Below are positions 1 through 63,946 of a stretch of 63,946 nt of DNA, one piece after another. The stretch covers positions 1 through 63,946 of the forward strand of contig CACZAY010000006.1 in the NCBI GenBank assembly GCA_902779265.1. The letters are read 5' to 3'. Numbering within the stretch: the first letter of the stretch is position 1; the number at the start of each line of letters is the position of its first letter. A model generated the notes under the pieces. It was not told where the DNA came from. It made no database searches and saw nothing but the letters and a program-made list of their open reading frames with translations. Origin of the DNA: an uncultured Bacteroidales bacterium (GTDB lineage Bacteria; Bacteroidota; Bacteroidia; Bacteroidales; UBA3663). A program made the position numbers and the translations under genes.

Positions 1-1
1 C

Positions 2-646
2 GCCGAAGTGCAGAAGATCACCGTCAAGGAGCATGGAGGTTCGACATTGGGCGGCCGTCCGGTGTGGTGGGATGCCGATGTGCAGCGCATCAACTACGAC
101 AAGCAGGGCCAATACCTGGGCGAATTCATGAGCGACGACAAGATTCTGGTCGTGCTCGACAACTACGAATATTACCTCACCTCGTTCGACGACACGAACC
201 ATTACGAGACCAACGTGCTGCGCATCGAGAAGTACGACCCGCACAAGGTCTGGACCATCGTCATGAAGGATTGGGAGACCGGTCTGCACAACCTCAAGCG
301 ATTCACGCTCGACGCCAAGCCGACGCGCCAGTCGATGTTGGCCGACACCAAGCGCTTCACCTTCGCCTACCTCACCGACACGCCCTATCCGCGTCTGCGC
401 TTCACCTTCGCCAAGCCCGACGACTTCCGCGCACCGCTGGAGATTGAGGCCGACGACTTCATCGCCGTCAAGAGCGCAGGCACCAAGGGCAAGAAGGTGG
501 CCAACTGGAAGGTGGCAGCCATCGAAGAACTTGAACCGACCAGGCAGCCGGAGGTTGTGTCCGATGGCGCATCGGCCGAAAACAACGAAAATCCCGATGA
601 AAATACTGAAGAAAACGCTCCTGCTGAGCCTGATTCTCTGTTCTGA
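2..646 (+). CDS. parC: DNA topoisomerase IV subunit A (ParC/GyrA family), C-terminal fragment; the 5' end lies outside the window
   Basis: The reading frame is open to the window edge. The C-terminal repeat region plus an acidic tail (..DDFIAVKSAGTKGKKVANWKVAAIEELEP..ENTEENAPAEPDSLF) resembles Bacteroidota ParC C-termini. Recognised from memory only. Confidence 0.55.
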   Translation, partial: AEVQKITVKEHGGSTLGGRPVWWDADVQRINYDKQGQYLGEFMSDDKILVVLDNYEYYLTSFDDTNHYETNVLRIEKYDPHKVWTIVMKDWETGLHNLKRFTLDAKPTRQSMLADTKRFTFAYLTDTPYPRLRFTFAKPDDFRAPLEIEADDFIAVKSAGTKGKKVANWKVAAIEELEPTRQPEVVSDGASAENNENPDENTEENAPAEPDSLF

Positions 647-1568
647 GTTCAGCCCCGCGATGCTGCCGGCGCAAGACAAGACATCGGCCAATGAGACATT
701 TGAAGAAGAAGTTCTCGCTGGCCATGTCGTTCCTGTTGAAGAACTTCTCGCTGGCCGTGTCAGTGGTGCTAAATCTGTTTATTCGGTCGATGAACCACAC
801 CGTCCCGTCACCTCGTCGCTCAGCCTCGGCATCGGCCGCGGAAAGATGCGCGACACGTATCTGACGCCGCTGCTCTATCAGGGCACTGCGCTCGACCTGC
901 ACTTCGACCGCTCGCGTGTGATGCGCGGCCTCAAGTGGAGCAACCTGCAGATGGCCGACCTCTCGTTCACCGACGGCGACGACACCGCATCGGGCCTGAC
1001 TTCGGCCTATGCCTTGCGTCTGCGCTACAGCTTCGCCATGCACAAGTTCTGGCGTTTCCCAACGAGCCTGTCCAACAAAAGCCTTGAGGTCGGCCCCTAT
1101 TTCGGCATCGACTTCGGCGGCAACTACAACCTGCGCATCGCCAATGGCAACAATCCGGCGACGCTGCGTCTGGCTGAGGGTTTCGGTCTGTCGGCCGCCG
1201 CTACGTGGGTTTGCTGGCCGTTCGGCTATCCCTGCCCGGTCAACTTCACGGTGCAGATGCCGCTCATCGGCACTGCTTTCGTGCCCGAATACGGCGCATC
1301 GTACTACGAGACGTTCTACCTCGAGACCGCGCCCAACGAGACGACCTTCACATCGCTCCACAACCGCCAGGACCTCACCCTGCGCCTCACGACCGACGTG
1401 CCGTTCGCCGTCATCCCGTGGCTGCACAACGGTTCGTCGCTGCGTCTCGGCCTCGGCTATCACATTGAGACAATGGACATTAACGACATCGTCACGCGCT
1501 ATTCAACGTTCCAGCTGGTCGTCGGCTGGTCGTGGCAGTATCTACCATATAAATATCATCGGCCATGA
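597..1568 (+). CDS. hypothetical secreted / outer-membrane-type protein
   Basis: An internal ATG at 597 gives the signal peptide MKILKKTLLLSLILCSEFSPAMLPAQ. The tracked 444 start is only an extension overlapping parC. The stop overlaps the next start (ATGA at 1565-1568). Confidence 0.6.
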   Translation: MKILKKTLLLSLILCSEFSPAMLPAQDKTSANETFEEEVLAGHVVPVEELLAGRVSGAKSVYSVDEPHRPVTSSLSLGIGRGKMRDTYLTPLLYQGTALDLHFDRSRVMRGLKWSNLQMADLSFTDGDDTASGLTSAYALRLRYSFAMHKFWRFPTSLSNKSLEVGPYFGIDFGGNYNLRIANGNNPATLRLAEGFGLSAAATWVCWPFGYPCPVNFTVQMPLIGTAFVPEYGASYYETFYLETAPNETTFTSLHNRQDLTLRLTTDVPFAVIPWLHNGSSLRLGLGYHIETMDINDIVTRYSTFQLVVGWSWQYLPYKYHRP

Positions 1569-2668
1569 AGAAAAGACTCCTGAATTTCCTGTTTTTGTGG
1601 CCGATGGCATTGGCCGTAACCTCGTGCCTCGACGACGATTCGTTGGCCGAAGACAACACCTACGTGGGCAACTTCGAGGCCTGCTGGACGGCGATGGACG
1701 AGCACTACTGCTTCTTCGACGAGAAGGGTGTCGATTGGGATTCGGTCTATCGGCTCTACCAGCCGCTGTTCCGCGACTCGGTCAAAAGCAGTTTCGCCGA
1801 GTTCAACCTGATGGCCGACATGCTGGCATCGGTGCGCGACGGCCACGTCAACCTCTACAGCTCGTTCAACACGGCACGCTACTGGAAGTGGTTTGAGGAC
1901 TATCCGCAGAACTTCGACGCGACGCTGCTCGAACGCTATTATCTCGGCACAAACTACTGGATGACGTCGGGCCTGAACTATTGCCTGCTCTCCGACACCG
2001 TGGCCTACGTGCGCTACGCGAGTTTTTCGAGCAGCGTGGGCGAGACCAACCTCGACTACGTGCTGGCTTTGTTGTCCAATGCCAAGGGTCTGATCATCGA
2101 CGTGCGCGACAATGGCGGCGGCACGTTGACCAATGTAACGACATTGGCCAACCGATTCTGCACCGAAAAGACGCTCTACAGCTACATCAGGCACAAGACC
2201 GGCACCGGCCACAACGACTTCTCCGACCCCGAACCGCTCTACCTCGAACCGCAGAAGAACCGCGTCAATTGGGATGCCTCGGCGCAGCCCGTCGTGGTGC
2301 TGACCAACCGTTCGTGCTACAGCGCGACGAACTGCTTCGTGTCGGCCATGAAGTCGCTCGACGGCCTGATGACGACCGATTCCATTGGCCGCAAATATCC
2401 GAAAATGATCAAGACCATCGGCGACCGCACGGGCGGCGGTGGAGGAATGCCGTTCGAGACGGTGCTGCCCAACAGCTGGGTGTTGCGTTTCTCGGCCTGT
2501 CCGACGCTCAATGCCTACAAGGAGAGCATCGAGGATGGCATCGACCCCGACATCCGCGTCGATATGGACAGCGCAAGTGCCTACTTCAACCACACCGACG
2601 ACATCATCGAGGCCGCTCGCGCGTATATAAAGAAGAACACGCGTGTGAGGTATGTGAAGAAAAAATAG
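1565..2668 (+). CDS. S41 family peptidase (tail-specific protease-like) lipoprotein
   Basis: Lipobox ..LAVTSC. Motifs DVRDNGGG and LTNRSCYSATNCFVSAMK are typical of the S41 Ser/Lys peptidase core. Confidence 0.8.
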   Translation: MKKRLLNFLFLWPMALAVTSCLDDDSLAEDNTYVGNFEACWTAMDEHYCFFDEKGVDWDSVYRLYQPLFRDSVKSSFAEFNLMADMLASVRDGHVNLYSSFNTARYWKWFEDYPQNFDATLLERYYLGTNYWMTSGLNYCLLSDTVAYVRYASFSSSVGETNLDYVLALLSNAKGLIIDVRDNGGGTLTNVTTLANRFCTEKTLYSYIRHKTGTGHNDFSDPEPLYLEPQKNRVNWDASAQPVVVLTNRSCYSATNCFVSAMKSLDGLMTTDSIGRKYPKMIKTIGDRTGGGGGMPFETVLPNSWVLRFSACPTLNAYKESIEDGIDPDIRVDMDSASAYFNHTDDIIEAARAYIKKNTRVRYVKKK

Positions 2669-2677
2669 TTTCCTCCT

Positions 2678-3628
2678 ATGCAAATCGTAATTCTTGACGG
2701 CCACACGGCCAATCCCGGCGACCTCTCGTGGGACGGACTCAGCACCCTTGGCGAGCTGACAGTCTATGACCGCACGTCGGCCGCAGAGACCGTTCAGCGC
2801 GCGCGCAATGCCGAAGTCGTATTGACCAACAAGGTCGTGCTGGGACGCGCCGAAATCGAACAGCTGCCTCGTCTGCGCTACATCGGCGTGCTGGCCACGG
2901 GCTACAATGTGGTCGATGTGGACGCCGCCCGTCAGCGTGGCATCGTGGTGACCAATGTGCCGGCCTACAGCACCGAGAGCGTCGCGCAGATGGTCTTCGC
3001 GCACCTGTTGGCCGTCACCAACCGCACCGAACACTATGCCGAGGCCAACCGCAGCGGCCGTTGGAGCGCATCGCCCGACTTCTGCTATTGGGATTCGCCG
3101 CTCACCGAACTGGCCGGCAAGACCTTCGGCGTCGTCGGCATGGGCAACATCGGAAGTCGCGTAGCAGCCATCGCCAATGCCTTTGCCATGCGCGTGGTGG
3201 CCGTGACGAGCAAGCCGGCCGAGCAGCTCCCGCCGTACGTCACAAAGGTTTCGGCCGATGAACTTTGGGCTACTGGCGACGTCATCTCGCTGCACTGTCC
3301 GCTGTCCGCCGCTACGCGAAATCTGGTGAACCGCGACACGTTGAGCCGCGTCAAGCCATCGGCCATCATCATCAACACAGGGCGCGGGCCGTTGGTCAAC
3401 GAGGTGGATATGGCCGATGCCCTCCGCTCGCACCGCCTGGCCACCTATTGCGCCGACGTGATGGGCTGCGAACCTCCATCGGCCACGAATCCGCTGCTCC
3501 AGTGCCCGACGGCGCACCTCACGCCGCACATCGCATGGGCATCGACCGAGGCACGCCAACGCTTGGTGTCGGTCGCCACGGCCAACGTGCGCGCATGGGT
3601 CGAGGGTCGGCCGCAGAATGTCGTGTAA
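2678..3628 (+). CDS. D-isomer-specific 2-hydroxyacid dehydrogenase (glycerate dehydrogenase-like)
   Basis: NAD-binding motif GVVGMGNIGSRVA, the ..INTGRGPLVNE.. segment and C-terminal ..LTPHIAWAS.. are family hallmarks. Confidence 0.85.
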   Translation: MQIVILDGHTANPGDLSWDGLSTLGELTVYDRTSAAETVQRARNAEVVLTNKVVLGRAEIEQLPRLRYIGVLATGYNVVDVDAARQRGIVVTNVPAYSTESVAQMVFAHLLAVTNRTEHYAEANRSGRWSASPDFCYWDSPLTELAGKTFGVVGMGNIGSRVAAIANAFAMRVVAVTSKPAEQLPPYVTKVSADELWATGDVISLHCPLSAATRNLVNRDTLSRVKPSAIIINTGRGPLVNEVDMADALRSHRLATYCADVMGCEPPSATNPLLQCPTAHLTPHIAWASTEARQRLVSVATANVRAWVEGRPQNVV

Positions 3629-3797
3629 AAATGCGACATTGGCCAATGAGAAACCAATAATTCACTACTTTTGCGTCTTTTTTTTCACTTTTTGGCCAAT
3701 TTCCTTGGTCAGCTCAATTTTATCCCTTATTTTTGCCATAGAAAAACATTCACTCGCAACGAGACGCACCATAATTAAAAATCAAATACCAGAAGTC

Positions 3798-4691
3798 ATG
3801 ACAGAAAAATTTACCATCAACCGCAAGATGACCTCAGGTCTAAGGCCCTGGCTCGCAGCCCTTTTCTGCGTCGCCGCCTTGACCGCGTGCAAGAACAAAG
3901 ACGGATTCACGGCCTATGACGCCGCTACCGAAATCGCCAAACTCGACCTTGCCGAGGCACAGCCGTTCACCATCGACGTAAACGTGAGAGCAACAGGACA
4001 AGACTCCTGCTTCAGTGTTTTTCTGGCCGATGACTTTGTCCACTTCGGCGAGACAGAGCCATGCGTCACCGTCCCCATCACGGGCGAATCATTCCAGATT
4101 TCCATTCCATTGAAACGTATGCGTGCCGCACGCATACGCGGTGTGGACGCCACCGGCAACCTGACCGAAACGAGCGCAGACCTTTGGCTTGTACCCGGCG
4201 AAACCATCAAAGCCGATGCCTTCAGCAAACAGCTCCATTTCTACTTCAGCGAATCAAAGACCTACAACGACAAGGTAAACCAGAGCGTCGAAGCGCTGCG
4301 CAAGGCGACCCGCTACCAGTCTCCCTACCTGCCGGCCATCGAGGGCAAGCGCTGGGAAAATGTCCACTACATCAAAGACGAGAACACAGAAATGCCCGTT
4401 CTGGTCATCAAGGAGGTCATCTTCGGCAAGGAGGCAACCGTACTCCGCCTGCTGCCGCCCGACGACAGCCACACGATGAGTTTTGCCAAGGGTTCCTATC
4501 TCTCGGACGACAAGGGCCGCAAGTATCTGATGCTCGAGCCCATCTTTGGCAACCTGCTGGAAGACAAGAATCTCGAAGTGAGAGTCTTCGGCGGCTATGT
4601 GGCCTACGACCCTGTTCCCGACGATGTCGAGACACTCACCTACCACGACTCCGGCCAGCCCAGACTCTACCGCATCAAGAACGCGGACTGA
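3798..4691 (+). CDS. hypothetical lipoprotein
   Basis: The ATG at 3798 precedes ..LAALFCVAALTAC (lipobox). The upstream part of the tracked ORF is T-rich non-coding-looking sequence. Confidence 0.6.
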   Translation: MTEKFTINRKMTSGLRPWLAALFCVAALTACKNKDGFTAYDAATEIAKLDLAEAQPFTIDVNVRATGQDSCFSVFLADDFVHFGETEPCVTVPITGESFQISIPLKRMRAARIRGVDATGNLTETSADLWLVPGETIKADAFSKQLHFYFSESKTYNDKVNQSVEALRKATRYQSPYLPAIEGKRWENVHYIKDENTEMPVLVIKEVIFGKEATVLRLLPPDDSHTMSFAKGSYLSDDKGRKYLMLEPIFGNLLEDKNLEVRVFGGYVAYDPVPDDVETLTYHDSGQPRLYRIKNAD

Positions 4692-4727
4692 AAGAAGTCC
4701 ATTGGCCAAGACCACAAAAAACAATTC

Positions 4728-4768
4728 CGCCGAGGCGTCAACAACAAGACGCCCCGGCGATATTTTTT
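4728..4768. terminator. bidirectional rho-independent terminator between convergent genes
   Basis: GC-rich hairpin CGCCGAGGCGTC / GACGCCCCGGCG with an 8-nt loop. An A-run lies on the left and a T-run (tatttttt) on the right. Confidence 0.6.
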
Positions 4769-4794
4769 GGCAATTTGCAATTCGTATTTAACCC

Positions 4795-5691
4795 TCAGCT
4801 CTTTATCGCACTCCGGATCTGGGCCATATTGCTGCGCGAGACAGGGAGCTGGTCGTTGCAGTGACGGATGACGAGCTGCATCGAGCCCGACTGGGAGATA
4901 ATCTGCTCAACCTGCTGGAGATTGACCAGGAACGAGCGGTGACAGCGCACAATCATCGTGTAGGGCTGGAGCTGATCCTCCATCTGCCGCAGCGGGACGC
5001 GCAGCATCTCGTAGCGCGCCGTGCCATCGACCAGGTGGCAGACCTTGACATAATTGCCGATGGACTCGAGGTAAAGCAGGTCGGCCACATGGAGCGTGAC
5101 CTGCTCGCTGGTGGTGCCCGTCAGGACGAGGTCGTTGTCGGGATGGGAGGCATTGGCCGATGTCCCACTTCCGCCTTCCAATGCGGCCTGTTCCGTGCGG
5201 CTCTGCATACGTTGCAGCTGGTCGTTCAGGAGGCGCGTCTCCTGGAGTTCCATCGTCAGATAGCGGTCGCGGAACTTGAAGCGCCAGTACAGACCGATGA
5301 AGAACGAACAGAAGCCGAAGATAATCAGTGTATCGAAGAAATTGGCCAATGACAGACGGTTGCCGGCCACGACATTGCTCAGGACGAAGTGGCGGTACAG
5401 GCAGACGAGTGTCGTGATAATCGGCGTATTGACAAACTGGAACAAGCGGTTGCGACGCACGATGAGATGCACGTCACCCTCGAGCGTGGCAGGCTGACGC
5501 ACGACATACCGCAGGACAAAGTCGCTCAAGGTGCAGGAGACGATGCCCAGCACGGCGACAGCCAGCACGTGGACATAGGCCATGAACCGAAGTTCACCGA
5601 GGCCGAAAGGCTTGAAAATGGCAACGACCAGCATCGCAAACAGCGTGCCGACCAACCTCATGCCGAATGTTTTAAATCTTCCATTATTCAT
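4795..5691 (-). CDS. LytTR-family DNA-binding protein with N-terminal membrane domain
   Basis: The C-terminus ..LYLESIGNYVKVCHLVDG..IVRCHRSFLVNLQQVE.. is a LytTR domain and the N-terminal half is hydrophobic. The start at 5691 was chosen because a TAtcTTTG box lies at 5702-5709. Confidence 0.75.
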   Translation of the reverse strand: MNNGRFKTFGMRLVGTLFAMLVVAIFKPFGLGELRFMAYVHVLAVAVLGIVSCTLSDFVLRYVVRQPATLEGDVHLIVRRNRLFQFVNTPIITTLVCLYRHFVLSNVVAGNRLSLANFFDTLIIFGFCSFFIGLYWRFKFRDRYLTMELQETRLLNDQLQRMQSRTEQAALEGGSGTSANASHPDNDLVLTGTTSEQVTLHVADLLYLESIGNYVKVCHLVDGTARYEMLRVPLRQMEDQLQPYTMIVRCHRSFLVNLQQVEQIISQSGSMQLVIRHCNDQLPVSRSNMAQIRSAIKS

Positions 5692-5701
5692 AATCCGCGC
5701 G

Positions 5702-5709
5702 CAAAGATA
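5702..5709 (-). promoter_or_regulatory. Bacteroidota -7 promoter box (TAtcTTTG)
   Basis: The reverse complement of caaagata matches the TAnnTTTG consensus, about 11 nt upstream of the 5691 ATG. Confidence 0.45.
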
Positions 5710-5970
5710 CGAAAATTCCGGCACATTCGCCCCACCATCGGCCAAATATTTCGCCATCCGTCACATTTTCGTGCCGTTCGTCCCAGAAATTTGCCCAATC
5801 GGCAGACCCTCCGTAAATTTGCAGCCCGAATCCGAGAGGATTGTGATATCGGCCAATGGAATAGCAATGGACATCGGCCATAAATAAAAAAAGAACTTAT
5901 CCAACATTTGCAACCTTTGTGCAAAAAGAGTGCTTTAACTTTGCACGAAAATTTATCATGCTCGAAAAAA

Positions 5971-8202
5971 ATGAAGAAGTTTTTTGCGTTACTAATCATT
6001 TTCCTGACGACGACCTGTGGAGGTGAGGTATCGGCCAATGTAATTTCCGGTACCATCACCGACCGCCGCGGCGGGACGATTCCATTCGTCTCGGTGGCGG
6101 AAAAGGGCACGACCAACGGCACCATCTCGGATGCCGACGGACGCTTCAACATCGCCGTGCGCCGACTGCCCGTCACATTGTCATTCAACTGCGTCGGTTT
6201 CAACACAGTTGAAAGGACATTGGCCAACGAAGAGGACGGAATCACCGTCCAGATGGCCGAAGACGCCGAACAGCTTGACGAGGTGCAGGTCGTGGCCCGA
6301 GGCCGCAGTCGCGCCGACAACGTCATCATCGGCGTGGAGAACATACAGATGGCAGAGATGGCCAAGGTCCCCGCACTGATGGGCGAACGCGACGTCATCA
6401 AGTCCATCCAGCTGCTGCCCGGCATCAAGAGTGAGGGAGACGGCTCGTGCGGATTCCAGGTGCGTGGCGGCACGGCAGTACAGAACCTCGTACTCCTCGA
6501 CAACGCCACCATCTACAACGCCGGCCACCTGATGGGCGTCTTTTCGACCTTCAACGACGACGCCCTGACCAACGCCTCGCTCTACAAGGGCGCGATTCCC
6601 GCGCAGTTCGGCGATGCAGCCTCATCGGTCTTTGACATCAAGACACGCAGCGGCGACATGCAGGAGTATTACGGCAACGTGTCAATCGGCCTGCTCTCGT
6701 CAAAGTTTGCCATCGACGGCCCGATCGTGAAGGACAAGGCATCGTTCTTCCTGGCCGCCCGGCGCACCTACTTCGAGATTTTCCTGAAGCCGACCAAGAA
6801 GTACCGCGACAAGGTGATGAACTTCTATGACATCAACACGAAGGTCACCCTGCGTCCCTCGCAACGCGGCATCATGAACGTCATGTTCTTCCGCGGACGT
6901 GACAACATGGACATGGGCAACCACATCGCCGAGATGCACTGGGGCAACACTGCCGCTACGGCCGATTATCTGCATAGCATTGGCCAATGCCTCACGCTCA
7001 AGACCTCGCTCATCTACAGCCAGTACGACTTCATCGAGTCGATGGACGTGCTGAAGGTCAAGGAGAGCTTCGACAGCTACCTGCGCCACCACACCGTGCG
7101 CGAGGATGTGACAATAACGCCATCGGCCAACCAGAAAATCGCCATCGGCCTGCAATATGACCACATCAACCTCAAGTCGGGCGAGATGAAGATGAGCAAC
7201 GGACTGGTGGAACGCGAGATGCGGCGCGGTGACGAACTGTCGTTCTGGGTGGCCGATGAATGGTCTCCTGCCGATGGTGACGTGGAGCTTTCGGCCGGCG
7301 TGCGCGGCGTGATTTTCAAGGCATTGGACAATGACCGCAGAAAACAGTTTACAAGTGTCGAACCGCGCTTCAGCCTCAAATGGCGGCTGAACGACGACCA
7401 GAGCCTCAAGGCGGGCTACTGCCGCTCGTCACAGCACGTGCAGACCATCCTGGACAACGGGCTTTCATCGCCCATCGGACGCGCAGTCATGGCCGGCAAG
7501 GGCATCAGCCCGATGCAGTCGGACCAGGTGAGCCTGGGCTACGTGGCCGAGACATCGGACAAGAAATACGAATTCTCGGCCGAGACGTACTACAAGAAGA
7601 TTGCCAATGTCTATGACTACAAGGACGGCAAGCACCTGGGTGCGGACATCGCTTTGGAGACGCTCATCCTGAACGGCCGGGGACGCTCATACGGCGTGGA
7701 GATGCTGGCCAAGCGCAATATGGGCCGGCTGACGGGCTGGGTGTCGTACACGCTGTCGTGGGTCGAAAACAAGGTGAAGGGCATCAACGGGGGACGCTGG
7801 TACACGGCGCCGAATGACCGCCGCCACGACATCTCGATTGTCGCCATGTATGACCTGGGGAACGACTGGGATCTGTCGGCCACATGGGTCTTCACCTCGG
7901 GACAGGCACTGACCGCCCCGAGCGCGAAATATGAACTCGACGAATGGACGCACTATTATTATGCCGAACGTAACGGCTACCGTGCCCCTGCCTACCACCG
8001 CATGGACATCGGCCTCAATAACACCAAGGAGCGCACCCACTACACGCGCATCTGGTCGTTTGGCATCTATAACCTTTATAACCACTATAATCCATATATA
8101 ATTACCTTCGAGAATGATGACGAAAAGGTGACCGGAACTCGTACAGAGCAGGTTTCCCTTTTCGGCATCATCCCCTCGGCTTCGCTGACGGTGAAGTTCT
8201 GA
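5971..8202 (+). CDS. TonB-dependent receptor with N-terminal carboxypeptidase-regulatory-like domain
   Basis: MKKFFALLIIFL.. signal peptide; ISGTITDRRGGTIPFVSVAEKGTTNGTISDADGRFNI (CarbopepD_reg); plug region; beta-barrel ending ..SASLTVKF. Confidence 0.85.
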   Translation: MKKFFALLIIFLTTTCGGEVSANVISGTITDRRGGTIPFVSVAEKGTTNGTISDADGRFNIAVRRLPVTLSFNCVGFNTVERTLANEEDGITVQMAEDAEQLDEVQVVARGRSRADNVIIGVENIQMAEMAKVPALMGERDVIKSIQLLPGIKSEGDGSCGFQVRGGTAVQNLVLLDNATIYNAGHLMGVFSTFNDDALTNASLYKGAIPAQFGDAASSVFDIKTRSGDMQEYYGNVSIGLLSSKFAIDGPIVKDKASFFLAARRTYFEIFLKPTKKYRDKVMNFYDINTKVTLRPSQRGIMNVMFFRGRDNMDMGNHIAEMHWGNTAATADYLHSIGQCLTLKTSLIYSQYDFIESMDVLKVKESFDSYLRHHTVREDVTITPSANQKIAIGLQYDHINLKSGEMKMSNGLVEREMRRGDELSFWVADEWSPADGDVELSAGVRGVIFKALDNDRRKQFTSVEPRFSLKWRLNDDQSLKAGYCRSSQHVQTILDNGLSSPIGRAVMAGKGISPMQSDQVSLGYVAETSDKKYEFSAETYYKKIANVYDYKDGKHLGADIALETLILNGRGRSYGVEMLAKRNMGRLTGWVSYTLSWVENKVKGINGGRWYTAPNDRRHDISIVAMYDLGNDWDLSATWVFTSGQALTAPSAKYELDEWTHYYYAERNGYRAPAYHRMDIGLNNTKERTHYTRIWSFGIYNLYNHYNPYIITFENDDEKVTGTRTEQVSLFGIIPSASLTVKF

Positions 8203-8219
8203 GTATTGTATAAAGAGTA

Positions 8220-9032
8220 ATGAATGACGCTATGAAGAATTTCCTGTATTTCAGCATATTGGCATGGGCCACCTCCCTCATCTCCTGCACGAAGGAGATT
8301 GAACTGGACTATCACGACATCGAGCCGGTGCCCGTCATCGAAGGCCTGCTTTCGGCCGACCGCACGGAGGTGCGCATCACCCGCACGCGCAACATGGACG
8401 ACTCGGTCAAATCGGCCGGCATCGAGGTCGATCGGGTGGAGATTATTTCGGCCAATGGACTTGCCACAACCCTCAACTACCAGAGCGACGGATTCTACCG
8501 TCCGGCATCGGCCATCACCCTCAACGACGGGGAGACCTACACGCTGCGAGTCACGATGGACGGTGTGACCTATACGGGCGAATCGACGCTCCAACCGGCC
8601 ATCCAGATTACCGAGCCCGAGTTTCTGTGGGCCAACCTGATGGACTGGATGCAGGTCATGGAATTTGAGACCATCAATGTGGCCGATGACGCCGAGGTGT
8701 ACGGCTGGATACGCATCTACCGCAACCGCGAACTGTATTTCGCCGATGTGGGGCGCATCAAGGGCAACTCGCCGATTGACATCGGCCTCTATTATGACAG
8801 CGACATGGAGCTGGACGAAGAGATGATCCTCTACAACGGCGACACGCTCGCGCTGGAGGTGCGCACCATAGACCTCGATGTCTATAACTATCTGGCCGAA
8901 TACAACTCGACAAAGATGAACCCGGAACAGTTCTTTACGCCTTCGGTCGAGGGGAAGGTCTGTCTGGGCTACTTTGCGGCCTACAGCAGCGTCTCGCACG
9001 AAATCATCTACCGGAAGACGCCGCACGAGTGA
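8220..9032 (+). CDS. DUF4249-family lipoprotein (usual partner of this TonB-dependent receptor class)
   Basis: Lipobox ..TSLISC. Position directly after the receptor gene. Sequence pattern ..PVPVIEGLLSAD..VRITRTR.. fits the family. Confidence 0.7.
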   Translation: MNDAMKNFLYFSILAWATSLISCTKEIELDYHDIEPVPVIEGLLSADRTEVRITRTRNMDDSVKSAGIEVDRVEIISANGLATTLNYQSDGFYRPASAITLNDGETYTLRVTMDGVTYTGESTLQPAIQITEPEFLWANLMDWMQVMEFETINVADDAEVYGWIRIYRNRELYFADVGRIKGNSPIDIGLYYDSDMELDEEMILYNGDTLALEVRTIDLDVYNYLAEYNSTKMNPEQFFTPSVEGKVCLGYFAAYSSVSHEIIYRKTPHE

Positions 9033-9085
9033 TGGACATTGGCCAATGCCCATCGGACAAAAAACAACCAAAAACACGGAAGACT

Positions 9086-9670
9086 ATGGAACAGAAATTC
9101 TGCCAGAGCTGCGGAATGCCGCTTACGCCCGAGGTGCTCGGAACGGAAGCCGACGGCTCGAAAAATGAGGAATATTGCATCTACTGCTACAAGGACGGGG
9201 CCTTCACCGGTGATTTCACAATGGAGGAGATGGCCGACTTCTGTGCGCAGTTTGTCGATGACTTCAACAAGAACGCGGGCCAGAACCTGAGCCGCGAGGA
9301 GTACAGGAAGATGCTCCTGCAATACTATCCCAACCTGAAGCGTTGGAGGCTGCCAGCCGACAAGCTGCCTCACGCCACATCGCCCATCAAGCAGCAGTTC
9401 ATCGACGAAGTCAATGCACTCGCCGTCAACGGGATGCCAAGGATTGACAACCTCTTCGTGCTGCAAGGCTCGTTCATCAACCAGACGTACCACATCAACG
9501 GCAACGCGGTCAAGCTGTTGGACGACAACGCCTCCTACTGGGGCACACAGGTCGAGAAGGGTGATGGCCGATGCTTCGGCGTGGCCTGTGACGAGAACTA
9601 CATCCTCGTGTGCGAATACGGCAAGGACGGCGCCGATGCCGAGATTGTCGTCTTCAAGCGGCGGAAATGA
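9086..9670 (+). CDS. zinc-ribbon domain protein
   Basis: MEQKFCQSCGMPL..EEYCIYCYKDGAF gives a CxxC..CxxC ribbon. The start at 9086 is the first ATG after the palindrome-containing spacer. Confidence 0.6.
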   Translation: MEQKFCQSCGMPLTPEVLGTEADGSKNEEYCIYCYKDGAFTGDFTMEEMADFCAQFVDDFNKNAGQNLSREEYRKMLLQYYPNLKRWRLPADKLPHATSPIKQQFIDEVNALAVNGMPRIDNLFVLQGSFINQTYHINGNAVKLLDDNASYWGTQVEKGDGRCFGVACDENYILVCEYGKDGADAEIVVFKRRK

Positions 9671-10191
9671 GGGAATCCATCATCATCTACGGCAGCCGGT
9701 ACGGCACTGCGCGCCGATATGCCGAAAGGTTGGCCGAAATGACGGGCATCAGGTGCATTGGCCATAAAGACCTGAAAAAGGCCGATGACTACGGGCGCAT
9801 CATCTACGTGGGTGCGCTGTATGCCGGCAGCGTATTGGGATTAAAGGCATTGGCCAATGAACTTTCCGACCAGGAGCTCATTATCGTCACCGTCGGTCTG
9901 GTTGATCCGCAGGATGAGGCCAATGTCCGATACATCCGCCAGAACATCAGGTCGCAGATTCCGGCGCGGCTGTACGACGAGCGGAGGATTTTCCACCTGC
10001 GCGGTGCCATCGACTACGGCACGATGGGATTGAAACACCGGCTCATGATGGCGTTCATGCACAGCCGGTTGGCCAAGATGCCGGAAGACAAGCTCAACGC
10101 CGAGGCGAGAGTCATTCTGGAGACCTACGGGAAGAGCGTGGACCTGACGGACTTTGAGGGTCTGGACAAGATAAAAGAGTTGATTATATAA
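9667..10191 (+). CDS. flavodoxin-domain protein
   Basis: MRESIIIYGSRYGTARRYAERLA.. is a flavodoxin-like N-terminus. ATGA start/stop overlap with the upstream gene. Confidence 0.7.
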   Translation: MRESIIIYGSRYGTARRYAERLAEMTGIRCIGHKDLKKADDYGRIIYVGALYAGSVLGLKALANELSDQELIIVTVGLVDPQDEANVRYIRQNIRSQIPARLYDERRIFHLRGAIDYGTMGLKHRLMMAFMHSRLAKMPEDKLNAEARVILETYGKSVDLTDFEGLDKIKELII

Positions 10192-10193
10192 GA

Positions 10194-10232
10194 AACGGGA
10201 GCCTGCGATCATCCGCAGACACCCGTTTTTTT
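10194..10232 (+). terminator. rho-independent terminator
   Basis: AACGGGAGCCTGCG .. CGCAGACACCCGTT hairpin followed by TTTTTTT, 3 nt after the stop. Confidence 0.65.
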
Positions 10233-10267
10233 AATGGTTGATTGTTCTGTCGTTTTTGGCCAATGCC

Positions 10268-10426
10268 TCACTCCACCCGAATGATGTAGGTCTGGATGTG
10301 GCCCAGGTCCAGCAGTGCCTTCGCGTAGGCGCGCAGCGAGGTCGGCGTCAATGAATCTTGCGCGACGACCGGCGTGATGAGGGCCGATGCCACGAGCAAA
10401 AGGAGCAGTAAACGGAAGTGTTTCAT
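10268..10426 (-). CDS. small (52 aa) putative secreted protein, below the ORF-track length cutoff
   Basis: Hand translation gives MKHFRLLLLLLVASALITPVVAQDSLTPTSLRAYAKALLDLGHIQTYIIRVE*. It has a clear signal peptide and host-like codon bias. Confidence 0.35.
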   Translation of the reverse strand: MKHFRLLLLLLVASALITPVVAQDSLTPTSLRAYAKALLDLGHIQTYIIRVE

Positions 10427-10719
10427 GATGGAATCGGATTGTCTTGTGTTTTCATCCGTCGGCGAAGATAACGCATTGGCCGCACATACACAACTCTTTA
10501 CAGCGAAAATCAGGCAATTTCATCGGCCTATTTTTACCCCCCCCCATTTTGCTATCTACGGATTACAGAATCAAGATATTTTGGGCCGATGGAACTCCAT
10601 TGGCCAACATCAAAAGCGGCATGGTTTCGACCCCAAACGGACAAAAAACGGCCCGACTCTTGGCCAAATCGAAAAAAGTGAGTATTTTTGTGGCCGATAA
10701 CCCTTAACCATCCAGAAAA

Positions 10720-11226
10720 ATGAAAAACTTCATCCTCCTCATCGCACTTTCGATGCTCATCGGCCTGGACAGCTGGGCCCAGAGCAGCAACGCCATTGGC
10801 CAAGAACCCCGACTCACCTACGTCATGGAACTGAAAGTGACCTGCGACGCACCCTTCTCCTGCGGCAAGACATCGCGCGGCGAACGGGTCGTCATCCCCA
10901 TCACGGGCGGCACCTTCGAGGGACCAGAACTGCGCGGCACAGTCTTGAGCGGAGGCGCTGACTATCAATACGTTGACCCACAGACGCGGCGCACAGAACT
11001 GGAGGCCATCTACTGCATCCGCACGGACGACGGCGTCAGCATTCACGTGCGCAACTGCGGTATTCTGTGTATGGCCAATGGCGCTGCGCAGCCCTATTTC
11101 CGCACCGCGCCACGATTTGAAGCCCCACGCGACAGCCGCTACAACTGGCTGAATGACGCCGTTTTCATCTGCGTTCCCGCTGTGGCCGATGGCTACATCT
11201 CGCTCAAAGTCTGGAAAGTGGAGTAA
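10720..11226 (+). CDS. DUF3237-family secreted protein
   Basis: Signal peptide, then ..GERVVIPITGGTFEGPELRGTVLSGGADYQ.. typical of DUF3237/UPF0311. A TAttTTTG box lies about 30 nt upstream. Confidence 0.7.
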   Translation: MKNFILLIALSMLIGLDSWAQSSNAIGQEPRLTYVMELKVTCDAPFSCGKTSRGERVVIPITGGTFEGPELRGTVLSGGADYQYVDPQTRRTELEAIYCIRTDDGVSIHVRNCGILCMANGAAQPYFRTAPRFEAPRDSRYNWLNDAVFICVPAVADGYISLKVWKVE

Positions 11227-11378
11227 TGGCCAATGCCCCTCTCACAAAACAAAAGTTCCGCAAGCCACTGACTTGCGGAACTTTCCGTTTCTACCAGGAG
11301 AGAGAAAATCGTCGACAAATCCAGCAAACGTCCCTTTCACTTCCCTTTTCACTCCCCTTAATTTCCCTTATCTTCCCT

Positions 11379-12215
11379 TCATTCCTCAATCGCATCCTTC
11401 AGGACGAGGCCGGCAAGCATGAAGCCGAAGATGGCCGTGATGTGGGCCAATGTTCCATTGATCTGCGCCTTCGACGAACACCACTCGTGATTCAGCAGCG
11501 AGGGGTCGCCCGGTCCGACCTTGGCCTTGGGACACATACACTGCTCCGTGCCGCAGGTCGCATTGTGCCCCTTGTTGGTGAGCAGCTCGTCCGAATAGAC
11601 ACACTGGAACTTACGCTTCGGGAACTGCTTGTCACGCTTGAACCGGTTGCGCAGGGCGCGGGCCAACGGATCGCCCGTCACATGCCAGAATTCGGCCACC
11701 TTGATGCGCGTCGGGTCAAGTTTGAGCGCCGCGCCCATCGACGAGAAGAAGCGCACACCTCGGGCCGCCGTTGCCATCTGGATCAGCAGGGCCTTGTCCT
11801 TGAGCGAGTCGATGGCATCGATGACATAGTCGTAGTCCTCGATATGGAACGAGGCGGCCGTCTCCTCGGTGAAGATCTGTTGCAGGGCGGTGATTTCGGC
11901 CGATGGATTGATGCTCAACAGCCGCTCGCGCAGGGCATCGACCTTGACCTGGCCGATGGTCTGCGTCGTAGCCATGAGCTGACGGTTCACGTTGGTGATG
12001 CAGACACGGTCGGAATCGACAATCGTGAGATGGCGGATGCCACTGCGCACGAGGCTCTCAGCGCACCACGACCCGACGCCGCCCACGCCGAAGATGATGA
12101 CCCGCTTCGACAGGATGCGGCCGTGCGCCTCGTTGCCAATGAGCAGTTCCGTACGGCGGAAGATGGCCTGTTCCATCGTAGTACGCGGACGCGTGGATGA
12201 GTTGTTTTCTTGCAT
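11379..12215 (-). CDS. tcdA: tRNA threonylcarbamoyladenosine dehydratase (ThiF/MoeB superfamily)
   Basis: ..VIIFGVGGVGSWCAESLVRSGIRHLTIVDSDRVCITNVNRQ.. is present. The ATG at 12215 follows a TAccTTTG box. Confidence 0.85.
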   Translation of the reverse strand: MQENNSSTRPRTTMEQAIFRRTELLIGNEAHGRILSKRVIIFGVGGVGSWCAESLVRSGIRHLTIVDSDRVCITNVNRQLMATTQTIGQVKVDALRERLLSINPSAEITALQQIFTEETAASFHIEDYDYVIDAIDSLKDKALLIQMATAARGVRFFSSMGAALKLDPTRIKVAEFWHVTGDPLARALRNRFKRDKQFPKRKFQCVYSDELLTNKGHNATCGTEQCMCPKAKVGPGDPSLLNHEWCSSKAQINGTLAHITAIFGFMLAGLVLKDAIEE

Positions 12216-12245
12216 GTTGGGTGCTGTTTCGTGAAAAATCGGCCG

Positions 12246-12253
12246 CAAAGGTA
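12246..12253 (-). promoter_or_regulatory. -7 promoter box (TAccTTTG) for tcdA
   Basis: The reverse complement of caaaggta matches TAnnTTTG. It lies in a divergent promoter region. Confidence 0.5.
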
Positions 12254-12295
12254 CGCATTTTTTACTGTGTATGAAAGGTTTTCGGGGAAAATCCT

Positions 12296-12303
12296 TACCT
12301 TTG
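12296..12303 (+). promoter_or_regulatory. -7 promoter box (TAccTTTG) for the sulfatase maturase gene
   Basis: tacctttg lies 21 nt upstream of the ATG at 12324. Confidence 0.5.
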
Positions 12304-12323
12304 CCGTCGAAAAAACATCGCAC

Positions 12324-13541
12324 ATGGACACAATCGCCCCTTTCAGTTCTCCGCTCTATGTCATGGCCAAGCCCGCCGGCTCGTCATGCAACCTCGCGTG
12401 CCGCTACTGCTACTATCGCGAGAAGTCGCGGCTCTACGACGGGGCACAGGGCGGCAGCCGGATGATGGCCGATGCCACGCTGGAGAGGTTCATCGGCCAA
12501 TATATCGAGGCCCAGACCACACCGCAGGTGCTCTTCACGTGGCACGGCGGCGAGTCGCTGATGCGCCCCATCGCCTTCTACCAGCGTGCCCTCGAACTGC
12601 AACGCCGCTACGCGCGCGGCCGGCAGGTGGACAACTGCATCCAGACCAACGGCACTCTGCTCAACGACGAGTGGTGCCGCTTCCTGAAGGACAACGGCTT
12701 CCTGGTGGGCATCTCGATCGACGGCCCGCAGGAGTTCCACGACCCGTACCGCCGCGACCGCAAGGGCCGACCCTCGTGGGCCGAGGTGATGCGCGGCATC
12801 GGCCTGCTGGAGAAACATGGGGTCGAGTGGAACGCATTGGCCGTCATCAACAACCTGAACGTGGGCCATCCCGTCGAGTTCTACCGCTTCTTCAAGGGCA
12901 TCGGCTGCCGTTTCCTGCAATTCACGCCCGTGGTGGAGCGCACCGTCACGCGTGCCGATGGACTGACGCTGGCGCCGGGCATGAGCGAGGGCGGCGAGGT
13001 GACGGCGTTTTCGGTGCGGCCGGAGGAGTGGGGCGAGTTCCTGTGCGGCGTGTACGACGAGTGGGTGCGGCGCGACGTGGGGCAGCTCTACGTGCAGCTC
13101 TTTGACGCGACGCTGGCCAATTGGGTGGGCGCGCCGGCCGGCATCTGCACGCTCTCGCCCTCGTGCGGTCATGCGGCAGTGATTGAGGCCAATGGCGACG
13201 TCTATGCCTGCGACCACTTCGTCTATCCCGAATACCAGCTGGGGAACATCGGCCAAAAGACCCTCACCGAGATGATGCTCAGCCCGCAGCAGCGCGACTT
13301 CGGCCGCAGGAAGATTGGAGCCCTGCCACGCCAGTGCCGCGAGTGCGAGTTTCTGCCGGCGTGCTACGGTGAGTGCCCGAAGAACCGTTTCGTGCGCGAC
13401 CGCTACGGCGAACCCGGGCTGAACTACCTGTGTGCGGGCTACCGCAGGTTTTTCGAGCATGTGGCCGGCGATATGGATTTCATGGCCAATGAACTTGCGG
13501 CGCATCGGCCACCCGCCAACATCATGCGCATGAAAAAATGA
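12324..13541 (+). CDS. anaerobic sulfatase-maturating enzyme (radical SAM/SPASM)
   Basis: ..AKPAGSSCNLACRYCYY.. gives the CxxxCxxC cluster. C-terminal Cys-rich SPASM region (..CGHAAVIEANGDVYACDHF.. CRECEFLPACYGECPKNR). Confidence 0.85.
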   Translation: MDTIAPFSSPLYVMAKPAGSSCNLACRYCYYREKSRLYDGAQGGSRMMADATLERFIGQYIEAQTTPQVLFTWHGGESLMRPIAFYQRALELQRRYARGRQVDNCIQTNGTLLNDEWCRFLKDNGFLVGISIDGPQEFHDPYRRDRKGRPSWAEVMRGIGLLEKHGVEWNALAVINNLNVGHPVEFYRFFKGIGCRFLQFTPVVERTVTRADGLTLAPGMSEGGEVTAFSVRPEEWGEFLCGVYDEWVRRDVGQLYVQLFDATLANWVGAPAGICTLSPSCGHAAVIEANGDVYACDHFVYPEYQLGNIGQKTLTEMMLSPQQRDFGRRKIGALPRQCRECEFLPACYGECPKNRFVRDRYGEPGLNYLCAGYRRFFEHVAGDMDFMANELAAHRPPANIMRMKK

Positions 13542-13573
13542 GCCGTTTTCCGCCACAATTGAAATATTTTCGC

Positions 13574-13581
13574 TATCTTTG
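13574..13581 (+). promoter_or_regulatory. -7 promoter box (TAtcTTTG)
   Basis: tatctttg lies 90 nt upstream of the ATG at 13671. The leader contains the TTTCACTTCC-type repeat. Confidence 0.45.
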
Positions 13582-13670
13582 CGTTCTGAAAAGGCCGAGG
13601 GAAGGACAAAAGCGTCGTCCCTGTCACTTCCTTTTCACTTCATTGTCAATTCTGTCAATTCCTTTCAAAA

Positions 13671-15080
13671 ATGCGCCTGCGCCTCCTTCTGACCAGTCTT
13701 CTGTGCTGTCTATGGCCGATGGTCCTCGTCTCCTGTCATGACGAGGACGTCTCCACCAGCCCCAGCGACCAGCCGACGCTCTCGACCGATACGCTCCACA
13801 TAGGCATGCTCCTCACCGACAACAGCAGCCAGACCTACCAGGTGAAGCTCTACAACCGCTGCGGCAGCGACCTGCAGCTCACGTCGGTCTCCCTGCGCGG
13901 CGCATCGGCCAGCCACTTCCGCATGAACGTCGATGGCATGAAAGGGACGGCGTTCACCCACAGCGACCTGCTCCGCATCGCACGCGGCGACTCGATGTTC
14001 ATCTTCGTCGAGGCCACATTCCCGAGCGAAGGCACATCGGCCACCACCCTCCACACCGACTACATCGACGTGGAGTGCAACCGGCGCACGCAGACCATCG
14101 TCCTCGATGCCGAGAGCAAGGACGTCGTGAAACTGCGCGGGATGGTCTTGGCCAATGACGCGACATGGGCCCACGGCACCGAAGTGCAGATCTACGACAG
14201 CCTGGTCATCCCACGCGGCGTGACACTCGCCATCGGCGACAGCTCGACGCTCTACCTGCACGATAAGGCCGAAATCCTCGTGCGCGGCACGTTGCGCTGC
14301 GAGGGGACATTGGCCAACCCCGTCATCCTGCGCGGCGACCGCACGGACCGGATGTTCGACAACCTGCCCTACGACAACCTGCCGTCCCAGTGGGGCGCAC
14401 TCCGCATCGACAGCACGGCCCACGGCTGCCTCTTCCGCCACACCGACATCCACGGCCTGGCCGACGGCATCGTGATCGACTCGACCGATGTCACGTTCGA
14501 CGCCTGCCGCCTGAAGAACAGCGACGGCGACCTCGTGTCCAGCCGTATGGCGCGGCTCACCCTGCGCAACTGCGAACTGAGCAATGCGGCCGGTGCCCTG
14601 CTGAACATCTGCGGCGGGTGGAACGAGGTGACGCACTGCACATTGGCCAACTACAACTTCGCCGCCGTCGTGACGCGCCCCGCGCTCTGTCTGGATAATT
14701 TCTCGGCCGATAGCGAACGAGTGCAGCCACTCCACGAGTGCACCATTCGCAACACACTCATCTGGGGCCGATGGAATGATCCTGACGTCAGCCTCCCGGA
14801 GAAAACGGCATTGGCCGGCGACATCACCCGATACCGCTTCGACCACTGCCTGCTGTTGGCCGATGGCACGGACGACGACAAATTCATCTCCACGGTGTGG
14901 AACCAGGATCCGCTCTTCGCCGTGACCGATGTGGAGAACTACACGTTCGACTTCCACGTGCAGGAGGGCTCGCCGGCCATCGGTGCGGGTGCGGCCGACA
15001 GCACCGGCATCTGTCCCACCGACCTCGACGGCAAGATGCGCGCGTCCGATGCGCCGACCATCGGGTGCTATGAATATTGA
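13671..15080 (+). CDS. lipoprotein with right-handed beta-helix-like repeats
   Basis: Lipobox ..MVLVSC. Repetitive ..C.L.N..G.. segments (FDACRLKNSDGD, LRNCELSNAAGA, THCTLANYNF) suggest a pectate-lyase-fold repeat. Confidence 0.6.
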   Translation: MRLRLLLTSLLCCLWPMVLVSCHDEDVSTSPSDQPTLSTDTLHIGMLLTDNSSQTYQVKLYNRCGSDLQLTSVSLRGASASHFRMNVDGMKGTAFTHSDLLRIARGDSMFIFVEATFPSEGTSATTLHTDYIDVECNRRTQTIVLDAESKDVVKLRGMVLANDATWAHGTEVQIYDSLVIPRGVTLAIGDSSTLYLHDKAEILVRGTLRCEGTLANPVILRGDRTDRMFDNLPYDNLPSQWGALRIDSTAHGCLFRHTDIHGLADGIVIDSTDVTFDACRLKNSDGDLVSSRMARLTLRNCELSNAAGALLNICGGWNEVTHCTLANYNFAAVVTRPALCLDNFSADSERVQPLHECTIRNTLIWGRWNDPDVSLPEKTALAGDITRYRFDHCLLLADGTDDDKFISTVWNQDPLFAVTDVENYTFDFHVQEGSPAIGAGAADSTGICPTDLDGKMRASDAPTIGCYEY

Positions 15081-15140
15081 AGACGGCCCCACCCCCGACC
15101 CCTCCACAAGGGAGGGGAGTAGTCAGCTCATACGGATACA

Positions 15141-15267
15141 CATCGGTTTTCGTGTTTTTCGTGGTTAAATCCATCGGCCAAAAATATTTTCGTGTTTTTC
15201 GTGCATTTCGTGGTTAAATCACATCGGCCAAAAACATTTTCGTGTTTTTCGTGCCTTTCGTGGTTAC
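15141..15267. repeat. about 2.5 tandem copies of a ~50-bp unit (CATCGGCCAAAAAyATTTTCGTGTTTTTCGTGCnTTTCGTGGTTAAATC)
   Basis: Direct reading: units start at 15141 (short), 15172 and 15222. They lie between the beta-helix gene and the aminopeptidase gene. Confidence 0.8.
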
Positions 15268-15310
15268 AAAAAATAAAGTGGTTACATAAATTCATAAAAA
15301 TATATAAAAT

Positions 15311-16732
15311 ATGGCAACATTTCCGAAACAAACCTACGTCGAGCGCCGTGAGCGCCTGGCCAAGACACTGGGCAGCGGCCTGCTGCTCTTCCTGGGCAAC
15401 AACGTCGCCTCGATGAACTACCGCGACAACAACTATCCGTTCCGTCAGGACAGCACGTTCCTCTACCTCTTCGGTCTGGACTACGAGGGTCTGGCCGCCG
15501 TCATCGACATCGACAATGCGCGCACCATCGTCTTCGGCGACGAACTGACCATCGACGACATCGTCTGGACCGGCCCGCAGCCCACATTGGCCGAAAAGGC
15601 AGCCAGCATCGGCGTGAGCGAAACAAGGCCATTGGCCGAACTGGAGAAGTATGTGGCCAATGCCATTGGCCAACACCAGCCCATCCACTTCATCCCGCCC
15701 TACCGCGCCGACACGCTGCTGTGGATTCAGGACCTGCTGGGCGTCAAGGTGGGCGGACTGGCCGGAGACGCCTTCGTGCGGCCTATGGAGGTCGCTGTGC
15801 CCTCGCTCCAGCTGGGCTATGCATTGGCCGACATGCGCAACCACAAGAGCGACGAGGAGGTGGCCGAGATTGCACGCGCCATCGACGTCACCGTCGCGAT
15901 GCACGAGACGGCCATGCGCATCGTGCGCCCCGGAATGCACGAACGCGACATCAACGCGGCCGTGATGCAGGTGGCATTGGCCAATGGCTATTTCTACTCC
16001 TTCCCGACCATCGCCACAAGCCACGGCGAGACACTCCACAACCACGGCTATGTCCACACGTTGCAGGACGGCGACATGCTCCTGCTCGATGCCGGCGCCG
16101 AGAGCCTGGGCCACTACGCCGGCGACTGCACATCGACGATGCCCGTTGGCCAAAACTATACAGCCCGCCAGCGCGAGGTCTATGACATCCTCTACGGGAC
16201 CTACGACGCCATCACGCGCATGATCCGCCCCGGCGTCACCTACACCGAGTGCCATGTCCAGGCCTGGGCCCACATTGCCGAGGGTCTGAAGCAGCTCGGC
16301 CTCATGCAGGGCGACCCGATGGAGGCGGCCAATGCAGGTGCCGTCGCGCTCTTCATGCCCCACGGACTGGGTCACATGATGGGACTCGACGTCCATGACA
16401 TGGAGAACTACGGCGAGGTCTATGTCGGCTATCCGCGCGGCGTGCAGAAGGACACCCGCTTCGGCTTCGCAGCCCTGCGCCTGGGCCGCGCCCTCGAACC
16501 CGGCTTCGTCTTCACCGTCGAGCCCGGCATCTACTTCATCCCCGAGCTCATCGACCAGTGGCGCGCCGCCGGCAAATTCCGCGAGTTCATCAACTACGAT
16601 CGCCTGGAGGCCTACCGCGACTTCGGCGGCATCCGCAACGAGGAGGACTGGCTCATCACGGCCAACGGTGCACGCCGCGTGGGCCGCAAGAAACCGGGCA
16701 GCGTGGAGGAAATCCTGGCCATGAAGGGATAG
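15311..16732 (+). CDS. aminopeptidase P family protein (M24B Xaa-Pro aminopeptidase)
   Basis: ..DINAAVMQVALANGY..LLLDAGAE..FMPHGLGHMMGLDVHD..FTVEPGIYF.. shows the M24 metal-ligand pattern. Confidence 0.85.
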   Translation: MATFPKQTYVERRERLAKTLGSGLLLFLGNNVASMNYRDNNYPFRQDSTFLYLFGLDYEGLAAVIDIDNARTIVFGDELTIDDIVWTGPQPTLAEKAASIGVSETRPLAELEKYVANAIGQHQPIHFIPPYRADTLLWIQDLLGVKVGGLAGDAFVRPMEVAVPSLQLGYALADMRNHKSDEEVAEIARAIDVTVAMHETAMRIVRPGMHERDINAAVMQVALANGYFYSFPTIATSHGETLHNHGYVHTLQDGDMLLLDAGAESLGHYAGDCTSTMPVGQNYTARQREVYDILYGTYDAITRMIRPGVTYTECHVQAWAHIAEGLKQLGLMQGDPMEAANAGAVALFMPHGLGHMMGLDVHDMENYGEVYVGYPRGVQKDTRFGFAALRLGRALEPGFVFTVEPGIYFIPELIDQWRAAGKFREFINYDRLEAYRDFGGIRNEEDWLITANGARRVGRKKPGSVEEILAMKG

Positions 16733-16741
16733 ACATTGGCC

Positions 16742-16801
16742 AAAATCTCCCTCATTGAGGGACAAAATCACCAAAAAATCTCCCTCATTGAGGGATTTTT
16801 T
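16742..16801 (+). terminator. two direct copies of AAAATCTCCCTCATTGAGGGA (hairpin TCCCTCA/TGAGGGA); the second is followed by a T-run
   Basis: Copies at 16742-16762 and 16775-16795, then TTTTTT. They begin 10 nt after the aminopeptidase stop. Confidence 0.7.
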
Positions 16802-16922
16802 CCATCGTCCACATCCGTACCATAGGGACAAAATCGCTTATTGCGGTAAGCGATTTTCAAACAAAAAAGGTCACTGCGTTAAGCGAAATTCAACGGAAAT
16901 CGCTCAATGAAGTGACCTTTTT

Positions 16923-17040
16923 TGTAAAATAAGACAATGAAAAGTGATGAAATTTGCAAAATAAGACAATGAAAGCAGCCAAAAAGTGTAAAATAAGACA
17001 ATAAAATGGTCTGAAATTTGTAAAATAAGACAACCACCGC
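16923..17040. repeat. four tandem direct repeats with an exact 32-bp period (conserved TGyAAAATAAGACAA core)
   Basis: Copies start at 16923, 16955, 16987 and 17019. They abut the TAtcTTTG box of the ATPase gene. Confidence 0.85.
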
Positions 17041-17048
17041 TATCTTTG
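17041..17048 (+). promoter_or_regulatory. -7 promoter box (TAtcTTTG) for the AAA ATPase gene
   Basis: tatctttg lies 24 nt upstream of the ATG at 17072. Confidence 0.5.
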
Positions 17049-17071
17049 TACCCAAAAATAATGAAGAATCC

Positions 17072-18373
17072 ATGAAACAAAACAAAGAAATAAGAGCAAT
17101 AGACAAAAGACAACTTGAACAGATTTTTTCCGACCAACAGGAGGAGCTACAAGACAAACGTTCAAAATACTTTTGTACACGCAAGGAAACAAATCTGATA
17201 GACTTGAGCAGCCCCCAGGCCCAGGTAGTCATTGGTGTCAGGCGTAGTGGAAAATCAACGATGTGCTTTCAAGCGCTTGAAAAAGCGGGAGTGACCTATG
17301 CTTATGCCAACTTTGATGATGAACACCTGATTGGCATGAGTTCGGACCAGCTGAATGACGTTCTGGAAGTTCTGTATAAAATATACGGCAATTTCTCCTA
17401 TCTATTTCTCGATGAAATTCAAGACATAGAGGGATGGCATCTGTTCGTAAACAGGTTATTAAGGAAAAATATCCACATCATTATAACAGGGTCCAATGCA
17501 AATCTTCTCAGTTCGGAACTTGCAACCTACCTGACAGGAAGAAACAAAGAAATCAATTTATATCCGTTCTCTTTTTCCGAGTATTGTGAATTGAAAAAAG
17601 TTGATCAAGTCAGCATTTCGACCAAAGCTGAGGCTTTTCGAAGAGCAGTATTCGACGATTACTTGAAGGGTGGCGGTTTTCCAGAAAAATTCGCCATGGC
17701 AGACAGTTCTTCATACGTTTCGGGGTTAGTCAAGAACATTCTTGTCCGAGATATCGAACAACGGCATGGAATAACGTGGACTGATGCCTTTGAACGTATG
17801 GCAAACCATCTGCTGAACATCTCTCCGGCAATTGTCAACATCCCCGACTTGGCCGAATTGTTTGGATTCAAGTCGAATGCGACAATACGTAACTACATCA
17901 AATATCTGAAGGATTCATTTGTGCTTATCGAAGTACAGAAATTCTCACCCAAGAGCCGCCAACGTGTCACGCAAGAAAAAGTATATGCAGTGGATGTTGC
18001 CATGATGGACGAACGAGAAAATGCATTCGCCGGTGAAAACCTCGGCTGGAGATTGGAGACTATCGTACTGATTGAATTGAAAAGGCGCTGCAAGTTGAGC
18101 GGACTTGACGTTTACTATCTGGCGGACAGATCTTACGAATGTGATTTTGTCCTGTGCAAAGGAAATGTCATCCAACAGGCCATACAGGTTGCATACGACA
18201 TCTCATCGGACAAAACCAGAAAGAGAGAAATAAACGGATTGCTTGCCGCCGCAAAAAAATCAGGCTGTAAGGACCTGCTTCTTTTGACCGACCATCATTT
18301 CGAAGACCTTAAAATCGGAGATCTCGACATCAGGATTAGACCTGTATATAACTGGTGCATCGGCATAGAATAA
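17072..18373 (+). CDS. AAA-family ATPase with C-terminal DUF4143 (AAA_14 + DUF4143 architecture)
   Basis: Walker A VVIGVRRSGKST; Walker B YLFLDEIQDIEGW; C-terminal ..YECDFVLCKG.. is a PD-(D/E)xK-like signature. Low G+C compared with the neighbours. Confidence 0.85.
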   Translation: MKQNKEIRAIDKRQLEQIFSDQQEELQDKRSKYFCTRKETNLIDLSSPQAQVVIGVRRSGKSTMCFQALEKAGVTYAYANFDDEHLIGMSSDQLNDVLEVLYKIYGNFSYLFLDEIQDIEGWHLFVNRLLRKNIHIIITGSNANLLSSELATYLTGRNKEINLYPFSFSEYCELKKVDQVSISTKAEAFRRAVFDDYLKGGGFPEKFAMADSSSYVSGLVKNILVRDIEQRHGITWTDAFERMANHLLNISPAIVNIPDLAELFGFKSNATIRNYIKYLKDSFVLIEVQKFSPKSRQRVTQEKVYAVDVAMMDERENAFAGENLGWRLETIVLIELKRRCKLSGLDVYYLADRSYECDFVLCKGNVIQQAIQVAYDISSDKTRKREINGLLAAAKKSGCKDLLLLTDHHFEDLKIGDLDIRIRPVYNWCIGIE

Positions 18374-18387
18374 CCCCCCAAAAAACA

Positions 18388-18425
18388 ATTCCGCCGTCAA
18401 CCCAATCCAGAGTTGGCGGCGGAAT
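18388..18425. terminator. hairpin terminator (T-run on the minus strand, so it probably serves the DUF5107 gene; possibly bidirectional)
   Basis: ATTCCGCCGTCAAC .. GTTGGCGGCGGAAT stem, preceded by an AAAAAA run on the plus strand. Confidence 0.55.
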
Positions 18426-18464
18426 CGCGTGTATAGTTGTGTTTTATTGGCCAATGCCCTTTGC

Positions 18465-21400
18465 TCACCGCATCATCGTCTGCAAGGCCTGGACGCCCTG
18501 GTGGTTGATGTCGAGCGCCTGCAGTTCGGCGAGGAACCGTGCGGCCTTGTCACATTGGCCAAGACCCAGATAACCCAGTGCCAGCATGTACTTGCAGTGG
18601 ATCACATTCTTGCGGTCGAGCGAGTCGTCCCAGATGAGCAGGTCCGGCAGCGAGACGGCGAAGTAGTCCATCGTCTGGTGCTCAAAGAGATGCTGCTTGC
18701 CGTAGTTGAGCAGCTTGTAGAACTTGCCATGAGCCGCAGCCGTATTGCCCAGCTTCTGGAGCGCGAGGCCCTGATAGAAAATCTTGTCGGGCTTGGCGTC
18801 GTTGTAATACATCGCGGCAGCAGGCTCCAGATTGCCCTCGGCAGCCTTTTCCCAGCACTCGCGGGCCTTGTCGCGGTCGCCTCGAGCGTCGTAGGCACAT
18901 CCCAGGAAGTAGTAGAAATCCTGCTCCTGCGCACCGTAGAGTTTGCCCTCGCCCAGGTGTTCCGGATATTCCAGACATTGGCCGAGCAGGATGATCGCCT
19001 TGTCAAGCTGCGCGCCCTGCGGATGCGCTGAGTTGAGAATCTCCTTGGCCAATTCCACACGGCTGAACTGATACTGCGCGGGCACCTTTCCCTCGCCGCC
19101 TTCCCACGGATGGAACTGGTGGGCATCGAGCTTGGCCAATGCCTCTTCGTAGCGGCCCAGCTGGTTGAGCAGGGTGATCTCTTCGAGCACGAGGTCATCA
19201 CGTTGGCCAATGAGCTTCGGATAACGCTGGAGGAACGCAAGCCGCTCGGCATGAGGCTTCTGCAGACGCTTGTACAGCTGGTCGAGCTCCATCAGGATGC
19301 GGCTGTCCGACTCGTCGAGATGGAAGGCACGCTCCATACATTCGAGCGCCTCCTGTTCGCGGCCCTGCTTGTTGAAGCGGGCCAGGGCGAGGTTGCGCCA
19401 CACGGTCGGGAATCCGGCGTTGAGTGCGGCCGACAGTTCCCAGTTCTCGATGGCGAGGTCATACTGCCGCTTGTCGTAGTAGAGACAGCCCAACAGATAG
19501 GCCGCCTTGCTCCTCACCATCTCATTGTCAGCGAGTTTCGCACGGTTGAGCGCGACGACATCCTCCAGCCGGTTGGGGAAACACAGCTCGACCGACACCT
19601 CCTCCGCCCGGGCATAGTCGCCCATGTAGAAGTAGGTCATGGCCGATGTCGCGTGCTCGCCCTCGGCAATCGCCCAGATGGCCGATGCCTCCTGCCACAA
19701 TCCGGCCTGCACATAGTCGAGGGCCAGTTCGTCGTAGTTGGCCGATGACTGGCGCATCAGCCGCTTGAGCTCGTCGAGCGAGGCCGTGTCATTGGCCAAC
19801 AGATACTGCTCGTAGCGGCAGCCATAGTTGAAGCGGTCGATGGCGAGCGATTCGGTGATCCAGGCCAATGCCTCGTCGCGGCGGCCCAGCTTGCGCAAGA
19901 CGGTGGCGTGCAGGGCACGGGCCTTGTGGTTGTGGCTGTTGGCGATGAGGGCGCGGTCCAGCTCATCGAGGGCGTCATCAAGACGGCCGTCACCCAGGCT
20001 GATGCAGGCGGCCTCCAGATAGGCGGCATCGGCCCAGCCCTTGTTCCACGTGGCCTTCCAGAACAGCTCGTATGCCTCCGTGTATTTGCTGCTTGCACAT
20101 GGGCCGTTTTCACCCTTCTCGTTCAAGGCCTGGAATTTCAGGGCCAATGCGAGGTTGAAGATCGGCTCGCCGTCATAGGGGTTCGGGTTGCGCTTCTGCC
20201 AGACCTTCACCGCGCGGCGCAGGTAGGTCTCGGCCTTGTCGAAGCGGCCTCGGCGCAGGTACCACAGGCCCATCTGGTTCAGGCAGCGCACGTCGTTCGG
20301 GTCGCGGCGCAGGGCCTCCTCGTAATAGTCGAGGGCCGACCATGTGGCGTGGCGGTACTGCTCCAGGTGCAGGCCGGTGAGGTAGAGCTGGTCGTTGGTC
20401 TTGGTGTCCGATGGTGGCAGTGCGGCCTCGGCGGCGTCGGGGATAGGACGGATTTCGTCGGGTTCGGCGTGCCAGGCGAGACGTTCGCCCACATGGAGCG
20501 TCAGCCCGTCAAGCGGCGTGCCGGCCACGTCAATCTCCTGTTCGAAGACGGCCTCGGGCGAGAGGGCAACGACCTGATTGTAATATTCTTGGCCAATGTC
20601 GCTGCGGAGCACGATGCGCGCCTCACGCTTGCTGGTGGCGAGCACCTTGACGAGCGCCTTGCCATTGGCCATAATCTCAATATTGACGATGAAGTCGCGT
20701 GAGGCCTGCTTGACGACACCCAACTCGCGGTAGGGCATGAAATATTGCGTGAACTGCTTCTCCTCGTAGGGCATGAGCCACGTGAAGTCGGGCTGGTTTT
20801 CGGTATAGACGCCGGCCATCAGCTCGATGTATGGGCGGAAACCCTCCTTCAACTGCCGGCTGATGGTCGCAAACTGGAAATCGTCTGCGCCATTGGCCAA
20901 AGCCCCATCTTCTATTTTGTCGGTGAGATTCCTGTCCCACGCGCGGCCGAAGTCGCCGTTGCCCCACGTCCACTGCTTCTTGCCGGGCGAGAAGTGATGT
21001 GAGGCGACGTGGAGCATTCCGCCCTTCGTGTCGTTCTCATATCCGCCCTCGAAGTCGTACTTGGAGTTGACCGCCATATACGACGTGGGCACCTTGATAT
21101 TCTTATAGTTGGAGATATCCACACCGGCGGAATAGTCCATCTTGTAGTAGGTGCCCGTCGCGATGGGGAACGAACTGACGGCGCGCTTGCCGTGGTCGAA
21201 GACGGCATTCACATCGGGCGGGAAGACGCTCTGGTAGGCGTCGTTGACCTCCACGGCAGGATTGGCCCACCAGAGGAACGTCTGTGGCATCGGGGTGCGG
21301 TTGTAGAGGCGCCCCTTGATTTCCAGATAGGCGCAGCCCGGACGCAGCGTGAAGCCCGCCATGCCCTTCTGGTGGAACATCCGCTCCATCTCGTTGACCC

Positions 21401-21830
21401 ACACCGTGACGCTGCCGTCGGCATTCTCTTCGATGTCGCAATCGACAGGGAGATAAGTTGATGGCCGATGGTGTTGTGGCCAATTGAACTCGATGCCGCC
21501 CGAAATCCATGGGCCGGTCAAGCCCACAAGAGCCGGCTTGATGACGTGGTTATAATAGACGAAATGACGTCGCTTGATCTTGTCATAGGCCATCTGGATG
21601 CGGCCGCCCAGTTCGGGCAGGATCATCACCTTGATGTATTCGTTTTCAAGCCACACGGCATGCCATTCCTTGTCCACCTTCTCGTCGCTGATCGACTCGA
21701 TGACAGGATAGGGATAGACCACGCCCGATGAACCCTGATAAACGCGCTTCTCCAGGAAAATGGGATTCTTCTCCGGCTTACCCACCTCATAAGTAGGTAT
21801 CGTCACTGTTTCTCTCCAAGCTTTTACCAT
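18465..21830 (-). CDS. DUF5107 domain protein with C-terminal TPR repeats
   Basis: N-terminus MVKAWRETVTIPTYEVGKPEKNPIFLEKRVYQGSSGVVYPYPVIE.. matches my memory of DUF5107. The C-terminal half has TPR-like helices. Confidence 0.8.
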   Translation of the reverse strand: MVKAWRETVTIPTYEVGKPEKNPIFLEKRVYQGSSGVVYPYPVIESISDEKVDKEWHAVWLENEYIKVMILPELGGRIQMAYDKIKRRHFVYYNHVIKPALVGLTGPWISGGIEFNWPQHHRPSTYLPVDCDIEENADGSVTVWVNEMERMFHQKGMAGFTLRPGCAYLEIKGRLYNRTPMPQTFLWWANPAVEVNDAYQSVFPPDVNAVFDHGKRAVSSFPIATGTYYKMDYSAGVDISNYKNIKVPTSYMAVNSKYDFEGGYENDTKGGMLHVASHHFSPGKKQWTWGNGDFGRAWDRNLTDKIEDGALANGADDFQFATISRQLKEGFRPYIELMAGVYTENQPDFTWLMPYEEKQFTQYFMPYRELGVVKQASRDFIVNIEIMANGKALVKVLATSKREARIVLRSDIGQEYYNQVVALSPEAVFEQEIDVAGTPLDGLTLHVGERLAWHAEPDEIRPIPDAAEAALPPSDTKTNDQLYLTGLHLEQYRHATWSALDYYEEALRRDPNDVRCLNQMGLWYLRRGRFDKAETYLRRAVKVWQKRNPNPYDGEPIFNLALALKFQALNEKGENGPCASSKYTEAYELFWKATWNKGWADAAYLEAACISLGDGRLDDALDELDRALIANSHNHKARALHATVLRKLGRRDEALAWITESLAIDRFNYGCRYEQYLLANDTASLDELKRLMRQSSANYDELALDYVQAGLWQEASAIWAIAEGEHATSAMTYFYMGDYARAEEVSVELCFPNRLEDVVALNRAKLADNEMVRSKAAYLLGCLYYDKRQYDLAIENWELSAALNAGFPTVWRNLALARFNKQGREQEALECMERAFHLDESDSRILMELDQLYKRLQKPHAERLAFLQRYPKLIGQRDDLVLEEITLLNQLGRYEEALAKLDAHQFHPWEGGEGKVPAQYQFSRVELAKEILNSAHPQGAQLDKAIILLGQCLEYPEHLGEGKLYGAQEQDFYYFLGCAYDARGDRDKARECWEKAAEGNLEPAAAMYYNDAKPDKIFYQGLALQKLGNTAAAHGKFYKLLNYGKQHLFEHQTMDYFAVSLPDLLIWDDSLDRKNVIHCKYMLALGYLGLGQCDKAARFLAELQALDINHQGVQALQTMMR

Positions 21831-22105
21831 AATTTGTAGTAGATTAGACTCCTCGTCCGACCTCCCCGACGGGAGGGGATGGAAGTTTTGAAATCACGGA
21901 GTAATATTTTTAATTCTATTCAAGTTTTGCGTTTTGAAGGAAAGTGAAAATTAAATGAATTGACAAAGAAGTGAAAGGTTCCTCGCAATACCTGCCCGAA
22001 GTTTTTCGGAACTTTCTGTATTGTCCCTTTTACTCCTTTTTTTCAGCCCTTCACTGCCTTCAATCGGAATAATATTTATCATTTAATATTTTGAAATCAA
22101 TCTGT

Positions 22106-23497
22106 TCATTTCTCGAACAGATTGGTTTCCAGCTCCTCCAGCGACTTGCCTTTCGTCTCCGGCAGGCGCAGGTAGAAGAACGTGAAGCCCAATGCGCAGA
22201 TGACGGCATAGACCCAGAACGTGCCACTGCTGCCCAACGTAGCGTTGAGCGTCGGGAACGAATAGGTCAGGGTCGTGCAGCCCGTCCACAGCGCGAAGGT
22301 GCAGGTCGCCATCGCCACGCCGCGCACACGGTTCGGGAAAATCTCCGAGAGCAGCACCCACGTCACCGGCCCGAGCGTCATGGCATAGCACGCAATGGCG
22401 GCCACCACCAGAACGACCATAAAGAAGCCCGTCACGCCGGCATAGTAGCACGCACCGAGCGTCAAGTAGATGATGCCCAATCCCCCGGCACCGAAGAGCA
22501 TCAGCGAACGGCGGCCCCAACGATCGACCACATAGAGCGCCACGACCGTGAAAATGACATTGGCCACACCCGTAATCACGATATTGAACAGCACGTCGCC
22601 CACGCTATAGCCGGCCGCGGCGAAAATCTCCTGCGCATAGTTGAAAATCACGTTCGTGCCGCACCACTGCTGGAAGACCGCCACGATGATGCCCAACGTC
22701 AGCACGGCCGCAAACCTCCGGCTGAAGAGCGCGCGCAGGCCGCCCTTGGTCTCTGTGTCATTGGCCAATGCCGTTGCGCGGATATTCGAAAGCTCAGCCT
22801 TGGCATACTCCTCACCGCCCACGCGGGTGAGCGTCTTCAGGGCCGATGTCTCCCTGCCGTTCAGTGCCTGCCAGCGCGGACTCTCGGGGATGAAGAAGGC
22901 CAGAATCAAAAAAAGCGCAGCGGGAACGGCCTCGGCCCAAAACATCCAGCGCCAACCCCTTTGTCCATTCCACGAATCCAGGATGTCACTGTTCGTGAAT
23001 GTTGCCGGAACCTCATCGGCCAACAGCCAGTTCACCACCTGTGCGCCTAATATACCTATCACAATCGTCATCTGATTGAGCGAAACCAACCGGCCGCGCA
23101 TGTCACTGGGCGAAATCTCGGCGATATACATGGGCGACAGGGCCGATGCCACGCCGATGCCGATACCGCCCACGAAACGCGCCACGTTGAACAGCGTAAA
23201 GTCGTTGAAACAGCCCGTAGCCACGGCCGACACCGTGAAGAGCACCGCCGCCGTAATCAGGAGCGGCTTACGTCCGTAGCGGTCGGCCAATGCACCGGCC
23301 ACCATCGCACCAATCAGACAGCCCACAAGAGCCGTGGACATCGCCACACCCTGCATCGCAGGCGACGTCTCGATGCCGAAAAAGAGCTCGTAGAACGGCT
23401 TGGCACCACCGATGACCACCCAGTCGTAGCCGAACAGCAGCCCACCCATGGCCGAAACCATGCAGATGAAGTATGTAAACTTGTGAATGTGTTCCAT
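22106..23497 (-). CDS. sugar porter family MFS transporter (xylose/arabinose:H+ symporter-like)
   Basis: ..GGLLFGYDWVVIGGA.., ..ADRYGRKP.., ..PESPRW.., ..VDRWGRR.. are sugar-porter signatures. The ATG at 23497 is preferred over the TTG at 23503. Confidence 0.85.
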   Translation of the reverse strand: MEHIHKFTYFICMVSAMGGLLFGYDWVVIGGAKPFYELFFGIETSPAMQGVAMSTALVGCLIGAMVAGALADRYGRKPLLITAAVLFTVSAVATGCFNDFTLFNVARFVGGIGIGVASALSPMYIAEISPSDMRGRLVSLNQMTIVIGILGAQVVNWLLADEVPATFTNSDILDSWNGQRGWRWMFWAEAVPAALFLILAFFIPESPRWQALNGRETSALKTLTRVGGEEYAKAELSNIRATALANDTETKGGLRALFSRRFAAVLTLGIIVAVFQQWCGTNVIFNYAQEIFAAAGYSVGDVLFNIVITGVANVIFTVVALYVVDRWGRRSLMLFGAGGLGIIYLTLGACYYAGVTGFFMVVLVVAAIACYAMTLGPVTWVLLSEIFPNRVRGVAMATCTFALWTGCTTLTYSFPTLNATLGSSGTFWVYAVICALGFTFFYLRLPETKGKSLEELETNLFEK

Positions 23498-23568
23498 AAT
23501 CAATATAAGGTTCTGTTATCCCGTTAAAGGCATTGGCCATAAAACCACACCCATAACTTTTTCGGGTG

Positions 23569-23576
23569 CAAAGGTA
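23569..23576 (-). promoter_or_regulatory. -7 promoter box (TAccTTTG) for the sugar porter
   Basis: The reverse complement of caaaggta matches TAnnTTTG, about 70 nt upstream of the start. Confidence 0.45.
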
Positions 23577-23873
23577 CGAGATTATTTTTTTGCAGAAAAT
23601 TATTATCGCACACAATAAGATGGACGATTTTACGTTATGGCCAATGATACCAGTGAAAAGGATATTACGGGAAGTGACAAAGATATTAAGAGAAGTGACA
23701 GGGACGTTTGCTCCGGCTGTCAACCCTTATTTCTTACTTCTTATTTCTTAACTCCCAAAGGCATCGTTCTTTTCACTCCTCTTCAATACTGAAAATGAAT
23801 TTCTTGGCTCTTCACACATAGAAAGGTATCGTCCCTTTCACTCCCCTTTCACTCCCTTTAAATACCTTTAATT

Positions 23874-24770
23874 ATGTATCGACAAAAAGATGGTTTTCGG
23901 GGCGAACGCTCCATCGTGTTGCCCCAGATGGTGGTCGAAGCCGAGCGCAACGACCCGTTGGTCTCCAGCCTCTACATCACGGACATCGGCTACTATCCAT
24001 TGGCCGAACACCACTACCGCCAGCGCCCCGAGGGCATCGAACAGCATGTGCTCATCTACTGCGTCGAGGGCACAGGCTGGTATCGCGTCGGCGACCGCGA
24101 GTTCAAGGTCTCGGCCAACCAATACTTCATCCTGCCTGCGCGCGTGCCCCATGCCTACGGCTGTGACGAGGGGATGCCGTGGACCATCTATTGGGTGCAT
24201 TTCATGGGCGCCCATGCCGACATCTACGCCCAGGGAGCCCTCCAGCCCCAGGACGTACGGCCGGGCCTCCACTCGCGCATCAGCGACCGCAACAACATCT
24301 TCGAACAGATCATGCAGACCCTCAGCCAGGGCTACAGCCGCGAGAGCCTGCGCTACGTCTCGTCCCTGCTGCACTATTATCTGGCCTCGATGCGCTACCT
24401 GCAGCAATACCGCGACGCCGAGCGGCCCGATGCCTCGGGCGACGACCTCGACGTCATCACGGCAGCCATCCACTACATGCACGAGAACATCGAACACGCG
24501 CTGTCGCTGCAGCAGATGGCCAACTACGTGGGCTACTCCTCGTCCCACTTCTCCGCCCTCTTCAAGTCGCGCATGGAGCAAAGTCCATTGGCCTACTTCA
24601 ACCGCCTGAAGGTCGAGAAGGCTTGCGAGATGCTCCGCACGACCGACATCAAGATCAACCAGCTCTGCTACAAGGTCGGCATCAGCGACAGCTACTACTT
24701 CTCCCGCCTTTTCACCAAGGTCATGGGCATCTCGCCGCGCGAATACCGCCTGCGCGAGCTGGAGGAGTGA
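23874..24770 (+). CDS. AraC family transcriptional regulator (cupin sensor + HTH)
   Basis: N-terminal cupin-like region ..VLIYCVEGTGWYRVGDREFKV.. and C-terminal ..SLQQMANYVGYSSSHFSALFK..LCYKVGISDSYYFSRLFTKVMGISPREYR. Confidence 0.85.
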   Translation: MYRQKDGFRGERSIVLPQMVVEAERNDPLVSSLYITDIGYYPLAEHHYRQRPEGIEQHVLIYCVEGTGWYRVGDREFKVSANQYFILPARVPHAYGCDEGMPWTIYWVHFMGAHADIYAQGALQPQDVRPGLHSRISDRNNIFEQIMQTLSQGYSRESLRYVSSLLHYYLASMRYLQQYRDAERPDASGDDLDVITAAIHYMHENIEHALSLQQMANYVGYSSSHFSALFKSRMEQSPLAYFNRLKVEKACEMLRTTDIKINQLCYKVGISDSYYFSRLFTKVMGISPREYRLRELEE

Positions 24771-24929
24771 GCGATGGTCATTGGCCGAAAAAAATAATTA
24801 TTTCGGTTTTGGCCGATGGCGCTACATCAGCCATTGTGCCCGAAGGCAAGGCCGGAAGATACGCCCCAAAGTGAAAAAGATCGTAAAATAATCATTTTTG
24901 AACAATTACTTAAACCATTTCACAACATT

Positions 24930-26546
24930 ATGAAACACAAGAATCTTATCCTCGTCGCCATCGCCGCGACCGCACAAATGGCATGGGCCATCGAACCCAA
25001 ACCGACAACCGACGTCCCCGTCCAGCAGGGCGCCTACGAAGCCTCGTGGGAAAGCCTCGCCCAGTGGGAATGCCCCGAGTGGTTCAAGGACGCCAAGTTC
25101 GGCATCTGGGCCCACTGGGGACCACAATGCCAGGCCGAAGACGGCGACTGGTACGCCCGCCACATGTATTTCCAGGGCAACAGCCAGAACAAGTGGCACG
25201 TCGCCCACTTCGGTGACCCGAAGGAATACGGCCTGAAGGAGCTCATCCGCGACTGGAAGGCCGAAGAGTGGAACCCCGAAGAACTCGTGGCCCTCTACAA
25301 GAGCGTCGGCGCACGCTACTTCTTCACCCTCGGCCAACACCACGACAACTTCGACCTCTGGAACTCCCCCTACCAGGAGTGGAACTCGGTCAACATCGGC
25401 CCCAAACGTGACATCGTCGGCGAGTGGGCCGCCGCCTGCCAGAAGTACGGCCTGCCACTCGGCATCTCCATGCACGGCAGCCACACCTGGACCTGGCTCG
25501 AACCGTCCCAGCCCTACGACGGCAACCTGACCCGCGAGGAGGGTGCCGGCCAATGGTGGGAGGGATTCGACCCGCAGGAGCTCTACGCCCAGCGTCACCC
25601 ACACAGCACCAACTGGAACCGCACCCGCGGAATCCACGACCAGTGGGGTTGGGCCAATGGCGCATCCCTGCCCGATGAGGCCTACAAGAAGAAGTTCCAG
25701 AACCGCGTGCTCCAGTGCATCAACGACTACCGGCCCGCCATGCTCTACTTCGACGACACGGTGCTGCCCTTCTACGGCTGCGACGACCAGATAGGCCTCA
25801 ACATCCTGCAGCACTACTACAACCGGAACATACAGGCCGATGGCTCCGCCCCCGTCGTCGTCATGGGCAAGATCCTGGAGGCCCAGCACAAACGCGCCAT
25901 GCTCTGGGACGTCGAACGCGGCGTGCCCGACCACATCCAGAAGGACTATTGGCAGACCTGCACCTGCATCGGCAATTGGCACTACAGCCAGGCTACCTAC
26001 AAGGGAGACCACTACAAGTCCGCCCAGCAGGTCATCTCCATGCTCATCGACATCGTGTCCAAGAACGGCAACCTCCTGCTGAACATCCCCGTGCGCGGCA
26101 ACGGCACCATCGACGACAAGGAGCGCGCCATCCTCGCCGACATCAAGGAGTGGATGGACCAGAACTCGTCCAGCATCTACGGCACCCGCCCGTGGAAGAC
26201 CTTCGGCGAGGGGCCATTGGCCGACAACACCAACCCGATGACCGCCCAGGGCTTCAACGAGAACATCGACTATTCGGCCAATGACGTGCGCTACGTCCAG
26301 CGGAACGACACGGTCTTCGCCACCATCATGCGCTGGCCTTCGGACGAGACCTTCACCTTCAAGGCCCTCGGCCAAGCCTCAGAATACTACAGCGGCAAGG
26401 TCGTGGGCGTCAACCTCCTGGGCCACGGCAAGGTCCCGTTCAAACAGACGCCCGACGGCCTTCAGGTCACCCTGCCCGACACGCCTGTAAACAAGATCGC
26501 GCCGGTCTTCTCCATCTCGTTCAAGACCAACAAAAAGAAACAATAA
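24930..26546 (+). CDS. alpha-L-fucosidase (GH29)
   Basis: Signal peptide MKHKNLILVAIAATAQMAWA, then ..WFKDAKFGIWAHWGPQ.. and ..YFFTLGQHHDNFDLWNS.. typical of GH29. Confidence 0.85.
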   Translation: MKHKNLILVAIAATAQMAWAIEPKPTTDVPVQQGAYEASWESLAQWECPEWFKDAKFGIWAHWGPQCQAEDGDWYARHMYFQGNSQNKWHVAHFGDPKEYGLKELIRDWKAEEWNPEELVALYKSVGARYFFTLGQHHDNFDLWNSPYQEWNSVNIGPKRDIVGEWAAACQKYGLPLGISMHGSHTWTWLEPSQPYDGNLTREEGAGQWWEGFDPQELYAQRHPHSTNWNRTRGIHDQWGWANGASLPDEAYKKKFQNRVLQCINDYRPAMLYFDDTVLPFYGCDDQIGLNILQHYYNRNIQADGSAPVVVMGKILEAQHKRAMLWDVERGVPDHIQKDYWQTCTCIGNWHYSQATYKGDHYKSAQQVISMLIDIVSKNGNLLLNIPVRGNGTIDDKERAILADIKEWMDQNSSSIYGTRPWKTFGEGPLADNTNPMTAQGFNENIDYSANDVRYVQRNDTVFATIMRWPSDETFTFKALGQASEYYSGKVVGVNLLGHGKVPFKQTPDGLQVTLPDTPVNKIAPVFSISFKTNKKKQ

Positions 26547-26728
26547 AGTAGCATTGGCCAAACTCTCCTCGACCATTGTCATATCGAGCGCAGCGAGACA
26601 TCTCTTGAGTTAGCTTGAGATTCTTCGCTGCGCTTATTATAATGTTTTGCCGAAACTCCTTAAAAAGTTTTTCCCGTTATAATTCTGCAAAAAATGGCAA
26701 AAAAGTTGCATTATATTAAAACATTTCA

Positions 26729-26736
26729 TATCTTTG
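26729..26736 (+). promoter_or_regulatory. -7 promoter box (TAtcTTTG) for the toxin-antitoxin pair
   Basis: tatctttg lies 22 nt upstream of the ATG at 26758. Confidence 0.5.
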
Positions 26737-26757
26737 CCACCAGAAAATGACTGACAG

Positions 26758-27102
26758 ATGAGAAAAATCATCACATACGGCGGATATTTTGAGGCATTTA
26801 TGGAGACTCTCTCTGTAAGTGAACAACGGAAGGTCGATTATGTCGTGTCGCTACTTGCCACACAAAATCGCCTGCCTACCAAATTCATCAAACACATAAA
26901 AGATGAGCTGTTTGAATTGAGAATAATGTGGGACAGCAACATCTACCGCGTGTTTTTCATTTTTGACGAAGGAAACATTGTTGTTCTGTTCAGCGGATTC
27001 CAGAAAAAGACGCAGAAGACACCCAAAACGGAAATTGAAAAAGCGATAAAGATAAAGGAGGCATATTATGCAGACAAACAATCATCAGATAAAGGACTAT
27101 AG
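26758..27102 (+). CDS. type II toxin, RelE/ParE superfamily (HigB / phage Gp49-like)
   Basis: ..KHIKDELFELRIMWDSNIYRVFFIFDEGNIVVLFSGFQKKTQKTP.. is the Gp49/HigB-like core. The toxin-first gene order fits a HigBA arrangement. Confidence 0.8.
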   Translation: MRKIITYGGYFEAFMETLSVSEQRKVDYVVSLLATQNRLPTKFIKHIKDELFELRIMWDSNIYRVFFIFDEGNIVVLFSGFQKKTQKTPKTEIEKAIKIKEAYYADKQSSDKGL

Positions 27103-27373
27103 TACCGAACTCGAACGGAAATATGGAGCTGTCGGCTCAAAAGAGCGTGAGCAGTTTGACGAAGAAGCCTGGAACTTCTACACCGGACAATTGTTACTTG
27201 AGGCCAGAAAGGAGTCGAAGGTGACACAAGAGGAATTGGCCCATCGAATCAACAGCAGCAAGTCATATATTTCCCGCATCGAGCATGGGCAGATTACCCC
27301 CAGCGTCGGGGTCTTCTACCGCATCATCAACGCATTGGGTATGCGCGTGGACATCGTTCACCCCATCGTGTGA
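27068..27373 (+). CDS. XRE-family HTH antitoxin (HigA-like)
   Basis: ..LLEARKESKVTQEELAHRINSSKSYISRIEHGQITPSVGVFYRIINALG.. is an XRE HTH. It overlaps the toxin gene by 35 nt. Confidence 0.8.
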   Translation: MQTNNHQIKDYSTELERKYGAVGSKEREQFDEEAWNFYTGQLLLEARKESKVTQEELAHRINSSKSYISRIEHGQITPSVGVFYRIINALGMRVDIVHPIV

Positions 27374-27501
27374 CAATTCAAATCCATTGGCCAAAAAACA
27401 AACTATAGTGATTATGGCCAATGTCTTTCCTCCTCCCCCAAAAAGCAAGCGAGCCCAGACGCAATGTCTGAGCTCGCAATTATTTATTGTCGTGCGATTC
27501 T

Positions 27502-28796
27502 TTAGAATACGCCCTGAGCCATCATAGCCTTGGCAACCTTCATGAAGCCGGCAACGTTAGCGCCCTTCACGTAGTTGACATAGCCGTCGGCCTCGGTACC
27601 GTACTTCACGCAGTTCTCGTGGATGTTCTCCATGATCCAGAGCAACTTGGCGTCAACCTCCTCAGAAGTCCATGCGAGACGCTCTGAGTTCTGGGTCATC
27701 TCAAGACCTGATACCGATACACCACCAGCGTTAGAGGCCTTACCTGGAGAGTAGAGGATCTTGGCATCCTGGAACACCTTGATGGCGGCAGGAGTGGTAG
27801 GCATGTTGGCACCCTCGGCAACGGCGATAACACCATTGGCAACAAGAGCCTTGGCAGCCTCCTCGTTCAACTCGTTCTGGGTAGCGCAAGGCAGGGCGAT
27901 GTCAGCCTTCTCGAACCAAGGCTTCTGACCAGCTACATACTTAGCCTTTGGATACTGGTCAACATACTCCTTGATACGGCCACGCTGAACCTGCTTCAGG
28001 TCGAAGATGTAGTCCAACTTAGCGCGATCGATGCCATCTGGATCATAGATGTAGCCGTCTGAGTCAGACATGGTCATTGGGATACCACCCAACTGGAGAA
28101 CCTTCTCGGCAGCATACTGTGCAACGTTACCTGCACCAGAGATGAGCACCTTCTTGCCCTTGATCTCCTGACCCTTGGTGCGGAGCATAGCGCGGAGGAA
28201 GTAAACTGTGCCGTAGCCAGTAGCCTCAGGACGGATGAGTGAACCACCGAACTCGATGCCCTTGCCGGTGAGGACGCCCTGATACTGACGGGTGTACTTC
28301 TTGTAGGCACCGAACATGTAGCCAACCTCGCGGCCACCTACGCCGATGTCACCTGCTGGAACGTCGCAGTCAGGACCGATGTGGCGGGTCAACTCAAGCA
28401 TGAAAGCCTGGCAGAAACGCATAACCTCGGCGCTGCTCTTGCCACGTGGCGAGAAGTCAGAACCACCCTTGGCACCACCCATTGGCAGTGTGGTCAGAGA
28501 GTTCTTGAAAGTCTGCTCGAATGCGAGGAACTTCAGGATACCCAGGTTGACCGACTTGTGGAAACGGATACCACCTTTGTAGGGGCCAATGGCATTGTTG
28601 TGCTGGATGCGGTAGCCCATGTTGGTCTGGATATTGCCGTTGTCGTCCATCCAGGTAACGCGGAACTGATATACGCGATCCGGAATGCAGAGGCGCTCGA
28701 TCAGGTTGACCCGAGGACCTCTTCTACGGCCTGATGATACTCTGGCTCGTTAGGGAATCTGAGCTTAAGATTCTCAAGAACTTTCTTTGCGTCCAT
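27502..28796 (-). pseudogene. gdhA: NADP-specific glutamate dehydrogenase, disrupted near codon 32 (internal deletion plus frameshift)
   Basis: The N-terminal piece MDAKKVLENLKLRFPNEPEYHQAVEEVLGST* (28701-28796) and the body ..NLIERLCIPDRVYQFRVTWMDDNGN.. (down to 27502) are in different frames. About 15 conserved residues between them are missing. Confidence 0.8.
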
Positions 28797-28860
28797 TTTT
28801 GAACTGGTTTTTAGGATTATAAATAAGTGAATTATTTGTATTGTTTTCTGATTCGCGGCG

Positions 28861-28868
28861 CAAAGGTA
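28861..28868 (-). promoter_or_regulatory. -7 promoter box (TAccTTTG) for gdhA
   Basis: The reverse complement of caaaggta matches TAnnTTTG, about 65 nt upstream of the ATG at 28796. Confidence 0.45.
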
Positions 28869-29198
28869 GAGAAAAGAAATAATATGGCCAAATAATTTTA
28901 ACAAAAAATCACCAAAAGCCCGTTTTTTTTGGAATAAAGTTCAATTTTATGCGCTTTTTAATCAAAATGTAAGTATTTTCGTTAAAAAGTGGCAACATTC
29001 TTTTTCGTTGATAACTCCCCGGCGCCCATTTTCCGCGTTTTTTCCATTTTTTTTGGCCAATGGGAACGCCGACGACACGGAAAAATCCATTGGCCAACAA
29101 AATCGATTTCCATTGATTTCAATTCATGGAGGAAAAAAATCGCACACTCCGCGAGACAACTCCATCGGCCATAATTTGGAAAATTCGTGGAATGTCCC

Positions 29199-29206
29199 TA
29201 TCTTTG
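29199..29206 (+). promoter_or_regulatory. -7 promoter box (TAtcTTTG) for polA
   Basis: tatctttg lies 25 nt upstream of the ATG at 29231. Confidence 0.5.
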
Positions 29207-29230
29207 TGCCGCAATAAACGCAACTTCCCC

Positions 29231-32146
29231 ATGAAACAGCTTTTTCTGCTCGATGCCTACGCATTGATTTACCGCGCCTACTACGGCTTCATCAGCAAGC
29301 CGCTCGTCAACAGCAAAGGAATGAACACAGGTGCCATCTACGGCTTCGTCAAGACCCTTCAGGACGTGCTGGGCGGCCAACGGATGCCGGGATTTGACAC
29401 GCCGCTCAAGCCCGAATGTATCGCCGTCTGCTTCGACCCGAAGGGCGGCACCTTCCGCCACAAGGAGTTCCCGACCTACAAGGCACAGCGCGAGGCGCAG
29501 CCCGAAGACATCACCGTGGCCGTGCCGTGGATCAAGCGCATCATCGAGGCATACCGCATCCCGATCTTCGAGGTCGCCAACTACGAGGCCGACGATGTGG
29601 TCGGAACGCTGGCGAGGTTGGCCGATGAGACGGGCGAATACGACACCTTCCTGATGTCGCCCGACAAGGACTATGCCCAGCTCGTGACGGAGCGCAGCCG
29701 CATCTTCAAGCCGAAGAGCTTCGGGCCTGGATATGAGGTGCTCGATGTGCAGGCGGTGCTCGACAAATACGGCCTCCAGACCACTGCGCAGGTCATCGAC
29801 ATGCTGGGTCTGCAGGGCGATTCGGCCGACAACATTCCGGGCTGTCCGGGCGTCGGCCCCAAGACGGCGCAACAGATGATTGCCGCCTTCGGAAGCGTCG
29901 AGGAGATGCTGCGCCGCGTGGAGGAGGCATCGGCCGACGGGAAAAACGAGCTGCCCGAACTGAAGAAGGCGACGTTTGCCAAGGTGTTGGCCAATGCACA
30001 GCAGATACGCGACTCGAAATATCTGGCGACGATATGCCGCGAGGTGCCGGGCGTGATGCTCGACGGCGACGCGCTACGGGTGCAGGAGCCGGACACCGAC
30101 GAGCTGTACCGCATCTTCGACGAACTGGAGTTCCGCCAGCTGCGCGACAAGCTGCGTCCGGCTGGGGCATCGGCCAACGAGAAAAAGCCATCGGCCAAAA
30201 AAAGCACGGCGGACGACGGAACGGCATCGGCCAATGAGACCCCGACCGAGACCGAACCGCTCAAGACTTTGGCCGATGTGGAGCACCGCTACGTGATTTG
30301 CGACACGCCGCAGAAGCGCGCCGAGATGGTCAACCAGCTGCTGTTTGAGGCGGCCTATGCCTTCGACACCGAGACGACCTCGACCCACGTGATGGAGGCC
30401 GAACTGGTGGGCGTATCGTTCGCCATCGGACAACACCGCGCGTGGTACGTGCCCATTCCGGCCGACCGCGAGGCCGCTATGCGGATTCTGGAGGAGCTGC
30501 GTCCGCTGCTGGACAACGACGCCGCGCTGAAGGTGGCGCAGAACCTGAAGTACGACTACTCCATCTTGAAACGCTACGGCGTGGAGGTGGCCGACCCCTG
30601 TTTCGACACGATGATTGCGCACTACCTGCTCGAACCCGAACAGCCGCACAACATGGACTATCTGAGCGAAATCTACCTGAAATACAGGCCGATACCGACC
30701 AGCGACCTCATCGACACGGGCAAGAAGAGCGCGCCGAAAGTCATCGTCGAAGACCTCTTTGCCATGGCCGAGGCCGACAACGAACCATCGGACACAAAAC
30801 CCAAGTCGATGCGCGACGTGGCGGTCGATGCCGTGGCCGAATACTGCTGCGAGGACAGCGACGTGACGTTCCAGCTCTGGGAGGTGTTGCGGCCGATGCT
30901 CGAAGCCGAAAAGATGACAAGCCTGATGGACGACATCGAGATGCCACTTGTCAAGGTATTGGCCGACATGGAACTGACGGGCGTAAGGCTCGACACGGCT
31001 GCACTACGCGAGTCGGAAAGCATCCTGAACGACGAACTGAAACGGCTGGACGGGAAGTTGGCCGATGCCATTGGCCATCCACTCAACCCGCTGTCGCCCA
31101 AGGCCGTAGCCACTGTGCTCTACGACGAACTGAAGCTCGACCCGAAGTCCAAGTCGCGTAGCACGGCCGAGGAAATCCTGCAACAGCTGAAGGGCAAGGT
31201 GGCCGACAAGCCGGAGAGCGTCGCCATCATCGACGACATCCTCTCCTACCGCGGCATCCGCAAGCTGCTCTCGACCTACATCGAGTCGCTGCCATCGGAC
31301 ATAAACCCGACCACGGGACGCATCCACGCGCAGTTCAACCAGACGGTGACGGCCACCGGCCGCCTCTCGTCGTCGAACCCGAACCTGCAGAACATCCCGA
31401 TCCGCGACGAGATGGGCCGCGAACTGCGCAAGGCTTTCATCCCCGACGAGGGCGAAGTCTTCTTCAGCGCCGACTACAGCCAGATTGAGCTGCGTCTGAT
31501 GGCGCACCTCTCGCAAGACCCGAACATGGTCGAGGCTTTCCTCTCGGGCGACGACATCCACCGCGCCACGGCCGCCAAGATCTACCACCTGCCATTGGAC
31601 GAGGTCACCAAACTGCAGCGCACCAAGGCCAAGACGGCCAACTTCGGCATCATCTACGGCATCTCGACCTTCGGATTGGCCTCTCGCCTCAACATCCCGC
31701 GCGGCGAGGCCAAGGAACTGATTGACGGCTACTTCGCGACCTACCCGAAGGTGAAGGAATATATGGACAAGAGCATCGAGGCAGCGCGCGAAAAGGGCTA
31801 CGTGACTACGCTCTTCGGCCGCAAACGCCTGCTGCCCGACATCCATTCGGCCAATGCCACCGTGCGCGGATATGCCGAGCGCAACGCCATCAATGCGCCC
31901 ATCCAGGGCACTGCGGCCGACATCATCAAGATTGCCATGGTGCACATCGCACGGCGCATCCGCCGCGAGGGTCTGCACGCCAAACTGCTCATCCAGGTAC
32001 ACGACGAACTGAACTTCTCGGTGCCATCGGCCGAACTGCCCCAACTTCAGCGTCTCGTGCTTGAGGAGATGGCCAATGCAGCCCACCTCACCGTGCCCCT
32101 CATCGCCGACTGCGGCAGCGGCGAGAACTGGCTGGTGGCACATTAA
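29231..32146 (+). CDS. polA: DNA polymerase I
   Basis: 5'-nuclease N-terminus MKQLFLLDAYALIYRAYYGF..; 3'-5' exonuclease region; polymerase motifs ..DYSQIELRLMAHLS.., ..RTKAKTANFGIIYG.., ..QVHDELNF... Confidence 0.95.
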   Translation: MKQLFLLDAYALIYRAYYGFISKPLVNSKGMNTGAIYGFVKTLQDVLGGQRMPGFDTPLKPECIAVCFDPKGGTFRHKEFPTYKAQREAQPEDITVAVPWIKRIIEAYRIPIFEVANYEADDVVGTLARLADETGEYDTFLMSPDKDYAQLVTERSRIFKPKSFGPGYEVLDVQAVLDKYGLQTTAQVIDMLGLQGDSADNIPGCPGVGPKTAQQMIAAFGSVEEMLRRVEEASADGKNELPELKKATFAKVLANAQQIRDSKYLATICREVPGVMLDGDALRVQEPDTDELYRIFDELEFRQLRDKLRPAGASANEKKPSAKKSTADDGTASANETPTETEPLKTLADVEHRYVICDTPQKRAEMVNQLLFEAAYAFDTETTSTHVMEAELVGVSFAIGQHRAWYVPIPADREAAMRILEELRPLLDNDAALKVAQNLKYDYSILKRYGVEVADPCFDTMIAHYLLEPEQPHNMDYLSEIYLKYRPIPTSDLIDTGKKSAPKVIVEDLFAMAEADNEPSDTKPKSMRDVAVDAVAEYCCEDSDVTFQLWEVLRPMLEAEKMTSLMDDIEMPLVKVLADMELTGVRLDTAALRESESILNDELKRLDGKLADAIGHPLNPLSPKAVATVLYDELKLDPKSKSRSTAEEILQQLKGKVADKPESVAIIDDILSYRGIRKLLSTYIESLPSDINPTTGRIHAQFNQTVTATGRLSSSNPNLQNIPIRDEMGRELRKAFIPDEGEVFFSADYSQIELRLMAHLSQDPNMVEAFLSGDDIHRATAAKIYHLPLDEVTKLQRTKAKTANFGIIYGISTFGLASRLNIPRGEAKELIDGYFATYPKVKEYMDKSIEAAREKGYVTTLFGRKRLLPDIHSANATVRGYAERNAINAPIQGTAADIIKIAMVHIARRIRREGLHAKLLIQVHDELNFSVPSAELPQLQRLVLEEMANAAHLTVPLIADCGSGENWLVAH

Positions 32147-32320
32147 CCCCAAAGGAGTTGAAGTTTTAAACTTCACACAAAATCACAAAAAGCGAAGTTA
32201 GAAACTTCGCCTCCATGCAATCGCAAAAATATCGGTTCACAACATTGTGGACCACAAGTTTGTGAACCGCATAAAAAAACGTCTTATTTCTTAATCCTCA
32301 TTTCACAACTTGCCCCGTCT

Positions 32321-33088
32321 ATGACAGATTCCGAATTCGGCGAAATACAGACACGCACCAACGCTCGCGCACGCGGCTTCACCTTTCGCGTCAGCGAGGG
32401 ACACCTGCTTGTCACCGTGCCGCAGCGGTGGTCTGAAAGGGAATTGGCCGAAAGCATCGAACGGATGCGCCCCAAGCTGCGGAACCTCATGCAGCGCGTC
32501 GCCGCCAAGCCCTACAATCAGGTCGAACGGCGCATTGGCTGGGATTTCCGCATCGAAAGCGAATGTTTCACGTTCCGGCTGAAACCCGATAGCACCCTGC
32601 AAGGCCGACGTTGCCTTTTGAGCAAGGAGCATGGCCACGTCACGCTGTGCTGTCCGCCCGACTTCGACTTCATGGCCGATGGCGCACAGGCATGGCTCGT
32701 CAAGGTCGTTGAAGAACAGGTGCGCAGCTACGCCAAGGGGATGCTGCCCGCGAGGCTCAGGGCATTGGCCAACGAACACCGTCTGCCCGTCGATGCCGTC
32801 CACATCAACTCGGCGCGCGGCCGATGGGGCAGCTGCGTCAAGGATTTGAAACACAAGTCATTGGCAAACACCACAGGCTACCACATCAACATCTCGCTCT
32901 TCGTCCTGCTGCTGCCCGAACGCCTGCAACGCCTCGTCATGCTCCACGAACTGACCCACACGCTCGAGATGAACCACAGCCCACGGTTCCACGCCAAGCT
33001 CGACGCCATGCTGGGCGGCAACGAAGCAACATTGGAAAAGGAACTGAAACGCTTCACGACCGACATCTTCGCCTTCGCCGCGCAGTGA
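32321..33088 (+). CDS. M48-family / YgjP-like (DUF45) metallopeptidase
   Basis: HExxH motif in ..LVMLHELTHTLEMNHSPRFHAKLD... Confidence 0.8.
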   Translation: MTDSEFGEIQTRTNARARGFTFRVSEGHLLVTVPQRWSERELAESIERMRPKLRNLMQRVAAKPYNQVERRIGWDFRIESECFTFRLKPDSTLQGRRCLLSKEHGHVTLCCPPDFDFMADGAQAWLVKVVEEQVRSYAKGMLPARLRALANEHRLPVDAVHINSARGRWGSCVKDLKHKSLANTTGYHINISLFVLLLPERLQRLVMLHELTHTLEMNHSPRFHAKLDAMLGGNEATLEKELKRFTTDIFAFAAQ

Positions 33089-33200
33089 CTTTTCCATCAC
33101 AAAAACTCAAAAAAACGCGCATTTTCGCCCTTATCTGAACTTTTTTCATGGCCAATGGCATTATTTCCGCCAAAAAACTTGTCATCTGGAATATAATACA

Positions 33201-33208
33201 TATCTTTG
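33201..33208 (+). promoter_or_regulatory. -7 promoter box (TAtcTTTG) with an unusually long (~230 nt) leader
   Basis: tatctttg at 33201. The next credible start is the ATG at 33441. Confidence 0.4.
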
Positions 33209-33440
33209 CCCCGACCTATTTGGACAACGACCACACAACGACTCTCTCGTTTGACCCTTGGACATGTATTTTTCCCGTGGAACGTTTCCCCCAAACACCT
33301 CATTCCGAGCCCTTCCAACCGAAGGCATGGGAAAGGGCGTAGAACGGCGCGCAAATAGGACGAATGACCCGCCATACGAAACCAATTAGACTGCTTATTT
33401 TCAAGCACTTATATTAACCATTAAAACCAACTATCAAATC

Positions 33441-33890
33441 ATGAAAATGAACAAGTTCCTTACGCTGGCTATGGCAATGCTGATGTCCGTAGCAGGTTTC
33501 ACGGCATGCGGCGACGATGATGACGACCCGGCCGAGACCATCGATGCACTCGTCAACGGAAAGGCATCGGCCGAAATCACCGAAGAAGGCAACACCGCGA
33601 CGCTGAAGATCACACTGCCGGGCGCCTACACCGCAACGCATGTGGCCCAGTTCAATGCGCAGAACATCTGCACCAGCTATGTCATCACCACGACGTATGC
33701 AACCTCCACATTGGCCGACATCGCCTGGGATGCCATCAAGGACCAGAACGGCGTGGACAAGCTGATCGTCCGTCGCGACGGCAAGTCAATCATCGTCGAT
33801 TATTCGGAGATGGATGCCTACAAGAACGGCTACATGACCAAAGCGGTCGTCATGGAGATGCTCCAACAGCAGGCAAACGTTGTCAAGTGA
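33441..33890 (+). CDS. hypothetical lipoprotein
   Basis: MKMNKFLTLAMAMLMSVAGFTAC lipobox followed by an Asp-rich linker. Confidence 0.6.
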   Translation: MKMNKFLTLAMAMLMSVAGFTACGDDDDDPAETIDALVNGKASAEITEEGNTATLKITLPGAYTATHVAQFNAQNICTSYVITTTYATSTLADIAWDAIKDQNGVDKLIVRRDGKSIIVDYSEMDAYKNGYMTKAVVMEMLQQQANVVK

Positions 33891-33984
33891 TAAAGACAAA
33901 AAAACATGCGTTGATGCACAAAAACCCCGTGTGGGGTCTGCAAAAACGCATTTCCTCATTTAGTATAAATAAGTTTACATGACG

Positions 33985-34012
33985 GTGCCGGGCGAAAAGC
34001 CCGGCACTTTTT
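33985..34012. terminator. rho-independent terminator between convergent genes
   Basis: GTGCCGGGC gaaaa GCCCGGCAC followed by TTTTT. Confidence 0.7.
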
Positions 34013-34023
34013 GTATAGACGTT

Positions 34024-34167
34024 TCACGCCTTCTGTCCTCCATTTTCCTCCTTCGGCTTCCCCGGGCGCGTGTAGAACTTGACCGAGGATTTCGGACGAG
34101 GTTTGCCGAGGTTGCGTTTCCGCTCCTCATAGGCCGCATACTGACGTTCTAAAAAATTGTCTGCCAT
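34024..34167 (-). CDS. small basic conserved hypothetical protein (47 aa)
   Basis: MADNFLERQYAAYEERKRNLGKPRPKSS.. The internal ATG at 34167 is preferred over the tracked 34230 start. The N-terminal MADNFLE.. motif recalls small Bacteroidales proteins, from memory only. Confidence 0.35.
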   Translation of the reverse strand: MADNFLERQYAAYEERKRNLGKPRPKSSVKFYTRPGKPKEENGGQKA

Positions 34168-34347
34168 GGGAATATCGATTTTTGGCGGCAAAATTACTGC
34201 ATTCTGCACAAAACTCCAAACGCGGCGCAAGAATTGTGGAAAATAAATTGCAAGATTGGCCGAAAATCGCTATTTTTGCGCCCGAACTTTTCACCGGGGC
34301 GGGCTGTTTCATTGGCCAATGTCCCCAAAATAACCCATAAACACAAC

Positions 34348-36936
34348 ATGAAGCACTTCCTCTTCACCATGTTCCTGACGGGCATTTCTGCCCTTGCCAC
34401 AGCCCAGAGCCGCGAACAGCTGCTGCTCGACGGATGGCGTTTTCACAAGGGTGCGGCCAATGGCGCCGAAGCCACCACCTACGACGACAAGGCCTGGCAG
34501 CAGGTCTCGGTGCCGCACGACTGGGCCATCAGCGGGCCGTTCGACAAGGAAATCGACAAACAGGTGGTCGCCATCGAACAGAACGGCGAAAAGGTGCCGA
34601 CCGAAAAGACAGGCCGTTCGGGTTCGCTGCCCTGGATCGGCGAAGGCTGGTACCGCACCGAATTTGAAATCAGCGATTCGTGCGACGTGGCCGAACTCAT
34701 CTTCGACGGCGCAATGGCCGAGCCGCACGTCTATGTCGATGGACGTGAGGTGGGCTTCTGGGCATACGGCTACAACACGTTCCGCATCGGGCTGGGACGC
34801 GCGATGAAGGCCGGACGACACACATTGGCCGTGCACCTGAACAACGTCGAGGAGTCGTCGCGCTGGTATCCGGGAGCCGGCATCTACCGCCCCGTGCGCC
34901 TCGTTGAGCATCCGACGAACTATCTGGACACGTGGGAGACCTTCGCCCGCACTACGCGACTTTCCGGCATCTCGGCCGACGGCACATCGGCCACCGAAGC
35001 CACGCTCTACGTGACCACGCAGGCCATCATCGGCCACGACAGCAAGAACCTCAAGATCTCACAGAGCCTCTACGACGCCGAGGGCAACCTCGTGAAGCGC
35101 TACACCACCAACCTGAACCGTGGCCGCAGCGGCCATCAGGTCATGGCTTTGGCCGATGTGAAGCTCTGGAGCCCCGAACATCCCGTGCTCTACCGCCTCG
35201 TGAGCGAACTGAAGGACGGCGACCGCGTAGTGGACCGTCAGGAGACCGCCGTGGGCATCCGCAGCATCGACTATTCGGCCGACGGATTCCGTCTGAACGG
35301 CCAGTTGCGCAAGTTCAAGGGCGTATGCCTGCACCACGACCTCGGCTCGCTCGGAGCTGCGTTCAACAAGGATGCCTTCCGCCGTCAGGTGCGACTGCTC
35401 AAGGAGATGGGCTGCGACGCCATCCGCACCTCGCACAACATGCCGGCACCGTGGCAGATGGACATCTGCGACGAGATGGGCATGATGGTGATGGCCGAGT
35501 CGTTCGACATGTGGCGTTCGGCCAAGTGCAGGAACGGCTACGCGCGTTTCTTCGACAAGAAGGCCGACGGACAGGGCGAACCCTGGTGGCAACGCGACCT
35601 GACCAACCTCGTCAAGGTGCACCGCAACCACCCGAGCATCGTGATGTGGAGCATCGGCAATGAAATCCCCGAACAGGGCTCGGCCTTCGGCGAGAAGATG
35701 ACGCGCGAGATGCAGACACTCATCCACTCGCTCGACGAGACACGTCCCTGCACGCAGGGTATGGACCGAGGCACATCGGCCATGGCATCGGGCACCTGGC
35801 AGGCAACCGACATCCCGGGCTTCAACTACCGCCTGTTCATCTACGAAGAGGGATTGGCCAACTCGCCGAAGGGCATCGTCTTGGGCAGCGAGACGGCATC
35901 GACCGTATCGAGCCGAGGCGTCTATAAGTTCCCCGTCAAGGAGGAGCACGGCACGGCCTACGACGACGGCCAGATTTCGAGCTACGACCTCGAGTCGTGC
36001 ATCTGGAGCAACCTGCCCGACGACGACTGGATGTATCAGGACAAGTGTCCGTGGGTCATCGGCGAATTCGTCTGGACCGGCTTCGACTATCTGGGCGAAC
36101 CTACGCCCTACGATGAATATTGGCCGTCACGCTCCAGCTATTTCGGCATCTACGACCTCGCCGGCCTGCCCAAAGACCGCATGTGGCTCTACCGCACGCA
36201 CTGGAGGACCGACGAGCCGACGCTCCACCTTCTGCCCCACTGGACATGGCCCGAGCGCAAGGGCGAAGTGACGCCCGTGTTCTGCTACACCAGCTGGCCC
36301 GAGGCCGAACTCTTCGTCAACGGCAAGAGCCAGGGCCGCCGCCGCCACACCGATGTCGATCTGGCCGAATATGAGGCGACGCGCGTGAGCGAGAAGATGC
36401 CTTGGGGCGGACATTCGTGGTTTGCCAATCCATCGGCCACACCGAACCGTCTGGACCGCTACCGCCTGCGCTGGATGGATGTGGCCTACGAACCGGGCGA
36501 AATCCGCGTAGTGGCCTATGATTCAGCCGGCAACGTCGCCGCCACCGAGGTCGTCCGTACCGCAGGCAAGCCGCACCACATCGAGCTTGTGGCCGACCGC
36601 CAGTCGATGCCCGTCACGCCGACCGATGCCCTCGGCCGCGCCCTCGACTGCCCGAGCCTGACGTTCGTCACCGCCCGCATCGTCGATAAGGACGGCAACC
36701 TCTGCCCCGATGCCGACGCGCAGCTCTCGTTTGCCGTAAGTGGGGCATCGGCCAAGTTCAACTCATGCTGCAACGGCGACGCCACCTCGACCGAGGTCTT
36801 CACCACGCCCACGATGCGTGCTTTTCATGGCCAATGCGTCGTCGTCATCGAATCGACCCCGACGGCCGGAACCGCCACGCTCAACGTGACGGGCAAGGGC
36901 CTGAAGAGCGGCAAGGTGACGGTCAATGTGAAGTAA
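34348..36936 (+). CDS. glycoside hydrolase family 2 (beta-galactosidase-like)
   Basis: Signal peptide MKHFLFTMFLTGISALATAQ, then ..LLLDGWRFHKG..WQQVSVPHDWAI.., ..IRTSHNMP.., ..WSIGNEIPE.. (GH2 TIM-barrel acid/base region). Confidence 0.85.
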   Translation: MKHFLFTMFLTGISALATAQSREQLLLDGWRFHKGAANGAEATTYDDKAWQQVSVPHDWAISGPFDKEIDKQVVAIEQNGEKVPTEKTGRSGSLPWIGEGWYRTEFEISDSCDVAELIFDGAMAEPHVYVDGREVGFWAYGYNTFRIGLGRAMKAGRHTLAVHLNNVEESSRWYPGAGIYRPVRLVEHPTNYLDTWETFARTTRLSGISADGTSATEATLYVTTQAIIGHDSKNLKISQSLYDAEGNLVKRYTTNLNRGRSGHQVMALADVKLWSPEHPVLYRLVSELKDGDRVVDRQETAVGIRSIDYSADGFRLNGQLRKFKGVCLHHDLGSLGAAFNKDAFRRQVRLLKEMGCDAIRTSHNMPAPWQMDICDEMGMMVMAESFDMWRSAKCRNGYARFFDKKADGQGEPWWQRDLTNLVKVHRNHPSIVMWSIGNEIPEQGSAFGEKMTREMQTLIHSLDETRPCTQGMDRGTSAMASGTWQATDIPGFNYRLFIYEEGLANSPKGIVLGSETASTVSSRGVYKFPVKEEHGTAYDDGQISSYDLESCIWSNLPDDDWMYQDKCPWVIGEFVWTGFDYLGEPTPYDEYWPSRSSYFGIYDLAGLPKDRMWLYRTHWRTDEPTLHLLPHWTWPERKGEVTPVFCYTSWPEAELFVNGKSQGRRRHTDVDLAEYEATRVSEKMPWGGHSWFANPSATPNRLDRYRLRWMDVAYEPGEIRVVAYDSAGNVAATEVVRTAGKPHHIELVADRQSMPVTPTDALGRALDCPSLTFVTARIVDKDGNLCPDADAQLSFAVSGASAKFNSCCNGDATSTEVFTTPTMRAFHGQCVVVIESTPTAGTATLNVTGKGLKSGKVTVNVK

Positions 36937-36962
36937 GTCCCACTCCCCAACAAGAGACAATA

Positions 36963-37008
36963 ATCCCCGCTGTCGGTGTCAAGCACGCAGACAGCGGGGA
37001 TGTTCTTT
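36963..37008. terminator. hairpin terminator between convergent genes
   Basis: ATCCCCGCTGT .. ACAGCGGGGAT stem followed by a gttcttt stretch. A 12-mer palindrome follows at 37019. Confidence 0.6.
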
Positions 37009-37034
37009 AGGATTGTGTCATTGGCCAATGCCAC

Positions 37035-38399
37035 TCAACTCTCATCCTTCAGGTTGTGGGCCATCCAGGCGCGGGGCGTCATACCCTCCTTGATCTTGAA
37101 CTTGCGGCTGAAGGACTGCGCCGTGCCGAAACCGCACTCGTAGGCCAACTGGTCTATCGACTCGTCGGGATGCTTGCGCATGTACTCCTTGGAATAATCG
37201 ACGCGCATACGGTTCAGATATTCGTTGAAGTTGACGCCATAGCGCTCGTTGATGTGGCGCGAGAGGTAGTTGCGGTTGGTGAGCAGCGTGCGGGCGACGT
37301 CAGACAGGCGCAACTCGCTGTCGAGAAAGGCGTGCTGTTCGTCCATCAGCTCGTGCAGGCCCACTTCGAGCCGCTCCTGGACCTGACGGAAGGTCTCAAG
37401 GCTGTAGGCGGAATCGTTGCCATCGGAGGCGGCAGTTCCGCTTTTTTCGTTTTCGGCCAATGGAGCGGCATCGGCCGCCGCATCACCGGTCACAGACTTC
37501 TGCCGGACAGGGGCATTGGCCACAACCCCGACAGCCTCCTCGTCGTCGTCATCGTCATTGGCAAAGATATCGGCCACGGGCTGCAGATCCTCCTTCGCAT
37601 CGATGAGGAGCAGCTGGCGCAAGGTACACTCCTCATAGCCGATACCGCGCACCGCCAGGCTTATGAGACCCAGGATGATGGCCTGGATGACGGAGAAAAC
37701 GGCATTGGCCCACGGAAAATCCAAAATGATATAAAGGCCGATGGCAACGCGCAACGAGATGGTGAAGAACAGGCATGAGAGCATGAACATCAGGAAGTGC
37801 ATGGGCGGCAGGCTCGTGCGCTTGAACAGGAAGCTGACGAACGAACGCCACGTGAAGCCCGTGCGCCGCATCGAGACGATGGAATAGCCGATGAGCCACG
37901 CCGAATAGACATACTGAACGACGGGCAGGGCGTTGACCTGCATCAGATAGGCCAAACGGAACACGTCGCGCGACTCGAACTGCTCCGGAAAATGGTGCAG
38001 ACGGTCGTGCAGCTCGATGTAATAGACCGCCTCGCCCGAATCGGTGAAGGCGTAGAGCAGCAAGCAGATGGAACAGAGGCCGATGGGCGGAATGAACCAC
38101 AGGTAATGATACCACGGCAGGTGCTTCTCATTGTAGATCTTCCACAGGAGACAGACGACGTAGCTCAAGACCATCGGCACAATAAACGGCAGGAACGAAA
38201 ATGCCGCAAAGCGCAACTCTGGCGGTGCCGAAAGGTTGACGGCCTGCGCATCAAGGAAATAATAGACACAGGTCCACAATGCCAATCCGAGCAACACCCA
38301 GATGGTGTCGTTTTTCCTTTTCATCAAGGCCACCCCGACCGTTCCGGCAAGGGTTGCCGCAATGGGCAGGTAGCTCGTTATTACAATAAGATCTTCCAT
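37035..38399 (-). CDS. membrane-anchored AraC-type HTH regulator
   Basis: The N-terminal ~270 aa are multi-pass hydrophobic, followed by an acidic linker (DDDDDEE). The C-terminus ..LSDVARTLLTNRNYLSRHINERYG..ECGFGTAQSFSRKFK.. is an AraC HTH. Confidence 0.75.
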   Translation of the reverse strand: MEDLIVITSYLPIAATLAGTVGVALMKRKNDTIWVLLGLALWTCVYYFLDAQAVNLSAPPELRFAAFSFLPFIVPMVLSYVVCLLWKIYNEKHLPWYHYLWFIPPIGLCSICLLLYAFTDSGEAVYYIELHDRLHHFPEQFESRDVFRLAYLMQVNALPVVQYVYSAWLIGYSIVSMRRTGFTWRSFVSFLFKRTSLPPMHFLMFMLSCLFFTISLRVAIGLYIILDFPWANAVFSVIQAIILGLISLAVRGIGYEECTLRQLLLIDAKEDLQPVADIFANDDDDDEEAVGVVANAPVRQKSVTGDAAADAAPLAENEKSGTAASDGNDSAYSLETFRQVQERLEVGLHELMDEQHAFLDSELRLSDVARTLLTNRNYLSRHINERYGVNFNEYLNRMRVDYSKEYMRKHPDESIDQLAYECGFGTAQSFSRKFKIKEGMTPRAWMAHNLKDES

Positions 38400-38469
38400 T
38401 CTGCTTATATAGTATTATGTGATTGATTTCACTGGATAGACGAATATCATTGGCCAATGCCCCAGCCAA

Positions 38470-39363
38470 TCAATTGTTGCTGTCGAAATAGTATGTAATC
38501 TTGCCCGGCGTCAGGCTGTTGCCGCTCACGGCCTTGAAGCGGGCCTTCGTTGCAGCCTCCTTGGCCGCATTGCGCAGCGTCTGGTCCGAGATTGTGGTGC
38601 CTTGGCCGATGGAGGCCGACTTGACCACGCCGGCGGCATCGACCGTGATGAAGACCACCACCTTGCCGCTTGTGTTCGTGTTGAAGCTGGGTCGCGGCAG
38701 ACTGCCCAACAGACCGCGTCCGCCCAGGTCGTAGTCGCCATAGCCAGCACTGCCCGTGGCGGCTCCCGTCTGGCTGTTGCCGTTCACGTCGCCCTGCACG
38801 CCGGCATTGTTGCCCGTGCCGTTGTTGTTGAACAGACCCGCCATCTGGTTGTTGATGGCCTGACGCTTGGCAGCCTCTTCGGCAGCTTTCTTGCGTGCGG
38901 CCTCCTCTTCGGCACGGCGGCGAGCCTCTTCCTCCTGCTGCTTGCGCAACTCCTCCTGACGTTGGGCTTCGGCCAATGCCAACTGACGCGCCTCCTCGGC
39001 CTGACGCTCCTTCAGTTCCTTCTCGCGCTGTTCGGCGACGTAGGGAGCCTCGGCGTCATCCTGCGCAAGGACGGGTTCTGCGGCCGATGATGCCGGTTGC
39101 GGTGTCGGTTGTGCCGGCTGCGGCATCGGCGGGACATCCTCCGGCTGCGGTTCGGGCTGGAGGTCTGTCACGTCGCTCGACTGGAGCTCGTTTCCGCCGC
39201 CCTCAGCATCGACGCCGACCATGACCAGAATGCCGCTCTCTTCCTCTTGTGCGACCGCCGAAAAGTGAGCCAACCACAGCAGCACACCCATCAGGATGTG
39301 TACAAAAAGTGTGACGAGCACACCTAGTGTCTTGCTCTTTTTATCTTGTTCCATGATTGTCAT
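38470..39363 (-). CDS. tonB: energy transducer TonB
   Basis: N-terminal TM helix; Pro/Glu/Gln-rich and EEARR coiled spacer; C-terminal ..GKVVVFITVDAAGVVKSASI.. TonB-C-like domain. It lies downstream of exbB-exbD. Confidence 0.8.
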   Translation of the reverse strand: MTIMEQDKKSKTLGVLVTLFVHILMGVLLWLAHFSAVAQEEESGILVMVGVDAEGGGNELQSSDVTDLQPEPQPEDVPPMPQPAQPTPQPASSAAEPVLAQDDAEAPYVAEQREKELKERQAEEARQLALAEAQRQEELRKQQEEEARRRAEEEAARKKAAEEAAKRQAINNQMAGLFNNNGTGNNAGVQGDVNGNSQTGAATGSAGYGDYDLGGRGLLGSLPRPSFNTNTSGKVVVFITVDAAGVVKSASIGQGTTISDQTLRNAAKEAATKARFKAVSGNSLTPGKITYYFDSNN

Positions 39364-39467
39364 TGAGGTTGTTAGGTTATGAGTTTTTTAGGTTGTTAGG
39401 TTCCTTTATAAACCTTTTAACCTCACAAGCGAAGCGACCTTAAAACCTTATAACCTTACATTCAGCC
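39364..39467. repeat. ~100-bp structured intergenic element (AGGTTnTnAGGTT arms around CCTCACAAGCGAAGCGACCT); a second copy lies at 57907-58018
   Basis: The 20-mer at 39421-39440 equals the reverse complement of 57931-57950 with one mismatch. The flanking word repeats are shared. Confidence 0.75.
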
Positions 39468-39878
39468 TTACTTCACCGGCCTCGTGGCGAGCACCATCTT
39501 GAAGTCGTTCTCCACGCCGATGTTCAGAATCTCGACCACCTTGCTGTATGGGATAGTCTCATCGGCAAACAGCGTGACGTACATGTCCTCATGCTCGGCC
39601 TTGACCGATTGGAGCCACGGCGTAATCTGCTCGATGGCCACCGGGCTCGGCTTCTCGTTGCCGAAAGCCACGTAGTAGTTCAACTGCTGGTCGATGGTGA
39701 CGCGCGCTTGTGGTGCGGCCGATGTCTGCTGCTTGCTCTGTGGCAGAAGCACCTTGATGGCGTTCGGGAAGACGATGGTCGATGTCACCATAAAGAAGAT
39801 CAGCAGCAGGAAGATGACATCGGTCATCGACGACATGCTGAACGTGGCCTGTATCTTGTTTCTTCGTTTAAGTGCCAT
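39468..39878 (-). CDS. exbD: biopolymer transporter ExbD/TolR
   Basis: ..MSSMTDVIFLLLIFFMVTST.. is the canonical ExbD TM region. Confidence 0.85.
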   Translation of the reverse strand: MALKRRNKIQATFSMSSMTDVIFLLLIFFMVTSTIVFPNAIKVLLPQSKQQTSAAPQARVTIDQQLNYYVAFGNEKPSPVAIEQITPWLQSVKAEHEDMYVTLFADETIPYSKVVEILNIGVENDFKMVLATRPVK

Positions 39879-39892
39879 TGCAAAAAACTTTT

Positions 39893-40144
39893 TTGAGTTA
39901 TTAGATTTCAGTTATTAGTTAGGTTTTATCTTTCTGATAAGTTATTAGATACCAGTTATCAGTTAGGGTTCCGTCTGCGAGCAATCTAGTAACTAATAAC
40001 TAACAACTTTCATATCGTCTGCCGACAATAACTAATAACTAATAACTAATAACTCATAACTAATAACTTTCAGATTAGTCGGTTTCGTCGGCCGGCAATA
40101 ACTAATAACTCATAACTAATAACTTTCAGAAATAACTTGTCCAG
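39893..40144. repeat. AT-rich heptad word array (GTTATTAG on the left, CTAATAAC / ATAACTA on the right) inside the exbB-exbD spacer
   Basis: Direct reading: runs of AATAACTAATAACT.. separated by short GC-rich linkers (cgtctgccgac, cggtttcgtcggccggc). Left and right halves are mutually complementary. Confidence 0.8.
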
Positions 40145-40846
40145 TTATTTCTGAACCAAATCCATGAATTCCATCGTCTTGGCCTCCATCTCGTTGACCA
40201 CCTTGTCGAGCTCGCTCACCAGATAGTTGTAGGCGAACATGGCGATGATGCCCACAATCAGACCGGCCACCGTCGTGGTCAATGCCTGATAGATGCCAGC
40301 CGAGAGCAGCGTGATGTCGGCCGATGAACCTGCCTGCGCCATGTCGTAGAAGGCGCGGATCATACCCGTCACCGTGCCGAGGAAGCCGATCATCGGCGCA
40401 CCGCTTGAGATGGTGGCCAACATCGTAAAGCCCTTCTCCATATTGGCCACCTGCAGGTTGCCCACGTTCTCGATGGCGGCCTGGATGTCCGATGCAGGCT
40501 TGTCCAGACGGCTGATGCCCTTTTCGATCATTGCGGCGTATGGAGCCTTGGTCTGCTGGCACACACGGACAGCGGCCTCGGTCTTTCCGTCGGCCAGATA
40601 CTCACGGATGCGGTCCATGAAATACGGGGCGTCCTTGCGCGCACGGTGGATGACCACATAGCGTTCGACGAAGATATAGACAGCCACAAGCGAAAGCAGC
40701 AGCAGCGGAATCATCAGCCAGCCGCCGTTCATGGCCATGTCAAGGAAGTTCAAACCATCATCGGCCGATGTCTCGGCAACCTGCGTCGAAGCCAGAGCTG
40801 CGCTGTCGCCGGGCAACGTCAGTTGTAGAAAAGGAAACGTCATCAT
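40145..40846 (-). CDS. exbB: MotA/TolQ/ExbB proton channel protein
   Basis: ..ISSGAPMIGFLGTVTGMIRAF.. and ..LTTTVAGLIVGIIAMFAYN.. are ExbB signatures. Confidence 0.85.
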   Translation of the reverse strand: MMTFPFLQLTLPGDSAALASTQVAETSADDGLNFLDMAMNGGWLMIPLLLLSLVAVYIFVERYVVIHRARKDAPYFMDRIREYLADGKTEAAVRVCQQTKAPYAAMIEKGISRLDKPASDIQAAIENVGNLQVANMEKGFTMLATISSGAPMIGFLGTVTGMIRAFYDMAQAGSSADITLLSAGIYQALTTTVAGLIVGIIAMFAYNYLVSELDKVVNEMEAKTMEFMDLVQK

Positions 40847-40925
40847 TTTTTATGTTTTTTGAGGTTAAAATTTGTTTCTTTCGTAAAAATGCTGCATCTT
40901 TGCCGAAACTAAATCACGTTTGCAC

Positions 40926-41729
40926 ATGAAAATTGCCCTGTTCGGCTCAGCCAAGCCAGAAGCCTGTCACCAGATTCAGCAGATTCTTGATCCATTGGCC
41001 AACATCACTTATATGGACGGTGACCGCTCATTCGAGGGAGCCGATATGGCACTCAGCATCGGCGGTGACGGCACGTTCCTGCGGACGGCGGCCAAGGTCG
41101 GCGAATCGGCCATCCCCATCCTCGGCATCAACGCAGGGCGTCTCGGTTTCTTGGCCGATGTCCAGCTCAGCGAGGCGGCCGATGTACTTCCCGCCATGTT
41201 GGCCGAAAACCGCTTCAACATAGAATATCGCGCACTGCTCCAGCTCGACATTCCTTGCTGCACGCAGCCCTACCAACGGTTTGCGCTCAACGAGGTGGCT
41301 ATCCTCAAGCGCGACGTTTCGTCGATGGTCTCGGTTTCGGTCTTCATCGACGGCGCATTGCTCAACACCTACGATGCCGATGGCCTCGCCATTGCCACAC
41401 CGACCGGTTCTACGGCCTATGCCATGAGTGCGGGCGGCCCAATACTGGAACCTCGTTCCAACTGTTTTGCCATCGTCCCGATTGCGCCACACTCGCTCAC
41501 TACGCGTCCGCTTGTCATCCGCGACGGTGGTGTGATAGATGTCAAGGTCAAGAGTCGCAACAACCTTTTTCTCGTTGCTATTGACGGACTTCCCGTCCAC
41601 CTCACGACCGAATACCAGCTGCGTCTCACGCGTGCCAGCCATAACATCGGCGTAGTTCGTCGGCCAGAACAGACCTTCTTCGACACGCTCCGCCAAAAAC
41701 TGATGTGGGGTGCCGATGTGAGAGAGTAG
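40926..41729 (+). CDS. nadK: NAD kinase
   Basis: ..ALSIGGDGTFLRTA.. and ..ADGLAIATPTGSTAYAMSAGGPI.. are present. The ATG at 40926 is preferred over the TTG at 40920. Confidence 0.85.
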   Translation: MKIALFGSAKPEACHQIQQILDPLANITYMDGDRSFEGADMALSIGGDGTFLRTAAKVGESAIPILGINAGRLGFLADVQLSEAADVLPAMLAENRFNIEYRALLQLDIPCCTQPYQRFALNEVAILKRDVSSMVSVSVFIDGALLNTYDADGLAIATPTGSTAYAMSAGGPILEPRSNCFAIVPIAPHSLTTRPLVIRDGGVIDVKVKSRNNLFLVAIDGLPVHLTTEYQLRLTRASHNIGVVRRPEQTFFDTLRQKLMWGADVRE

Positions 41730-41797
41730 AGAGTAAAGGGTAAAGAGTAGTGTAGTTACCAAACTCAATTTCACTCATTTACACTCTGCGAGAAATA

Positions 41798-42403
41798 TCA
41801 AACTTCCTCGTTTACAATCTCGATTCCGAATGTATTTTCGAATCGGGATTTTATTTTTTCCATCGCGGCCTTGCGCAGACTGAGCGTCAACCGGCAATCG
41901 ACCTGAAAGTCCTGTGCCAGGACGGTAGCTCCCTCCTCTTTCACGATGCGCATCGCCTCGCCCATCATGGGATATTCGAAGTGGACGGTGAGCTGCTCCT
42001 CGATGATGCGTTCCTCGATCTGGGCTGCGGCCAATGCCTCTTGTGCTGCAATCCTATAGGCCTCAATCAGTCCGCTCGTACCCAGCTTGATACCGCCGAA
42101 ATATCGGACAACCACGACGCAGACATCCGTCAGATTGAAACTGTTGAGCTGCCCCAGAATGGGCTTTCCGGCCGTACCCGACGGTTCGCCGTCGTCGTTG
42201 CTGCGGAAGTTCGTCCTATCGGCACCCAACATATAGGCCCAACAGACGTGGCGCGCGTCGAAATACTCCTTTTTATATCGGCCGATGACCCCCTTCACCT
42301 CATCGAGTGTGCGGCAAGGCTCGGCAAAGGCCAGAAACTTGCTCATCTTCTCTTTGTACAGCCCCTGCGACGGCGCGGCTATGGTCAGGTAGGTATCTTG
42401 CAC
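41798..42403 (-). CDS. yigZ: IMPACT family protein (YigZ-like)
   Basis: ..YKEKMSKFLAFAEP..ARHVCWAYMLG..DDGEPSGTAGKPIL..VVVVRYFGGIKLG.. is the UPF0029 core. Confidence 0.8.
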   Translation of the reverse strand: MQDTYLTIAAPSQGLYKEKMSKFLAFAEPCRTLDEVKGVIGRYKKEYFDARHVCWAYMLGADRTNFRSNDDGEPSGTAGKPILGQLNSFNLTDVCVVVVRYFGGIKLGTSGLIEAYRIAAQEALAAAQIEERIIEEQLTVHFEYPMMGEAMRIVKEEGATVLAQDFQVDCRLTLSLRKAAMEKIKSRFENTFGIEIVNEEV

Positions 42404-42446
42404 GGACTCAAACTCTTAATTCTTATTTCTTAATTCTTACCTCCAT

Positions 42447-43222
42447 TCATTCCACCAGCTCGCCCTGCACGGCACCGATTCGCTTCAAGTTGATGACGAC
42501 GCTGAGCGGACGATGATCGGGGTCGGTCGAGAGCCAGGCCTGGACGGGCGTACTGTCGCTGTCCTTGCTGGCAAATGTCAGCTCGACGGCATAGGACGGA
42601 TATTTCTTGCCCGACTTCATGGTGCACGTCTGCCGGCCCTTGTAGGTGATGTGCATACATTGGTTGCGCACGCCTGCCGTGATGTAGTAGTCGAGCCGTT
42701 CACCCTTCTTCATCGAGTCGAAATTGATGTTGCGCAACTCGTAGAAAATGGAAAGCATGTCGAAACCGACACCCTCGTTGCTCAACCGGCGGCGGTCGTT
42801 GCCCTTCTTGCTGCGCCAGCGGTACACATCGACCACGGTGCTGTCTATGTCTGACCTGTTGGCCTCCGACACGGATTTGCAGATTTTGCCATCCACGTAG
42901 CTGTGGTAGTAGTTGCGTTCGATGGCGCGGTAGCTGCCCTCGTTCGTCTTCTTGCAATACTCCAGCGGCACAAGCTGCGGCGTGTAGTAGCAGTCGCTGA
43001 AGGCGCTGGACACCATACCACAGAGCCATCGGCCAAAGTTTCTTCCCACTGGTTCAGCACGCCGCTGCCCGCCAGCTTCCAGATGAAGCCCCAGTGCCAA
43101 TAGGCGTTATATTTCAGCGATTCGGTTTGTCTGGACGTTTTGGCTTTTTCTATGGCCAATGCCGTTTGCGCGCTCCCACACAGGAGCCATGCGCCCAATG
43201 CCAAACAGATGATCTTTTTCAT
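42447..43222 (-). pseudogene. DUF3108-family protein gene interrupted by a frame shift near 43025-43035
   Basis: The N-terminal ORF (MKKIICLALGAWLLCGSAQTALA..YNAYWHWGFIWKLAGSGVLNQWEETLADG) and the 217-aa ORF (..LCGMVSSAFSDCYYTPQLVPLEY..) are contiguous but offset by one base. Confidence 0.65.
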
Positions 43223-43298
43223 TCTCGTCTTTTCTTGTCGTTAATGCTGTGAGTTTTATATTCCAATCTTCGTTTAGACCAGCCCGCCGCACGAAGGT

Positions 43299-45211
43299 TT
43301 AGAGCTTACCCAACTTCCGCAGGTATTCCTCGTTCTTGCTCTTCTTTTCCTTCTGTTCCTTCGGCTTGTTGATTTTCACCGCATCGGGCTTCTGTTTCAC
43401 GACGGGGACCTCGGTCGGATTCCACGTCTGCTGCACGGTCCAGTTGGCCCGCAGCTGCAGTTCTGCGTTCAGATAATAGACCGTCTCGGGATGCCGGTGA
43501 TCGAACAGGCTGCCGGTATCGAATAGACCATTTCCATTCTCGTCAATAACCATTCGCGCATAGTAGGTTCCGGCCGGCACATGGACGAACTTGGCCTGAC
43601 CGTTCACGACAGGAGCCGTCAGCTTGACCTTGTCGCGGCCGTCAACAATCTGCACGAAAGCGCCATTGGCCACACCCTCAATATTGAAGAGCAGGTGCGC
43701 ATAGTCCTCGGGCGTCTTCTCGCGGAACGGCATCACCGTGCGGTCCACCGGATTGCCATAGATGTCGCTCATCGCGGCCGAATCGACCACGAACTGATAG
43801 CTGAAGTCGGGCGTGAAGTGCGGCTCGGCCCAAAGTGTGAAACGTCGCGGCTGCAACGAATCGGCCACCCACTGGAACGGCATATCGACCCAGAGCGAAT
43901 CCCGTTTGTATTGCAGGTGCATCCCACTCTTGTCGATTGTGGCCAATGGCGCCGATGTCTCAAATACAGGTTTTTGGCCGATGTCCAGCGTCATGCCAGC
44001 CACCTGGCGCACCTTCATGTAGGTGATTGCGGCCGATGCGATGCTGTCCGTCTGCTCGTCATTCTTGCGACGACGGCCCTTCTTGCCGCGCGACGGCTTG
44101 TCCTCTTTCTTGTCATTGGCCGATGTCATTTTCGGCGCAGGCTTCAGGAGCTGGATGGTGTCGGTGCGTGGCACGTCGATGCCCAGCGTGTCGGTGAAGG
44201 CATAGGTCATCACGAGGTTAAGCGTATCGGCCGCAAAGTGGATGCTGTCGCGTATCCAGTAGCTCAGCGTGTCGCGCGTCGGATTGACCTCGGCCACGAG
44301 CAGGTCACTGGCGTCGAGGAGGCTGTCATTGGCCAACAAGAAGGACAACCGCGGCAACGTGTCGCTGCGGCAAAGCGTACGTTGATATGCACCGAATCGG
44401 GCCGGCGGCAGTCGTCGAGATAGCGGTTCAGCTTGCCCTCGTTGAACGAGAGGAGAACGACACGCGTCGTGTCCATCGATGGCGTAATCAGTGTGTCAAT
44501 GAACGAAATGTCCTCGCTGGCGAGGTCGTAGCGGTAGTTCGTGTTGCCATCGACCAGGCCATACATCCGGTAGCGGCCCGGGGCGCAACCCAGGATCTTG
44601 AATGCGCCATAGGCATCGGTCTTGCCGGCCCGCTCGAAGGGACGTTTCAGGAAGATGCTGTCGGCCGATGCGCCATTGGCCAAAACCGAATCACCCTCGT
44701 CCACACGGTAGATGCCGACGTAGGCTCCCGTGATGGGTTCAAGGTCGGCCGCATTGAGCAGGTAGCCGCATATCTGGAGCGAATCGATATGATCGCCCGT
44801 CGAGAAGAGTAGCGCAAGGTTGTCCATCGGATTGCCCTCGTTGTTGTCTTGCACAGCGTTGCCCAGGTCGAGGCTATAGGTGGTGTTCGGTTTCAGTGAA
44901 TCGCCCAGCTCGATGGTCAGTGTCTTGGCATTGCTCATGATGATGGGCGACTTCTCTTGCGGTGGCGATACGGTCAGTTTCTCATTGGCGTTGTCGAGCT
45001 TGATATTCTCGTCAAAACGCATAGTGATGCGCTGTCTCTTGACATGGGTCGCACCATTGGCAGGGTCGGAATTCTTAAGGACGGGAGGGGTCTCGTCGAA
45101 CAGTCCGCCACCCGGTGAACCGATGCTGGCGCACCCGGTCAAACCCGCCGCAAAAACGGCGATTGAACCATACAAAAACGACGTTATTCGCCCTGATTCT
45201 ACCTTAAACAT
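43299..45211 (-). pseudogene. Ig-like (SbsA-type) domain lipoprotein gene interrupted by a frame shift near 44350-44375
   Basis: The upstream ORF (MFKVESGRITSFLYGSIAVFAAGLTGC..DSVHINVRFAA) and the downstream ORF (..TLPRLSFLLANDSLLD..) overlap in different frames. Together they form one ~635-aa protein. Confidence 0.65.
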
Positions 45212-45307
45212 GCCGCGAAGATACACAAATTTCGGGGAATACCGCAAAAAAACTCGCCGTAATTTACTTTTTTCTTGATTTTTTAAGGCTTTTGTTGATT
45301 TTTTTAC

Positions 45308-45315
45308 TACCTTTG
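45308..45315 (+). promoter_or_regulatory. -7 promoter box (TAccTTTG) for secDF
   Basis: tacctttg lies 58 nt upstream of the ATG at 45373. Confidence 0.5.
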
Positions 45316-45372
45316 CCGCTCGAATACGCAAAAAATAATTAATTAACAATAAACATCAAACACAAAAAAACA

Positions 45373-48300
45373 ATGCAAAACAAAGGATTTGTATCCGTAT
45401 TCGCAGTGTTGCTTGCGCTGGTTTGCTGCTATCAGATCTCTTTCACTGCCGCAGTGCGCAGTGTCGAGGGTGAGGCTAAGGAACTGGCCGCAGCTGCTGG
45501 CGACGAGACTCTGGAACGGTATTACCTTGATTCACTTACCGAGAATTGGACTTGGATGGGTGATACCTACAAGCAGGCCCAGGAAAAGCAGATCGGCCTC
45601 GGTCTGGACTTGAAGGGCGGCATGAACGTTATTCTCGAAATCTCAGTTTCTGACGTACTGAAGGCTCTCGCAGCCGAAAACGCCGATGATCCGACCTTCG
45701 TCGAGGCTATCCAAAAGACACAAGCCGGCGAAGCCGTAAGTGGCGACGAGTTCCTGGACGCTTTTGCCGAGAACTTCCGCAACATCAATCCGAATGCACG
45801 TCTTGCCAAGGTATTCAGCACCTATCAGCTGAAAGACAAGATCAAGAAAGATACCCCCGACTCGGAGGTGCTCGCCATCATCAAGCGCGAGATGAGCGCC
45901 GCATTGGCCAACTCATTCAACGTCCTCCGCAACCGTATTGACCGCTTCGGCGTCGTTGCCCCAAACATCCAGCAGTTGGAACAGGCAGGCCGCATCCTCG
46001 TCGAGCTGCCAGGCGTCAAGGAGCCTGAGCGTGTCAAGAAACTGCTTCAGGGTTCAGCCAACCTCGAGTTCTGGGAGACCTATCAGGCCGATGAGGTTTA
46101 CACCTATTTTGCCGAGGCCAACGCCCGTCTCGCTGCTGATGCCAAGAAGGAGGCTGAAGGTGAGACATCGGCCGATGCCCCAGCTGAAAACAACGACAAC
46201 AACACTCCCGCTGCGGCCGATGCAGCTCCTGCAGACAATGCCGACGCTCTCGTTGACGCTGCCAACGCCGCCGATTCGACCGTTACAGCCGAAGATGCCG
46301 CTGCCAACAACGGCCCTCTCTTCAGCAAGCTGACCCCATACGCCGGCTTCGGTGGTGTAGCTTTTGCCAATGTGAGCGATACAGCCGCCATCAACAAAAT
46401 GCTGAAGCAGCAGGACGCCCGCTTCCCTCGCCGTCTGGCATGGGCATGGGACGTCAAGGGCTTCGACCCACAGGGTGGCAAAAAGGAGAACTTCGTCGTG
46501 CTCTACGCCTTGAAGGGCAAGGGCAACGACAACACGATGCCAAGCCTCTCGGACGCAACCGTAGGTGACGTCATCGTTGATGCCAACCACGAGTACCAGC
46601 AGTTGACCGGTACCTACGAGGTTTCGATGACCATGACTCCCGAAGCCGGTGCCGAATGGTCGAAAGTTACCGGAGCCAACAAGGGCAAGTGCGTCGCCAT
46701 CGTCCTGGACGGTGTCGTCTATTCAGCTCCCCGCGTCAACGACCAGATCAACGGTGGCCGTTCAAGCATCACGGGCAACTTTACGCTCGAAGAGGCAACT
46801 GACTTGGCCAATGTCCTGAAGTCCGGTAAGATGGCAGCTGCCGTCAACATCGTGAGCGAGGACGTCGTCGGTCCTTCATTGGGCCAGGAAGCCATTGACG
46901 CCAGCGTCATCTCATTCTTCATCGCGCTTGTACTTCTGTTTATCTACATGATTGCGTTCTACGGCTTCAAGGCCGGCATGGTAGCCGACTGCTGCCTGCT
47001 CATCAACGCATTCTTCACCATCGGCATCCTGAGCTCATTCCACGCCGTGCTGACCCTTTCTGGTATTGCCGGTATCGTATTGGCCATGGGTATCGCAGTC
47101 GATGCCAACGTGCTTATCTACGAGCGTGCCAAGGAGGAGCTCGCCTCGGGCAAGGCTCTGCCTGCTGCCATCACCGCAGCCTACAGCAACGCATTCTCGG
47201 CCATCTTCGATGCCAACTTGACTTCGTTGATTACGGGTATCATCCTCTACATCTTCGGTACTGGCCCAATCCAGGGCTTCGCCTTCACCTTCATGTGGGG
47301 TATCGTGACCTCGTTCATCTCGGCCGTCTTCCTGAGCCGCATCTTCATTGAGGGCAGCGTCAAGGGCTGGTTCAAGGATGTCACCTTCACAGGCGTTGCA
47401 TCTGGCCTGCTGAAGCCTACGCACTTCGACTTTGTCAAGGCCGGCAAGCGCAGCCAGATCGTTTACTGCGTCATCGCCGTTGTCTGCGTCGTGCTGATGT
47501 TCTTCCCTGGCATGGAGAAGGGTATCGACTTCACGGGTGGCCGTAACTTCGTCGTCTCATTCAACGAGGTTGCATCGGTCAACACCCAGGACCTGCAGAA
47601 GGCTCTTGAGGCCGATGCTTCCCTGAACAATGCATCCATCAAGGTCATCACCATCAGCAATGCCAACCAGGTTCGCGTGACCACCAACTTCGACTTGAAC
47701 GCTCAGGACGACGAGGCTGCCACCACGACTGTCAAGAAGGCCATCTACGAGGCCGGCAAGCAGTTGGGCTACACCTCATTGGCCGACTTCAACAGCTTCA
47801 ACAACGAGGACTACATCCCATCGTCACAGAAGGTTGGTCCTTCCATCGCTGAAGACATCACCCGTGGTGCCATCATCTCGATTATCGTGGCTCTCATCAT
47901 GATTGCGCTCTACATCCTGCTGCGTTTCCGCAACATTGCCTTCTCAATCGGCGCAATTATCGGTTTGGCGGCCAATGTCCTGATCATCCTGGGCGTCTAT
48001 TCAAGCTTCTGGGCCATCATGCCATTCTCAATGGAAATTGACCAGGCCTTCATCGCTGCCATCCTGACGGTCATCGGCTACTCAATCAATGATATCGTGG
48101 TCGTCTTCGACCGTATCCGCGAGGTACGTTCGCTCTATCCGAACAAGCAGCTGGGCGACACCATCAACGAGGCCTTGAACATGACGATGCCACGTACGTT
48201 GAATACCTCAATCTCAACGCTCCTGGTTCTGTTGGTCATCTTCTTCTTCGGCGGTGCATCAATCCGCAGCTTCATCTTCGCCATGTTGCTGGGTGTCGTC

Positions 48301-48378
48301 GTTGACCCGTTGACCACCATCTTCCTCGCCGTTCCATCGGCCTTCAGCTTCATGACCAAGAAGACTGAAAAGAAGTGA
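45373..48378 (+). CDS. secDF: protein translocase subunit SecDF (fused SecD/SecF)
   Basis: 1001 aa with two 6-TM blocks, ..LDLKGGMNVILE.. (SecD head) and ..GIDFTGGRNF.. (SecF). This is the typical Bacteroidota fusion. Confidence 0.95.
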   Translation: MQNKGFVSVFAVLLALVCCYQISFTAAVRSVEGEAKELAAAAGDETLERYYLDSLTENWTWMGDTYKQAQEKQIGLGLDLKGGMNVILEISVSDVLKALAAENADDPTFVEAIQKTQAGEAVSGDEFLDAFAENFRNINPNARLAKVFSTYQLKDKIKKDTPDSEVLAIIKREMSAALANSFNVLRNRIDRFGVVAPNIQQLEQAGRILVELPGVKEPERVKKLLQGSANLEFWETYQADEVYTYFAEANARLAADAKKEAEGETSADAPAENNDNNTPAAADAAPADNADALVDAANAADSTVTAEDAAANNGPLFSKLTPYAGFGGVAFANVSDTAAINKMLKQQDARFPRRLAWAWDVKGFDPQGGKKENFVVLYALKGKGNDNTMPSLSDATVGDVIVDANHEYQQLTGTYEVSMTMTPEAGAEWSKVTGANKGKCVAIVLDGVVYSAPRVNDQINGGRSSITGNFTLEEATDLANVLKSGKMAAAVNIVSEDVVGPSLGQEAIDASVISFFIALVLLFIYMIAFYGFKAGMVADCCLLINAFFTIGILSSFHAVLTLSGIAGIVLAMGIAVDANVLIYERAKEELASGKALPAAITAAYSNAFSAIFDANLTSLITGIILYIFGTGPIQGFAFTFMWGIVTSFISAVFLSRIFIEGSVKGWFKDVTFTGVASGLLKPTHFDFVKAGKRSQIVYCVIAVVCVVLMFFPGMEKGIDFTGGRNFVVSFNEVASVNTQDLQKALEADASLNNASIKVITISNANQVRVTTNFDLNAQDDEAATTTVKKAIYEAGKQLGYTSLADFNSFNNEDYIPSSQKVGPSIAEDITRGAIISIIVALIMIALYILLRFRNIAFSIGAIIGLAANVLIILGVYSSFWAIMPFSMEIDQAFIAAILTVIGYSINDIVVVFDRIREVRSLYPNKQLGDTINEALNMTMPRTLNTSISTLLVLLVIFFFGGASIRSFIFAMLLGVVVDPLTTIFLAVPSAFSFMTKKTEKK

Positions 48379-48535
48379 TAAACAACCGCCCCACAACGGG
48401 GTAACCTGATACAAAGGACAGCCCGATTCGGACTGTCCTTTTCTATTTTTCATGGGCTGTTGGCCAATGGCATTCGTCCGCAAAGAAGACACATTGGCCG
48501 AAACCGAATATCCATCGACAAATCACGACAGAATT

Positions 48536-49432
48536 ATGACAATCAAGTTCACTAAGATGCACGGATGCGGCAACGACTACGTCTATGTCAACTGCTTCGA
48601 ACAACACATCACCGAGCCCGAACGGCTCTCGCAGTACGTCAGCGACCGGCATTTCGGCATCGGCTCCGACGGGCTCGTGCTCATCATGCCATCGGCAACG
48701 TGCGACTTCCGGATGCGTATGTTCAACGCCGACGGCAGCGAAGCGCAGATGTGCGGCAATGCGTCGCGCTGTGTGGCCAAATACTGCTACGACCACAAGT
48801 TGACCGACAAGAAGGAGTTCACGCTCGAGACATTGGCCGGAATGAAAATCCTGAAAGTGTTCACCTACGCCGACCTGGGCCAAGGGGTCAAGGGAACGGC
48901 ATCGGCCGAAAAAGTGGTCAAAGTCACGGTCAACATGGGCGAACCCATCCTGCGGCCGGCCGATATCCCCGTAAAGTGCGATGATGACGGCAAATGCATT
49001 GGCCAAAAACTGGGACTTCCTGCCGTCGAAGGCGTTTCGGCCGAATGCACAGCGGTGTCGATGGGCAATCCGCACGCAGTCTATTTCGTCGACACACTGG
49101 AGCGCGTGGAAAACCTCGATCTGGAAAAGTTCGGTCCGTCATACGAGAATTTCAAGGCCTTCCCGGCGCGCGTGAATTCGGAATTTGTCCATGTCATCAA
49201 TAGGAAACACGCGCGTATGCGTGTGTGGGAACGCGGCTCGGGAGAGACATGGGCCTGCGGAACTGGAGCCTGCGCAACACTGGTGGCCTGCGTCCTGAAC
49301 GAAAAGACCGACCGGCAAATCACGCTTGCCCTGAACGGCGGTTCGCTGGAACTCGCGTGGGATGAGGCTACGAACTGCGTCTTCATGACCGGACCGGCTA
49401 CCGAAGTATTCTCCGGCGAGCTTGAATACTGA
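48536..49432 (+). CDS. dapF: diaminopimelate epimerase
   Basis: MTIKFTKMHGCGNDYVYV.., ..MCGNASRC.., ..WACGTGACA.. provide the two catalytic Cys motifs. Confidence 0.9.
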   Translation: MTIKFTKMHGCGNDYVYVNCFEQHITEPERLSQYVSDRHFGIGSDGLVLIMPSATCDFRMRMFNADGSEAQMCGNASRCVAKYCYDHKLTDKKEFTLETLAGMKILKVFTYADLGQGVKGTASAEKVVKVTVNMGEPILRPADIPVKCDDDGKCIGQKLGLPAVEGVSAECTAVSMGNPHAVYFVDTLERVENLDLEKFGPSYENFKAFPARVNSEFVHVINRKHARMRVWERGSGETWACGTGACATLVACVLNEKTDRQITLALNGGSLELAWDEATNCVFMTGPATEVFSGELEY

Positions 49433-49533
49433 CATTTGTCAAATAAATATTTAAAACTACAACTATTTGACAAAATATTTTAAATAATCAAAGAAAAGTG
49501 ATATATTTTATACCACTTTTCTTTGTTTTTTGC

Positions 49534-49541
49534 TACCTTTG
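49534..49541 (+). promoter_or_regulatory. -7 promoter box (TAccTTTG) for dapL
   Basis: tacctttg lies 28 nt upstream of the ATG at 49569. Confidence 0.5.
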
Positions 49542-49568
49542 CGCCGGAATTGAAGACAAAACAACATT

Positions 49569-50792
49569 ATGGCATTCGTAAACACAAACTTCACAAAAGT
49601 CAGCGAGTCGTACCTCTTCGTCGAGGTCGCCCGCCGCATCAAGGCATATCAGGAGGCTCACCCCGAGGCCAAAATCATCCGCATGGGCATCGGCGACGTC
49701 ACACGCCCCATCGTTCCAGCCGTCATCGAGGCACTCCACAAGGCAGTCGATGAAATGGGCACGGCCGACGGCTTCCGTGGCTACGGGCCAGAACAGGGCT
49801 ACGCCTTCCTGCGTGAGGCCATCTGCAACTACGACTTCAAGCAGCGCGGCATCGACATCCAGCCCGATGAAATCTTCGTGAGCGACGGCGCAAAGTCCGA
49901 CTGCGGCAACATCGGCGACATCCTTGGCCAACAGAACGTCATCGCCGTCACCGATCCCGTCTATCCCGTCTATGTCGATACGAACGTGATGGGCGGCCGC
50001 GCAGGCGACTTCGACGGCATCCGCTACAGCCGGATCTGCTATATGCCATGCACGCAGGAGAACGGTTTCGTGCCAACCCTGCCCTCGCAGCACGTCGATG
50101 TCATCTACCTCTGTTTCCCGAACAATCCGACAGGCACCACGTTGACCAAATCGCAGCTCAAAGTGTGGGTCGATTACGCACTACGCGAAAAAAGCATCAT
50201 TCTGTTCGATGCGGCCTACGAAGCCTTCATCACCGAAGACGACGTGCCGCACAGCATCTACGAGATTGAGGGTGCACGCCAATGCGCCATCGAGTTCCGA
50301 AGCTTCTCCAAGACGGCCGGATTCACGGGTCTGCGCTGCGGCTTCACCGTCGTTCCCAAGGAGCTTGTGGCCTACACCGAAGAGGGCAAAGCTGTCGCGC
50401 TCAACAGGCTCTGGAACCGCCGACAATCGACCAAGTTCAACGGCACGCCCTACATCGTACAGCGCGCAGCCGAGGCCGTCTATAGTCCCGAAGGCCGTGC
50501 TCAGATTATGGCCAACATCGCCTACTACCGCGAGAATGCCCGGCTGATGAAGCAGACCTTCGAGAGCATCGGCATCCCGGCATTCGGCGGCGTGAACAGC
50601 CCCTACGTCTGGATCAGGACTCCGCTCGACAGCTGGCAGTTCTTCGACCGACTGCTCGACGAATGTCACGTAGTGGGCACGCCAGGCGTCGGTTTCGGCC
50701 CATCCGGCCAAGGATATTTCCGTCTGACGGCGTTCGCCACGCACGAGGCCACACGCGAGGCCATGGAACGTATCAAGAAGTGGAAGCTTTGA
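49569..50792 (+). CDS. dapL: LL-diaminopimelate aminotransferase
   Basis: [48 protein letters not shown].. and ..[13 protein letters not shown].. (PLP Lys) are characteristic of DapL. Confidence 0.9.
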
Positions 50793-50879
50793 GTCATTGG
50801 CCAATGATATTATCCCCAGACACCCGCAGCGATTGTTTTCGTTGCGGGTGTAATATTTCTTTCACGTGGGCCATTGGCC

Positions 50880-53633
50880 TCAATAATAATAAATCTTTCC
50901 ATCTTCACCCACACCGCAGATGGAGACCTTCAGGTGGGCTGGACGCGCGCCGTTGTAGAACTGGATGTTTAGATTTCCGTCCTTGTCCGGATGGACATTC
51001 GGATTCCAATAGAGCGTGCGCCGATAATCGCTCGAATCGGGCAGTGCCGCGCCGGAATAGTCGCGATGGTAGAATTGTTCAGGATAGGCGAAGCCGTCAA
51101 TCAAGATGCGGCGGTCGCGGCGCATGGCCCGCTTCCCCTCGTTCGGAATCGGAACGACATCAAACCATACGTCGGGAACACCACGATTTTCTTCTTTGCC
51201 GACACCATTACGCATGTCATAGTCCGTAAAGACACGTACCTGTAGGATATGACGGGGATCAAGACGCTTCTTAAGAACTTGAGGAGACATTGGAGTCCCA
51301 ATACTACCTAATGTTGGTTCCGAGTACGTTTTTAATATTGCATGACCTTCAACCGATACCTTTAGATTGAATGATTGACGGGGATCATTCATGTTACCAA
51401 ACAATTCGCGCGCACTTTCATTCCAGAACATTATACCATTGAAGCAGCTATAATGCAACCCTTGGTCAATAGCATTATTCAACAACATATTGAAGTCATA
51501 GACAAATGCAGGTTTGCTGTAATCAAATGAATGCAAAGCGCGATGCACATTCTTCTTGATTGTAACATTTTTCAGAATATGGTCTGCATCATAGATTTCA
51601 TTTCGCGAAATATCTTCTTTCTCAATTTTCGAAGAATGAGTTTGTGCCCAAACATATGGTTTGCAGAATTTTGGGTAAAAAAAATCACGACGAACGTAAT
51701 AACTGGGAGAAACATAAGGATTGAGTTTTTCATAATCGATTAGGCTTGCAATACATTTTTTTATAGAATCTTTTTTTTCATAAGCGGTCATCATGAGAAT
51801 AGCCTGATCGTAGAAAGGAGGCATTTGAAAAATGAAATGGCCGTTACTGTCCACTTCGACCGCAATTCCTGCGATGTCACGACCTTTGTTCAACTCAGCC
51901 TCAACGATTATAGGGTGTTTTAAACCACTACTGTTTCGATTATATTGATCTTGTTGTGTATAAGTTTCCTGTCGTCTTTCTTCAACTTCTTCAATTTTTT
52001 TTTCAACTTCTTTTTGTAGCTTGTTTTCGAATCTTTCATTTAAATCTTCAAGCTCTTTCAACCCTTCTGCCTCATGCACATTTGCAAATTCGTCGTAAAG
52101 TACAATTTTGTTTTCTGGAGACAGTGTAAAAACGGCATTTCCCGTGTTATTCTTATCCACAATGTAATCCATCAGATCGAAACGCTCATACTCATCTTCT
52201 TTTAATTTGTAGATTTGACCTTCTACTGCAAATGATATCTCCGGCTGGAATCTCAGTTCCTCTACCGGCACATATTTCCGCCAGCCCTGAATCATCATCA
52301 GCTGGTCCAGTTTTTTTTGATGTTCCGCATCGTCGCCCTCAAAATAGCGCGCCGGATGAGCGACAAAACCACGCAGGTCGCCCGCCAGAAGCAGGTCGGT
52401 CAGGATGTTGCCATCGTCGTAGGTCGGTTCGTCACCGCGTCGGTCGCACACTGCAATACTCGCCGTTTTCAGTTGGCCGATGCTTGGCTGCAAGTTCAGT
52501 TTTTCAAACGGCTTTACGGCCAATGAATCAAACAAATTCAACTCGATTTTCTGTCCGATGTCACCGCGGTTCACGAATATCTGCCTTGTGGCCAATGGCC
52601 TTGCCTCCGTATCATAGGCCACAATCTCGTTCACGCCCGTCGGAAAATCTTTTGCGTCAATGGTTTGCGCATTTCGATTGAATGCAATCAACTTACCACG
52701 GCAGGTGACTGAAACGGCTGCAACGGCAACGCCATTGGCCACAATCCTGGCCTTCTGCCCGATCGGGTCGTAGGCAATGACCACGCCCGCTCCCTGGACT
52801 TCGGGCATTCTGGCCGTATATTTCTGCTCCAAATAGGTAAATTCCGCCTCCATCCGTTCGCCCTTTTGCGGCTTGATGGTAAGGACGCCACGCCCGTCAT
52901 CGTCGGTCTCAAGTTTTGTCCCATTGGCCAAAGAACCGATGATTTTCAATGGTTTTCCCTGCGCGTCAAGCACTTCGAATGCGACCCTGTTTTCCACATC
53001 AGCGAGTAGGGTTCCGCTCTCGGGATAGACCTTCACGTCGAGCCCCTCCTCCACACCCGCCAGGCGACGTTTCGGACGGTCAATGATACGCTTGTCGGCA
53101 TAGTTCCCAGTCTGCTCGGGCTTTTCGTAAATCGGCAGCACGCGGCTGTAAAGTCCCTCATAGTCACGGAAATAATCATTGGCCAACTCCTGATTGAAGA
53201 ACCAGCGGTCGTCAAAATCGCTGTGCGGCCGCTCCGTCACGTTGAAATTCAGCTGCCAGCGGGTGTAGGCGCGCAGTTCGTAGAAGCCAGAATACATCGT
53301 GTCTGGCAGGGCGAATTGGCCGAAACTCTGCGTATTATGATCCACGATGATTCGTTGACGTTCAACGAGATAGCCATCGGGCGAAAGCAGTTCGACATAC
53401 ATGATTTTGCTCATGTGGGATGGCCGATGGTCATCGGCCCGAAGCAAATAGGTCTTGAACCAGATCGTGTCGCCCACGAAATAGCTGTTGTTATCGGTAT
53501 GTACGTAGATTTTCTCCTGAACCTGCTCGCTGCTTCTCAGCTGATTTTCAAGTGAATCAATGGCATTGGCCAATGCCGTTTGAATCCCGAAGAACGCCAG
53601 CAGCGGCAACATGTTTTTCAAGTGATTTTTCAT
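50880..53633 (-). CDS. large secreted protein with N-terminal MG2 / alpha-2-macroglobulin-like fold; function unknown
   Basis: MKNHLKNMLPLLAFFGIQTALA signal peptide. ..KIYVHTDNNSYFVGDTIWFKTYLL..YVELLSPDGYLVERQ.. is MG2-like. The central third is compositionally foreign. Confidence 0.65.
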   Translation of the reverse strand: MKNHLKNMLPLLAFFGIQTALANAIDSLENQLRSSEQVQEKIYVHTDNNSYFVGDTIWFKTYLLRADDHRPSHMSKIMYVELLSPDGYLVERQRIIVDHNTQSFGQFALPDTMYSGFYELRAYTRWQLNFNVTERPHSDFDDRWFFNQELANDYFRDYEGLYSRVLPIYEKPEQTGNYADKRIIDRPKRRLAGVEEGLDVKVYPESGTLLADVENRVAFEVLDAQGKPLKIIGSLANGTKLETDDDGRGVLTIKPQKGERMEAEFTYLEQKYTARMPEVQGAGVVIAYDPIGQKARIVANGVAVAAVSVTCRGKLIAFNRNAQTIDAKDFPTGVNEIVAYDTEARPLATRQIFVNRGDIGQKIELNLFDSLAVKPFEKLNLQPSIGQLKTASIAVCDRRGDEPTYDDGNILTDLLLAGDLRGFVAHPARYFEGDDAEHQKKLDQLMMIQGWRKYVPVEELRFQPEISFAVEGQIYKLKEDEYERFDLMDYIVDKNNTGNAVFTLSPENKIVLYDEFANVHEAEGLKELEDLNERFENKLQKEVEKKIEEVEERRQETYTQQDQYNRNSSGLKHPIIVEAELNKGRDIAGIAVEVDSNGHFIFQMPPFYDQAILMMTAYEKKDSIKKCIASLIDYEKLNPYVSPSYYVRRDFFYPKFCKPYVWAQTHSSKIEKEDISRNEIYDADHILKNVTIKKNVHRALHSFDYSKPAFVYDFNMLLNNAIDQGLHYSCFNGIMFWNESARELFGNMNDPRQSFNLKVSVEGHAILKTYSEPTLGSIGTPMSPQVLKKRLDPRHILQVRVFTDYDMRNGVGKEENRGVPDVWFDVVPIPNEGKRAMRRDRRILIDGFAYPEQFYHRDYSGAALPDSSDYRRTLYWNPNVHPDKDGNLNIQFYNGARPAHLKVSICGVGEDGKIYYY

Positions 53634-53769
53634 TGGGTTGGGTGTTTTTTGACTGGATTTGTCGCGCAAATATAAAGATTTTGCACACAATCACCAAGTT
53701 CGGCTTACATTTTTATCAAAAATATAAAGAAATATAATACTATGTATTGCAAGGTAGTAAAATAATGCC

Positions 53770-53777
53770 TATATTTG
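53770..53777 (+). promoter_or_regulatory. -7 promoter box (TAtaTTTG) for the padR-pspC pair
   Basis: tatatttg lies 26 nt upstream of the ATG at 53803. Confidence 0.5.
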
Positions 53778-53802
53778 CGCCATCGGACATAAACATACGG
53801 AT

Positions 53803-54147
53803 ATGAACATTGAAAACGCAAAATCGCAGATGCGCAAGGGGATGCTGGAATACTGCATCCTACTGATACTGAACCGCGCGCCTTCGTACGCGACGGACAT
53901 CATCCGACGACTTGAAGAGGCTCAGCTGATTGTGGTCGAGGGAACGCTCTACCCCCTGCTCACACGGCTGAAGAACGACGGAATGCTGTGCTACGAGTGG
54001 AAGGAATCGCTCTATGGACCGCCACGCAAGTACTACGCGCTGACCGAGCAGGGCCGCGAATCGCTCCAGGCACTCGATGAGGCATGGGGAGCATTGGCCA
54101 ACACCGTAAATATCTTACGAAACGCTGAAAAACAAGACGAACAATGA
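53803..54147 (+). CDS. PadR family transcriptional regulator
   Basis: ..GMLEYCILLILNRAPSYATDIIRRLEE..EGTLYPLLTRLKNDGML..PRKYYALTEQG.. is the PadR winged helix. Confidence 0.85.
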   Translation: MNIENAKSQMRKGMLEYCILLILNRAPSYATDIIRRLEEAQLIVVEGTLYPLLTRLKNDGMLCYEWKESLYGPPRKYYALTEQGRESLQALDEAWGALANTVNILRNAEKQDEQ

Positions 54148-54986
54148 AGAAAAACATCAATATCAACCTTTTTGGCGTCAATTATGCCATCAACGAAGAC
54201 GCCTACGAGCTGCTCGAAACCTATCTCAACAGGGTCAAGCAATGTTTTGGCCAACGGGAAGGCGGCGAGGAAATAGCCGATGACATCGAACATCGCGTGG
54301 CCGAACTGCTCTGGGAGAAGAAGCAGCTGGGCGTCGAGACCATCGATCTGATGACTATCAAGACCATCCTGAAACAGATTGGAGAACCGGAGGAAATCAT
54401 GGGCGAAGAGGTTCCAAACGAGGATTTTTCGGCCAATGCTCCGGCTGAAGAAAACTCTGGAACGGGCGACGAAAATCCATCGGCCAAAGAGACAAAAACC
54501 GAAAAAGAGCCCCGGACAACCAAACGGAAGCTGTTCCGCGCGACACACGACAAGGTGCTGGGCGGCGTGCTGAGTGGACTCACCTATTATATGGGCGGCA
54601 GCAATCCGAACCTGCTACGCGCCATTGTGATTGCCATAGCATTGATTCCAATGTTCTGTTCACCGCTTTCCTTACTTTCGCACACATTCTTAGGCGGTTT
54701 CAGCCTCATCGTCAGCCTGTTCAACCTGTGTGACCCCGCATTCTGGAGCATCGTCATCTATATTTTATGCTGGATTCTCATTCCTGCGGCCGATACACCG
54801 GAAAAACGCGAGCAGCTGATGGGCAGGAAAGAGACATTGGCCAATACCCCAGACAAAAACAACTCGTCGGACGGCTGCATGAAAGGTTGTATCGTAGCAA
54901 TTATCGTCGTGGCAGTGCTGATTCTGGCGACATTCTACGGTTTATTTTCCTTCTTGCAACAGATGATAATGTTCAATCACATCTAA
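54144..54986 (+). CDS. PspC-domain membrane protein
   Basis: ..KLFRATHDKVLGGVLSGLTYYMG.. is a PspC domain followed by TM segments. ATGA overlap with padR. Confidence 0.75.
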   Translation: MKKNININLFGVNYAINEDAYELLETYLNRVKQCFGQREGGEEIADDIEHRVAELLWEKKQLGVETIDLMTIKTILKQIGEPEEIMGEEVPNEDFSANAPAEENSGTGDENPSAKETKTEKEPRTTKRKLFRATHDKVLGGVLSGLTYYMGGSNPNLLRAIVIAIALIPMFCSPLSLLSHTFLGGFSLIVSLFNLCDPAFWSIVIYILCWILIPAADTPEKREQLMGRKETLANTPDKNNSSDGCMKGCIVAIIVVAVLILATFYGLFSFLQQMIMFNHI

Positions 54987-55011
54987 GAAAAAAATGTTTA
55001 TAACTTATCAA

Positions 55012-55051
55012 AACGAAAGGCGATTTTTTCGGAAATCGCCTTTCGTTTTTT
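55012..55051 (+). terminator. rho-independent terminator
   Basis: AACGAAAGGCGATTT .. AAATCGCCTTTCGTT stem followed by TTTTTT. Confidence 0.75.
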
Positions 55052-55233
55052 GATAATGCCAAGGTGGAATTTGGCTTAAAATGCGAGAAAAAATTTGAAA
55101 CATTATTTAGAATACGAAACATTTTCGAGACTTAGAGTCTGTTTTTATGTGGAAAATAATTTAAAGAGGTGGAAAATTTAGGTGTAATAATTCTTTTTGA
55201 CGAATTTTATTTGCATGGCCGATTTTTTTGCCG

Positions 55234-55241
55234 TATCTTTG
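55234..55241 (+). promoter_or_regulatory. orphan -7 promoter box (TAtcTTTG) with no downstream ORF
   Basis: tatctttg at 55234 with a TTTG about 24 nt upstream. The only thing downstream on this strand is a terminator hairpin at 55333-55363. Confidence 0.4.
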
Positions 55242-55247
55242 CAGTGC

Positions 55248-55363
55248 AATTCGAAAGAGTTGCTCCCAAATGTCTCTATAAAATACTGACTTTTTAGGGT
55301 CGTCAGTTTTAGTTAGTAGTATTAGTGGTTGGAATCAGCTCCCTGTGAAGGGCGCTGATTTTT
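55248..55363 (+). ncRNA. candidate small RNA (~115 nt, family not recognised)
   Basis: Promoter box at 55234. Internal hairpin CTGAC..GTCAG (about 55286-55306). Terminal hairpin AATCAGC tccctgtgaagggc GCTGATT plus a T-run. No ORF longer than 4 codons. Confidence 0.25.
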
Positions 55364-55371
55364 CTTTTCTC

Positions 55372-56667
55372 CTATCCCCGCAGAACTTTTCGCGCCATCG
55401 CGGTCTGCACTACACTACGCACGACAAGATACACCACGAAGGCGAGCCACAAGTGATGGTTCGTCGGCAGCGCCATTGGCCAAAACCAGAGGACAAAGAA
55501 TACGGCTGCTGCAATAGCAAGCGTATAGAGCATCTGCCGTGTGGCCGTCGCGCCGATGAAGATGCCATCCCACATAAACGTTGCAAAACCGGCGAGGGGA
55601 ATGGCCAATGTCCACGGAAGATAGGGCTGGGCGGCATCAATGACAGATGTATCATCGGTCAAAAGGCGGAGAATGCCATTGGCCGCAAAGAAATAAATCG
55701 TCGTGAAAAGCAGCGTCACTCCACTTGCCCAACCGAAAAGGCGACGGACGCACATCATCTTTCTCTCATGACTCTTCGCACCGACATACTTACCAACAAG
55801 CGCCTCACCCGCCAACGCGAATCCGTCGCAAAAATAGCTGAACAGGATAAAGAGCTGTATGAGTAGTGTATTTACGGCCAATAGCATGTCGCCCTGACGC
55901 GCGCCGAAACTCGTGAAAGCTGTCGTGACGGCAATGATGCAGATCATGCGTAGGAAAATGTCACGGTTGACACGAAAGAAATCGGCCAAGCTCAATTCCC
56001 GCGCCGTATCGATAGTTCCGTCAGCCGGATGAAGATGGATGCGCCGCACGAGGAAAAGTGCCACAGCGAGCCCACAATACTGCGAAATGACAGTACCCAA
56101 GGCAACGCCACGCACGCCCAATCCGAACTGGAAGACAAGCAGAGCCGATACAGCAATGTTAAGCAGGTTTTGGCCAATGGCGATATACATCGGGAAACGC
56201 GAATTCTGCATTCCGACGAACCATCCGTTCAGCGCAAAAAGCGAGAGCACGGCCGGCGCCGCCCAGATGCGAATATGGAAATAGGTGATGGCCAATGCCC
56301 AGACTTCATCGGTCGGAGCGATGATGATGTGCGCAAGCCACTCAATGGGCCATTGCAGCGCAAATATCCCGACACCACACACGACGGCCACCGTAAGCGC
56401 CATGCGCAACACGCGACGCTCCCCTGCGCCATCCTCGCGGCCAAAGCGTTGTGCCGTCAGACCGCTGCTTCCCATACGCAGAAAGGCAAACAACCAATAA
56501 ATCATGTTGAAGATGAGCCCACCCACCGATATGGCGCCTATGGCCAATGCTCCGCCGTCGGCCGAATCAATATGGCCAACGATGCTGAGGTCAATGATGC
56601 CCAGCAGCGGAATGGTGATGTTGGTGATGATACTCGGAATCGCAATGCGAAGGATTTCTCGGTTCAT
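55372..56667 (-). CDS. MATE family efflux transporter
   Basis: MNREILRIAIPSIITNITIPLLGIIDLSIVGH.. with a 12-TM pattern. Confidence 0.85.
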   Translation of the reverse strand: MNREILRIAIPSIITNITIPLLGIIDLSIVGHIDSADGGALAIGAISVGGLIFNMIYWLFAFLRMGSSGLTAQRFGREDGAGERRVLRMALTVAVVCGVGIFALQWPIEWLAHIIIAPTDEVWALAITYFHIRIWAAPAVLSLFALNGWFVGMQNSRFPMYIAIGQNLLNIAVSALLVFQFGLGVRGVALGTVISQYCGLAVALFLVRRIHLHPADGTIDTARELSLADFFRVNRDIFLRMICIIAVTTAFTSFGARQGDMLLAVNTLLIQLFILFSYFCDGFALAGEALVGKYVGAKSHERKMMCVRRLFGWASGVTLLFTTIYFFAANGILRLLTDDTSVIDAAQPYLPWTLAIPLAGFATFMWDGIFIGATATRQMLYTLAIAAAVFFVLWFWPMALPTNHHLWLAFVVYLVVRSVVQTAMARKVLRG

Positions 56668-56772
56668 TGGCCAAGGAAATCAATAACCTCACCCGAACTG
56701 GCCGAGTGAGGTAAATTGGAAATAAATAATGGTCGTATTTTCTCCCCTTAGGGAGGTCTTGAAAAGAGGAAT

Positions 56773-57906
56773 TTACCCCTTCAGCGACTTCTCGAAGCGT
56801 TCGAGGAAGAGGTCGCATTCCTTTTGGCCGATGCAGAGCGGCGGCAGGATACGCAACACATTGGTGCCAGCGGCTCCGGTGAATACGTGCTGGTCGTAAA
56901 TCAGACGGTTGCGGACCTCCTTGTACGGATAGTCGAACTCGATGCCGATCATCAGGCCACGGCCACGCAGTTCCTTCAAGCCGGGGATGTTCATCGACTT
57001 GAGCTGCTGCATCAGATATTCGCCCTGCTTGGCGGCATTCTCGACCAACTTCTCGTCCTGAATCACATCGAGCACGGTGCAGGCCAATGCGCAGCCCAGA
57101 TGGTTACCTCCGAATGTCGTACCCAATTGGCCATAAACCGGAGTGAATTTGGGCGAAATCAGCACGCCGGCGAACGGATAACCGTTGGCGATGCCCTTGG
57201 CCACAGTGATGATGTCGGGACGGATGCCTGCATATTGGTGGGCGAAGAACTTGCCTGAACGGCCGTAGCCCGACTGAATCTCGTCGAGGATGAGCACTAC
57301 GTTGTTTTCTTCGGTCACCTTGCGTAGCTGCTGCATGAACTCGGTGGTCGGAATGTGGATTCCGCCGACGCCGCTGATGCCCTCGATGATGACGGCTGCG
57401 ACATCACCATTGGCAATGCTTGCCTTGATGCCCTCAATGTCGCCCAACGCGAAGAATTCGACCGGGAAAGTCGAGTTGATTGGTGCCTGGATCTTCGGAT
57501 TCTGGGTGACGTTAACCGCAGCCGAAGTACGTCCGTGGAAGGCGTGGGAGAATGCAATAACTTTCTTCTTGCCGGTATAGAACGATGCCAGTTTCAGCGC
57601 GTTCTCGTTGGCCTCAGCACCCGAATTGATGAGGAACAGCTGGTAGTCATCGTAGCCGCTCACCTTGCCAAGTTTTTCGGCCAATTTGACCTGCAATGGG
57701 TTCTTCACTGCATTCGAGTAGAAACACAGCTTCGATGCCTGCTCCTGCATGGTCTGCAAATAGCGTGGATGGCCATGGCCGATGGAAATCACGGCGTGTC
57801 CGCCATAGAAGTCGAGATACTCCTGACCTTTTTCGTCGTACACATAGCATCCTTTGCCATGGTCGATGGTCACATCAAAAAGTGGATATACGTCAAAAAG
57901 TTTCAT
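56773..57906 (-). CDS. argD: acetylornithine aminotransferase (class III aminotransferase)
   Basis: ..DFYGGHAVISIGHGHP.., ..LILDEIQSGYGRSGKFFA.. It lies adjacent to argC. Confidence 0.85.
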   Translation of the reverse strand: MKLFDVYPLFDVTIDHGKGCYVYDEKGQEYLDFYGGHAVISIGHGHPRYLQTMQEQASKLCFYSNAVKNPLQVKLAEKLGKVSGYDDYQLFLINSGAEANENALKLASFYTGKKKVIAFSHAFHGRTSAAVNVTQNPKIQAPINSTFPVEFFALGDIEGIKASIANGDVAAVIIEGISGVGGIHIPTTEFMQQLRKVTEENNVVLILDEIQSGYGRSGKFFAHQYAGIRPDIITVAKGIANGYPFAGVLISPKFTPVYGQLGTTFGGNHLGCALACTVLDVIQDEKLVENAAKQGEYLMQQLKSMNIPGLKELRGRGLMIGIEFDYPYKEVRNRLIYDQHVFTGAAGTNVLRILPPLCIGQKECDLFLERFEKSLKG

Positions 57907-58018
57907 TTTCTTTTAGGTTTTGAGGTTATGAGGTCGCGTCGCTTGTGAGGTTTTGAGGTAATATTCAAAGGCGATTCCAGAGGTATACAACCTAAAAACC
58001 TTACAACCTTATGACCTT
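57907..58018. repeat. second, inverted copy of the ~100-bp structured intergenic element seen at 39364-39467
   Basis: AGGTTTTGAGGTTATGAGGTCGCGTCGCTTGTGAGGTTTTGAGGT .. CAACCTAAAAACCTTACAACCTTATGACC. It fills the argC-argD spacer. Confidence 0.75.
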
Positions 58019-58504
58019 TTAAAATGCGATTGCCTTCAAGTTCAGGCCAGCCTTTTCGTCGAGACCGAACATCAGGTTCATGTTCTGGACGGCTTGTCCG
58101 ACGGCACCCTTCAGCAAGTTGTCAACCATCGAGGTGACGACAACCTTGCGGCCGAACACATCGACATGGACGAGTGCCTTGTTGGTGCCGACCACCTGCT
58201 TGAGGTCGATGGCTGCGTCACTGTAGTGAGTGAATGCGGCATCGGCATAGAAATCCTTGTAGAGCGTGGCAACTTCATCGGCCGACATTGCCTTCTTCAG
58301 ACGGATGACCTCGGTGCAGAAGATGCCACGTGCGAAGTCGCCGCGATACGGAATGAAATCGACCGTGATGCCGTCGGCCTCATAGCCCTCGTTGAGCGTA
58401 TCGACCACACGCGGAGCACCCGCTGGAGCCAGTTCGTTCAACGTCTGCGTGATTTCGTGCAGATGCTGGTGCGTGAAGAGGCGCGTGTCCGTCAGGCGGT
58501 TCAC
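58019..58504 (-). pseudogene. argC: N-acetyl-gamma-glutamyl-phosphate reductase, 3' half only (about 160 of about 320 codons)
   Basis: ..FTHQHLHEI..DFIPYRGDFARGIF..NLLKGAVGQAVQNMNLMFGL.. is the ArgC C-terminal domain. Homology stops at about 58504 and no N-terminal NAD-binding half follows. Confidence 0.8.
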
Positions 58505-58930
58505 CGGCGCACGGTACGCAGATGGGCACTCGGCGGAAGTGGCACGTTAGCCGTTGCAGCGATTCTGGTGCTGGCCGTTATTCTGGTTCCGACGATCAAA
58601 ACGATGCACCAGTATAGCACGCAGTATGTGGCAAGCATCGAGACCGAAGCGTTCCGAGGCGGTGACGAGATGAGTATGAAGCTCTGTGAGGCGATGGTCA
58701 AGATGAAACGGGGTCAGTGGGTGGAAGCCGAACGGATAGCAGACACGCTGCTGGAGCAGACCGCTGATTCGGAGGACGAAGAGGACATAGACATCCGCCA
58801 GAGCGCCGAATGGATCAAAGCCCTCTGCCTCATGCATGACGGCAAGATCTTCTCCGCACGAAAACTGCTGAAACGTATCGCTGCCGGTGACAGTTATTAC
58901 AGTCCGCTCGCTGAAGAGCTATTGAGATAA
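58505..58930 (+). pseudogene. 5'-truncated gene for a small single-pass membrane / helical-repeat protein
   Basis: The frame reads ..RRWALGGSGTLAVAAILVLAVILVPTIKTMHQ..LLKRIAAGDSYYSPLAEELLR*. There is no start codon before the TM helix, and the first in-frame ATG is at 58604. The tracked ORF start at 58094 is only antisense read-through of argC. Confidence 0.5.
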
Positions 58931-58999
58931 ACGGTTTTTCAATGTTTCTGCCGCAAAGAAACAGGTAAATCAATTATTAATAATTAAACATTTACACAC

Positions 59000-59701
59000 A
59001 TGAAAAAAGTTTTGTTTTTCTCCGCTGTTGCACTGAGTGCAATCATGATGGTATCGTGCAACAAGCCTGCTGCTCAGACTGAAGAGAAAGAGGCTATCGA
59101 GCAACCTGCATCGCAAGAGATGGACGCTATCCGCACCGCGCTGGCTCTGGCTCAGTATGGTTACGCTGCTGAATCTCCGGCTGCTCTGATCGAGGCTGCT
59201 GACATTCTCGCTTCTACTCCGGTACAACCGGTAGCCGTTGAGGGTGAGGTAGGTGCACAGAACGAGAACGAAGGTGAGAAGGCTGCAAAGCCAGAGGTTA
59301 CTGTTGAGCAACTGCTTGCTGACGCTCGCGCACTGACCGAGGACGCAAACCTGCTGGCTCTGGCTGACAAGGTAGCTGCTAAGGCTGCTGAAAGCGCAGA
59401 GGCAACTCGTGGTGCTTACGGTGGTCCGAAGTATCAACGTGACCGCGTTTACTCTCACAGCTACATTCAGTACGTTCAGGCTTTCTATGCAAGCCAAATC
59501 GCTGAGGTATCTGTAGTAGGTGACGGTGATACCGACCTTGACCTCTACATCTATGACGAGAACGGTAACCTCATCGTTTCTGACACCGGTTACACCGATC
59601 GTTGCTACGTTCGTTGGTGCCCGCGTTGGACAGGTAACTTCCTCGTTCGCGTGGTTAACCGTGGTGGTGTTTACAACAACTTCACAATTGCTACTAACTA
59701 A
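59000..59701 (+). CDS. lipoprotein with C-terminal pre-peptidase (PPC)-like beta-sandwich
   Basis: MKKVLFFSAVALSAIMMVSC lipobox; Ala/Glu-rich helical region; C-terminus ..VSVVGDGDTDLDLYIYDENGNLIVSDTGYTDRCYVRW..GNFLVRVVNRGG.. fits the D.DL.LYD.NG pattern. Confidence 0.6.
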   Translation: MKKVLFFSAVALSAIMMVSCNKPAAQTEEKEAIEQPASQEMDAIRTALALAQYGYAAESPAALIEAADILASTPVQPVAVEGEVGAQNENEGEKAAKPEVTVEQLLADARALTEDANLLALADKVAAKAAESAEATRGAYGGPKYQRDRVYSHSYIQYVQAFYASQIAEVSVVGDGDTDLDLYIYDENGNLIVSDTGYTDRCYVRWCPRWTGNFLVRVVNRGGVYNNFTIATN

Positions 59702-59719
59702 TTCTTCTTTGTCGGCCTG

Positions 59720-60634
59720 ATGGAAATGCCTATCAGGCCGGCATGTCTTTTGATGGCTATGAATCGTTCTATTCTTATCTGTGTGTTAGCAACGATGTTG
59801 CTGTTACCGGTGCATGCTACGAAGCGTGCGCTTATTATCGGTATAGGTGCTTATCCTGAATCCACCGGATGGGCGAAGATCAACGGAGATAAGGATGTAG
59901 CTACCGTAGAGCAGATGCTGATCAGCAAAGGTTTTCTCAAAGCCAACATCGTCAAGTTGAGCAATGCGCAGGCTACAGCCGCCGGTATCAAAGCGGCGTT
60001 GGAGAACCTCATTCAGGTATCTGCCAAGAACGATTTTGTGTATATTCATTTCTCCGGTCACGGTCAGCGTATCACCGACACGAGCGGAGATGAGACGAGT
60101 GGTTATGACGAAGCATGGGTACCCTATGACGCGCAATTCGCCTACGAAGAAGGATCGGGTTTGTTCGTCAAGAAAGGCGGTTACCAAGGTCAGAACCATT
60201 TAGTGGACGATGAACTCAACGAATACCTCTACCGCCTGCGTCAGAAAGTGGGACGCGAAGGACAGATCATCGTTATTGCCGATGCTTGCCACAGTGGAGG
60301 CGGGTCGAGAGCGCTGGATGATGAGGACGAAGAACCGTTGGTGGTCAGAGGTACACGCGATGATTTCATCATTCCTTCCGCATCCAGAACGCCGCAGGTA
60401 GGAGGACATGTTGTGGATTGGATCTTTATCAGCGCCTGCAAATCGACCCAGAGTAACTACGAGTACCATGGTACCGGTTCGCTGACCTATGCGTTACAGC
60501 AGTTATCGGCGCAGTTTGACCAGCTCTCTTGTGCGGAGTTACAAGCCCGCTTACGTGCCATCCTGCGGGATATCATTCCTTTCGTGCAGACACCTACCGT
60601 GGAGACTCCGACGCCGGACGACACATTCTTTTGA
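59720..60634 (+). CDS. secreted peptidase C14 (caspase/orthocaspase-like)
   Basis: Signal peptide (alternative start at 59753, MAMNRSILICVLATMLLLPVHA). KRALIIGIGAY..; catalytic dyad contexts YIHFSGHGQ (His codon 60059-60061) and VIADACHSGGG (Cys codon 60287-60289). Confidence 0.8.
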   Translation: MEMPIRPACLLMAMNRSILICVLATMLLLPVHATKRALIIGIGAYPESTGWAKINGDKDVATVEQMLISKGFLKANIVKLSNAQATAAGIKAALENLIQVSAKNDFVYIHFSGHGQRITDTSGDETSGYDEAWVPYDAQFAYEEGSGLFVKKGGYQGQNHLVDDELNEYLYRLRQKVGREGQIIVIADACHSGGGSRALDDEDEEPLVVRGTRDDFIIPSASRTPQVGGHVVDWIFISACKSTQSNYEYHGTGSLTYALQQLSAQFDQLSCAELQARLRAILRDIIPFVQTPTVETPTPDDTFF

Positions 60635-60639
60635 TAACC

Positions 60640-61065
60640 ATGCGACGCGCCTTGTGTATATATACATTGGGTTTCTTGGCTGCATTTCTATGCGCAGGAT
60701 GTATATGGGCACAAAGCGCCAAAACGGAGACATCTGCCCGAAAAGCGGCTAAGTATGTAGCCCAAAAACTCTGCAAAGAGCACAAAGGGGAAGAGTTGTT
60801 GGATGACCTGGAAGAGATGATGGCCGGCCTGATGTTAGCCTGCACCCTTCCACCGGAGCCTATCGATCTCGAAGAAGAAGAACAAAATCCTGATTCCGAC
60901 GACCAGAATGCCACACGGCGTGACCGACGAAACCGCAGACAGCGGGACAAGCAGCGTCGTGACCGACAGCGAGACAAACGGTCTTCCCGAACCGACTCAC
61001 GCCGCGTTCGCACGCGGTACAGAACGCGTAGAAGGACGGAAGACGACAACGAATCAGCCTCATGA
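60640..61065 (+). CDS. small lipoprotein-like protein with an acidic block followed by a poly-Arg tail
   Basis: MRRALCIYTLGFLAAFLCAGC.. signal/lipobox; ..EPIDLEEEEQNPDSDDQ..; then RRDRRNRRQRDKQRRDRQRDKRSSRTDSRRVRTRYRTRRRTEDD. Its stop overlaps the next start (ATGA at 61062-61065). Confidence 0.6.
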   Translation: MRRALCIYTLGFLAAFLCAGCIWAQSAKTETSARKAAKYVAQKLCKEHKGEELLDDLEEMMAGLMLACTLPPEPIDLEEEEQNPDSDDQNATRRDRRNRRQRDKQRRDRQRDKRSSRTDSRRVRTRYRTRRRTEDDNESAS

Positions 61066-63602
61066 AAACCCTTCTGTTATCCATACTGATTTCTTCTATG
61101 TCCATGGCCGACTCGCTGCTCGACCAGGCCGTCCTTTTGCAGGATCAGGCGATGCACGAGCAGGCTTTGGCGCAATGCGAGCAACTCTTAGCCGCAGCGG
61201 ACTCGTCAGGCTATACGGATACGGAATGGAAAGTGTCGGTGCTCCAAACGATCATCACCTCCCTCGATGAGTTGGGGCGCTACGATGAGGCTATCTATTA
61301 CTGCAAGCAAATCGTGGCGATGGGTGCGGACGTGCCGCCGGATGAACGCGCGTACGCGCAGGCGGACATGGCTTCTTTCTATGTGCTGATAGGCCATCTG
61401 CCGCAAGCTACCCGAACCGCTTTCGAGGCCATCAAAACCGCCAAACAGTATATTGCTGCCAATAATTCAAAGTGGTTAGCGGCTCGTGATTATGACGCGT
61501 TCGCAGAAGGCGCGCAATTGATGGAATACGTCGTTCGGCAATGTTTCACCGCTTTGTCCGAAGGTTATGTGGCGGCAGACGAAGCATCTCAAGCCATGCT
61601 GGTGGCAGAGTTTGATGTTCCTGCCTTCAAGCAACTCTTCCGTACCTCCTATGAGCAAGTATCGGTCATGGCTGATAAAGCCGCTGCAGGTTCGGCGCTC
61701 TATCGTATGCTGTGCAGTCAGCAGCAGTCCTATGGCGCCATGCTATGCGAAGCCATCCTGCTGGAGGCGGATTTTGCGCCGACCGAACAAGACAAGCGCG
61801 CTATCTTGGGTCAGATAGCCGGCTTGAATCCTACCTTACCTGACTATGAACTGCGTGCCGATGTGCGTATTGCGGCATCGTTTGCGCAAGAAGAGAAATA
61901 CGACAGCGCGCAGGTCTATTGGGAGAGAGTCGCGCAGACGGACTCGCTTCAGACCTATGCCGCTGTGATTGAAGAGAATAAAGCCTGGACGGCCGTGCAA
62001 CACAGGGATTGGACGCATGCCCTGCCATGGCTCCGGCAATCGCTGCAAGACAAACGTCAGAATCTGAAAAGCGAGTTCTTGTGGCTCAGCGCACGTTCCA
62101 GACAACGGACGTGGTTGACAAACTACGCATGGTATTTTGCCCAGAATATATCCCTCTGTGCCCTTGCCGAGCACCCGGACGAAGTCAATGCCTTTATCTA
62201 TGACAACGTACTGCTCGAGAAGGGTATTCTGCTATCTACCGAAACGGAACTGGAGATGCTCTTGCAGGAAACGGGAGGCAGAGCGGTGTTAGACAGTCTG
62301 CACGCATTGCGTCATATACGGCATCAGTTGTATCTGTCGGAAAAGGACCAAACCGTTCATCCGGATACTCTTGCCGCTCGCAAACGGGCTGCAGCCAATC
62401 TGGAATTGCATATCCTCCGAGCCTGTCACAATGTAGGGGATTTCACGCGACTGCTGGACTTGACCTGGCAGGATGTCCAAGCCCGATTAAAGGACCATGA
62501 GACGGTGGTGGAGTTCATCCAGACCGAAGACGCCGACAACGAGCGCTGGATGCAAGCCCTTGTGCTGCGCAAAGGATGGTCATACCCGAAACTGCTGACG
62601 GTCGGAAAAGCTAAAGAGGTGGAGCAATGGTGTGCGTCCAACACCCTCTATGAGAACAAAGAAACTACCCGTCGCATATGGCAACCGATTATAGAAACGG
62701 CGGGCATACAAGCCGGTCAAACGGTCTATTTCTCGCCGGACGGTATATTCTATCTGACCGGCATCGAATACCTGCCTGTAGATACAACAACCCTCTTTGA
62801 CCGCTATAACATGGTTCGCCTCTCCTCTTCACGCGAACTGTGCCGGCAAACGCAGGCGAATCCGGAGGAACAAACCATCCTCTATGGAGGTGTGATCTAT
62901 GCGGATGACGAGAACGACCGACGAATCGATTACCTCTCTTCTACTTTGGACGAGGTGCAGCAGATCGATTCGATCATACCGCACAGTGCGCTCTATACCG
63001 GATTGGAGGCTACCGAAGAGTCGTTCAAAGACCTGTCCGGACATTCTCCGCAAACGCTTCATATGGCAACACACGGCTTCTATCTGAAGAACAAAAAAGC
63101 ACAATCCATGATGCAGAAGAATGTGCAGTTCGTGCGTCTGACGGAGCGGCAACGGATCAATATCGAAGATTATGCATTGGCGCGCTGCGGCTTGCTCATG
63201 GCGCATTCGTCTTCTTCGTATTCGGGAGACTCGATCTCCACCACGCGGGACGACGGTGTCTTGACCGCCAAAGAGATTGCCGCTTTGGATCTGCACAAGA
63301 CCGAACTGGTCGTTCTATCCGCCTGCAAATCCGGACTCGGAGACATCACCGTGGACGGTATAGCGGGTCTGCAGCGCGGTTTCAAGAAAGCAGGCGTACA
63401 AGCAATGCTGATGACCTTATGGCCCATTGACGATACGGCCAGCAGGATTTTTATGTACGCCTTCTATCAGAGTCTTGTTGCAGGCCAAACCAAGCAAGCG
63501 GCCTTACGGCATGCCCAGCAGACACTGCGCGCGATGGAGGAGTATAACTATCCGCGTTATTGGGCTGCGTTTGTACTGTTGGACGCTATTCCTAAAGAAT
63601 AA
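61062..63602 (+). CDS. TPR-like repeat + CHAT domain (caspase-fold) protease with N-terminal signal-like segment
   Basis: The N-terminal ~500 aa are helical repeats. The C-terminal CHAT domain has ..TLHMATHGFYL.. (His codon 63072-63074) and ..LVVLSACKSGLGD.. (Cys codon 63324-63326), ending ..RYWAAFVLLDAIPKE. Confidence 0.85.
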   Translation: MKTLLLSILISSMSMADSLLDQAVLLQDQAMHEQALAQCEQLLAAADSSGYTDTEWKVSVLQTIITSLDELGRYDEAIYYCKQIVAMGADVPPDERAYAQADMASFYVLIGHLPQATRTAFEAIKTAKQYIAANNSKWLAARDYDAFAEGAQLMEYVVRQCFTALSEGYVAADEASQAMLVAEFDVPAFKQLFRTSYEQVSVMADKAAAGSALYRMLCSQQQSYGAMLCEAILLEADFAPTEQDKRAILGQIAGLNPTLPDYELRADVRIAASFAQEEKYDSAQVYWERVAQTDSLQTYAAVIEENKAWTAVQHRDWTHALPWLRQSLQDKRQNLKSEFLWLSARSRQRTWLTNYAWYFAQNISLCALAEHPDEVNAFIYDNVLLEKGILLSTETELEMLLQETGGRAVLDSLHALRHIRHQLYLSEKDQTVHPDTLAARKRAAANLELHILRACHNVGDFTRLLDLTWQDVQARLKDHETVVEFIQTEDADNERWMQALVLRKGWSYPKLLTVGKAKEVEQWCASNTLYENKETTRRIWQPIIETAGIQAGQTVYFSPDGIFYLTGIEYLPVDTTTLFDRYNMVRLSSSRELCRQTQANPEEQTILYGGVIYADDENDRRIDYLSSTLDEVQQIDSIIPHSALYTGLEATEESFKDLSGHSPQTLHMATHGFYLKNKKAQSMMQKNVQFVRLTERQRINIEDYALARCGLLMAHSSSSYSGDSISTTRDDGVLTAKEIAALDLHKTELVVLSACKSGLGDITVDGIAGLQRGFKKAGVQAMLMTLWPIDDTASRIFMYAFYQSLVAGQTKQAALRHAQQTLRAMEEYNYPRYWAAFVLLDAIPKE

Positions 63603-63617
63603 AATATGATCCTATAC

Positions 63618-63946
63618 ATGAAAAAACTCACTCTCATCGGCCTTGGTCTCCTGTTCTGCCTCACTGCGAGTGCAGAGTTGAGCGAGAAGAAAATGCTTAG
63701 CGATGCAAAAGCCATCTCTAAAGTGCTGTACTCCGATCCCGACCAGTGCAAGCACCTTGACAAACCCATGCTGGATATTATCTGCAATGGCAGTACGGCG
63801 CAACGCAGATGGTTAGTGGAGCGCTTGCTGGAACTGGATATCAACCGCCTAAGTGAGAAGAACAAACGGCAGTACCTGAGTTGGTTCTTGCTGCTTATCA
63901 AATATCAGAGTCTGGACGCACCTTATTACGTACAAATCGCGGGTGA
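63618..63946 (+). CDS. secreted hypothetical protein, 3' end outside the window
   Basis: Not in the ORF track because there is no stop before the window end. Hand translation gives (MILY)MKKLTLIGLGLLFCLTASAELSEKKMLSDAKAISKVLYSDPDQCKHLDKPMLDIICNG.. It starts 4-16 nt after the CHAT stop. Confidence 0.5.
   Translation, partial: MKKLTLIGLGLLFCLTASAELSEKKMLSDAKAISKVLYSDPDQCKHLDKPMLDIICNGSTAQRRWLVERLLELDINRLSEKNKRQYLSWFLLLIKYQSLDAPYYVQIAG

Follow-up and report, generated by a model that had tools for sequence, protein, structure and literature searches.

An asymmetric word, CATYGGCC(RA), densely written into the DNA of a narrow Bacteroidales lineage

The window analysed here, a stretch of 63,946 nucleotides from an uncultured Bacteroidales bacterium, is saturated over its native part with a short asymmetric word, CATYGGCC(RA), which is carried by a narrow lineage, one uncultured gut or rumen Bacteroidales species. 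The word overrides codon choice and conserved residues of DNA polymerase I (PolA), is absent from low-GC accessory genes and is nearly absent from a foreign contig mis-joined to the native DNA. These data demonstrate a lineage-specific pressure that acts at the DNA level, is strong and strand-symmetric, works on an asymmetric unit and has left no trace in foreign or recently acquired DNA. As a tentative best guess, we propose that the word serves species-specific recognition and has been spread by a drive linked to uptake or recombination. A literature search found no published description of this Bacteroidota word.

The native part contains 234 copies of CATYGGCC, 132 of the T form and 102 of the C form, and 127 of the 234 extend to CATYGGCCRA. 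Position 4 is C or T in these 234 copies versus A or G in 16, and GGCC is followed by a purine in 86% of the copies; a weaker flank, RA followed by an A-rich stretch, is found on one side, and the optimum form is CATTGGCCAA. Altogether the word occupies 3.2% of the native DNA, a density that favours a drive linked to uptake, DUS and USS making up at most about 2% of a chromosome (bioRxiv 10.1101/2025.10.24.684340). A preliminary description of this DNA had reported at least 55 copies of an 8-bp core, 11 copies of a palindromic 12-mer and a 16-bp palindrome at 53562–53577. We counted 58 copies of TTGGCCAA (1.44 expected), the final one at 56667, and 11 of CATTGGCCAATG (0.03 in dinucleotide shuffles), whose start positions had all been given exactly; the 16-bp palindrome is present as claimed. 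The saturation described for positions 1–58504 is real, but the native part stops at 58480, and its G+C content is 55.5% rather than the roughly 57% assumed. The native segment and the 12-mers are as follows:

1..58480, unstranded: native chromosome segment rich in CATYGGCC / GGCCRATG, 234 copies, 4.0 per kb
3637..3648: 12-mer CATTGGCCAATG, starting 8 nt past the stop of a 2-hydroxyacid dehydrogenase gene (2678–3628)
6978..6989: 12-mer within a TonB-dependent receptor gene, read S-I-G-Q-C
9037..9048: 12-mer starting 4 nt past the stop of a DUF4249 gene (8220–9032)
9848..9859: 12-mer within a flavodoxin-like gene, read A-L-A-N-E
15975..15986: 12-mer within an M24 aminopeptidase gene, read A-L-A-N-G
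22759..22770: 12-mer within a minus-strand sugar transporter (MFS) gene
34310..34321: 12-mer at the 5' edge of a GH2 gene, whose start in other assemblies is called further downstream
37019..37030: 12-mer in a convergent spacer, 4 nt past the stop of a minus-strand AraC-type gene (37035–38399)
38448..38459: 12-mer 10 nt past the stop of a minus-strand gene (38470–39363)
50795..50806: 12-mer 2 nt past the stop of an aminotransferase gene (49569–50792)
53562..53577: 16-bp palindrome GGCATTGGCCAATGCC holding the eleventh 12-mer, within a minus-strand gene (50880–53633)

The enrichment exceeds what composition or codon usage produces, as had been supposed. Under an order-3 Markov model with both-strand counts, CATTGGCC is expected 7.5 times and the 12-mer 0.04 times, whereas 132 and 22 are observed. 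A synonymous-codon shuffle keeping every protein and the per-gene codon usage yields 30.1±4.9 copies of CATYGGCC (202 observed), 4.6±1.9 of TTGGCCAA (44 observed) and 0.11 of the 12-mer (8 observed). Finally, 274 kb of GC-matched relatives lead to expectations of 1.9 for CATTGGCC (132 observed, 70-fold), 7.3 for CATCGGCC (102 observed) and 0.2 for CATTGGCCAA (61 observed, about 300-fold). A trivial cause, be it base composition, the usage of codons or amino acids, the insertion of short repeats or an artefact of sequencing or assembly, could appeal to an order-5 Markov model, which with 93 expected copies of CATTGGCC comes near the 132 observed; however, this figure is no valid refutation because the 6-mers of the model themselves consist of motif copies. 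Set against the codon shuffle, the GC-matched relatives, the gap-free alignment of the sites to orthologues and the presence of the word in four independent assemblies from different studies, a trivial cause is already refuted, and we give it practically no weight.

The enriched unit is one-sided and not the palindromic 12-mer or 8-mer that had been taken as such. Double-sided sites number 17 versus 20.8 expected from independent half-sites, that is, the two flanks of GGCC behave independently with respect to the full CATY flank, and ATTGGCCAAT reaches 0.72 times the count expected under the maximal-order model. Sites carrying a single CA flank outnumber expectation (93 versus 70, chi-square ~15.6; expectation and chi-square are our own calculation), and TYGGCCRA is enriched 55-fold with exactly one CA flank but only 2.5-fold without any. 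The one-sided form also prevails among non-coding sites (22 of 25), which argues against the simple binding site for a dimeric protein that had been suggested. Half-sites in the arrangement GGCCRATG-N(1-3)-CATYGGCC were seen five times versus ~1.2 expected (our estimate from site density), for example in this cluster:

15630..15671, unstranded: three half-sites, CATTGGCC...GGCCAATGCCATTGGCC

An asymmetric 8- to 10-mer is what one would expect a monomer to read, and the one-CA-flank excess and the one-sidedness of non-coding sites likewise favour uptake drive. The same data weigh on its main rival, a methyltransferase-linked repair ratchet of the HIP type on the YGGCCR core, which we consider rather unlikely though in need of serious weighing. 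A YGGCCR- or GGCC-specific methyltransferase gained by the lineage would mark the core, methyl-directed or mismatch-specific repair would favour the extended word beside it, and near-matches would be converted one way into CATYGGCC(RA), a by-product with no function. Core and degeneracy, with the pyrimidine at position 4 and the purine after GGCC, do match YGGCCR, and this symmetric Y...R around GGCC, which fits a known methyltransferase and restriction-enzyme family, counts against uptake drive. One-mismatch variants are ~2-fold enriched overall, as uptake drive would also have it, mainly at outer positions: they are enriched at positions 1, 2, 4 and 8 and missing or depleted at 3, 5 and 6. 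Their concentration at the outer positions 1, 2 and 8 speaks for the ratchet, the same bias having been reported for HIP1 by Elhai (PMC4390886). Against the ratchet, the strongest part of the word, CAT, lies on one side and 3 nt beyond the core, whereas a ratchet with a palindromic target would be expected to lengthen the word in both directions; there is no surplus of double-sided sites; and bare YGGCCR stays at the level of relatives (77 versus 79.6), with neither enrichment nor depletion. Moreover, known effects of very-short-patch repair are far weaker than the 50–70-fold enrichment seen here, and no methyltransferase, Vsr or nickase gene was found in the ~77 kb of the lineage read (window plus flanks).

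Only 13% of the copies are non-coding. This is in line with the ratchet, HIP1 copies being mostly coding as well, and at odds with uptake drive in that about half of DUS and USS lie in terminators. The word is native in-frame sequence of conserved genes and no inserted tag, just as the preliminary description held, and its readings ALANE, SIGQC and ALANG are correct from the reading frames. Codon preferences are overridden: TTG-GCC occurs 83 times versus 21 for CTG-GCC although TTG makes up only 17% of Leu codons, and GCC-AAT 57 times versus 39 for GCC-AAC although AAT accounts for 29% of Asn codons. Conserved residues are affected, too, most clearly in one gene:

29126..32146, plus strand: gene for DNA polymerase I; among its 15 half-sites are several that replace residues conserved in 13 relatives

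Compared with these 13 relatives, PolA reads L-A-N-A instead of L-D/E-N-A/V at site 29989, A-I-G-H instead of L-A-G-H at 31069 and M-A-N-A instead of M-A-G-A at 32071. Half of the PolA sites fall into variable segments, where USS are reportedly concentrated as well, and both this and the overridden coding preferences fit uptake drive. Alignments of the sites to orthologues contain no gaps, which shows that substitution, not insertion, created them; the flanks of the copies are unrelated to each other, and dispersed (REP/MITE-like) or tandem repeats were rejected on both grounds.

Copies are split evenly between the two orientations (117:118), and each 10-kb block shows such a balance, which bears out the strand independence that the preliminary description had left to be checked and agrees with uptake drive. 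A polar recombination or segregation signal like Chi or KOPS, guiding RecBCD/AddAB or FtsK, would account for an asymmetric, over-represented, species-specific 8-mer, and a partly Chi-like action has been suggested for HIP1 (bioRxiv 10.1101/2024.09.10.611283). The cumulative GC skew of the window is nearly monotonic, and the word is over 10 times as dense as known Chi sites. Signals of the Chi or KOPS type are known for a strong bias towards one strand of a replichore, so that the 117:118 balance over such a window already disfavours this reading, which we deem very improbable. Strand symmetry and the high density over nearly all native genes (2–10 per kb per gene) would also suit an abundant sequence-specific DNA-binding protein serving chromosome organisation or protection of self DNA, with selection keeping the density high, and such a structural function has been put forward for HIP1 (PMC5861425). 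However, the spacing is slightly clustered (CV 1.16 versus 0.99) and neither even nor periodic, individual sites are not significantly conserved between strains, and a new nucleoid protein with ~4 sites per kb in a single species, at a cost to proteins, would be unusual; we regard this explanation as improbable.

The word lies within 0–11 nt past the stop codon in 14 of 47 genes versus 3.3±1.8 expected, an enrichment that was replicated in independent flanks (5 of 24 gene ends) and again favours uptake drive. These stop-proximal copies adjoin terminator hairpins but do not form their stems, a position beside hairpins that fits uptake drive less well, and only two intergenic inverted pairs were seen. 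A one-sided example is:

16734..16745, plus strand: stop-proximal site CATTGGCCAAAA, 1 nt past the aminopeptidase stop and upstream of a terminator-like hairpin (16781–16795)

Several stretches of the window are free, or nearly free, of the word:

17072..18373, plus strand: AAA_14/DUF4143 accessory gene, motif-free, GC 0.43, in the native part; no sites from 16734 to 18449
26758..27373, plus strand: toxin–antitoxin pair (Gp49/HigB-like plus HTH), motif-free, GC 0.39–0.50
49569..50792, plus strand: aminotransferase gene with host-like GC3 (0.78) and no half-site in 1.2 kb, ~5 expected
58461..58480, unstranded: 20-nt overlap AGATGCTGGTGCGTGAAGAG joining two unrelated contigs; other assemblies continue into complete argC
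58481..63946, unstranded: foreign tail matching a separate 10-kb contig at 100% identity; it carries caspase-like and CHAT genes

The boundary that had been read as separating host from other DNA is thus an assembly mis-join and not one between host and mobile element, and the foreign tail serves as an internal negative control. It holds one half-site in 5.4 kb (0.18 per kb) at 2.8 GGCC per kb, and its source contig has one site in 10 kb. Foreign and accessory DNA without the word is what uptake drive would leave behind.

The word is absent from the 80 other Bacteroidales species searched, GC-matched ones included. An equal density in unrelated Bacteroidales had been proposed as the mark of a compositional effect; as the related and unrelated species compared lack the word, this test does not refute the enrichment. 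The word is present only in strains with at least 97% PolA identity; a relative at 82% shows a weak, about 4-fold enrichment of the C form, and relatives at 79% or less have none. No other dispersed enriched word, or dialect, was found in sister lineages, the frequent words of relatives being local tandem arrays. This specificity for one lineage supports uptake drive, yet confinement to so narrow a lineage, with sisters lacking a dialect, contrasts with the family-wide DUS and USS. For the ratchet, a single-lineage distribution is natural, because the alternate HIPs of Elhai turn up here and there in individual genomes, always together with a matching methyltransferase. Compared with a strain of 93% nucleotide identity over the 6 kb comparable, each strain has 23 sites, 19 of them shared and four private to each, and such equal numbers of private sites agree with uptake drive. 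Site sharing of 83% (19/23) versus a background of 72% (p=0.19, only 6 kb comparable) gives the individual sites no significant excess of conservation over background, so that nothing here separates drive from repair bias, which counts against uptake drive as the preferred reading.

Under uptake-linked drive, CATYGGCC(RA) would be read on double-stranded DNA in either orientation, and fragments or alleles carrying it would preferentially be taken up, protected or recombined. Copies arising by point mutation would therefore spread faster than they decay, as in Neisseriaceae and Pasteurellaceae, and biased fixation linked to DNA exchange would build up the word in resident DNA. Purifying selection on proteins would filter where copies persist, leaving survivors mostly in the frame nCA|TYG|GCC|RAn, in variable protein segments and in the stretch between stop and terminator. 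We infer that the pressure comes from such a bias in uptake or recombination, with a dedicated receptor; no competence gene or pilin-type receptor was found in the ~77 kb of the lineage read, and we know of no sequence-specific uptake in Bacteroidota. It is possible, though we would sooner doubt it, that the word is a "self" word enhancing uptake or recombination, the first to be found outside Proteobacteria and cyanobacteria, recent, limited to one species and of the highest density yet.

Words written genome-wide are rare and their origin is under debate, for HIP1 still so after 30 years; DUS and USS are put down to uptake drive. The present case is young, a close sister at 82% PolA identity being almost without the word, and comparing gene gain between the motif-rich and the motif-free sister lineage could pinpoint the responsible protein. 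It reveals a DNA-level force that, in an abundant group of gut or rumen bacteria, prevails over codon choice and over conserved residues; a true self word would mean that this group, for which no sequence-selective DNA exchange is known, practises it frequently. In practice the word can serve as a clean marker in binning and in the detection of foreign or mis-assembled DNA, and it flagged the mis-join at 58480.

The only other sequences known to behave in this way are DNA-uptake sequences and HIP1, the cyanobacterial palindrome, and the likeness to both that had been noted at the outset is borne out. Among restriction sites, the central six positions with their Y/R degeneracy are exactly YGGCCR (CfrI/EaeI), related targets being TGGCCA (MscI/BalI) and GGCC (HaeIII). 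Target sites of restriction–modification systems are usually avoided or neutral in genomes and not 50-fold enriched, whereas enrichment here depends on the flanking CAT, with bare YGGCCR at the level of relatives. Chi and FtsK-orienting sequences share the asymmetric, over-represented, species-specific 8-mer but are strand-skewed and far rarer, whereas the word has no skew. Like HIP1 (GCGATCGC) and the alternate HIPs of cyanobacteria, it is hyper-abundant, GC-rich, mostly coding and read in several frames, has a core matching a methyltransferase-type site and has its one-mismatch variants chiefly at the outer positions; its distribution resembles that of the alternates, which appear sporadically in single genomes. 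HIPs, however, are true palindromes whereas the unit here is one-sided, the alternates come with a matching methyltransferase, which the ~77 kb read here lack, and HIP1 sites are conserved above background and periodically spaced (PMC5861425), whereas the conservation seen here lacks significance (p=0.19, 6 kb) and the spacing is uneven. DUS of Neisseriaceae (about 10–12 nt) and USS of Pasteurellaceae (a 9-nt core plus an AT-rich flank) belong to a different phylum and to naturally competent organisms with ComP or a ComN-type minor pilin as receptor, whereas the present word occurs in a single narrow lineage whose sisters have no dialect. Its ~4 copies per kb exceed any density reported for DUS or USS, its core is a restriction-site-like palindrome with Y/R degeneracy, and its gene-end copies sit between stop and terminator instead of forming terminator stems. 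What it shares with DUS and USS is an asymmetric short word, equally frequent on both strands at about one or more per kb, placed in preferred frames within genes despite amino-acid changes, scarce in foreign DNA, with extra copies just downstream of genes, moderately enriched one-mismatch variants and a weaker flank on one side.

The preliminary description had located 11 copies of the palindromic 12-mer CATTGGCCAATG, and each of them was recovered at its position, compared with 0.03 copies expected from dinucleotide shuffles; its 8-bp core TTGGCCAA, described as highly abundant, occurs 58 times versus 1.44 expected. When all 8-mers of the window were counted without preselection, CATTGGCC/GGCCAATG (132 copies) and CATCGGCC/GGCCGATG (102–103 copies) ranked highest; they are the T and C forms of a word CATYGGCC(RA). 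The Markov expectation for CATTGGCC climbs with model order, from 7.5 (order 3) to 35.6 (order 4) and 93 (order 5) against 132 observed copies, and comes near the observed count at order 5 because the 6-mers that serve as its input are mostly copies of the motif themselves. Given this inflation, high-order Markov models were replaced by two other null models: a codon shuffle, in which synonymous codons were permuted inside each gene, preserving every protein and the per-gene codon usage, and 274 kb of sequence from Bacteroidales relatives of matching GC content, with counts scaled to window size. The enrichment persisted under the codon shuffle, with 202 observed copies of CATYGGCC in coding DNA versus 30.1 ± 4.9, 44 of TTGGCCAA versus 4.6 and eight of the 12-mer versus 0.11. 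From the relatives, 1.9 copies of CATTGGCC (132 observed), 7.3 of CATCGGCC (102 observed) and 0.2 of CATTGGCCAA (61 observed) would be expected. Trivial causes of the enrichment are refuted: the hyper-abundant word of this one Bacteroidales lineage is real and strong. It is apparently also new to the literature, a search of which returned no paper on this word, nor on any such word in Bacteroidota.

The palindrome, initially taken as the unit, did not hold up as such. When both flanks of every GGCC were scored separately, CATT or CATC was present on 17.8% of flanks, and 17 GGCC sites were double-sided versus 20.8 expected under independence of the flanks; for ATTGGCCAAT, the ratio of observed to maximal-order expected counts is 0.72. 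Each 12-mer palindrome consists of two opposite-strand words that overlap in a single GGCC. CATYGGCC is followed by a purine (86%), then by A (57%) and then by an A-rich stretch, and TG at this place shows no excess beyond what the opposite-strand word implies. Non-coding sites are one-sided too (22 of 25), and the asymmetry of the word is therefore not a product of coding constraints; at these sites the T form, typically CATTGGCCAAAA, outnumbers the C form about fourfold. CATYGGCC(RA) is the most fitting notation for the word, and its optimum is CATTGGCCAA. Tail-to-tail half-sites, GGCCRATG-N(1–3)-CATYGGCC, were seen five times (positions 1599, 15655, 31060, 44663 and 53422) versus about 1.2 expected from density.

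Core and flank combinations, with the counts that the relatives would predict:
Bare YGGCCR without T/A flanks: 77 observed, 79.6 expected
TYGGCCRA without CA flank: 31 observed, 12.6 expected
TYGGCCRA with exactly one CA flank: 93 observed, 1.7 expected
TYGGCCRA with two CA flanks: 17 observed, 0.4 expected
CATYGGCC followed by RA: 127 observed, 2.4 expected
CATYGGCC without RA after it: 107 observed, 9.2 expected

These counts bear on the main rival to the uptake- or recombination-linked drive that we favour, Elhai's ratchet of methyltransferase and mismatch repair (PMC4390886). It would fit the core of the word, which with its Y…R degeneracy is YGGCCR, as well as the accumulation of one-mismatch variants at the outer positions, and the alternate highly iterated palindromes (HIPs) of cyanobacteria are likewise sporadic. 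However, bare YGGCCR is not enriched, and a symmetric ratchet would leave the one-sided 3-nt CAT extension unexplained; we regard it as somewhat unlikely.

The strand independence of the motif was borne out, with 117 versus 118 copies per strand, even in each 10-kb block; the cumulative GC skew of the window is nearly monotonic. That the word acts as a Chi/KOPS-type signal is, in the absence of strand skew, most improbable. Within genes, the frame nCA|TYG|GCC (equivalent to GCC|RAT|G) accounts for 74% of the copies. Leu–Ala pairs are encoded by TTG-GCC 83 times and by CTG-GCC 21 times, yet TTG makes up only 17% of Leu codons; likewise, Ala–Asn pairs use GCC-AAT 57 times and GCC-AAC 39 times, yet AAT accounts for 29% of Asn codons. 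About half of the 15 copies in PolA lie in variable linkers, and several others replace residues that 13 relatives conserve (L-A-N-A for L-D/E-N-A/V, A-I-G-H for L-A-G-H and M-A-N-A for M-A-G-A). All PolA copies align gap-free and have thus arisen by substitution, not by insertion. The pressure overrides both codon and amino-acid preferences, and its target is an asymmetric 8–10-mer.

The window comes from an organism of the uncultured Bacteroidales. It carries an ordinary set of housekeeping and glycan-use genes (PolA, SecDF, GH2, fucosidase, a TonB-dependent receptor and arginine-biosynthesis genes), and its sequence is also found in three independent public metagenome assemblies at 99.4–99.98% identity. 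Past position 58480, where the window departs from native sequence, the other assemblies carry on with a full argC gene and the arg operon. The last 5.4 kb (58461–63946) match at 100% identity a different contig of 10 kb with trypsin-like, caspase-like and CHAT genes, and include:
59720–60634, caspase C14 gene
61062–63602, CHAT gene

Native and foreign pieces have only 20 nt in common, and the junction at 58480 looks like a mis-join. The division into a host part and a remainder, as originally drawn, is therefore really one between native sequence and a mis-joined foreign piece. A single half-site was counted in the 5.4 kb of foreign sequence and one in the 10 kb of its source contig; the motif is kept in L207, the true continuation, at 2.1 per kb and in L329, the flank on the left, at 3.2 per kb. 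Compared with two other same-species assemblies, about 50 nt are missing or replaced at 42996–43017 and 4 nt are missing at 44361, where a Big_5-domain gene is split that is intact elsewhere (638 aa); both reflect differences between strains or errors in assembly. Scanning the window with Rfam and for tRNAs gave no matches.

Nearly all native genes contain 2–10 copies per kb. Outside this range fall a low-GC AAA_14/DUF4143 ATPase (16734–18449) and a low-GC pair of Gp49/HigB-like toxin and HTH antitoxin (26758–27373), both entirely motif-free within the native part, glutamate dehydrogenase (one copy) and an aminotransferase (49569–50792). The low-GC accessory genes are probably recent arrivals. 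The aminotransferase has a host-like GC3 of 0.78 and lacks CATYGGCC over 1.2 kb, where about five copies would be expected; the longest motif gap of the native part (1.8 kb, 48997 to 50795) is found here and could stem from recent replacement or unusually strong constraint.

The enrichment also withstood comparison with related genomes, the word not being enriched in PolA-anchored loci (about 20 kb each) of 80 Bacteroidales species, including the nearest of these 80 (L003, 76% PolA identity, same G+C). Further relatives were obtained by exact protein look-up.

Motif content of the further relatives:
L086, PolA identity 97% (protein) and 93% (DNA): 3.3 per kb
L083, PolA identity 82%: trace only, 13 CATYGGCC in 19.7 kb versus about 3 expected
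L330, PolA identity 78%: none
L331, PolA identity 79%: none

The word, rich in L086, present as a trace in L083 and absent from L330 and L331, therefore arose inside a narrow lineage. Over about 6 kb, the window and L086 hold 23 copies each, 19 of which are shared and four private per strain; 83% of sites are conserved, compared with 72% of arbitrary 8-mers (P = 0.19). The pattern resembles turnover at steady state rather than conservation of individual sites. The word as a binding site of a nucleoid protein is improbable, since site conservation is not significant and spacing is slightly clustered rather than even (CV 1.16 versus 0.99). Multi-nucleotide "writing" events at strain-private sites were dropped, these sites lying in locally divergent stretches, as was the idea that position 4 shifts from C to T between strains: the apparent C-form excess in L086 is regional, because the matching 6 kb of the window has 15 C-form and eight T-form sites. 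Strain-level differences between the window and L001 or L002 (99.4–99.8% identity) were too rare to inform on the motif.

Dispersed words of their own were also dropped for other lineages, whose top 8-mers are local tandem arrays. The 11-bp unit GAAGTGACAAR forms intergenic arrays at several loci of sister lineages with 78–82% PolA identity (L083, 13771–13815 and 16885–16940; also L084 and L330), and L007 (69% PolA identity) has an array of 42-bp period at 13929–14290 with 14 strand-alternating copies of AATTGGAC in 360 bp. The palindrome GTTCCACGTGGAAC, possibly a conserved regulator-binding site, occurs a few times near polA in Paludibacteraceae-type loci (L044, L045, L047, L050 and L082; in L045 at 12799, 13815 and 13856). 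GGCC is found 8–12 times per kb in the window lineage and others and is scarce (0.3–1 per kb) in many relatives, several at 48–52% G+C (L008, L012, L016–L018, L021, L024, L026, L029 and others); the scarcity seems to be a mark left in some lineages by restriction systems that target GGCC.

Gene ends are preferred sites. In 14 of 47 genes a copy begins 0–11 nt past the stop codon, compared with 3.3 ± 1.8 for random positions, and five of the 11 12-mers belong to this class. Independent flanks from the lineage show such copies at five of 24 gene ends, most often after a spacer of 4 nt. At visible hairpin terminators the order is stop codon, word, hairpin, the stem being free of the word; a role as terminator stem was rejected, as predicted hairpins lack the motif and the count of terminator-like sites is no higher than expected (17 versus 19.2).

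A metagenome scan with GGCATTGGCCAATGCC gave at least 120 matches; among those listed, all were isolated chance matches, none was motif-rich and none represented a further contig of the lineage. A viral scan with CATTGGCCAATGCC likewise gave chance matches for the most part. Three related IMG/VR phage fragments (L116, L144 and L201) contain CATTGGCC 6–9 times per 8–10 kb, about one per kb; all of these copies are of the T form and lack the RA extension. The fragments encode virion, endolysin and tail-fibre-assembly proteins and are closest, among database entries, to freshwater (spring) phages. They are unrelated to this host, lack sequence similarity to the window and were regarded as a separate matter.

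The pressure acts at the DNA level, irrespective of orientation, in one lineage and on resident, not foreign, DNA. Two known phenomena behave similarly, uptake sequences and cyanobacterial HIPs, and the analogies originally drawn to HIP1 and uptake sequences are reasonable but unproven. A 2025 survey of uptake-enhancing sequences is confined to Neisseriaceae and Pasteurellaceae (bioRxiv 10.1101/2025.10.24.684340). A species-specific recognition word, spread by a drive linked to uptake or recombination, is our tentative preference, given that the unit is one-sided, the strands are symmetric, foreign DNA is depleted in the word, the proteome bears a cost and copies sit at gene ends. Against such a drive count the distribution in a single lineage with sisters devoid of dialects, the failure of the word to form terminator stems and the lack of any sign of competence in the DNA read. 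No methyltransferase, Vsr or competence genes were found within the approximately 77 kb of the lineage read. If the genome has a typical size of 2.5–3 Mb, this is perhaps 3% of it, and their absence therefore carries little weight. The uptake drive and the methyltransferase ratchet may not exclude each other; methylated HIP1 has been reported to raise natural transformation (bioRxiv 10.1101/2024.09.10.611283). About a quarter of the probability falls to mechanisms outside those considered here.

The main interest of the word lies in its youth and in its motif-free sister lineage, which together should make the responsible gene findable. We class it among the known genome-wide "written" words, as a new variant thereof.

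Follow-up and report, generated by a model that had tools for sequence, protein, structure and literature searches.

Chimeric nodes and the chimeric contigs that follow from them are a recognized problem of de Bruijn-graph assembly (PMC8640167). The locus described here shares with such misassemblies the presence of two genomes in one sample, a breakpoint within an exact k-mer-sized match, flanks that are normal in other assemblies, a switch in composition, and genes cut on both sides. It differs in the origin of the shared word, as chimeric nodes are usually caused by a longer repeat such as an rRNA, an IS element or a conserved gene, whereas here a conserved argC motif and an unrelated gene happen to have 20 nt in common.

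Two kinds of biological event also resemble the locus. In microhomology-mediated or homology-facilitated illegitimate recombination, as described for natural transformation, foreign DNA is likewise joined at a short identity and both genes are disrupted, but the junction studied here has a longer microhomology, lacks a one-sided homologous anchor, is found as a recombinant in no independent assembly, and is accompanied by both parental alleles, each at 100% identity, in one sample. Genomic islands inserted in housekeeping genes likewise present a compositionally foreign block abutting a truncated housekeeping gene; unlike such islands, the block considered here comes without recombinase, att site or tRNA, its breakpoint is internal to one of its own genes, and its native context is constant.

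Here, we analyzed a 63,946-nt stretch of DNA (the window, by which we mean the whole stretch) in which an argC gene is cut short and followed by a block of different character. Sequence comparisons lead us to conclude that the window is very probably an inter-genome chimeric contig, an assembler's false join of two rumen Bacteroidales, and not the product of a biological insertion.

Results and discussion

The breakpoint lies in a 20-nt word shared by two parents

When the window was compared with native loci by BLAST, the left alignment stopped at 58480 and the right alignment started at 58461, placing the breakpoint at window positions 58461 to 58480 with an overlap of exactly 20 nt. A three-way alignment showed that this stretch, AGATGCTGGTGCGTGAAGAG, is exact in both parents, which are unrelated to each other directly on both sides of it; the crossover is inside this 20-mer. 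An abrupt junction had been called in the original prediction at about 58,505, and its existence stands, although it is located 25 to 44 nt to the left of that coordinate. The features at and to the left of the junction are as follows.

56773 to 57906, minus strand: argD, acetylornithine aminotransferase, 377 aa, intact (Pfam Aminotran_3, 7e-103; TIGR00707 argD, 1.5e-109)
58019 to 58480, minus strand: argC 3' part, codons 186 to 338 of the native 338 plus the stop (TIGR01850, PF22698; 100% identical to contig L001 up to 58480)
58461 to 58480, no strand assigned: junction word AGATGCTGGTGCGTGAAGAG, read on the minus strand as LFTHQHL of ArgC and on the plus strand as (E)MLVREE of the small protein to its right

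To see how exceptional the word is, 64 kb of the left parent can be set against 29 kb of distinct right-parent sequence. Every word of at least 16 nt common to the two is a sub-word of AGATGCTGGTGCGTGAAGAG, and no 21-nt word is shared between them. As only 0.003 shared 20-mers are expected by chance in the DNA compared, the location of the join on AGATGCTGGTGCGTGAAGAG is not coincidental; between two whole genomes of 3 Mb, about 16 shared 20-mers would be expected, so that the existence of some such word somewhere is unremarkable. The breakpoint thus falls within an exact 20-nt match of its two sources, a length close to an assembler's k or minimum-overlap size.

The word sits in a conserved part of argC, and seven other Bacteroidales-type argC loci in the GTDB representative genomes have it. 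In these genomes AGATGCTGGTGCGTGAAGAG matched 17 loci, comprising eight that are unlike the window beyond the word, eight on the argC/argD side (seven of which align up to the 20-mer at 58480) and one from the right parent; none of the 17 spans the junction. The scan of GTDB species representatives also found that RUG11479 and SRR873602_bin.50 carry one of the two AGATGCTGGTGCGTGAAGAG copies each. The exact word is present as well in a contig labelled as an Oscillospiraceae bacterium (CAVAHD010000020.1, L023), where it accompanies an argD-argC pair 67 to 74% identical at the nucleotide level to the Bacteroidales-type genes of the window; this contig may be mis-binned.

The argC gene is intact in the native left-hand locus

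The truncated argC covers positions 204 to 342 of the 345-position TIGR01850 profile, with 105.1 bits against a cut-off of 233.6, and its Pfam content is the C-terminal dimerization domain PF22698 alone. Profile searches found neither the N-terminal NAD(P)-binding Semialdhyde_dh domain (PF01118) nor the active-site region in the window argC. With TIGR01850 below its cut-off and PF01118 absent, the window copy is not recognizable as a full-length functional argC, in agreement with the earlier observation that ArgC homology is confined to the C-terminal domain and that the N-terminal half is missing. The homology had further been said to extend to 58504, which is where the open reading frame list ends the minus-strand fragment (58019 to 58504). 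This part did not hold: native ArgC reads ...NDNMSVYK-LFTHQHLHEI (NDNMSVYKLFTHQHLHEI) across the breakpoint, so the VNRLTDTR read there in the window is antisense of the right-hand gene and not ArgC.

Two metagenome contigs retrieved with the exact ArgD protein (L001 and L002) supply the native left-hand locus. Both have the gene order argR, a 196-aa gene, argG, pspC, argC (338 aa), argD and MatE, and in both an identical ArgD adjoins an intact argC, which assigns argD to the left (host) genome. The first of them (ENA ERZ27280307:k141_591872, 46 kb) is 100.000% identical to window positions 50773 to 58480, over 7,708 nt with zero gaps; past the breakpoint it carries the other 185 argC codons, then pspC, argG and argR, and its 338-aa ArgC has both domains. 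The second is 99.9% identical to the window and likewise continues into an intact argC.

These two contigs bear directly on the proposal that the junction could be a recombination or insertion scar that inactivated arginine biosynthesis, a proposal that a full-length argC elsewhere was expected to weaken. Two contigs, 100% and 99.9% identical to the window, do have a full-length argC in exactly this place, leaving the scar unsupported, and there is no evidence for a loss of arginine biosynthesis.

Further to the left, an 86.8-kb scaffold from sample SAMEA5383921 (scaffold_332, L032) matches window positions 27078 to 48346 at about 100%. Just two short length differences separate it from the window, one of about 43 nt at 28711 and one of about 22 versus 71 nt at 42996 to 43019, which could be repeat-length variation or assembly noise. 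The closest GTDB representative for the left side is the metagenome-assembled genome SRR873602_bin.50 (L017), with 94.7% identity over argC-argD.

The right-hand block belongs to a conserved protease-gene cluster

The 5.5 kb to the right of the breakpoint contain the following genes.

58463 to 58930, plus strand: small membrane-anchored protein, 155 aa from ATG (native sequence in contig L028; weak TPR and HemY_N matches)
59000 to 59701, plus strand: predicted lipoprotein, 233 aa, with a signal peptide ending in a Cys lipobox (weak N-terminal match to NF050142, PG1828 family lipoprotein)
59720 to 60634, plus strand: caspase-like C14 peptidase, 304 aa (PF00656, 2e-19)
60640 to 61065, plus strand: 141-aa protein with a signal peptide and a highly charged Arg/Asp-rich tail (translation; called in most native contigs)
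61062 to 63602, plus strand: TPR and CHAT-domain protein, 846 aa (PF12770 CHAT, 6e-54)
63618 to 63946, plus strand: 5' end of a second large CHAT-domain gene that runs off the window (translation; about 1193 to 1197 aa in native contigs)

A 10,077-nt contig (ERZ27280307:k141_1107727, L028) is 100.000% identical to window positions 58461 to 63946 over 5,486 nt, and it is the one contig on which the exact 846-aa CHAT protein is on record. Beyond the breakpoint, in the upstream direction, it carries the small gene's native 5' end followed by the 184-aa and trypsin-like genes, and downstream it extends 2.5 kb past the window end. Many contigs retrieved with the exact 233-aa lipoprotein show the native order, a trypsin-like gene (380 aa) followed by genes for proteins of 184 aa, 173 aa and 233 aa, the caspase-like peptidase, the 141-aa protein, and CHAT proteins of 846 and 1197 aa. 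A second scaffold (scaffold_8964, L030, from sample SAMEA5383921) matches the right part at 99.98%, and among GTDB representatives a 151-kb contig (L016) from "uncultured Bacteroidales bacterium RUG11479" shares 99.2% identity with the block. The exact 233-aa lipoprotein is found on 21 contigs, every time in the protease cluster. The window end at 63946 is not a point of strain divergence of the kind expected where a contig ends naturally.

The small gene at the junction had been described as lacking a start codon, which is mistaken: an in-frame ATG lies within the 20-mer at 58463 and is the called start in 10 native contigs, yielding the 155-aa product. The alternative native model has 173 aa; the window lacks its first 18 codons as well as the region upstream. 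Homology to the small gene starts at 58461, so at most 18 of 173 codons are missing, and the 155-aa and 173-aa calls in native contigs share identical upstream DNA. Truncation of this gene had also been predicted; the coding sequence, if the 155-aa model is the right one, may be complete in the window with nothing replaced except what lies upstream.

The block forms one portion of a conserved, roughly 13-kb cluster with five protease-type genes (window 58463 to 63946; L034 to L043), encoding a trypsin-like serine protease, the caspase-like C14 peptidase, two large CHAT proteins and a TPR protein with a retropepsin-like Asp-protease domain, with small membrane or lipoprotein genes interspersed. 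More than 20 assemblies, including several that stem from rumen metagenome work, carry the cluster at 99% conservation, and it is possibly a conflict or defense island. What lies upstream of it varies, and may be Fic, Sel1 or extra TPR-CHAT genes or a string of small open reading frames.

A mobile genomic island (an ICE, a transposon or a prophage-like element) that carried the protease cluster into argC would account for a foreign block next to a broken gene, and the strain variability of the region upstream of the trypsin-like gene in the right-hand species (Fic, Sel1, extra TPR-CHAT) points in that direction. We nevertheless consider such an insertion extremely improbable. The breakpoint falls inside a gene of the cluster and not at the end of an element, and the same block does not occur in different contexts, the upstream DNA being identical in all native contigs (21 of 21). 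The usual marks of mobility were not found either: the window has no tRNA genes; Pfam and profile searches detected no integrase or transposase domains in the right-hand 5.5 kb or in the native neighbor genes; and the join shows no meaningful direct or inverted repeats, no terminal inverted repeat and no target duplication. The junction is thus not a border marked by a recombinase, a repeat or a tRNA, and the far border is outside the window. Furthermore, the native cluster is flanked by housekeeping genes that have the same GGCC-poor signature as the cluster itself.

Composition changes at the junction

The original prediction had noted that a motif dense to the left of the junction is absent to its right, and counting confirmed this for all three forms of the motif: TTGGCCAA occurs 58 times on the left and 0 on the right, GGCCAATG 63 and 0, and CATTGGCC 69 and 0. 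The hexamer TGGCCA shows the same pattern with 106 and 0 copies, and GGCC falls from 658 to 15, that is, from a density of 11.3 to 2.7 per kb. If the left-hand rate applied to the right-hand 5.5 kb, this stretch would contain 5.4 copies of TTGGCCAA, 9.9 of TGGCCA and 61.5 of GGCC, and the deficits are significant under a Poisson model (P of 4e-3, 5e-5 and 1e-12, respectively). A windowed tetranucleotide comparison, which had been suggested as a check, does show a shift at the junction, where the distance to the left reference rises and the distance to the right block falls.

Codon choice and G+C content had both been said to look different across the junction. The former does: GC3 is 0.63 to 0.82 in left genes versus 0.49 to 0.65 in right genes, and the shares of Gly GGC (0.63 versus 0.22) and Ala GCC (0.56 versus 0.27) diverge. 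Locally, G+C hardly does, ranging from 0.49 to 0.58 on both sides (overall 0.555 on the left and 0.524 on the right). Bulk G+C was rejected as a discriminator because the local values of the two sides overlap, whereas oligonucleotide and codon measures do discriminate.

This contrast is relevant to the reading that both pieces come from one genome, brought together either by an intragenomic rearrangement or by an assembler's false join of two loci of the same organism. Both pieces are Bacteroidales from the same samples and are similar in bulk G+C, in keeping with a single origin, yet the remaining compositional evidence makes this reading barely credible. TGGCCA has a density of 1.8 per kb on the left, with 19 to 30 copies in left-lineage loci, versus 0 to 3 copies in each of ten right-parent loci of 16 to 21 kb; GGCC occurs at 7 to 11 per kb in left-lineage loci versus 1.4 to 1.7 per kb in the same ten, and the right-parent flanks with housekeeping genes (a SPOUT methyltransferase and an ion channel) are equally GGCC-poor. 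Codon usage differs between the sides, as given above. The left signature persists past the breakpoint in L001 and the right signature is present on both sides of it in L028. In addition, among GTDB species representatives the right block is found on a contig of RUG11479, and the closest relative found for the left side is a different representative, SRR873602_bin.50.

The motif itself deserves description. The palindrome CATYGGCCRATG is greatly over-represented in the left genome (window 1 to 58460, for example, at 2144, 3639 and 56667), where TTGGCCAA was observed 58 times versus 0.84 expected from base composition; GGCCGATG has 55 copies in the left part, CATCGGCC 47, and the full 12-mer CATTGGCCAATG 11. 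Copies of TTGGCCAA occur in all three codon phases (24, 11 and 3), and 20 of the 58 lie outside long open reading frames, which make up 77% of the DNA; for these reasons, CATYGGCCRATG resembles a signal at the level of DNA, comparable to highly iterated palindromes or uptake sequences, rather than a protein motif. L001, L002 and L032 also contain it, and the 94.7%-identical L017 has one TTGGCCAA in 8 kb. The right genome, in turn, has about 1.5 GGCC per kb versus about 3.9 expected at 50% G+C and is nearly without TGGCCA (L003 to L010, L028 to L030 and L034 to L051; window 58481 to 63946), a depletion that would fit avoidance of a GGCC-type restriction site. The left part also holds tandem repeats, consisting of AATAACT six times with an adjacent ATAACTAATAACTC twice (40027 to 40124), a 50-nt unit repeated 2.4 times that contains CATCGGCCAA (15147 to 15266), and a 32-nt unit repeated 3.5 times (16921 to 17033).

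Both parents occur in the same samples and the junction in no other assembly examined

Both parents are present at 100% identity in a single sample, ERZ27280307, as separate uninterrupted contigs with intact genes. Sample SAMEA5383921 likewise keeps the two genomes apart, one on scaffold_332 (about 100%) and the other on scaffold_8964 (99.98%). All 21 right-parent contigs examined at the nucleotide level have native sequence upstream of the 20-mer, and both left-parent contigs (L001 and L002) have native argC, so that the junction is seen in 0 of the 21 right-parent and 2 left-parent contigs from independent assemblies. Exact look-up found no record of the products of the junction open reading frames, namely, argC fragments of 161, 140 and 129 aa and a 278-aa fused antisense product, and the 155-aa small-protein model is on record solely in native contexts. 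An exact 44-nt junction pattern was not found in IMG/VR viral contigs. It was also unmatched in JGI metagenome contigs, a result of little weight as the same pattern scan missed its control, a 36-nt right-parent pattern known in L006, which is a contig from JGI metagenome 3300041743.

The most serious biological contender is a real recombination between species, in which a cell of the left-hand lineage acquired DNA from the right-hand species and short-homology or illegitimate integration across the 20-nt identity replaced the 5' half of argC and what followed, creating an arginine auxotroph with a partial protease cluster. The exact identity at the crossover could guide recombination, as phage-type single-strand annealing proteins can support homology-guided events at around 20 nt, and both species share habitat and samples. 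Weighed against this, both flanks are 100% identical to contigs from one sample in which each locus is intact, which demands a very recent event, and the junction recurs in no other assembly, with the 21 right-parent and 2 left-parent contigs all native. The 20-nt microhomology exceeds the 3 to 12 nt usual in illegitimate recombination and equals a typical assembler k. There is no visible second junction or anchor homology, and the event would have destroyed an essential biosynthetic gene while leaving the neighboring argD perfectly intact. We therefore regard a recombination of this kind as improbable, if somewhat less so than a mobile island or a single source genome, and the accompanying proposition, that the event was so recent that both flanks are still 100% parental in the same animal, as equally hard to credit.

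An assembler's false join is the probable origin of the contig

An assembly chimera, the other explanation offered in the original prediction, is strongly favored by the 100% parents in one sample, the sole shared word and the failure of the junction to reappear elsewhere. Under this explanation, bases 1 to 58480 would come from one rumen Bacteroidales, a CATYGGCCRATG-rich genome with high GC3 and a normal argR-...-argG-pspC-argC-argD cluster, and bases 58461 to 63946 from a different one, GGCC-poor and 99.2% identical to RUG11479, as a segment of a protease-gene cluster with trypsin-like, caspase-like and CHAT members. The two co-resident genomes share one exact 20-nt word by chance. In a small-k de Bruijn graph (k of 20 or 21), that word would form a single node through which a path could cross between the genomes, especially once low-depth branches had been pruned. 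Iterative assemblers feed small-k contigs into later rounds as pseudo-reads, by which route a false join could persist; a contig-merging step that accepts overlaps from about 20 nt upward would have the same outcome.

The two parents, their identity with the window, their intact state elsewhere, their co-occurrence in one sample and the word they share at the join are observations; that software rather than a cell produced the join, and which assembler and k did so, is our inference. A k of 20 to 21 is the usual smallest k of IDBA-UD, MEGAHIT and metaSPAdes. As a 20-nt overlap would not alone survive a final graph with k of 55 to 141, we assume that the artifact came from a low-k iteration, by carry-over, or from a merging step. 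Near-identical strains come from the rumen MAG compendium of Stewart 2019, whose single-sample assemblies were made with IDBA-UD without mink being set (PMC6785717); use of the option '-mink 20' is documented.

Conclusions

The value of this case lies in the quality control of the contig, which should be split at 58461 to 58480 and its last 5.5 kb removed from its genome bin. The locus also offers a cheap, reference-free sign of chimerism, in that an abundant host motif, CATYGGCCRATG, stops dead at the false join. Left unsplit, the contig would lead to wrong inferences of arginine auxotrophy and of inter-species transfer among Bacteroidales, and to the assignment of the caspase-like/CHAT protease cluster to the wrong genome.

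Follow-up and report, generated by a model that had tools for sequence, protein, structure and literature searches.

A conserved operon for exported caspase-like proteases, with a lipoprotein and an Arg-rich partner, in uncultured Bacteroidales

Genes in the window and the contig junction

The window, by which we mean the whole 63,946-nucleotide stretch of DNA analysed here, ends in a run of genes that a sequence-only reading had described as a tightly packed block of five. The following features were located in this part of the window.

58019 to 58504, minus strand: argC (N-acetyl-gamma-glutamyl-phosphate reductase), 3' half, truncated; Pfam Semialdhyde_dhC_1
58461 to 58480, no strand: junction, 20 bp common to both source sequences; 100% identity to two contigs
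58461 to 58930, plus strand: A, anti-sigma-like gene, 3' part (codons 18-173), recognised from the full gene in contig L001 (1987-2508) and orthologues
59000 to 59701, plus strand: L, 233-aa lipoprotein; lipobox MVSC at aa 17-20
59709 to 59743, plus strand: GC-rich stem-loop followed by a U-rich tract in the L-C14 gap; terminator- or attenuator-like
59753 to 60634, plus strand: C14, exported metacaspase/orthocaspase-like peptidase; Pfam PF00656
60640 to 61065, plus strand: R, 141-aa exported protein; open frame and conserved tail, with a stop that overlaps the CHAT1 start (ATGA)
61062 to 63602, plus strand: H1 (CHAT1), 846-aa exported TPR-CHAT protease; Pfam CHAT at 5.7e-54, above the gathering score
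63606 to 63946 (ORF start 63606 or 63618), plus strand: H2 (CHAT2), the 113 codons at the 5' end of another exported CHAT protease, whose gene runs past the end of the window

The five open reading frames do lie on the same strand, but they do not form a five-gene unit: positions 58461-63946 are the middle 5.5 kb of a native operon of nine genes. What had been taken for a generic secreted protein in fifth place is instead the 5' 113 codons of a 1197-aa CHAT protease. Positions 58505-58930, which the block had included, belong to the 3' part of A, as comparison with the full gene in L001 and with orthologues shows. The window lacks the start codon of A as well as the gene for the sigma factor and the promoter of the operon. 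With these absent, and with both the anti-sigma gene and H2 truncated, the operon in the window is a non-functional fragment.

Genes are cut on both sides of the 58461-58480 overlap. The Semialdhyde_dhC_1 profile matched the truncated argC at positions 57-165 only, and no N-terminal half was found in any frame upstream of the fragment. Contig L013, in contrast, carries an intact 338-aa argC and is 100% identical to window positions 50773-58480, where its identity to the window ends; L001 is 100% identical to the window from 58461 onward, and both contigs come from sample ERZ27280307. The truncated argC is part of a palindrome-rich genome (window 1-58480) and lies outside the protease operon. 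In L001-L004 and L009, similarity to the window begins exactly at 58461, and no other contig in the comparison shows the same join. The palindrome TTGGCCAA has 58 copies in 1-56667 and none in 56668-63946, and the native flanks of the protease operon on other contigs are also poor in it. Its absence had been recorded correctly and read as a sign of horizontal acquisition. The palindrome-free part coincides with a join of two different source sequences, and that argument is best explained by a chimeric contig.

The sequence comparison suggests that the join most likely arose by chimeric assembly through a k-mer overlap (k=21-type), with microhomology-mediated recombination a less likely origin. 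We consider it quite improbable that the junction is real and records a very recent horizontal transfer, in which 20 bp of microhomology let part of the operon of a RUG11479-like donor recombine with argC in the palindrome-rich genome. Such a transfer would fit the lack of the host palindrome in the operon fragment, the lower G+C content of the fragment (52.4%, against 55.5% in the rest of the window) and the different chromosomal sites that related operons occupy in related species. It would, however, have inactivated argC and left a promoter-less operon truncated at both ends, while a single sample contains each parental arrangement in intact form, at 100% identity, on a contig of its own. 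The overlap of exactly 20 bp is the expectation for a k=21 graph join, the fragment occupies the last 5.5 kb of the window, and the join is absent from every other contig compared.

The native operon and its relatives

On at least five independent contigs the native unit consists of nine genes over ~12.6 kb, in the order HtrA-like trypsin (T), ECF sigma factor (S), anti-sigma factor (A), L, C14, R, CHAT1 (H1), CHAT2 (H2) and TPR-retropepsin (P), and all nine were located by a tblastn map. The operon source is an uncultured Bacteroidales with 99% identity to the metagenome-assembled genome (MAG) RUG11479, and its relatives are labelled Paludibacteraceae. The expectation that the gene order would recur elsewhere is borne out, as L-C14-R-CHAT1 is present in four species-level MAGs. 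The hosts of the operon relatives are rumen or gut Bacteroidales.

L relatives provide a wider view of this linkage. Among 41 metagenome loci of at least 5 kb that contain an L relative, 38 also encode a C14, CHAT, trypsin or Asp protease no more than 10 kb away. In 8 loci the genes follow the order C14, sigma, anti-sigma, L, (trypsin), CHAT. A sigma/anti-sigma pair occurs in 8-10 of the 41 L-linked loci, most being without one, and it is also missing from the close relatives L008, L010 and L012; in L019 and L015 the S-A pair again adjoins C14. A TAnnTTTG housekeeping-type promoter, and no obvious ECF promoter, precedes the first gene of each cluster version.

Every window product had been said to begin with a signal peptide or lipobox. 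Signal-like N-termini are indeed kept in orthologues of all five window products, but a clear lipobox is found in the 233-aa L only. Across 80 metagenome loci, a crude signal-peptide test was positive for 18 of 25 C14, 30 of 36 CHAT, 17 of 20 trypsin, 4 of 4 Asp protease and 62 of 72 L genes, and for none of 10 sigma and none of 8 anti-sigma genes. By these sequence criteria, every operon product except the sigma and anti-sigma factors carries a predicted export signal. In the literature library searched, no paper described such an exported multi-protease cluster, in agreement with the earlier view that the arrangement is uncharacterised. The operon is conserved but unstudied; its products include several caspase-like proteases that are exported, together with a lipoprotein and an Arg-rich protein as partners, under a sigma/anti-sigma switch.

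Properties of the encoded proteins

The two caspase-fold peptidases that had been recognised from the sequence alone, with their intact His/Cys dyads, both stood up to profile searches. C14 matches Peptidase_C14 at 2.3e-19, above the Pfam gathering score, with FSGHG at aa 111-115 (catalytic His) and DACHSGG at aa 188-194 (Cys); the dyad is kept in six lineages. Its PDB matches are AtMC4, GSU0716 and metacaspases 1 and 9. The Asp of NGDKD, the Ser of SGH and the Asp of DAC align with the TbMCA2 S1 residues Asp95, Ser156 and Asp211, so that the S1-pocket residues of TbMCA2, including the acidic ones, are conserved. Orthocaspases cleave after basic residues (PMC6426788), and by analogy we infer that C14 is an Arg/Lys-specific metacaspase-like peptidase. 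Its frame is open from 59720 (59720-60634, 304 aa), but the start is probably the ATG at 59753 (MAMNRS...), because all other lineages start C14 downstream of the hairpin and the upstream in-frame ATG sits inside it. The gap between L and C14 is therefore more probably about 51 nt than the 18 nt given previously; the other reported spacings, of 5, -4 (the ATGA overlap) and 3 or 15 nt, hold. The C14 signal peptide ends ...LPVHA|TKR.

In H1, a short signal peptide (MKTLLLSILISSMSMA|DS) precedes ~470 aa of helical-repeat scaffold and then the CHAT domain, whose His671 and Cys755 lie in the motifs ATHGF (aa 669-673) and LSACKSG (aa 752-758). These catalytic residues are invariant across 28 diverse CHAT homologues and kept in all orthologues, in which the signal-like N-terminus is also conserved. 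The AF2 model of H1 (pLDDT 81, pTM 0.80) matches Craspase Csx29 (8eey_B, 1e-14), DdvA (8rw5, 3e-10) and separase (5e-10) in Foldseek over the full length of H1. The CHAT domain of H1 changes more slowly than the helical region N-terminal to it. The H2 frame continues in L001, which is 100% identical to the window, and is 1197 aa long in L009; H2 has a signal peptide (MKKLTLIGLGLLFCLTASA|E), and the full-length protein matches CHAT at 1.2e-49 with the motifs ATHGF and LSACKTG. P combines TPR with Asp_protease_2/gag-asp_proteas matches and a DTGA motif. CHAT modules had been regarded as cytoplasmic. This is wrong, since the TPR-CHAT domain of DdvA is periplasmic (PMC11506125) and most of the distant TPR-CHAT homologues that we retrieved have N-terminal signal peptides.

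In L, a linker joins an N-terminal part of four helices to a C-terminal PPC-like beta-sandwich of eight strands (GDGDTDLDLY). The linker contains a conserved T-R-G-A motif (aa 136-139), with R or K at the linker position in 92 of 95 family members. L had been called a PPC lipoprotein; the L of the window has no Pfam match, PPC included. At the family level, PF04151 (PPC) is reached at E <= 1 in 29 of 38 L relatives, the best at 3e-4, although these matches are not significant. An AF2 model (pLDDT 82) resembles the Tk-SP C-domain (3afg, 8e-7), the ColH CBD (3jqw, 1e-4) and a PPC domain (5sv5, 4e-4) in Foldseek. The PPC identity of L is thus supported at the family level and by the predicted fold. 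L relatives number 506 at 90% clustering, and in many metagenomic lineages L is found together with genes for C14, CHAT or trypsin. The L-C14 hairpin, with a 15-bp stem in L009 (8648-8682), is found in six of six lineages and shows paired changes on both arms (for example CTGAT/ATCAG to CTAAT/ATTAG; GCCGGCC/GGCCGGC to GCCGACC/GGTCGGC).

The signal peptide of R (...CIWA|QS) is followed by a short helical part, an acidic stretch of 40 aa with 15 Asp/Glu and no Lys/Arg, and a basic tail of 51 aa (ATRRDRRNRRQRDKQRRDRQRDKR...RRVRTRYRTRRR). The tail is Arg-rich rather than almost pure Arg as had been stated, containing 21 Arg, 2 Lys and 9 acidic residues. The lipobox-like 'AGC' is not conserved, while the signal-peptidase-I-type site is; R is predicted to be exported, a topology read from sequence inspection, with ambiguous flanking charges. 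The R frame on the plus strand is open in six lineages, whereas in five of these the antisense frame is interrupted by 2-4 stops, and the tail is conserved at the sequence level, distant members included. The family forms 7 clusters at 90% identity and has 11 representatives among 1.84 billion proteins. R always lies directly upstream of a CHAT gene, including in L020/L021 and L022, and this adjacency spans three divergent lineages and includes loci with no C14 called beside R. In contrast to the basic R tail, H1 and H2 are strongly acidic (net charges -32 and -43).

Full-length A is 173 aa, with its first 17 codons absent from the window. A short helix on the cytoplasmic side is followed by a single transmembrane segment, WALGGSGTLAVAAILVLAVILVP, and by ~105 aa of periplasmic TPR-like domain with weak TPR matches; the cytoplasmic part has only ~40 residues. 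In both L019 and L015 an ECF sigma gene precedes the homologue of A, and the L015 homologue gives a weak anti-sigma NCBIfam match. S matches TIGR02937 at 3.7e-8, below the NCBIfam cut-off, while its L015 homologue lies above it, and the S profile matches SigH, SigW and SigL structures. T is an HtrA/DegS-like trypsin protease without a PDZ domain (Trypsin_2 at 4e-26, plus HtrA/DegS-type NCBIfam matches).

A possible regulated-proteolysis module

The presence of the trypsin, the sigma/anti-sigma pair, the second CHAT protease and the TPR-retropepsin in one unit ties it to a known theme, CHAT proteases acting on anti-sigma factors. The periplasmic TPR-CHAT domain of DdvA has been proposed as a site-1 protease for its own anti-sigma linker (PMC11506125). 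We tentatively favour, as a reading that is possible but short of probable, regulated proteolysis in the envelope, coupled to an ECF sigma factor and with R as a partner resembling securin or Csx30. The module would be of the separase/Craspase/DdvA type but distributed over separate polypeptides, and the largely disordered R would hold or target the TPR-CHAT proteases as pseudosubstrate, substrate or chaperone, much as securin or Csx30 do. C14 and the HtrA-like T could act as activating or upstream proteases that cut exposed basic sites, candidates being the R tail, the linker of L with its T-R-G-A motif and, in H1, the basic loop that separates His from Cys. L would anchor or restrain the proteases, or be processed by them, and may be made in excess because the attenuator hairpin sits behind its gene. 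In versions with S and A, the end point would be site-1 cleavage of the periplasmic domain of A and release of the ECF sigma factor. Because most L-linked clusters, and close relatives too, have no sigma/anti-sigma pair, sigma release cannot be the core function; likewise, the restriction of R to a narrow clade makes R dispensable for most related clusters. The housekeeping-type promoter, the score of S below the cut-off, the short cytoplasmic part of A and the ambiguous charges around the R signal also weigh against the favoured reading.

Two other readings center on exported digestion or on R itself. Arg-specific exported clan-CD peptidases are familiar from this order, for example gingipain RgpB (PMC4357240). 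Fragipain and PmC11 are, like the gingipains, exported clan-CD proteases of Bacteroidales that serve foraging or pro-protein maturation. An ordinary extracytoplasmic role, in protein foraging or as pro-protein convertases for surface or secreted proteins, would suit the predicted export of every protease, the rumen or gut hosts and the PPC domain, a typical appendage of secreted proteases. We nevertheless find it unlikely: domain searches detected neither a C-terminal sorting domain of the T9SS nor uptake genes of the SusC/SusD type, caspase-fold/separase-type enzymes that carry long TPR scaffolds are specific and do not degrade protein in bulk, and the presence of a dedicated partner (R), of a sigma/anti-sigma pair and of an attenuated stoichiometry indicates regulation, not digestion. 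Highly improbable, in our view, is that R is a cationic peptide precursor (antimicrobial or polyanion-binding) whose anionic pro-piece masks the Arg-rich tail until the adjacent CHAT or C14 matures it. The order of signal peptide, 40-aa acidic stretch and 51-aa basic tail, the translational coupling to a protease gene (ATGA) and the conserved R-CHAT pairing are as such a precursor would have them. Yet the family is tiny, no exporter or immunity gene is present, the tail has interspersed Asp/Glu and is sequence-conserved in distant members while antimicrobial peptides evolve fast, and a C14 specific for Arg/Lys would cut the tail to pieces instead of freeing it.

Somewhat unlikely, but deserving more weight than either of these, is that the proteases are the output of an envelope surveillance, defence or self-destruction battery. 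The TPR scaffolds would recognise foreign proteins that enter the periplasm (phage proteins, competitor toxins) or envelope proteins of the cell itself, proteases of the caspase-fold, serine and aspartic kinds would then destroy these targets or trigger death or dormancy, and the ECF sigma/anti-sigma pair, where present, would only switch the operon on. DdvA has been proposed to sense phage-associated proteins in the periplasm (PMC11506125). Close relatives differ in gene content, the N-terminal regions of CHAT paralogues do not align and that of H1 evolves faster than its CHAT domain, small ion-channel genes (Ion_trans) adjoin CHAT genes in two unrelated loci, and some relatives lie among toxin-antitoxin and mobile genes (L019, L015). 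The missing sigma/anti-sigma pair in most clusters also accords with this reading. The defence or death role suggested earlier is possible but gained no specific support, as PADLOC returned generic trypsin and caspase domain matches only, with no system-level match, and no NTPase, nuclease or other typical defence partner was found in any flank examined; in several genomes, moreover, housekeeping genes surround the cluster. The operon proteases may nonetheless be the output of the sigma switch rather than its input.

Gene content of the window and a probable chimeric junction

The 3' end of the window carries part of an operon encoding predicted exported proteases, next to a truncated argC gene on the opposite strand. 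The features are as follows.

58019-58504, - strand: ArgC, C-terminal half only (Pfam)
ends 58930, + strand: 5'-incomplete ORF (ORF call)
59000-59701, + strand: L, a PPC-fold lipoprotein by its predicted model; 233 aa, lipobox MVSC
59720-60634, + strand: C14 peptidase ORF, metacaspase-like (Pfam Peptidase_C14)
60640-61065, + strand: R, an Arg-rich protein; 141 aa
61062-63602, + strand: H1, the first CHAT protease; 846 aa (Pfam CHAT)
63606 or 63618 to past the window end, + strand: 5' part of H2, the second CHAT protease (open ORF)

The sequence-only reading had described a five-gene operon of exported caspase-fold proteases, and its catalytic assignments are borne out. The Pfam matches to Peptidase_C14 (2.3e-19) and CHAT (5.7e-54) are both far over their gathering scores, and the His/Cys motifs of the two proteins lie where they had been placed and are kept in all orthologues. 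The fifth product, which had been called a secreted protein, does have a signal-bearing N-terminus, but it is the start of H2, a 1197-aa CHAT protease.

The missing half of ArgC is absent from every frame upstream. An exact look-up of H1 in metagenome data found contig L001 (sample ERZ27280307), which is 100% identical to window 58461-63946. Upstream of this the two sequences differ: L001 has genes for a trypsin-like protease and a sigma-like protein, and also the whole gene of a 173-aa membrane protein that is cut down to codons 18-173 in the window. An exact look-up of the neighbouring aminotransferase found L013, a contig from the same sample that is 100% identical to window 50773-58480 and on which argC (338 aa) is intact, with argG and argR coming after it. 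These two identities share exactly 20 bp of the window (58461-58480), a sequence that is common to argC of one genome and to the anti-sigma gene of another, and similarity to the window starts at 58461 in every related locus that reaches upstream (L001-L004 and L009). The G+C content falls across the junction from 55.5% to 52.4%. The simplest reading is that the window is probably a chimeric contig, produced by a k=21-type join via the shared 20-mer of two Bacteroidales genomes from one community. A real microhomology-mediated recombination at the same 20 bp, which would concern the window and not the system, strikes us as very unlikely: a real insertion would have destroyed argC and left a promoter-less piece of the operon cut at both ends.

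The chimeric reading also bears on an earlier argument for horizontal acquisition, which had been drawn from the absence of a host palindrome, the 8-mer TTGGCCAA, from the operon block. The absence itself is correct, with 58 copies in 1-56667 (about 1 per kb) and 0 in 56668-63946. However, the native operon flanks have few copies too: we counted 0-2 per ~20 kb there (L002, L004, L008-L012 and L016-L018), as against 10-11 copies per 12-13 kb in argC-side contigs. Given these palindrome-poor native flanks and identities that switch genomes at 58461-58480, the inference of horizontal acquisition does not stand as argued, and we rejected it. As a caveat, L013, from the palindrome-rich genome, has a ~7-kb stretch past the junction with one palindrome copy only, indicating that a local gap alone is not decisive. 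On an evolutionary scale, the cluster is found at different chromosomal sites in related species and in variable neighbourhoods. The probable join affects any analysis that takes the window as a single genome, and the practical lesson is that a host repeat missing at a contig end can mean chimeric assembly instead of horizontal transfer.

The palindrome occurs in window 1-56667 in the extended forms ATTGGCCAAT (14 copies) and CATTGGCCAATG (11 copies), and a second palindrome, TCGGCCGA, has 21 copies there. The count is far above the expectation from base composition, and L013 and L014, from the same organism, have the palindrome too. An uptake-signal-like element and a repeat element are both possibilities.

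The native operon and its relatives

In L002-L004 and in the MAG RUG11479 (L009, 99% identical), the genes form a nine-gene operon on a single strand. The products that are missing or incomplete in the window are these.

T, native operon: HtrA-like trypsin, 380 aa; Trypsin_2 4e-26, with HtrA/DegS/MarP-type NCBIfam matches
S, native operon: ECF sigma-like protein, 184 aa; TIGR02937 3.7e-8 over the full length
A, native operon: anti-sigma-like protein, 173 aa; single-pass, with a periplasmic TPR-like domain
H2, native operon: 1197 aa; CHAT 1.2e-49, 169.8 bits
P, native operon: TPR-retropepsin, 682 aa; strong TPR matches plus Asp_protease_2/gag-asp_proteas, DTGA motif

The Trypsin_2 domain of T contains the motifs TNHHV and GNSGGP. 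No PDZ domain was matched in T, so that of the two parts that define HtrA/DegS proteases (a trypsin-fold domain with a His-Asp-Ser triad, and one or more C-terminal PDZ domains) it lacks the second, and its C-terminal 180 aa carry no domain assignment. S scores 33.2 bits against TIGR02937, under the 42.9-bit cut-off, while its homologue in L015 passes that NCBIfam cut-off with 51.5 bits; a four-sequence S profile found the structures of SigH, SigW and SigL, with E-values from 3e-4 to 5e-3. In A the residues RRTVRR come before an internal transmembrane segment, and both the segment and the position of the gene fit a putative anti-sigma role. The A homologue that follows the sigma gene in L015 gives a weak anti-sigma match (NF052375, 4e-5).

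In L009 a terminator-like hairpin and a TAnnTTTG box of the Bacteroidota housekeeping type stand ahead of the operon, and a bidirectional terminator-like hairpin lies on its 3' side. A search for ECF-type promoters upstream of the operon and of L returned only the TAnnTTTG box before the first gene and, ahead of L, a small conserved hairpin. A sigma-70 consensus scan gave no enrichment over shuffles, with a consensus that does not cover Bacteroidota promoters. Between L and C14, all six lineages have a stem-loop of 13-15 bp followed by a U tract, with paired changes in both arms. Since C14 starts downstream of this hairpin in the other lineages, the likely start in the window is 59753 and not 59720. 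L is probably made in excess over the downstream genes. The A-L spacer at window 58931-58999 (L009 7870-7938; L008 about 6900-6960) contains a small hairpin (GTTTCT-loop-AGAAAC), perhaps a regulatory element at the RNA or DNA level, which is kept in L008, a locus without the sigma and anti-sigma genes.

The N-termini of T, L, C14, R, H1, H2 and P each show a basic n-region, a hydrophobic core and a small-residue cleavage site or lipobox, features that are kept in the orthologues and are those expected of exported proteins; S has none of them. The earlier attribution of a signal peptide or lipobox to every product is therefore consistent with the sequences of L, C14, R, H1 and H2, except that the lipobox proposed for R was discarded because its Cys is not conserved. 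In 80 further loci, scored by a crude hydrophobicity test, signal-like N-termini were found in 18/25 C14, 30/36 CHAT, 17/20 trypsin, 4/4 Asp protease and 62/72 L sequences, and in 0/10 sigma and 0/8 anti-sigma sequences. Many distant TPR-CHAT homologues from other phyla have signal peptides as well, suggesting that exported CHAT proteins are common and only unstudied.

The gene order is conserved elsewhere, as the core L-C14-R-H1 is present in four species-level MAGs of uncultured Bacteroidales and holds down to 51% H1 identity. L008 and L010 add H2 (and P in L008) and have no T-S-A; L012 has the four core genes only, between DUF349 and serS; and in Paludibacteraceae contigs T-C14-L occupies the syntenic site. 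No other component is as widespread as L, which forms 506 clusters at 90% identity. We scanned metagenome contigs with an L profile, annotated the neighbours with HMMs built from the operon proteins and based the counts on the 41 loci that reach 5 kb or more. Of these, 38 have a gene for C14, CHAT, trypsin or an Asp protease no more than 10 kb away. C14 or CHAT is present in 36 (CHAT in 29, C14 in 22), trypsin in 16 and the TPR-Asp protease in 4. A sigma gene is found in 10 of the 41, together with an anti-sigma gene in 8. Eight loci repeat the order C14, sigma, anti-sigma, L, (trypsin), CHAT, (CHAT) ... Asp protease, and the sigma/anti-sigma pair accompanies C14 in L019 and L015 also. Megablast found no plasmid match to the region, and PADLOC returned generic trypsin/caspase domain matches only, with no defence-system assignment.

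The surroundings of two loci are worth describing in their own right. In RUG11479 a ~4.6-kb insertion (L009 841-5480) lies immediately 5' of the operon and is absent from the 99%-identical L002; within it are a gene for a Fic/DOC-motif protein (HPFQDGNGR) and small genes of a phage-like kind, indicating that the operon borders a variable, mobile region. L015 (1-9975) is a distant relative with 27% H1 identity. Upstream of its sigma/anti-sigma/C14/CHAT block are two more CHAT genes, a second C14 gene and a gene for a 1052-aa NOV_C-domain protein, and ten small genes stand in a row between the CHAT gene and the TPR-Asp protease gene. As this layout shows, these islands are modular.

Folds, predicted specificity and the arginine-rich partner

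L had been called a PPC lipoprotein. The window protein has no match to the PPC profile PF04151 at E <= 1, and 29 of 38 relatives match it at E <= 1 with a best value of 3.2e-4, which is not significant. The fold is nonetheless recovered in the AF2 model of L (pLDDT 82), which joins an N-terminal part of four helices to an eight-strand sandwich (residues 144-232, pLDDT around 90) whose best Foldseek matches in the PDB are the Tk-SP subtilisin C-terminal domain, clostridial collagen-binding domains and a collagenase PPC domain (3afg, 3jqw, 5sv5 and 5iku). The PPC label thus holds at the level of the predicted fold. Ahead of the sandwich, L has a linker of the form [TS]-R-G-A-x-G-G-P in which 92 of 95 family members have R or K at the basic position, making it a candidate cut site for an Arg/Lys-specific protease.

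C14 matches PF00656 with 70.5 bits (cut-off 21.4) over profile positions 2-232 of 233, and alignments place it with metacaspases from plants and fungi and with GSU0716. Its FSGHG and DACHSGG motifs align with SGHG and DSCHSGG of AtMC4 and GSU0716 and are kept in six lineages. In the same alignments the Asp of NGDKD, the Ser of SGH and the Asp of DAC appear to correspond to TbMCA2 Asp95, Ser156 and Asp211, which line the S1 pocket of that enzyme (PMC4357240). Orthocaspases are described in one account as cleaving after basic residues (PMC6426788). From its S1 residues C14 is expected to cut after Arg or Lys.

H1 scores 184 bits against PF12770 (cut-off 24), and its His671 and Cys755 are invariant in 28 diverse CHAT homologues. 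The AF2 model of H1 (pLDDT 81, pTM 0.80) is all helical over residues 1-474 and forms an alpha/beta CHAT domain over residues 480-840. Full-length Foldseek searches with this model return Csx29 (8eey_B, 1e-14), DdvA (3e-10) and human, yeast and worm separase (5e-10 to 6e-5). Pfam matches to TPR in H1 are sub-threshold, and the model supports a helical scaffold. The model is of low confidence in the loop that joins His671 to Cys755, yet this loop is highly conserved and basic. A PfaD match (NCBIfam and PDB) over H1 residues 14-154, in the helical N-terminal region, was judged spurious.

R is a real gene by the behaviour of its reading frame, which is open in six lineages. One gene caller chose in L001 an antisense ORF over R (window 60594-61049, - strand, 151 aa); we rejected it as a gene because it is broken by 2-4 stops in five of the six lineages while the + frame stays open. 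Codon-position analysis is unable to separate the two frames owing to their common wobble position. This shared position explains why databases under-call Arg-rich genes of the R type, and the R family may be under-counted. As it stands the family is tiny: clustering at 90% identity gives 7 groups, and 1.84 billion proteins contain 11 representatives. Searches of L and R against Pfam and NCBIfam gave nothing meaningful, and RNase E and PG1828 lipoprotein matches were dismissed as due to low-complexity sequence or the signal peptide.

In the R protein a signal peptide is followed by a short helical part and then by 40 residues of which 15 are acidic and 0 basic. The tail spans 51 residues, 21 of them Arg and 2 Lys, and it is kept as a sequence (NA.RRNRR.R...QRR.R...RR.R.RYR.RR), even in members found at E 1e-8 to 1e-15. 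R lies immediately upstream of a CHAT gene in every context recovered, including L020 and L021, where R-CHAT occurs without C14 or L, and L022, where the order is L-R-CHAT. In the window the R stop codon overlaps the H1 start (ATGA). This arrangement suggests that R partners the CHAT protease rather than C14. An acidic stretch followed by a cationic tail is what a masked cationic peptide precursor might look like, a role that we regard as highly improbable for R.

Known systems and possible function

On the evidence of sequence and gene order, these comparisons show a conserved operon of predicted exported and catalytically intact proteases, from three catalytic classes, with L as a constant lipoprotein partner. 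They also show that R is a CHAT-specific Arg-rich partner and that a putative ECF sigma/anti-sigma pair is present in part of the family. In the papers searched we found no description of exported C14/CHAT operons, and the study of DdvA (PMC11506125) is the only one that we found on a periplasmic TPR-CHAT protein. The CHAT domain of DdvA is proposed to be a site-1 protease that clips its own anti-sigma linker ahead of RseP (PMC11506125). DdvA and the operon have in common a periplasmic, separase/Craspase-type TPR-CHAT protein, a His-Cys dyad and a gene link to an ECF sigma and a single-pass anti-sigma, which in the operon are both putative; the likeness of H1 to DdvA is a full-length model match (Foldseek 3e-10) with a weak sequence match. 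In DdvA, however, a cytoplasmic zinc-binding anti-sigma domain and a transmembrane helix are fused to the CHAT domain, whereas H1 and H2 appear from their signal peptides to be separate, soluble, exported proteins. A, at 173 aa, has neither a zinc-binding domain nor a CHAT domain and is unlike DdvA-type anti-sigmas. Furthermore, the operon has two or three CHAT paralogues alongside C14, an HtrA-like and a retropepsin-like protease, L and R, has no CBASS/CRISPR regulon nearby and belongs to Bacteroidales hosts, not Myxococcota.

Other systems resemble parts of the operon. In Craspase, a CRISPR type III-E complex, the TPR-CHAT protease cuts a small dedicated partner, Csx30, which controls the ECF-type sigma RpoE. 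Its protease Csx29 is the best structural match of H1, but Craspase works in the cytoplasm, where RNA activates it and where it is attached to a CRISPR effector (Cas7-11/gRAMP) and associated with Csx30 and Csx31, while H1 has a signal peptide. No cas genes or CRISPR-related Pfam families lie within +/-10 kb in L002, L004, L008 and L009, and no similarity could be detected between R and Csx30. In eukaryotes, securin, a small, charged, intrinsically disordered pseudosubstrate, binds separase and restrains it. The H1 model resembles separase in combining a large helical scaffold with a CHAT/caspase-like domain (Foldseek 5e-10 to 6e-5), and R is like securin in being small, charged, largely low-complexity, and co-encoded and translationally coupled with H1. 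R and securin nevertheless have no sequence relationship, the compartment here is the bacterial envelope, and the R-H1 interaction is one that we infer.

DegS clips RseA. Like the RpoE-RseA-RseB-DegS system, the operon places a putative ECF sigma and a putative single-pass anti-sigma beside an HtrA/DegS-family protease domain, and another periplasmic component or a lipoprotein might tune the cleavage. It differs in that T lacks a PDZ domain, A is unrelated to RseA, there are extra cysteine and aspartic proteases, and most related clusters have no sigma pair. C14 is like AtMC4, TbMCA2 and GSU0716 (MEROPS C14B) in its SGHG and D-x-C-H-S-G motifs and its conserved acidic S1 residues, and unlike characterised metacaspases and orthocaspases, which are cytosolic, in having a signal peptide, a single domain (~280 mature residues) and a place in an operon of exported proteases. 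NTP-dependent conflict systems likewise combine C14, CHAT and trypsin with TPR modules and variable gene content (PMC7159879). We found no STAND/NACHT, vWA, other NTPase or effector-associated adaptor domains in the operon or its flanks, and the match to 'caspase_w_EACC1' is weak and partial (30.5 bits against a cut-off of 140). The products here are exported, in contrast to those systems, of which Kaur et al. 2020 mention no secreted or signal-peptide versions (PMC7159879). The cluster therefore lacks the defining features of a DdvA-type anti-sigma, as its CHAT is unfused to an anti-sigma domain; of Craspase, as it has no cas genes and its proteins are exported; and of NTPase-centred caspase/CHAT systems, as it has no NTPase. 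By analogy, it would work most like DdvA-DdvS, in a split and multi-protease form.

The analogies with separase-securin, Craspase-Csx30, DdvA and DegS-RseA lead us to read the operon as an envelope-located regulated-proteolysis module, a reading that we hold as plausible without calling it probable. In such a module, R would bind the acidic CHAT protease or proteases as a pseudosubstrate, substrate or chaperone, C14 and T would cut exposed basic sites, and, where S and A are present, the read-out would be cleavage of A and release of S. Its main weakness is that the sigma pair is absent from most related clusters. The proteases may therefore be effectors instead, acting in surveillance, defence or self-damage, which we think unlikely, or else convertases or digestive enzymes, which we think decidedly less likely again.

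On a wider view, the fragment in the window would be part of a class of envelope-resident protease cascades, undescribed, widespread in Bacteroidota and possibly beyond, with L as its marker. Exported proteases of the metacaspase-like, separase-type CHAT, HtrA-like and retropepsin-like kinds would together make up a periplasmic network for recognition and cleavage. Certain lineages would include a securin-like R and would signal via an ECF sigma or act on ion channels. The whole would be a periplasmic counterpart of caspase- and separase-based signalling, serving invader surveillance or controlled self-damage. This wider proposal is speculative and, taken whole, doubtful. Should the cascade model be right, caspase- and separase-type regulated proteolysis would operate in the bacterial envelope, with testable substrate-protease pairs.

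DdvA being the only studied periplasmic TPR-CHAT protein, the operon family may be viewed as a simpler, split version of its logic. It offers stand-alone exported CHATs, a candidate partner or substrate in R, an exported metacaspase homologue predicted to be Arg/Lys-specific and a constant L, and some versions add a sigma/anti-sigma read-out. The family is common in gut, rumen and environmental metagenomes, where its components are annotated as hypothetical or by domain name only; it includes R, an undescribed partner family, and L, a widespread marker lipoprotein. An operon of exported proteases from several classes, together with the R-CHAT pair, would surprise a specialist, even though the window copy is truncated and probably chimeric.

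In two unrelated loci, a small Ion_trans-type channel gene (246-258 aa) adjoins an exported TPR-CHAT gene (L002 559-5188; L020 7108-10523). In L002, genes for Ion_trans, a 997-aa CHAT protein and a 242-aa protein lie in that order just upstream of the operon. This recurrence hints that a CHAT protease and an ion channel could form a functional pair.
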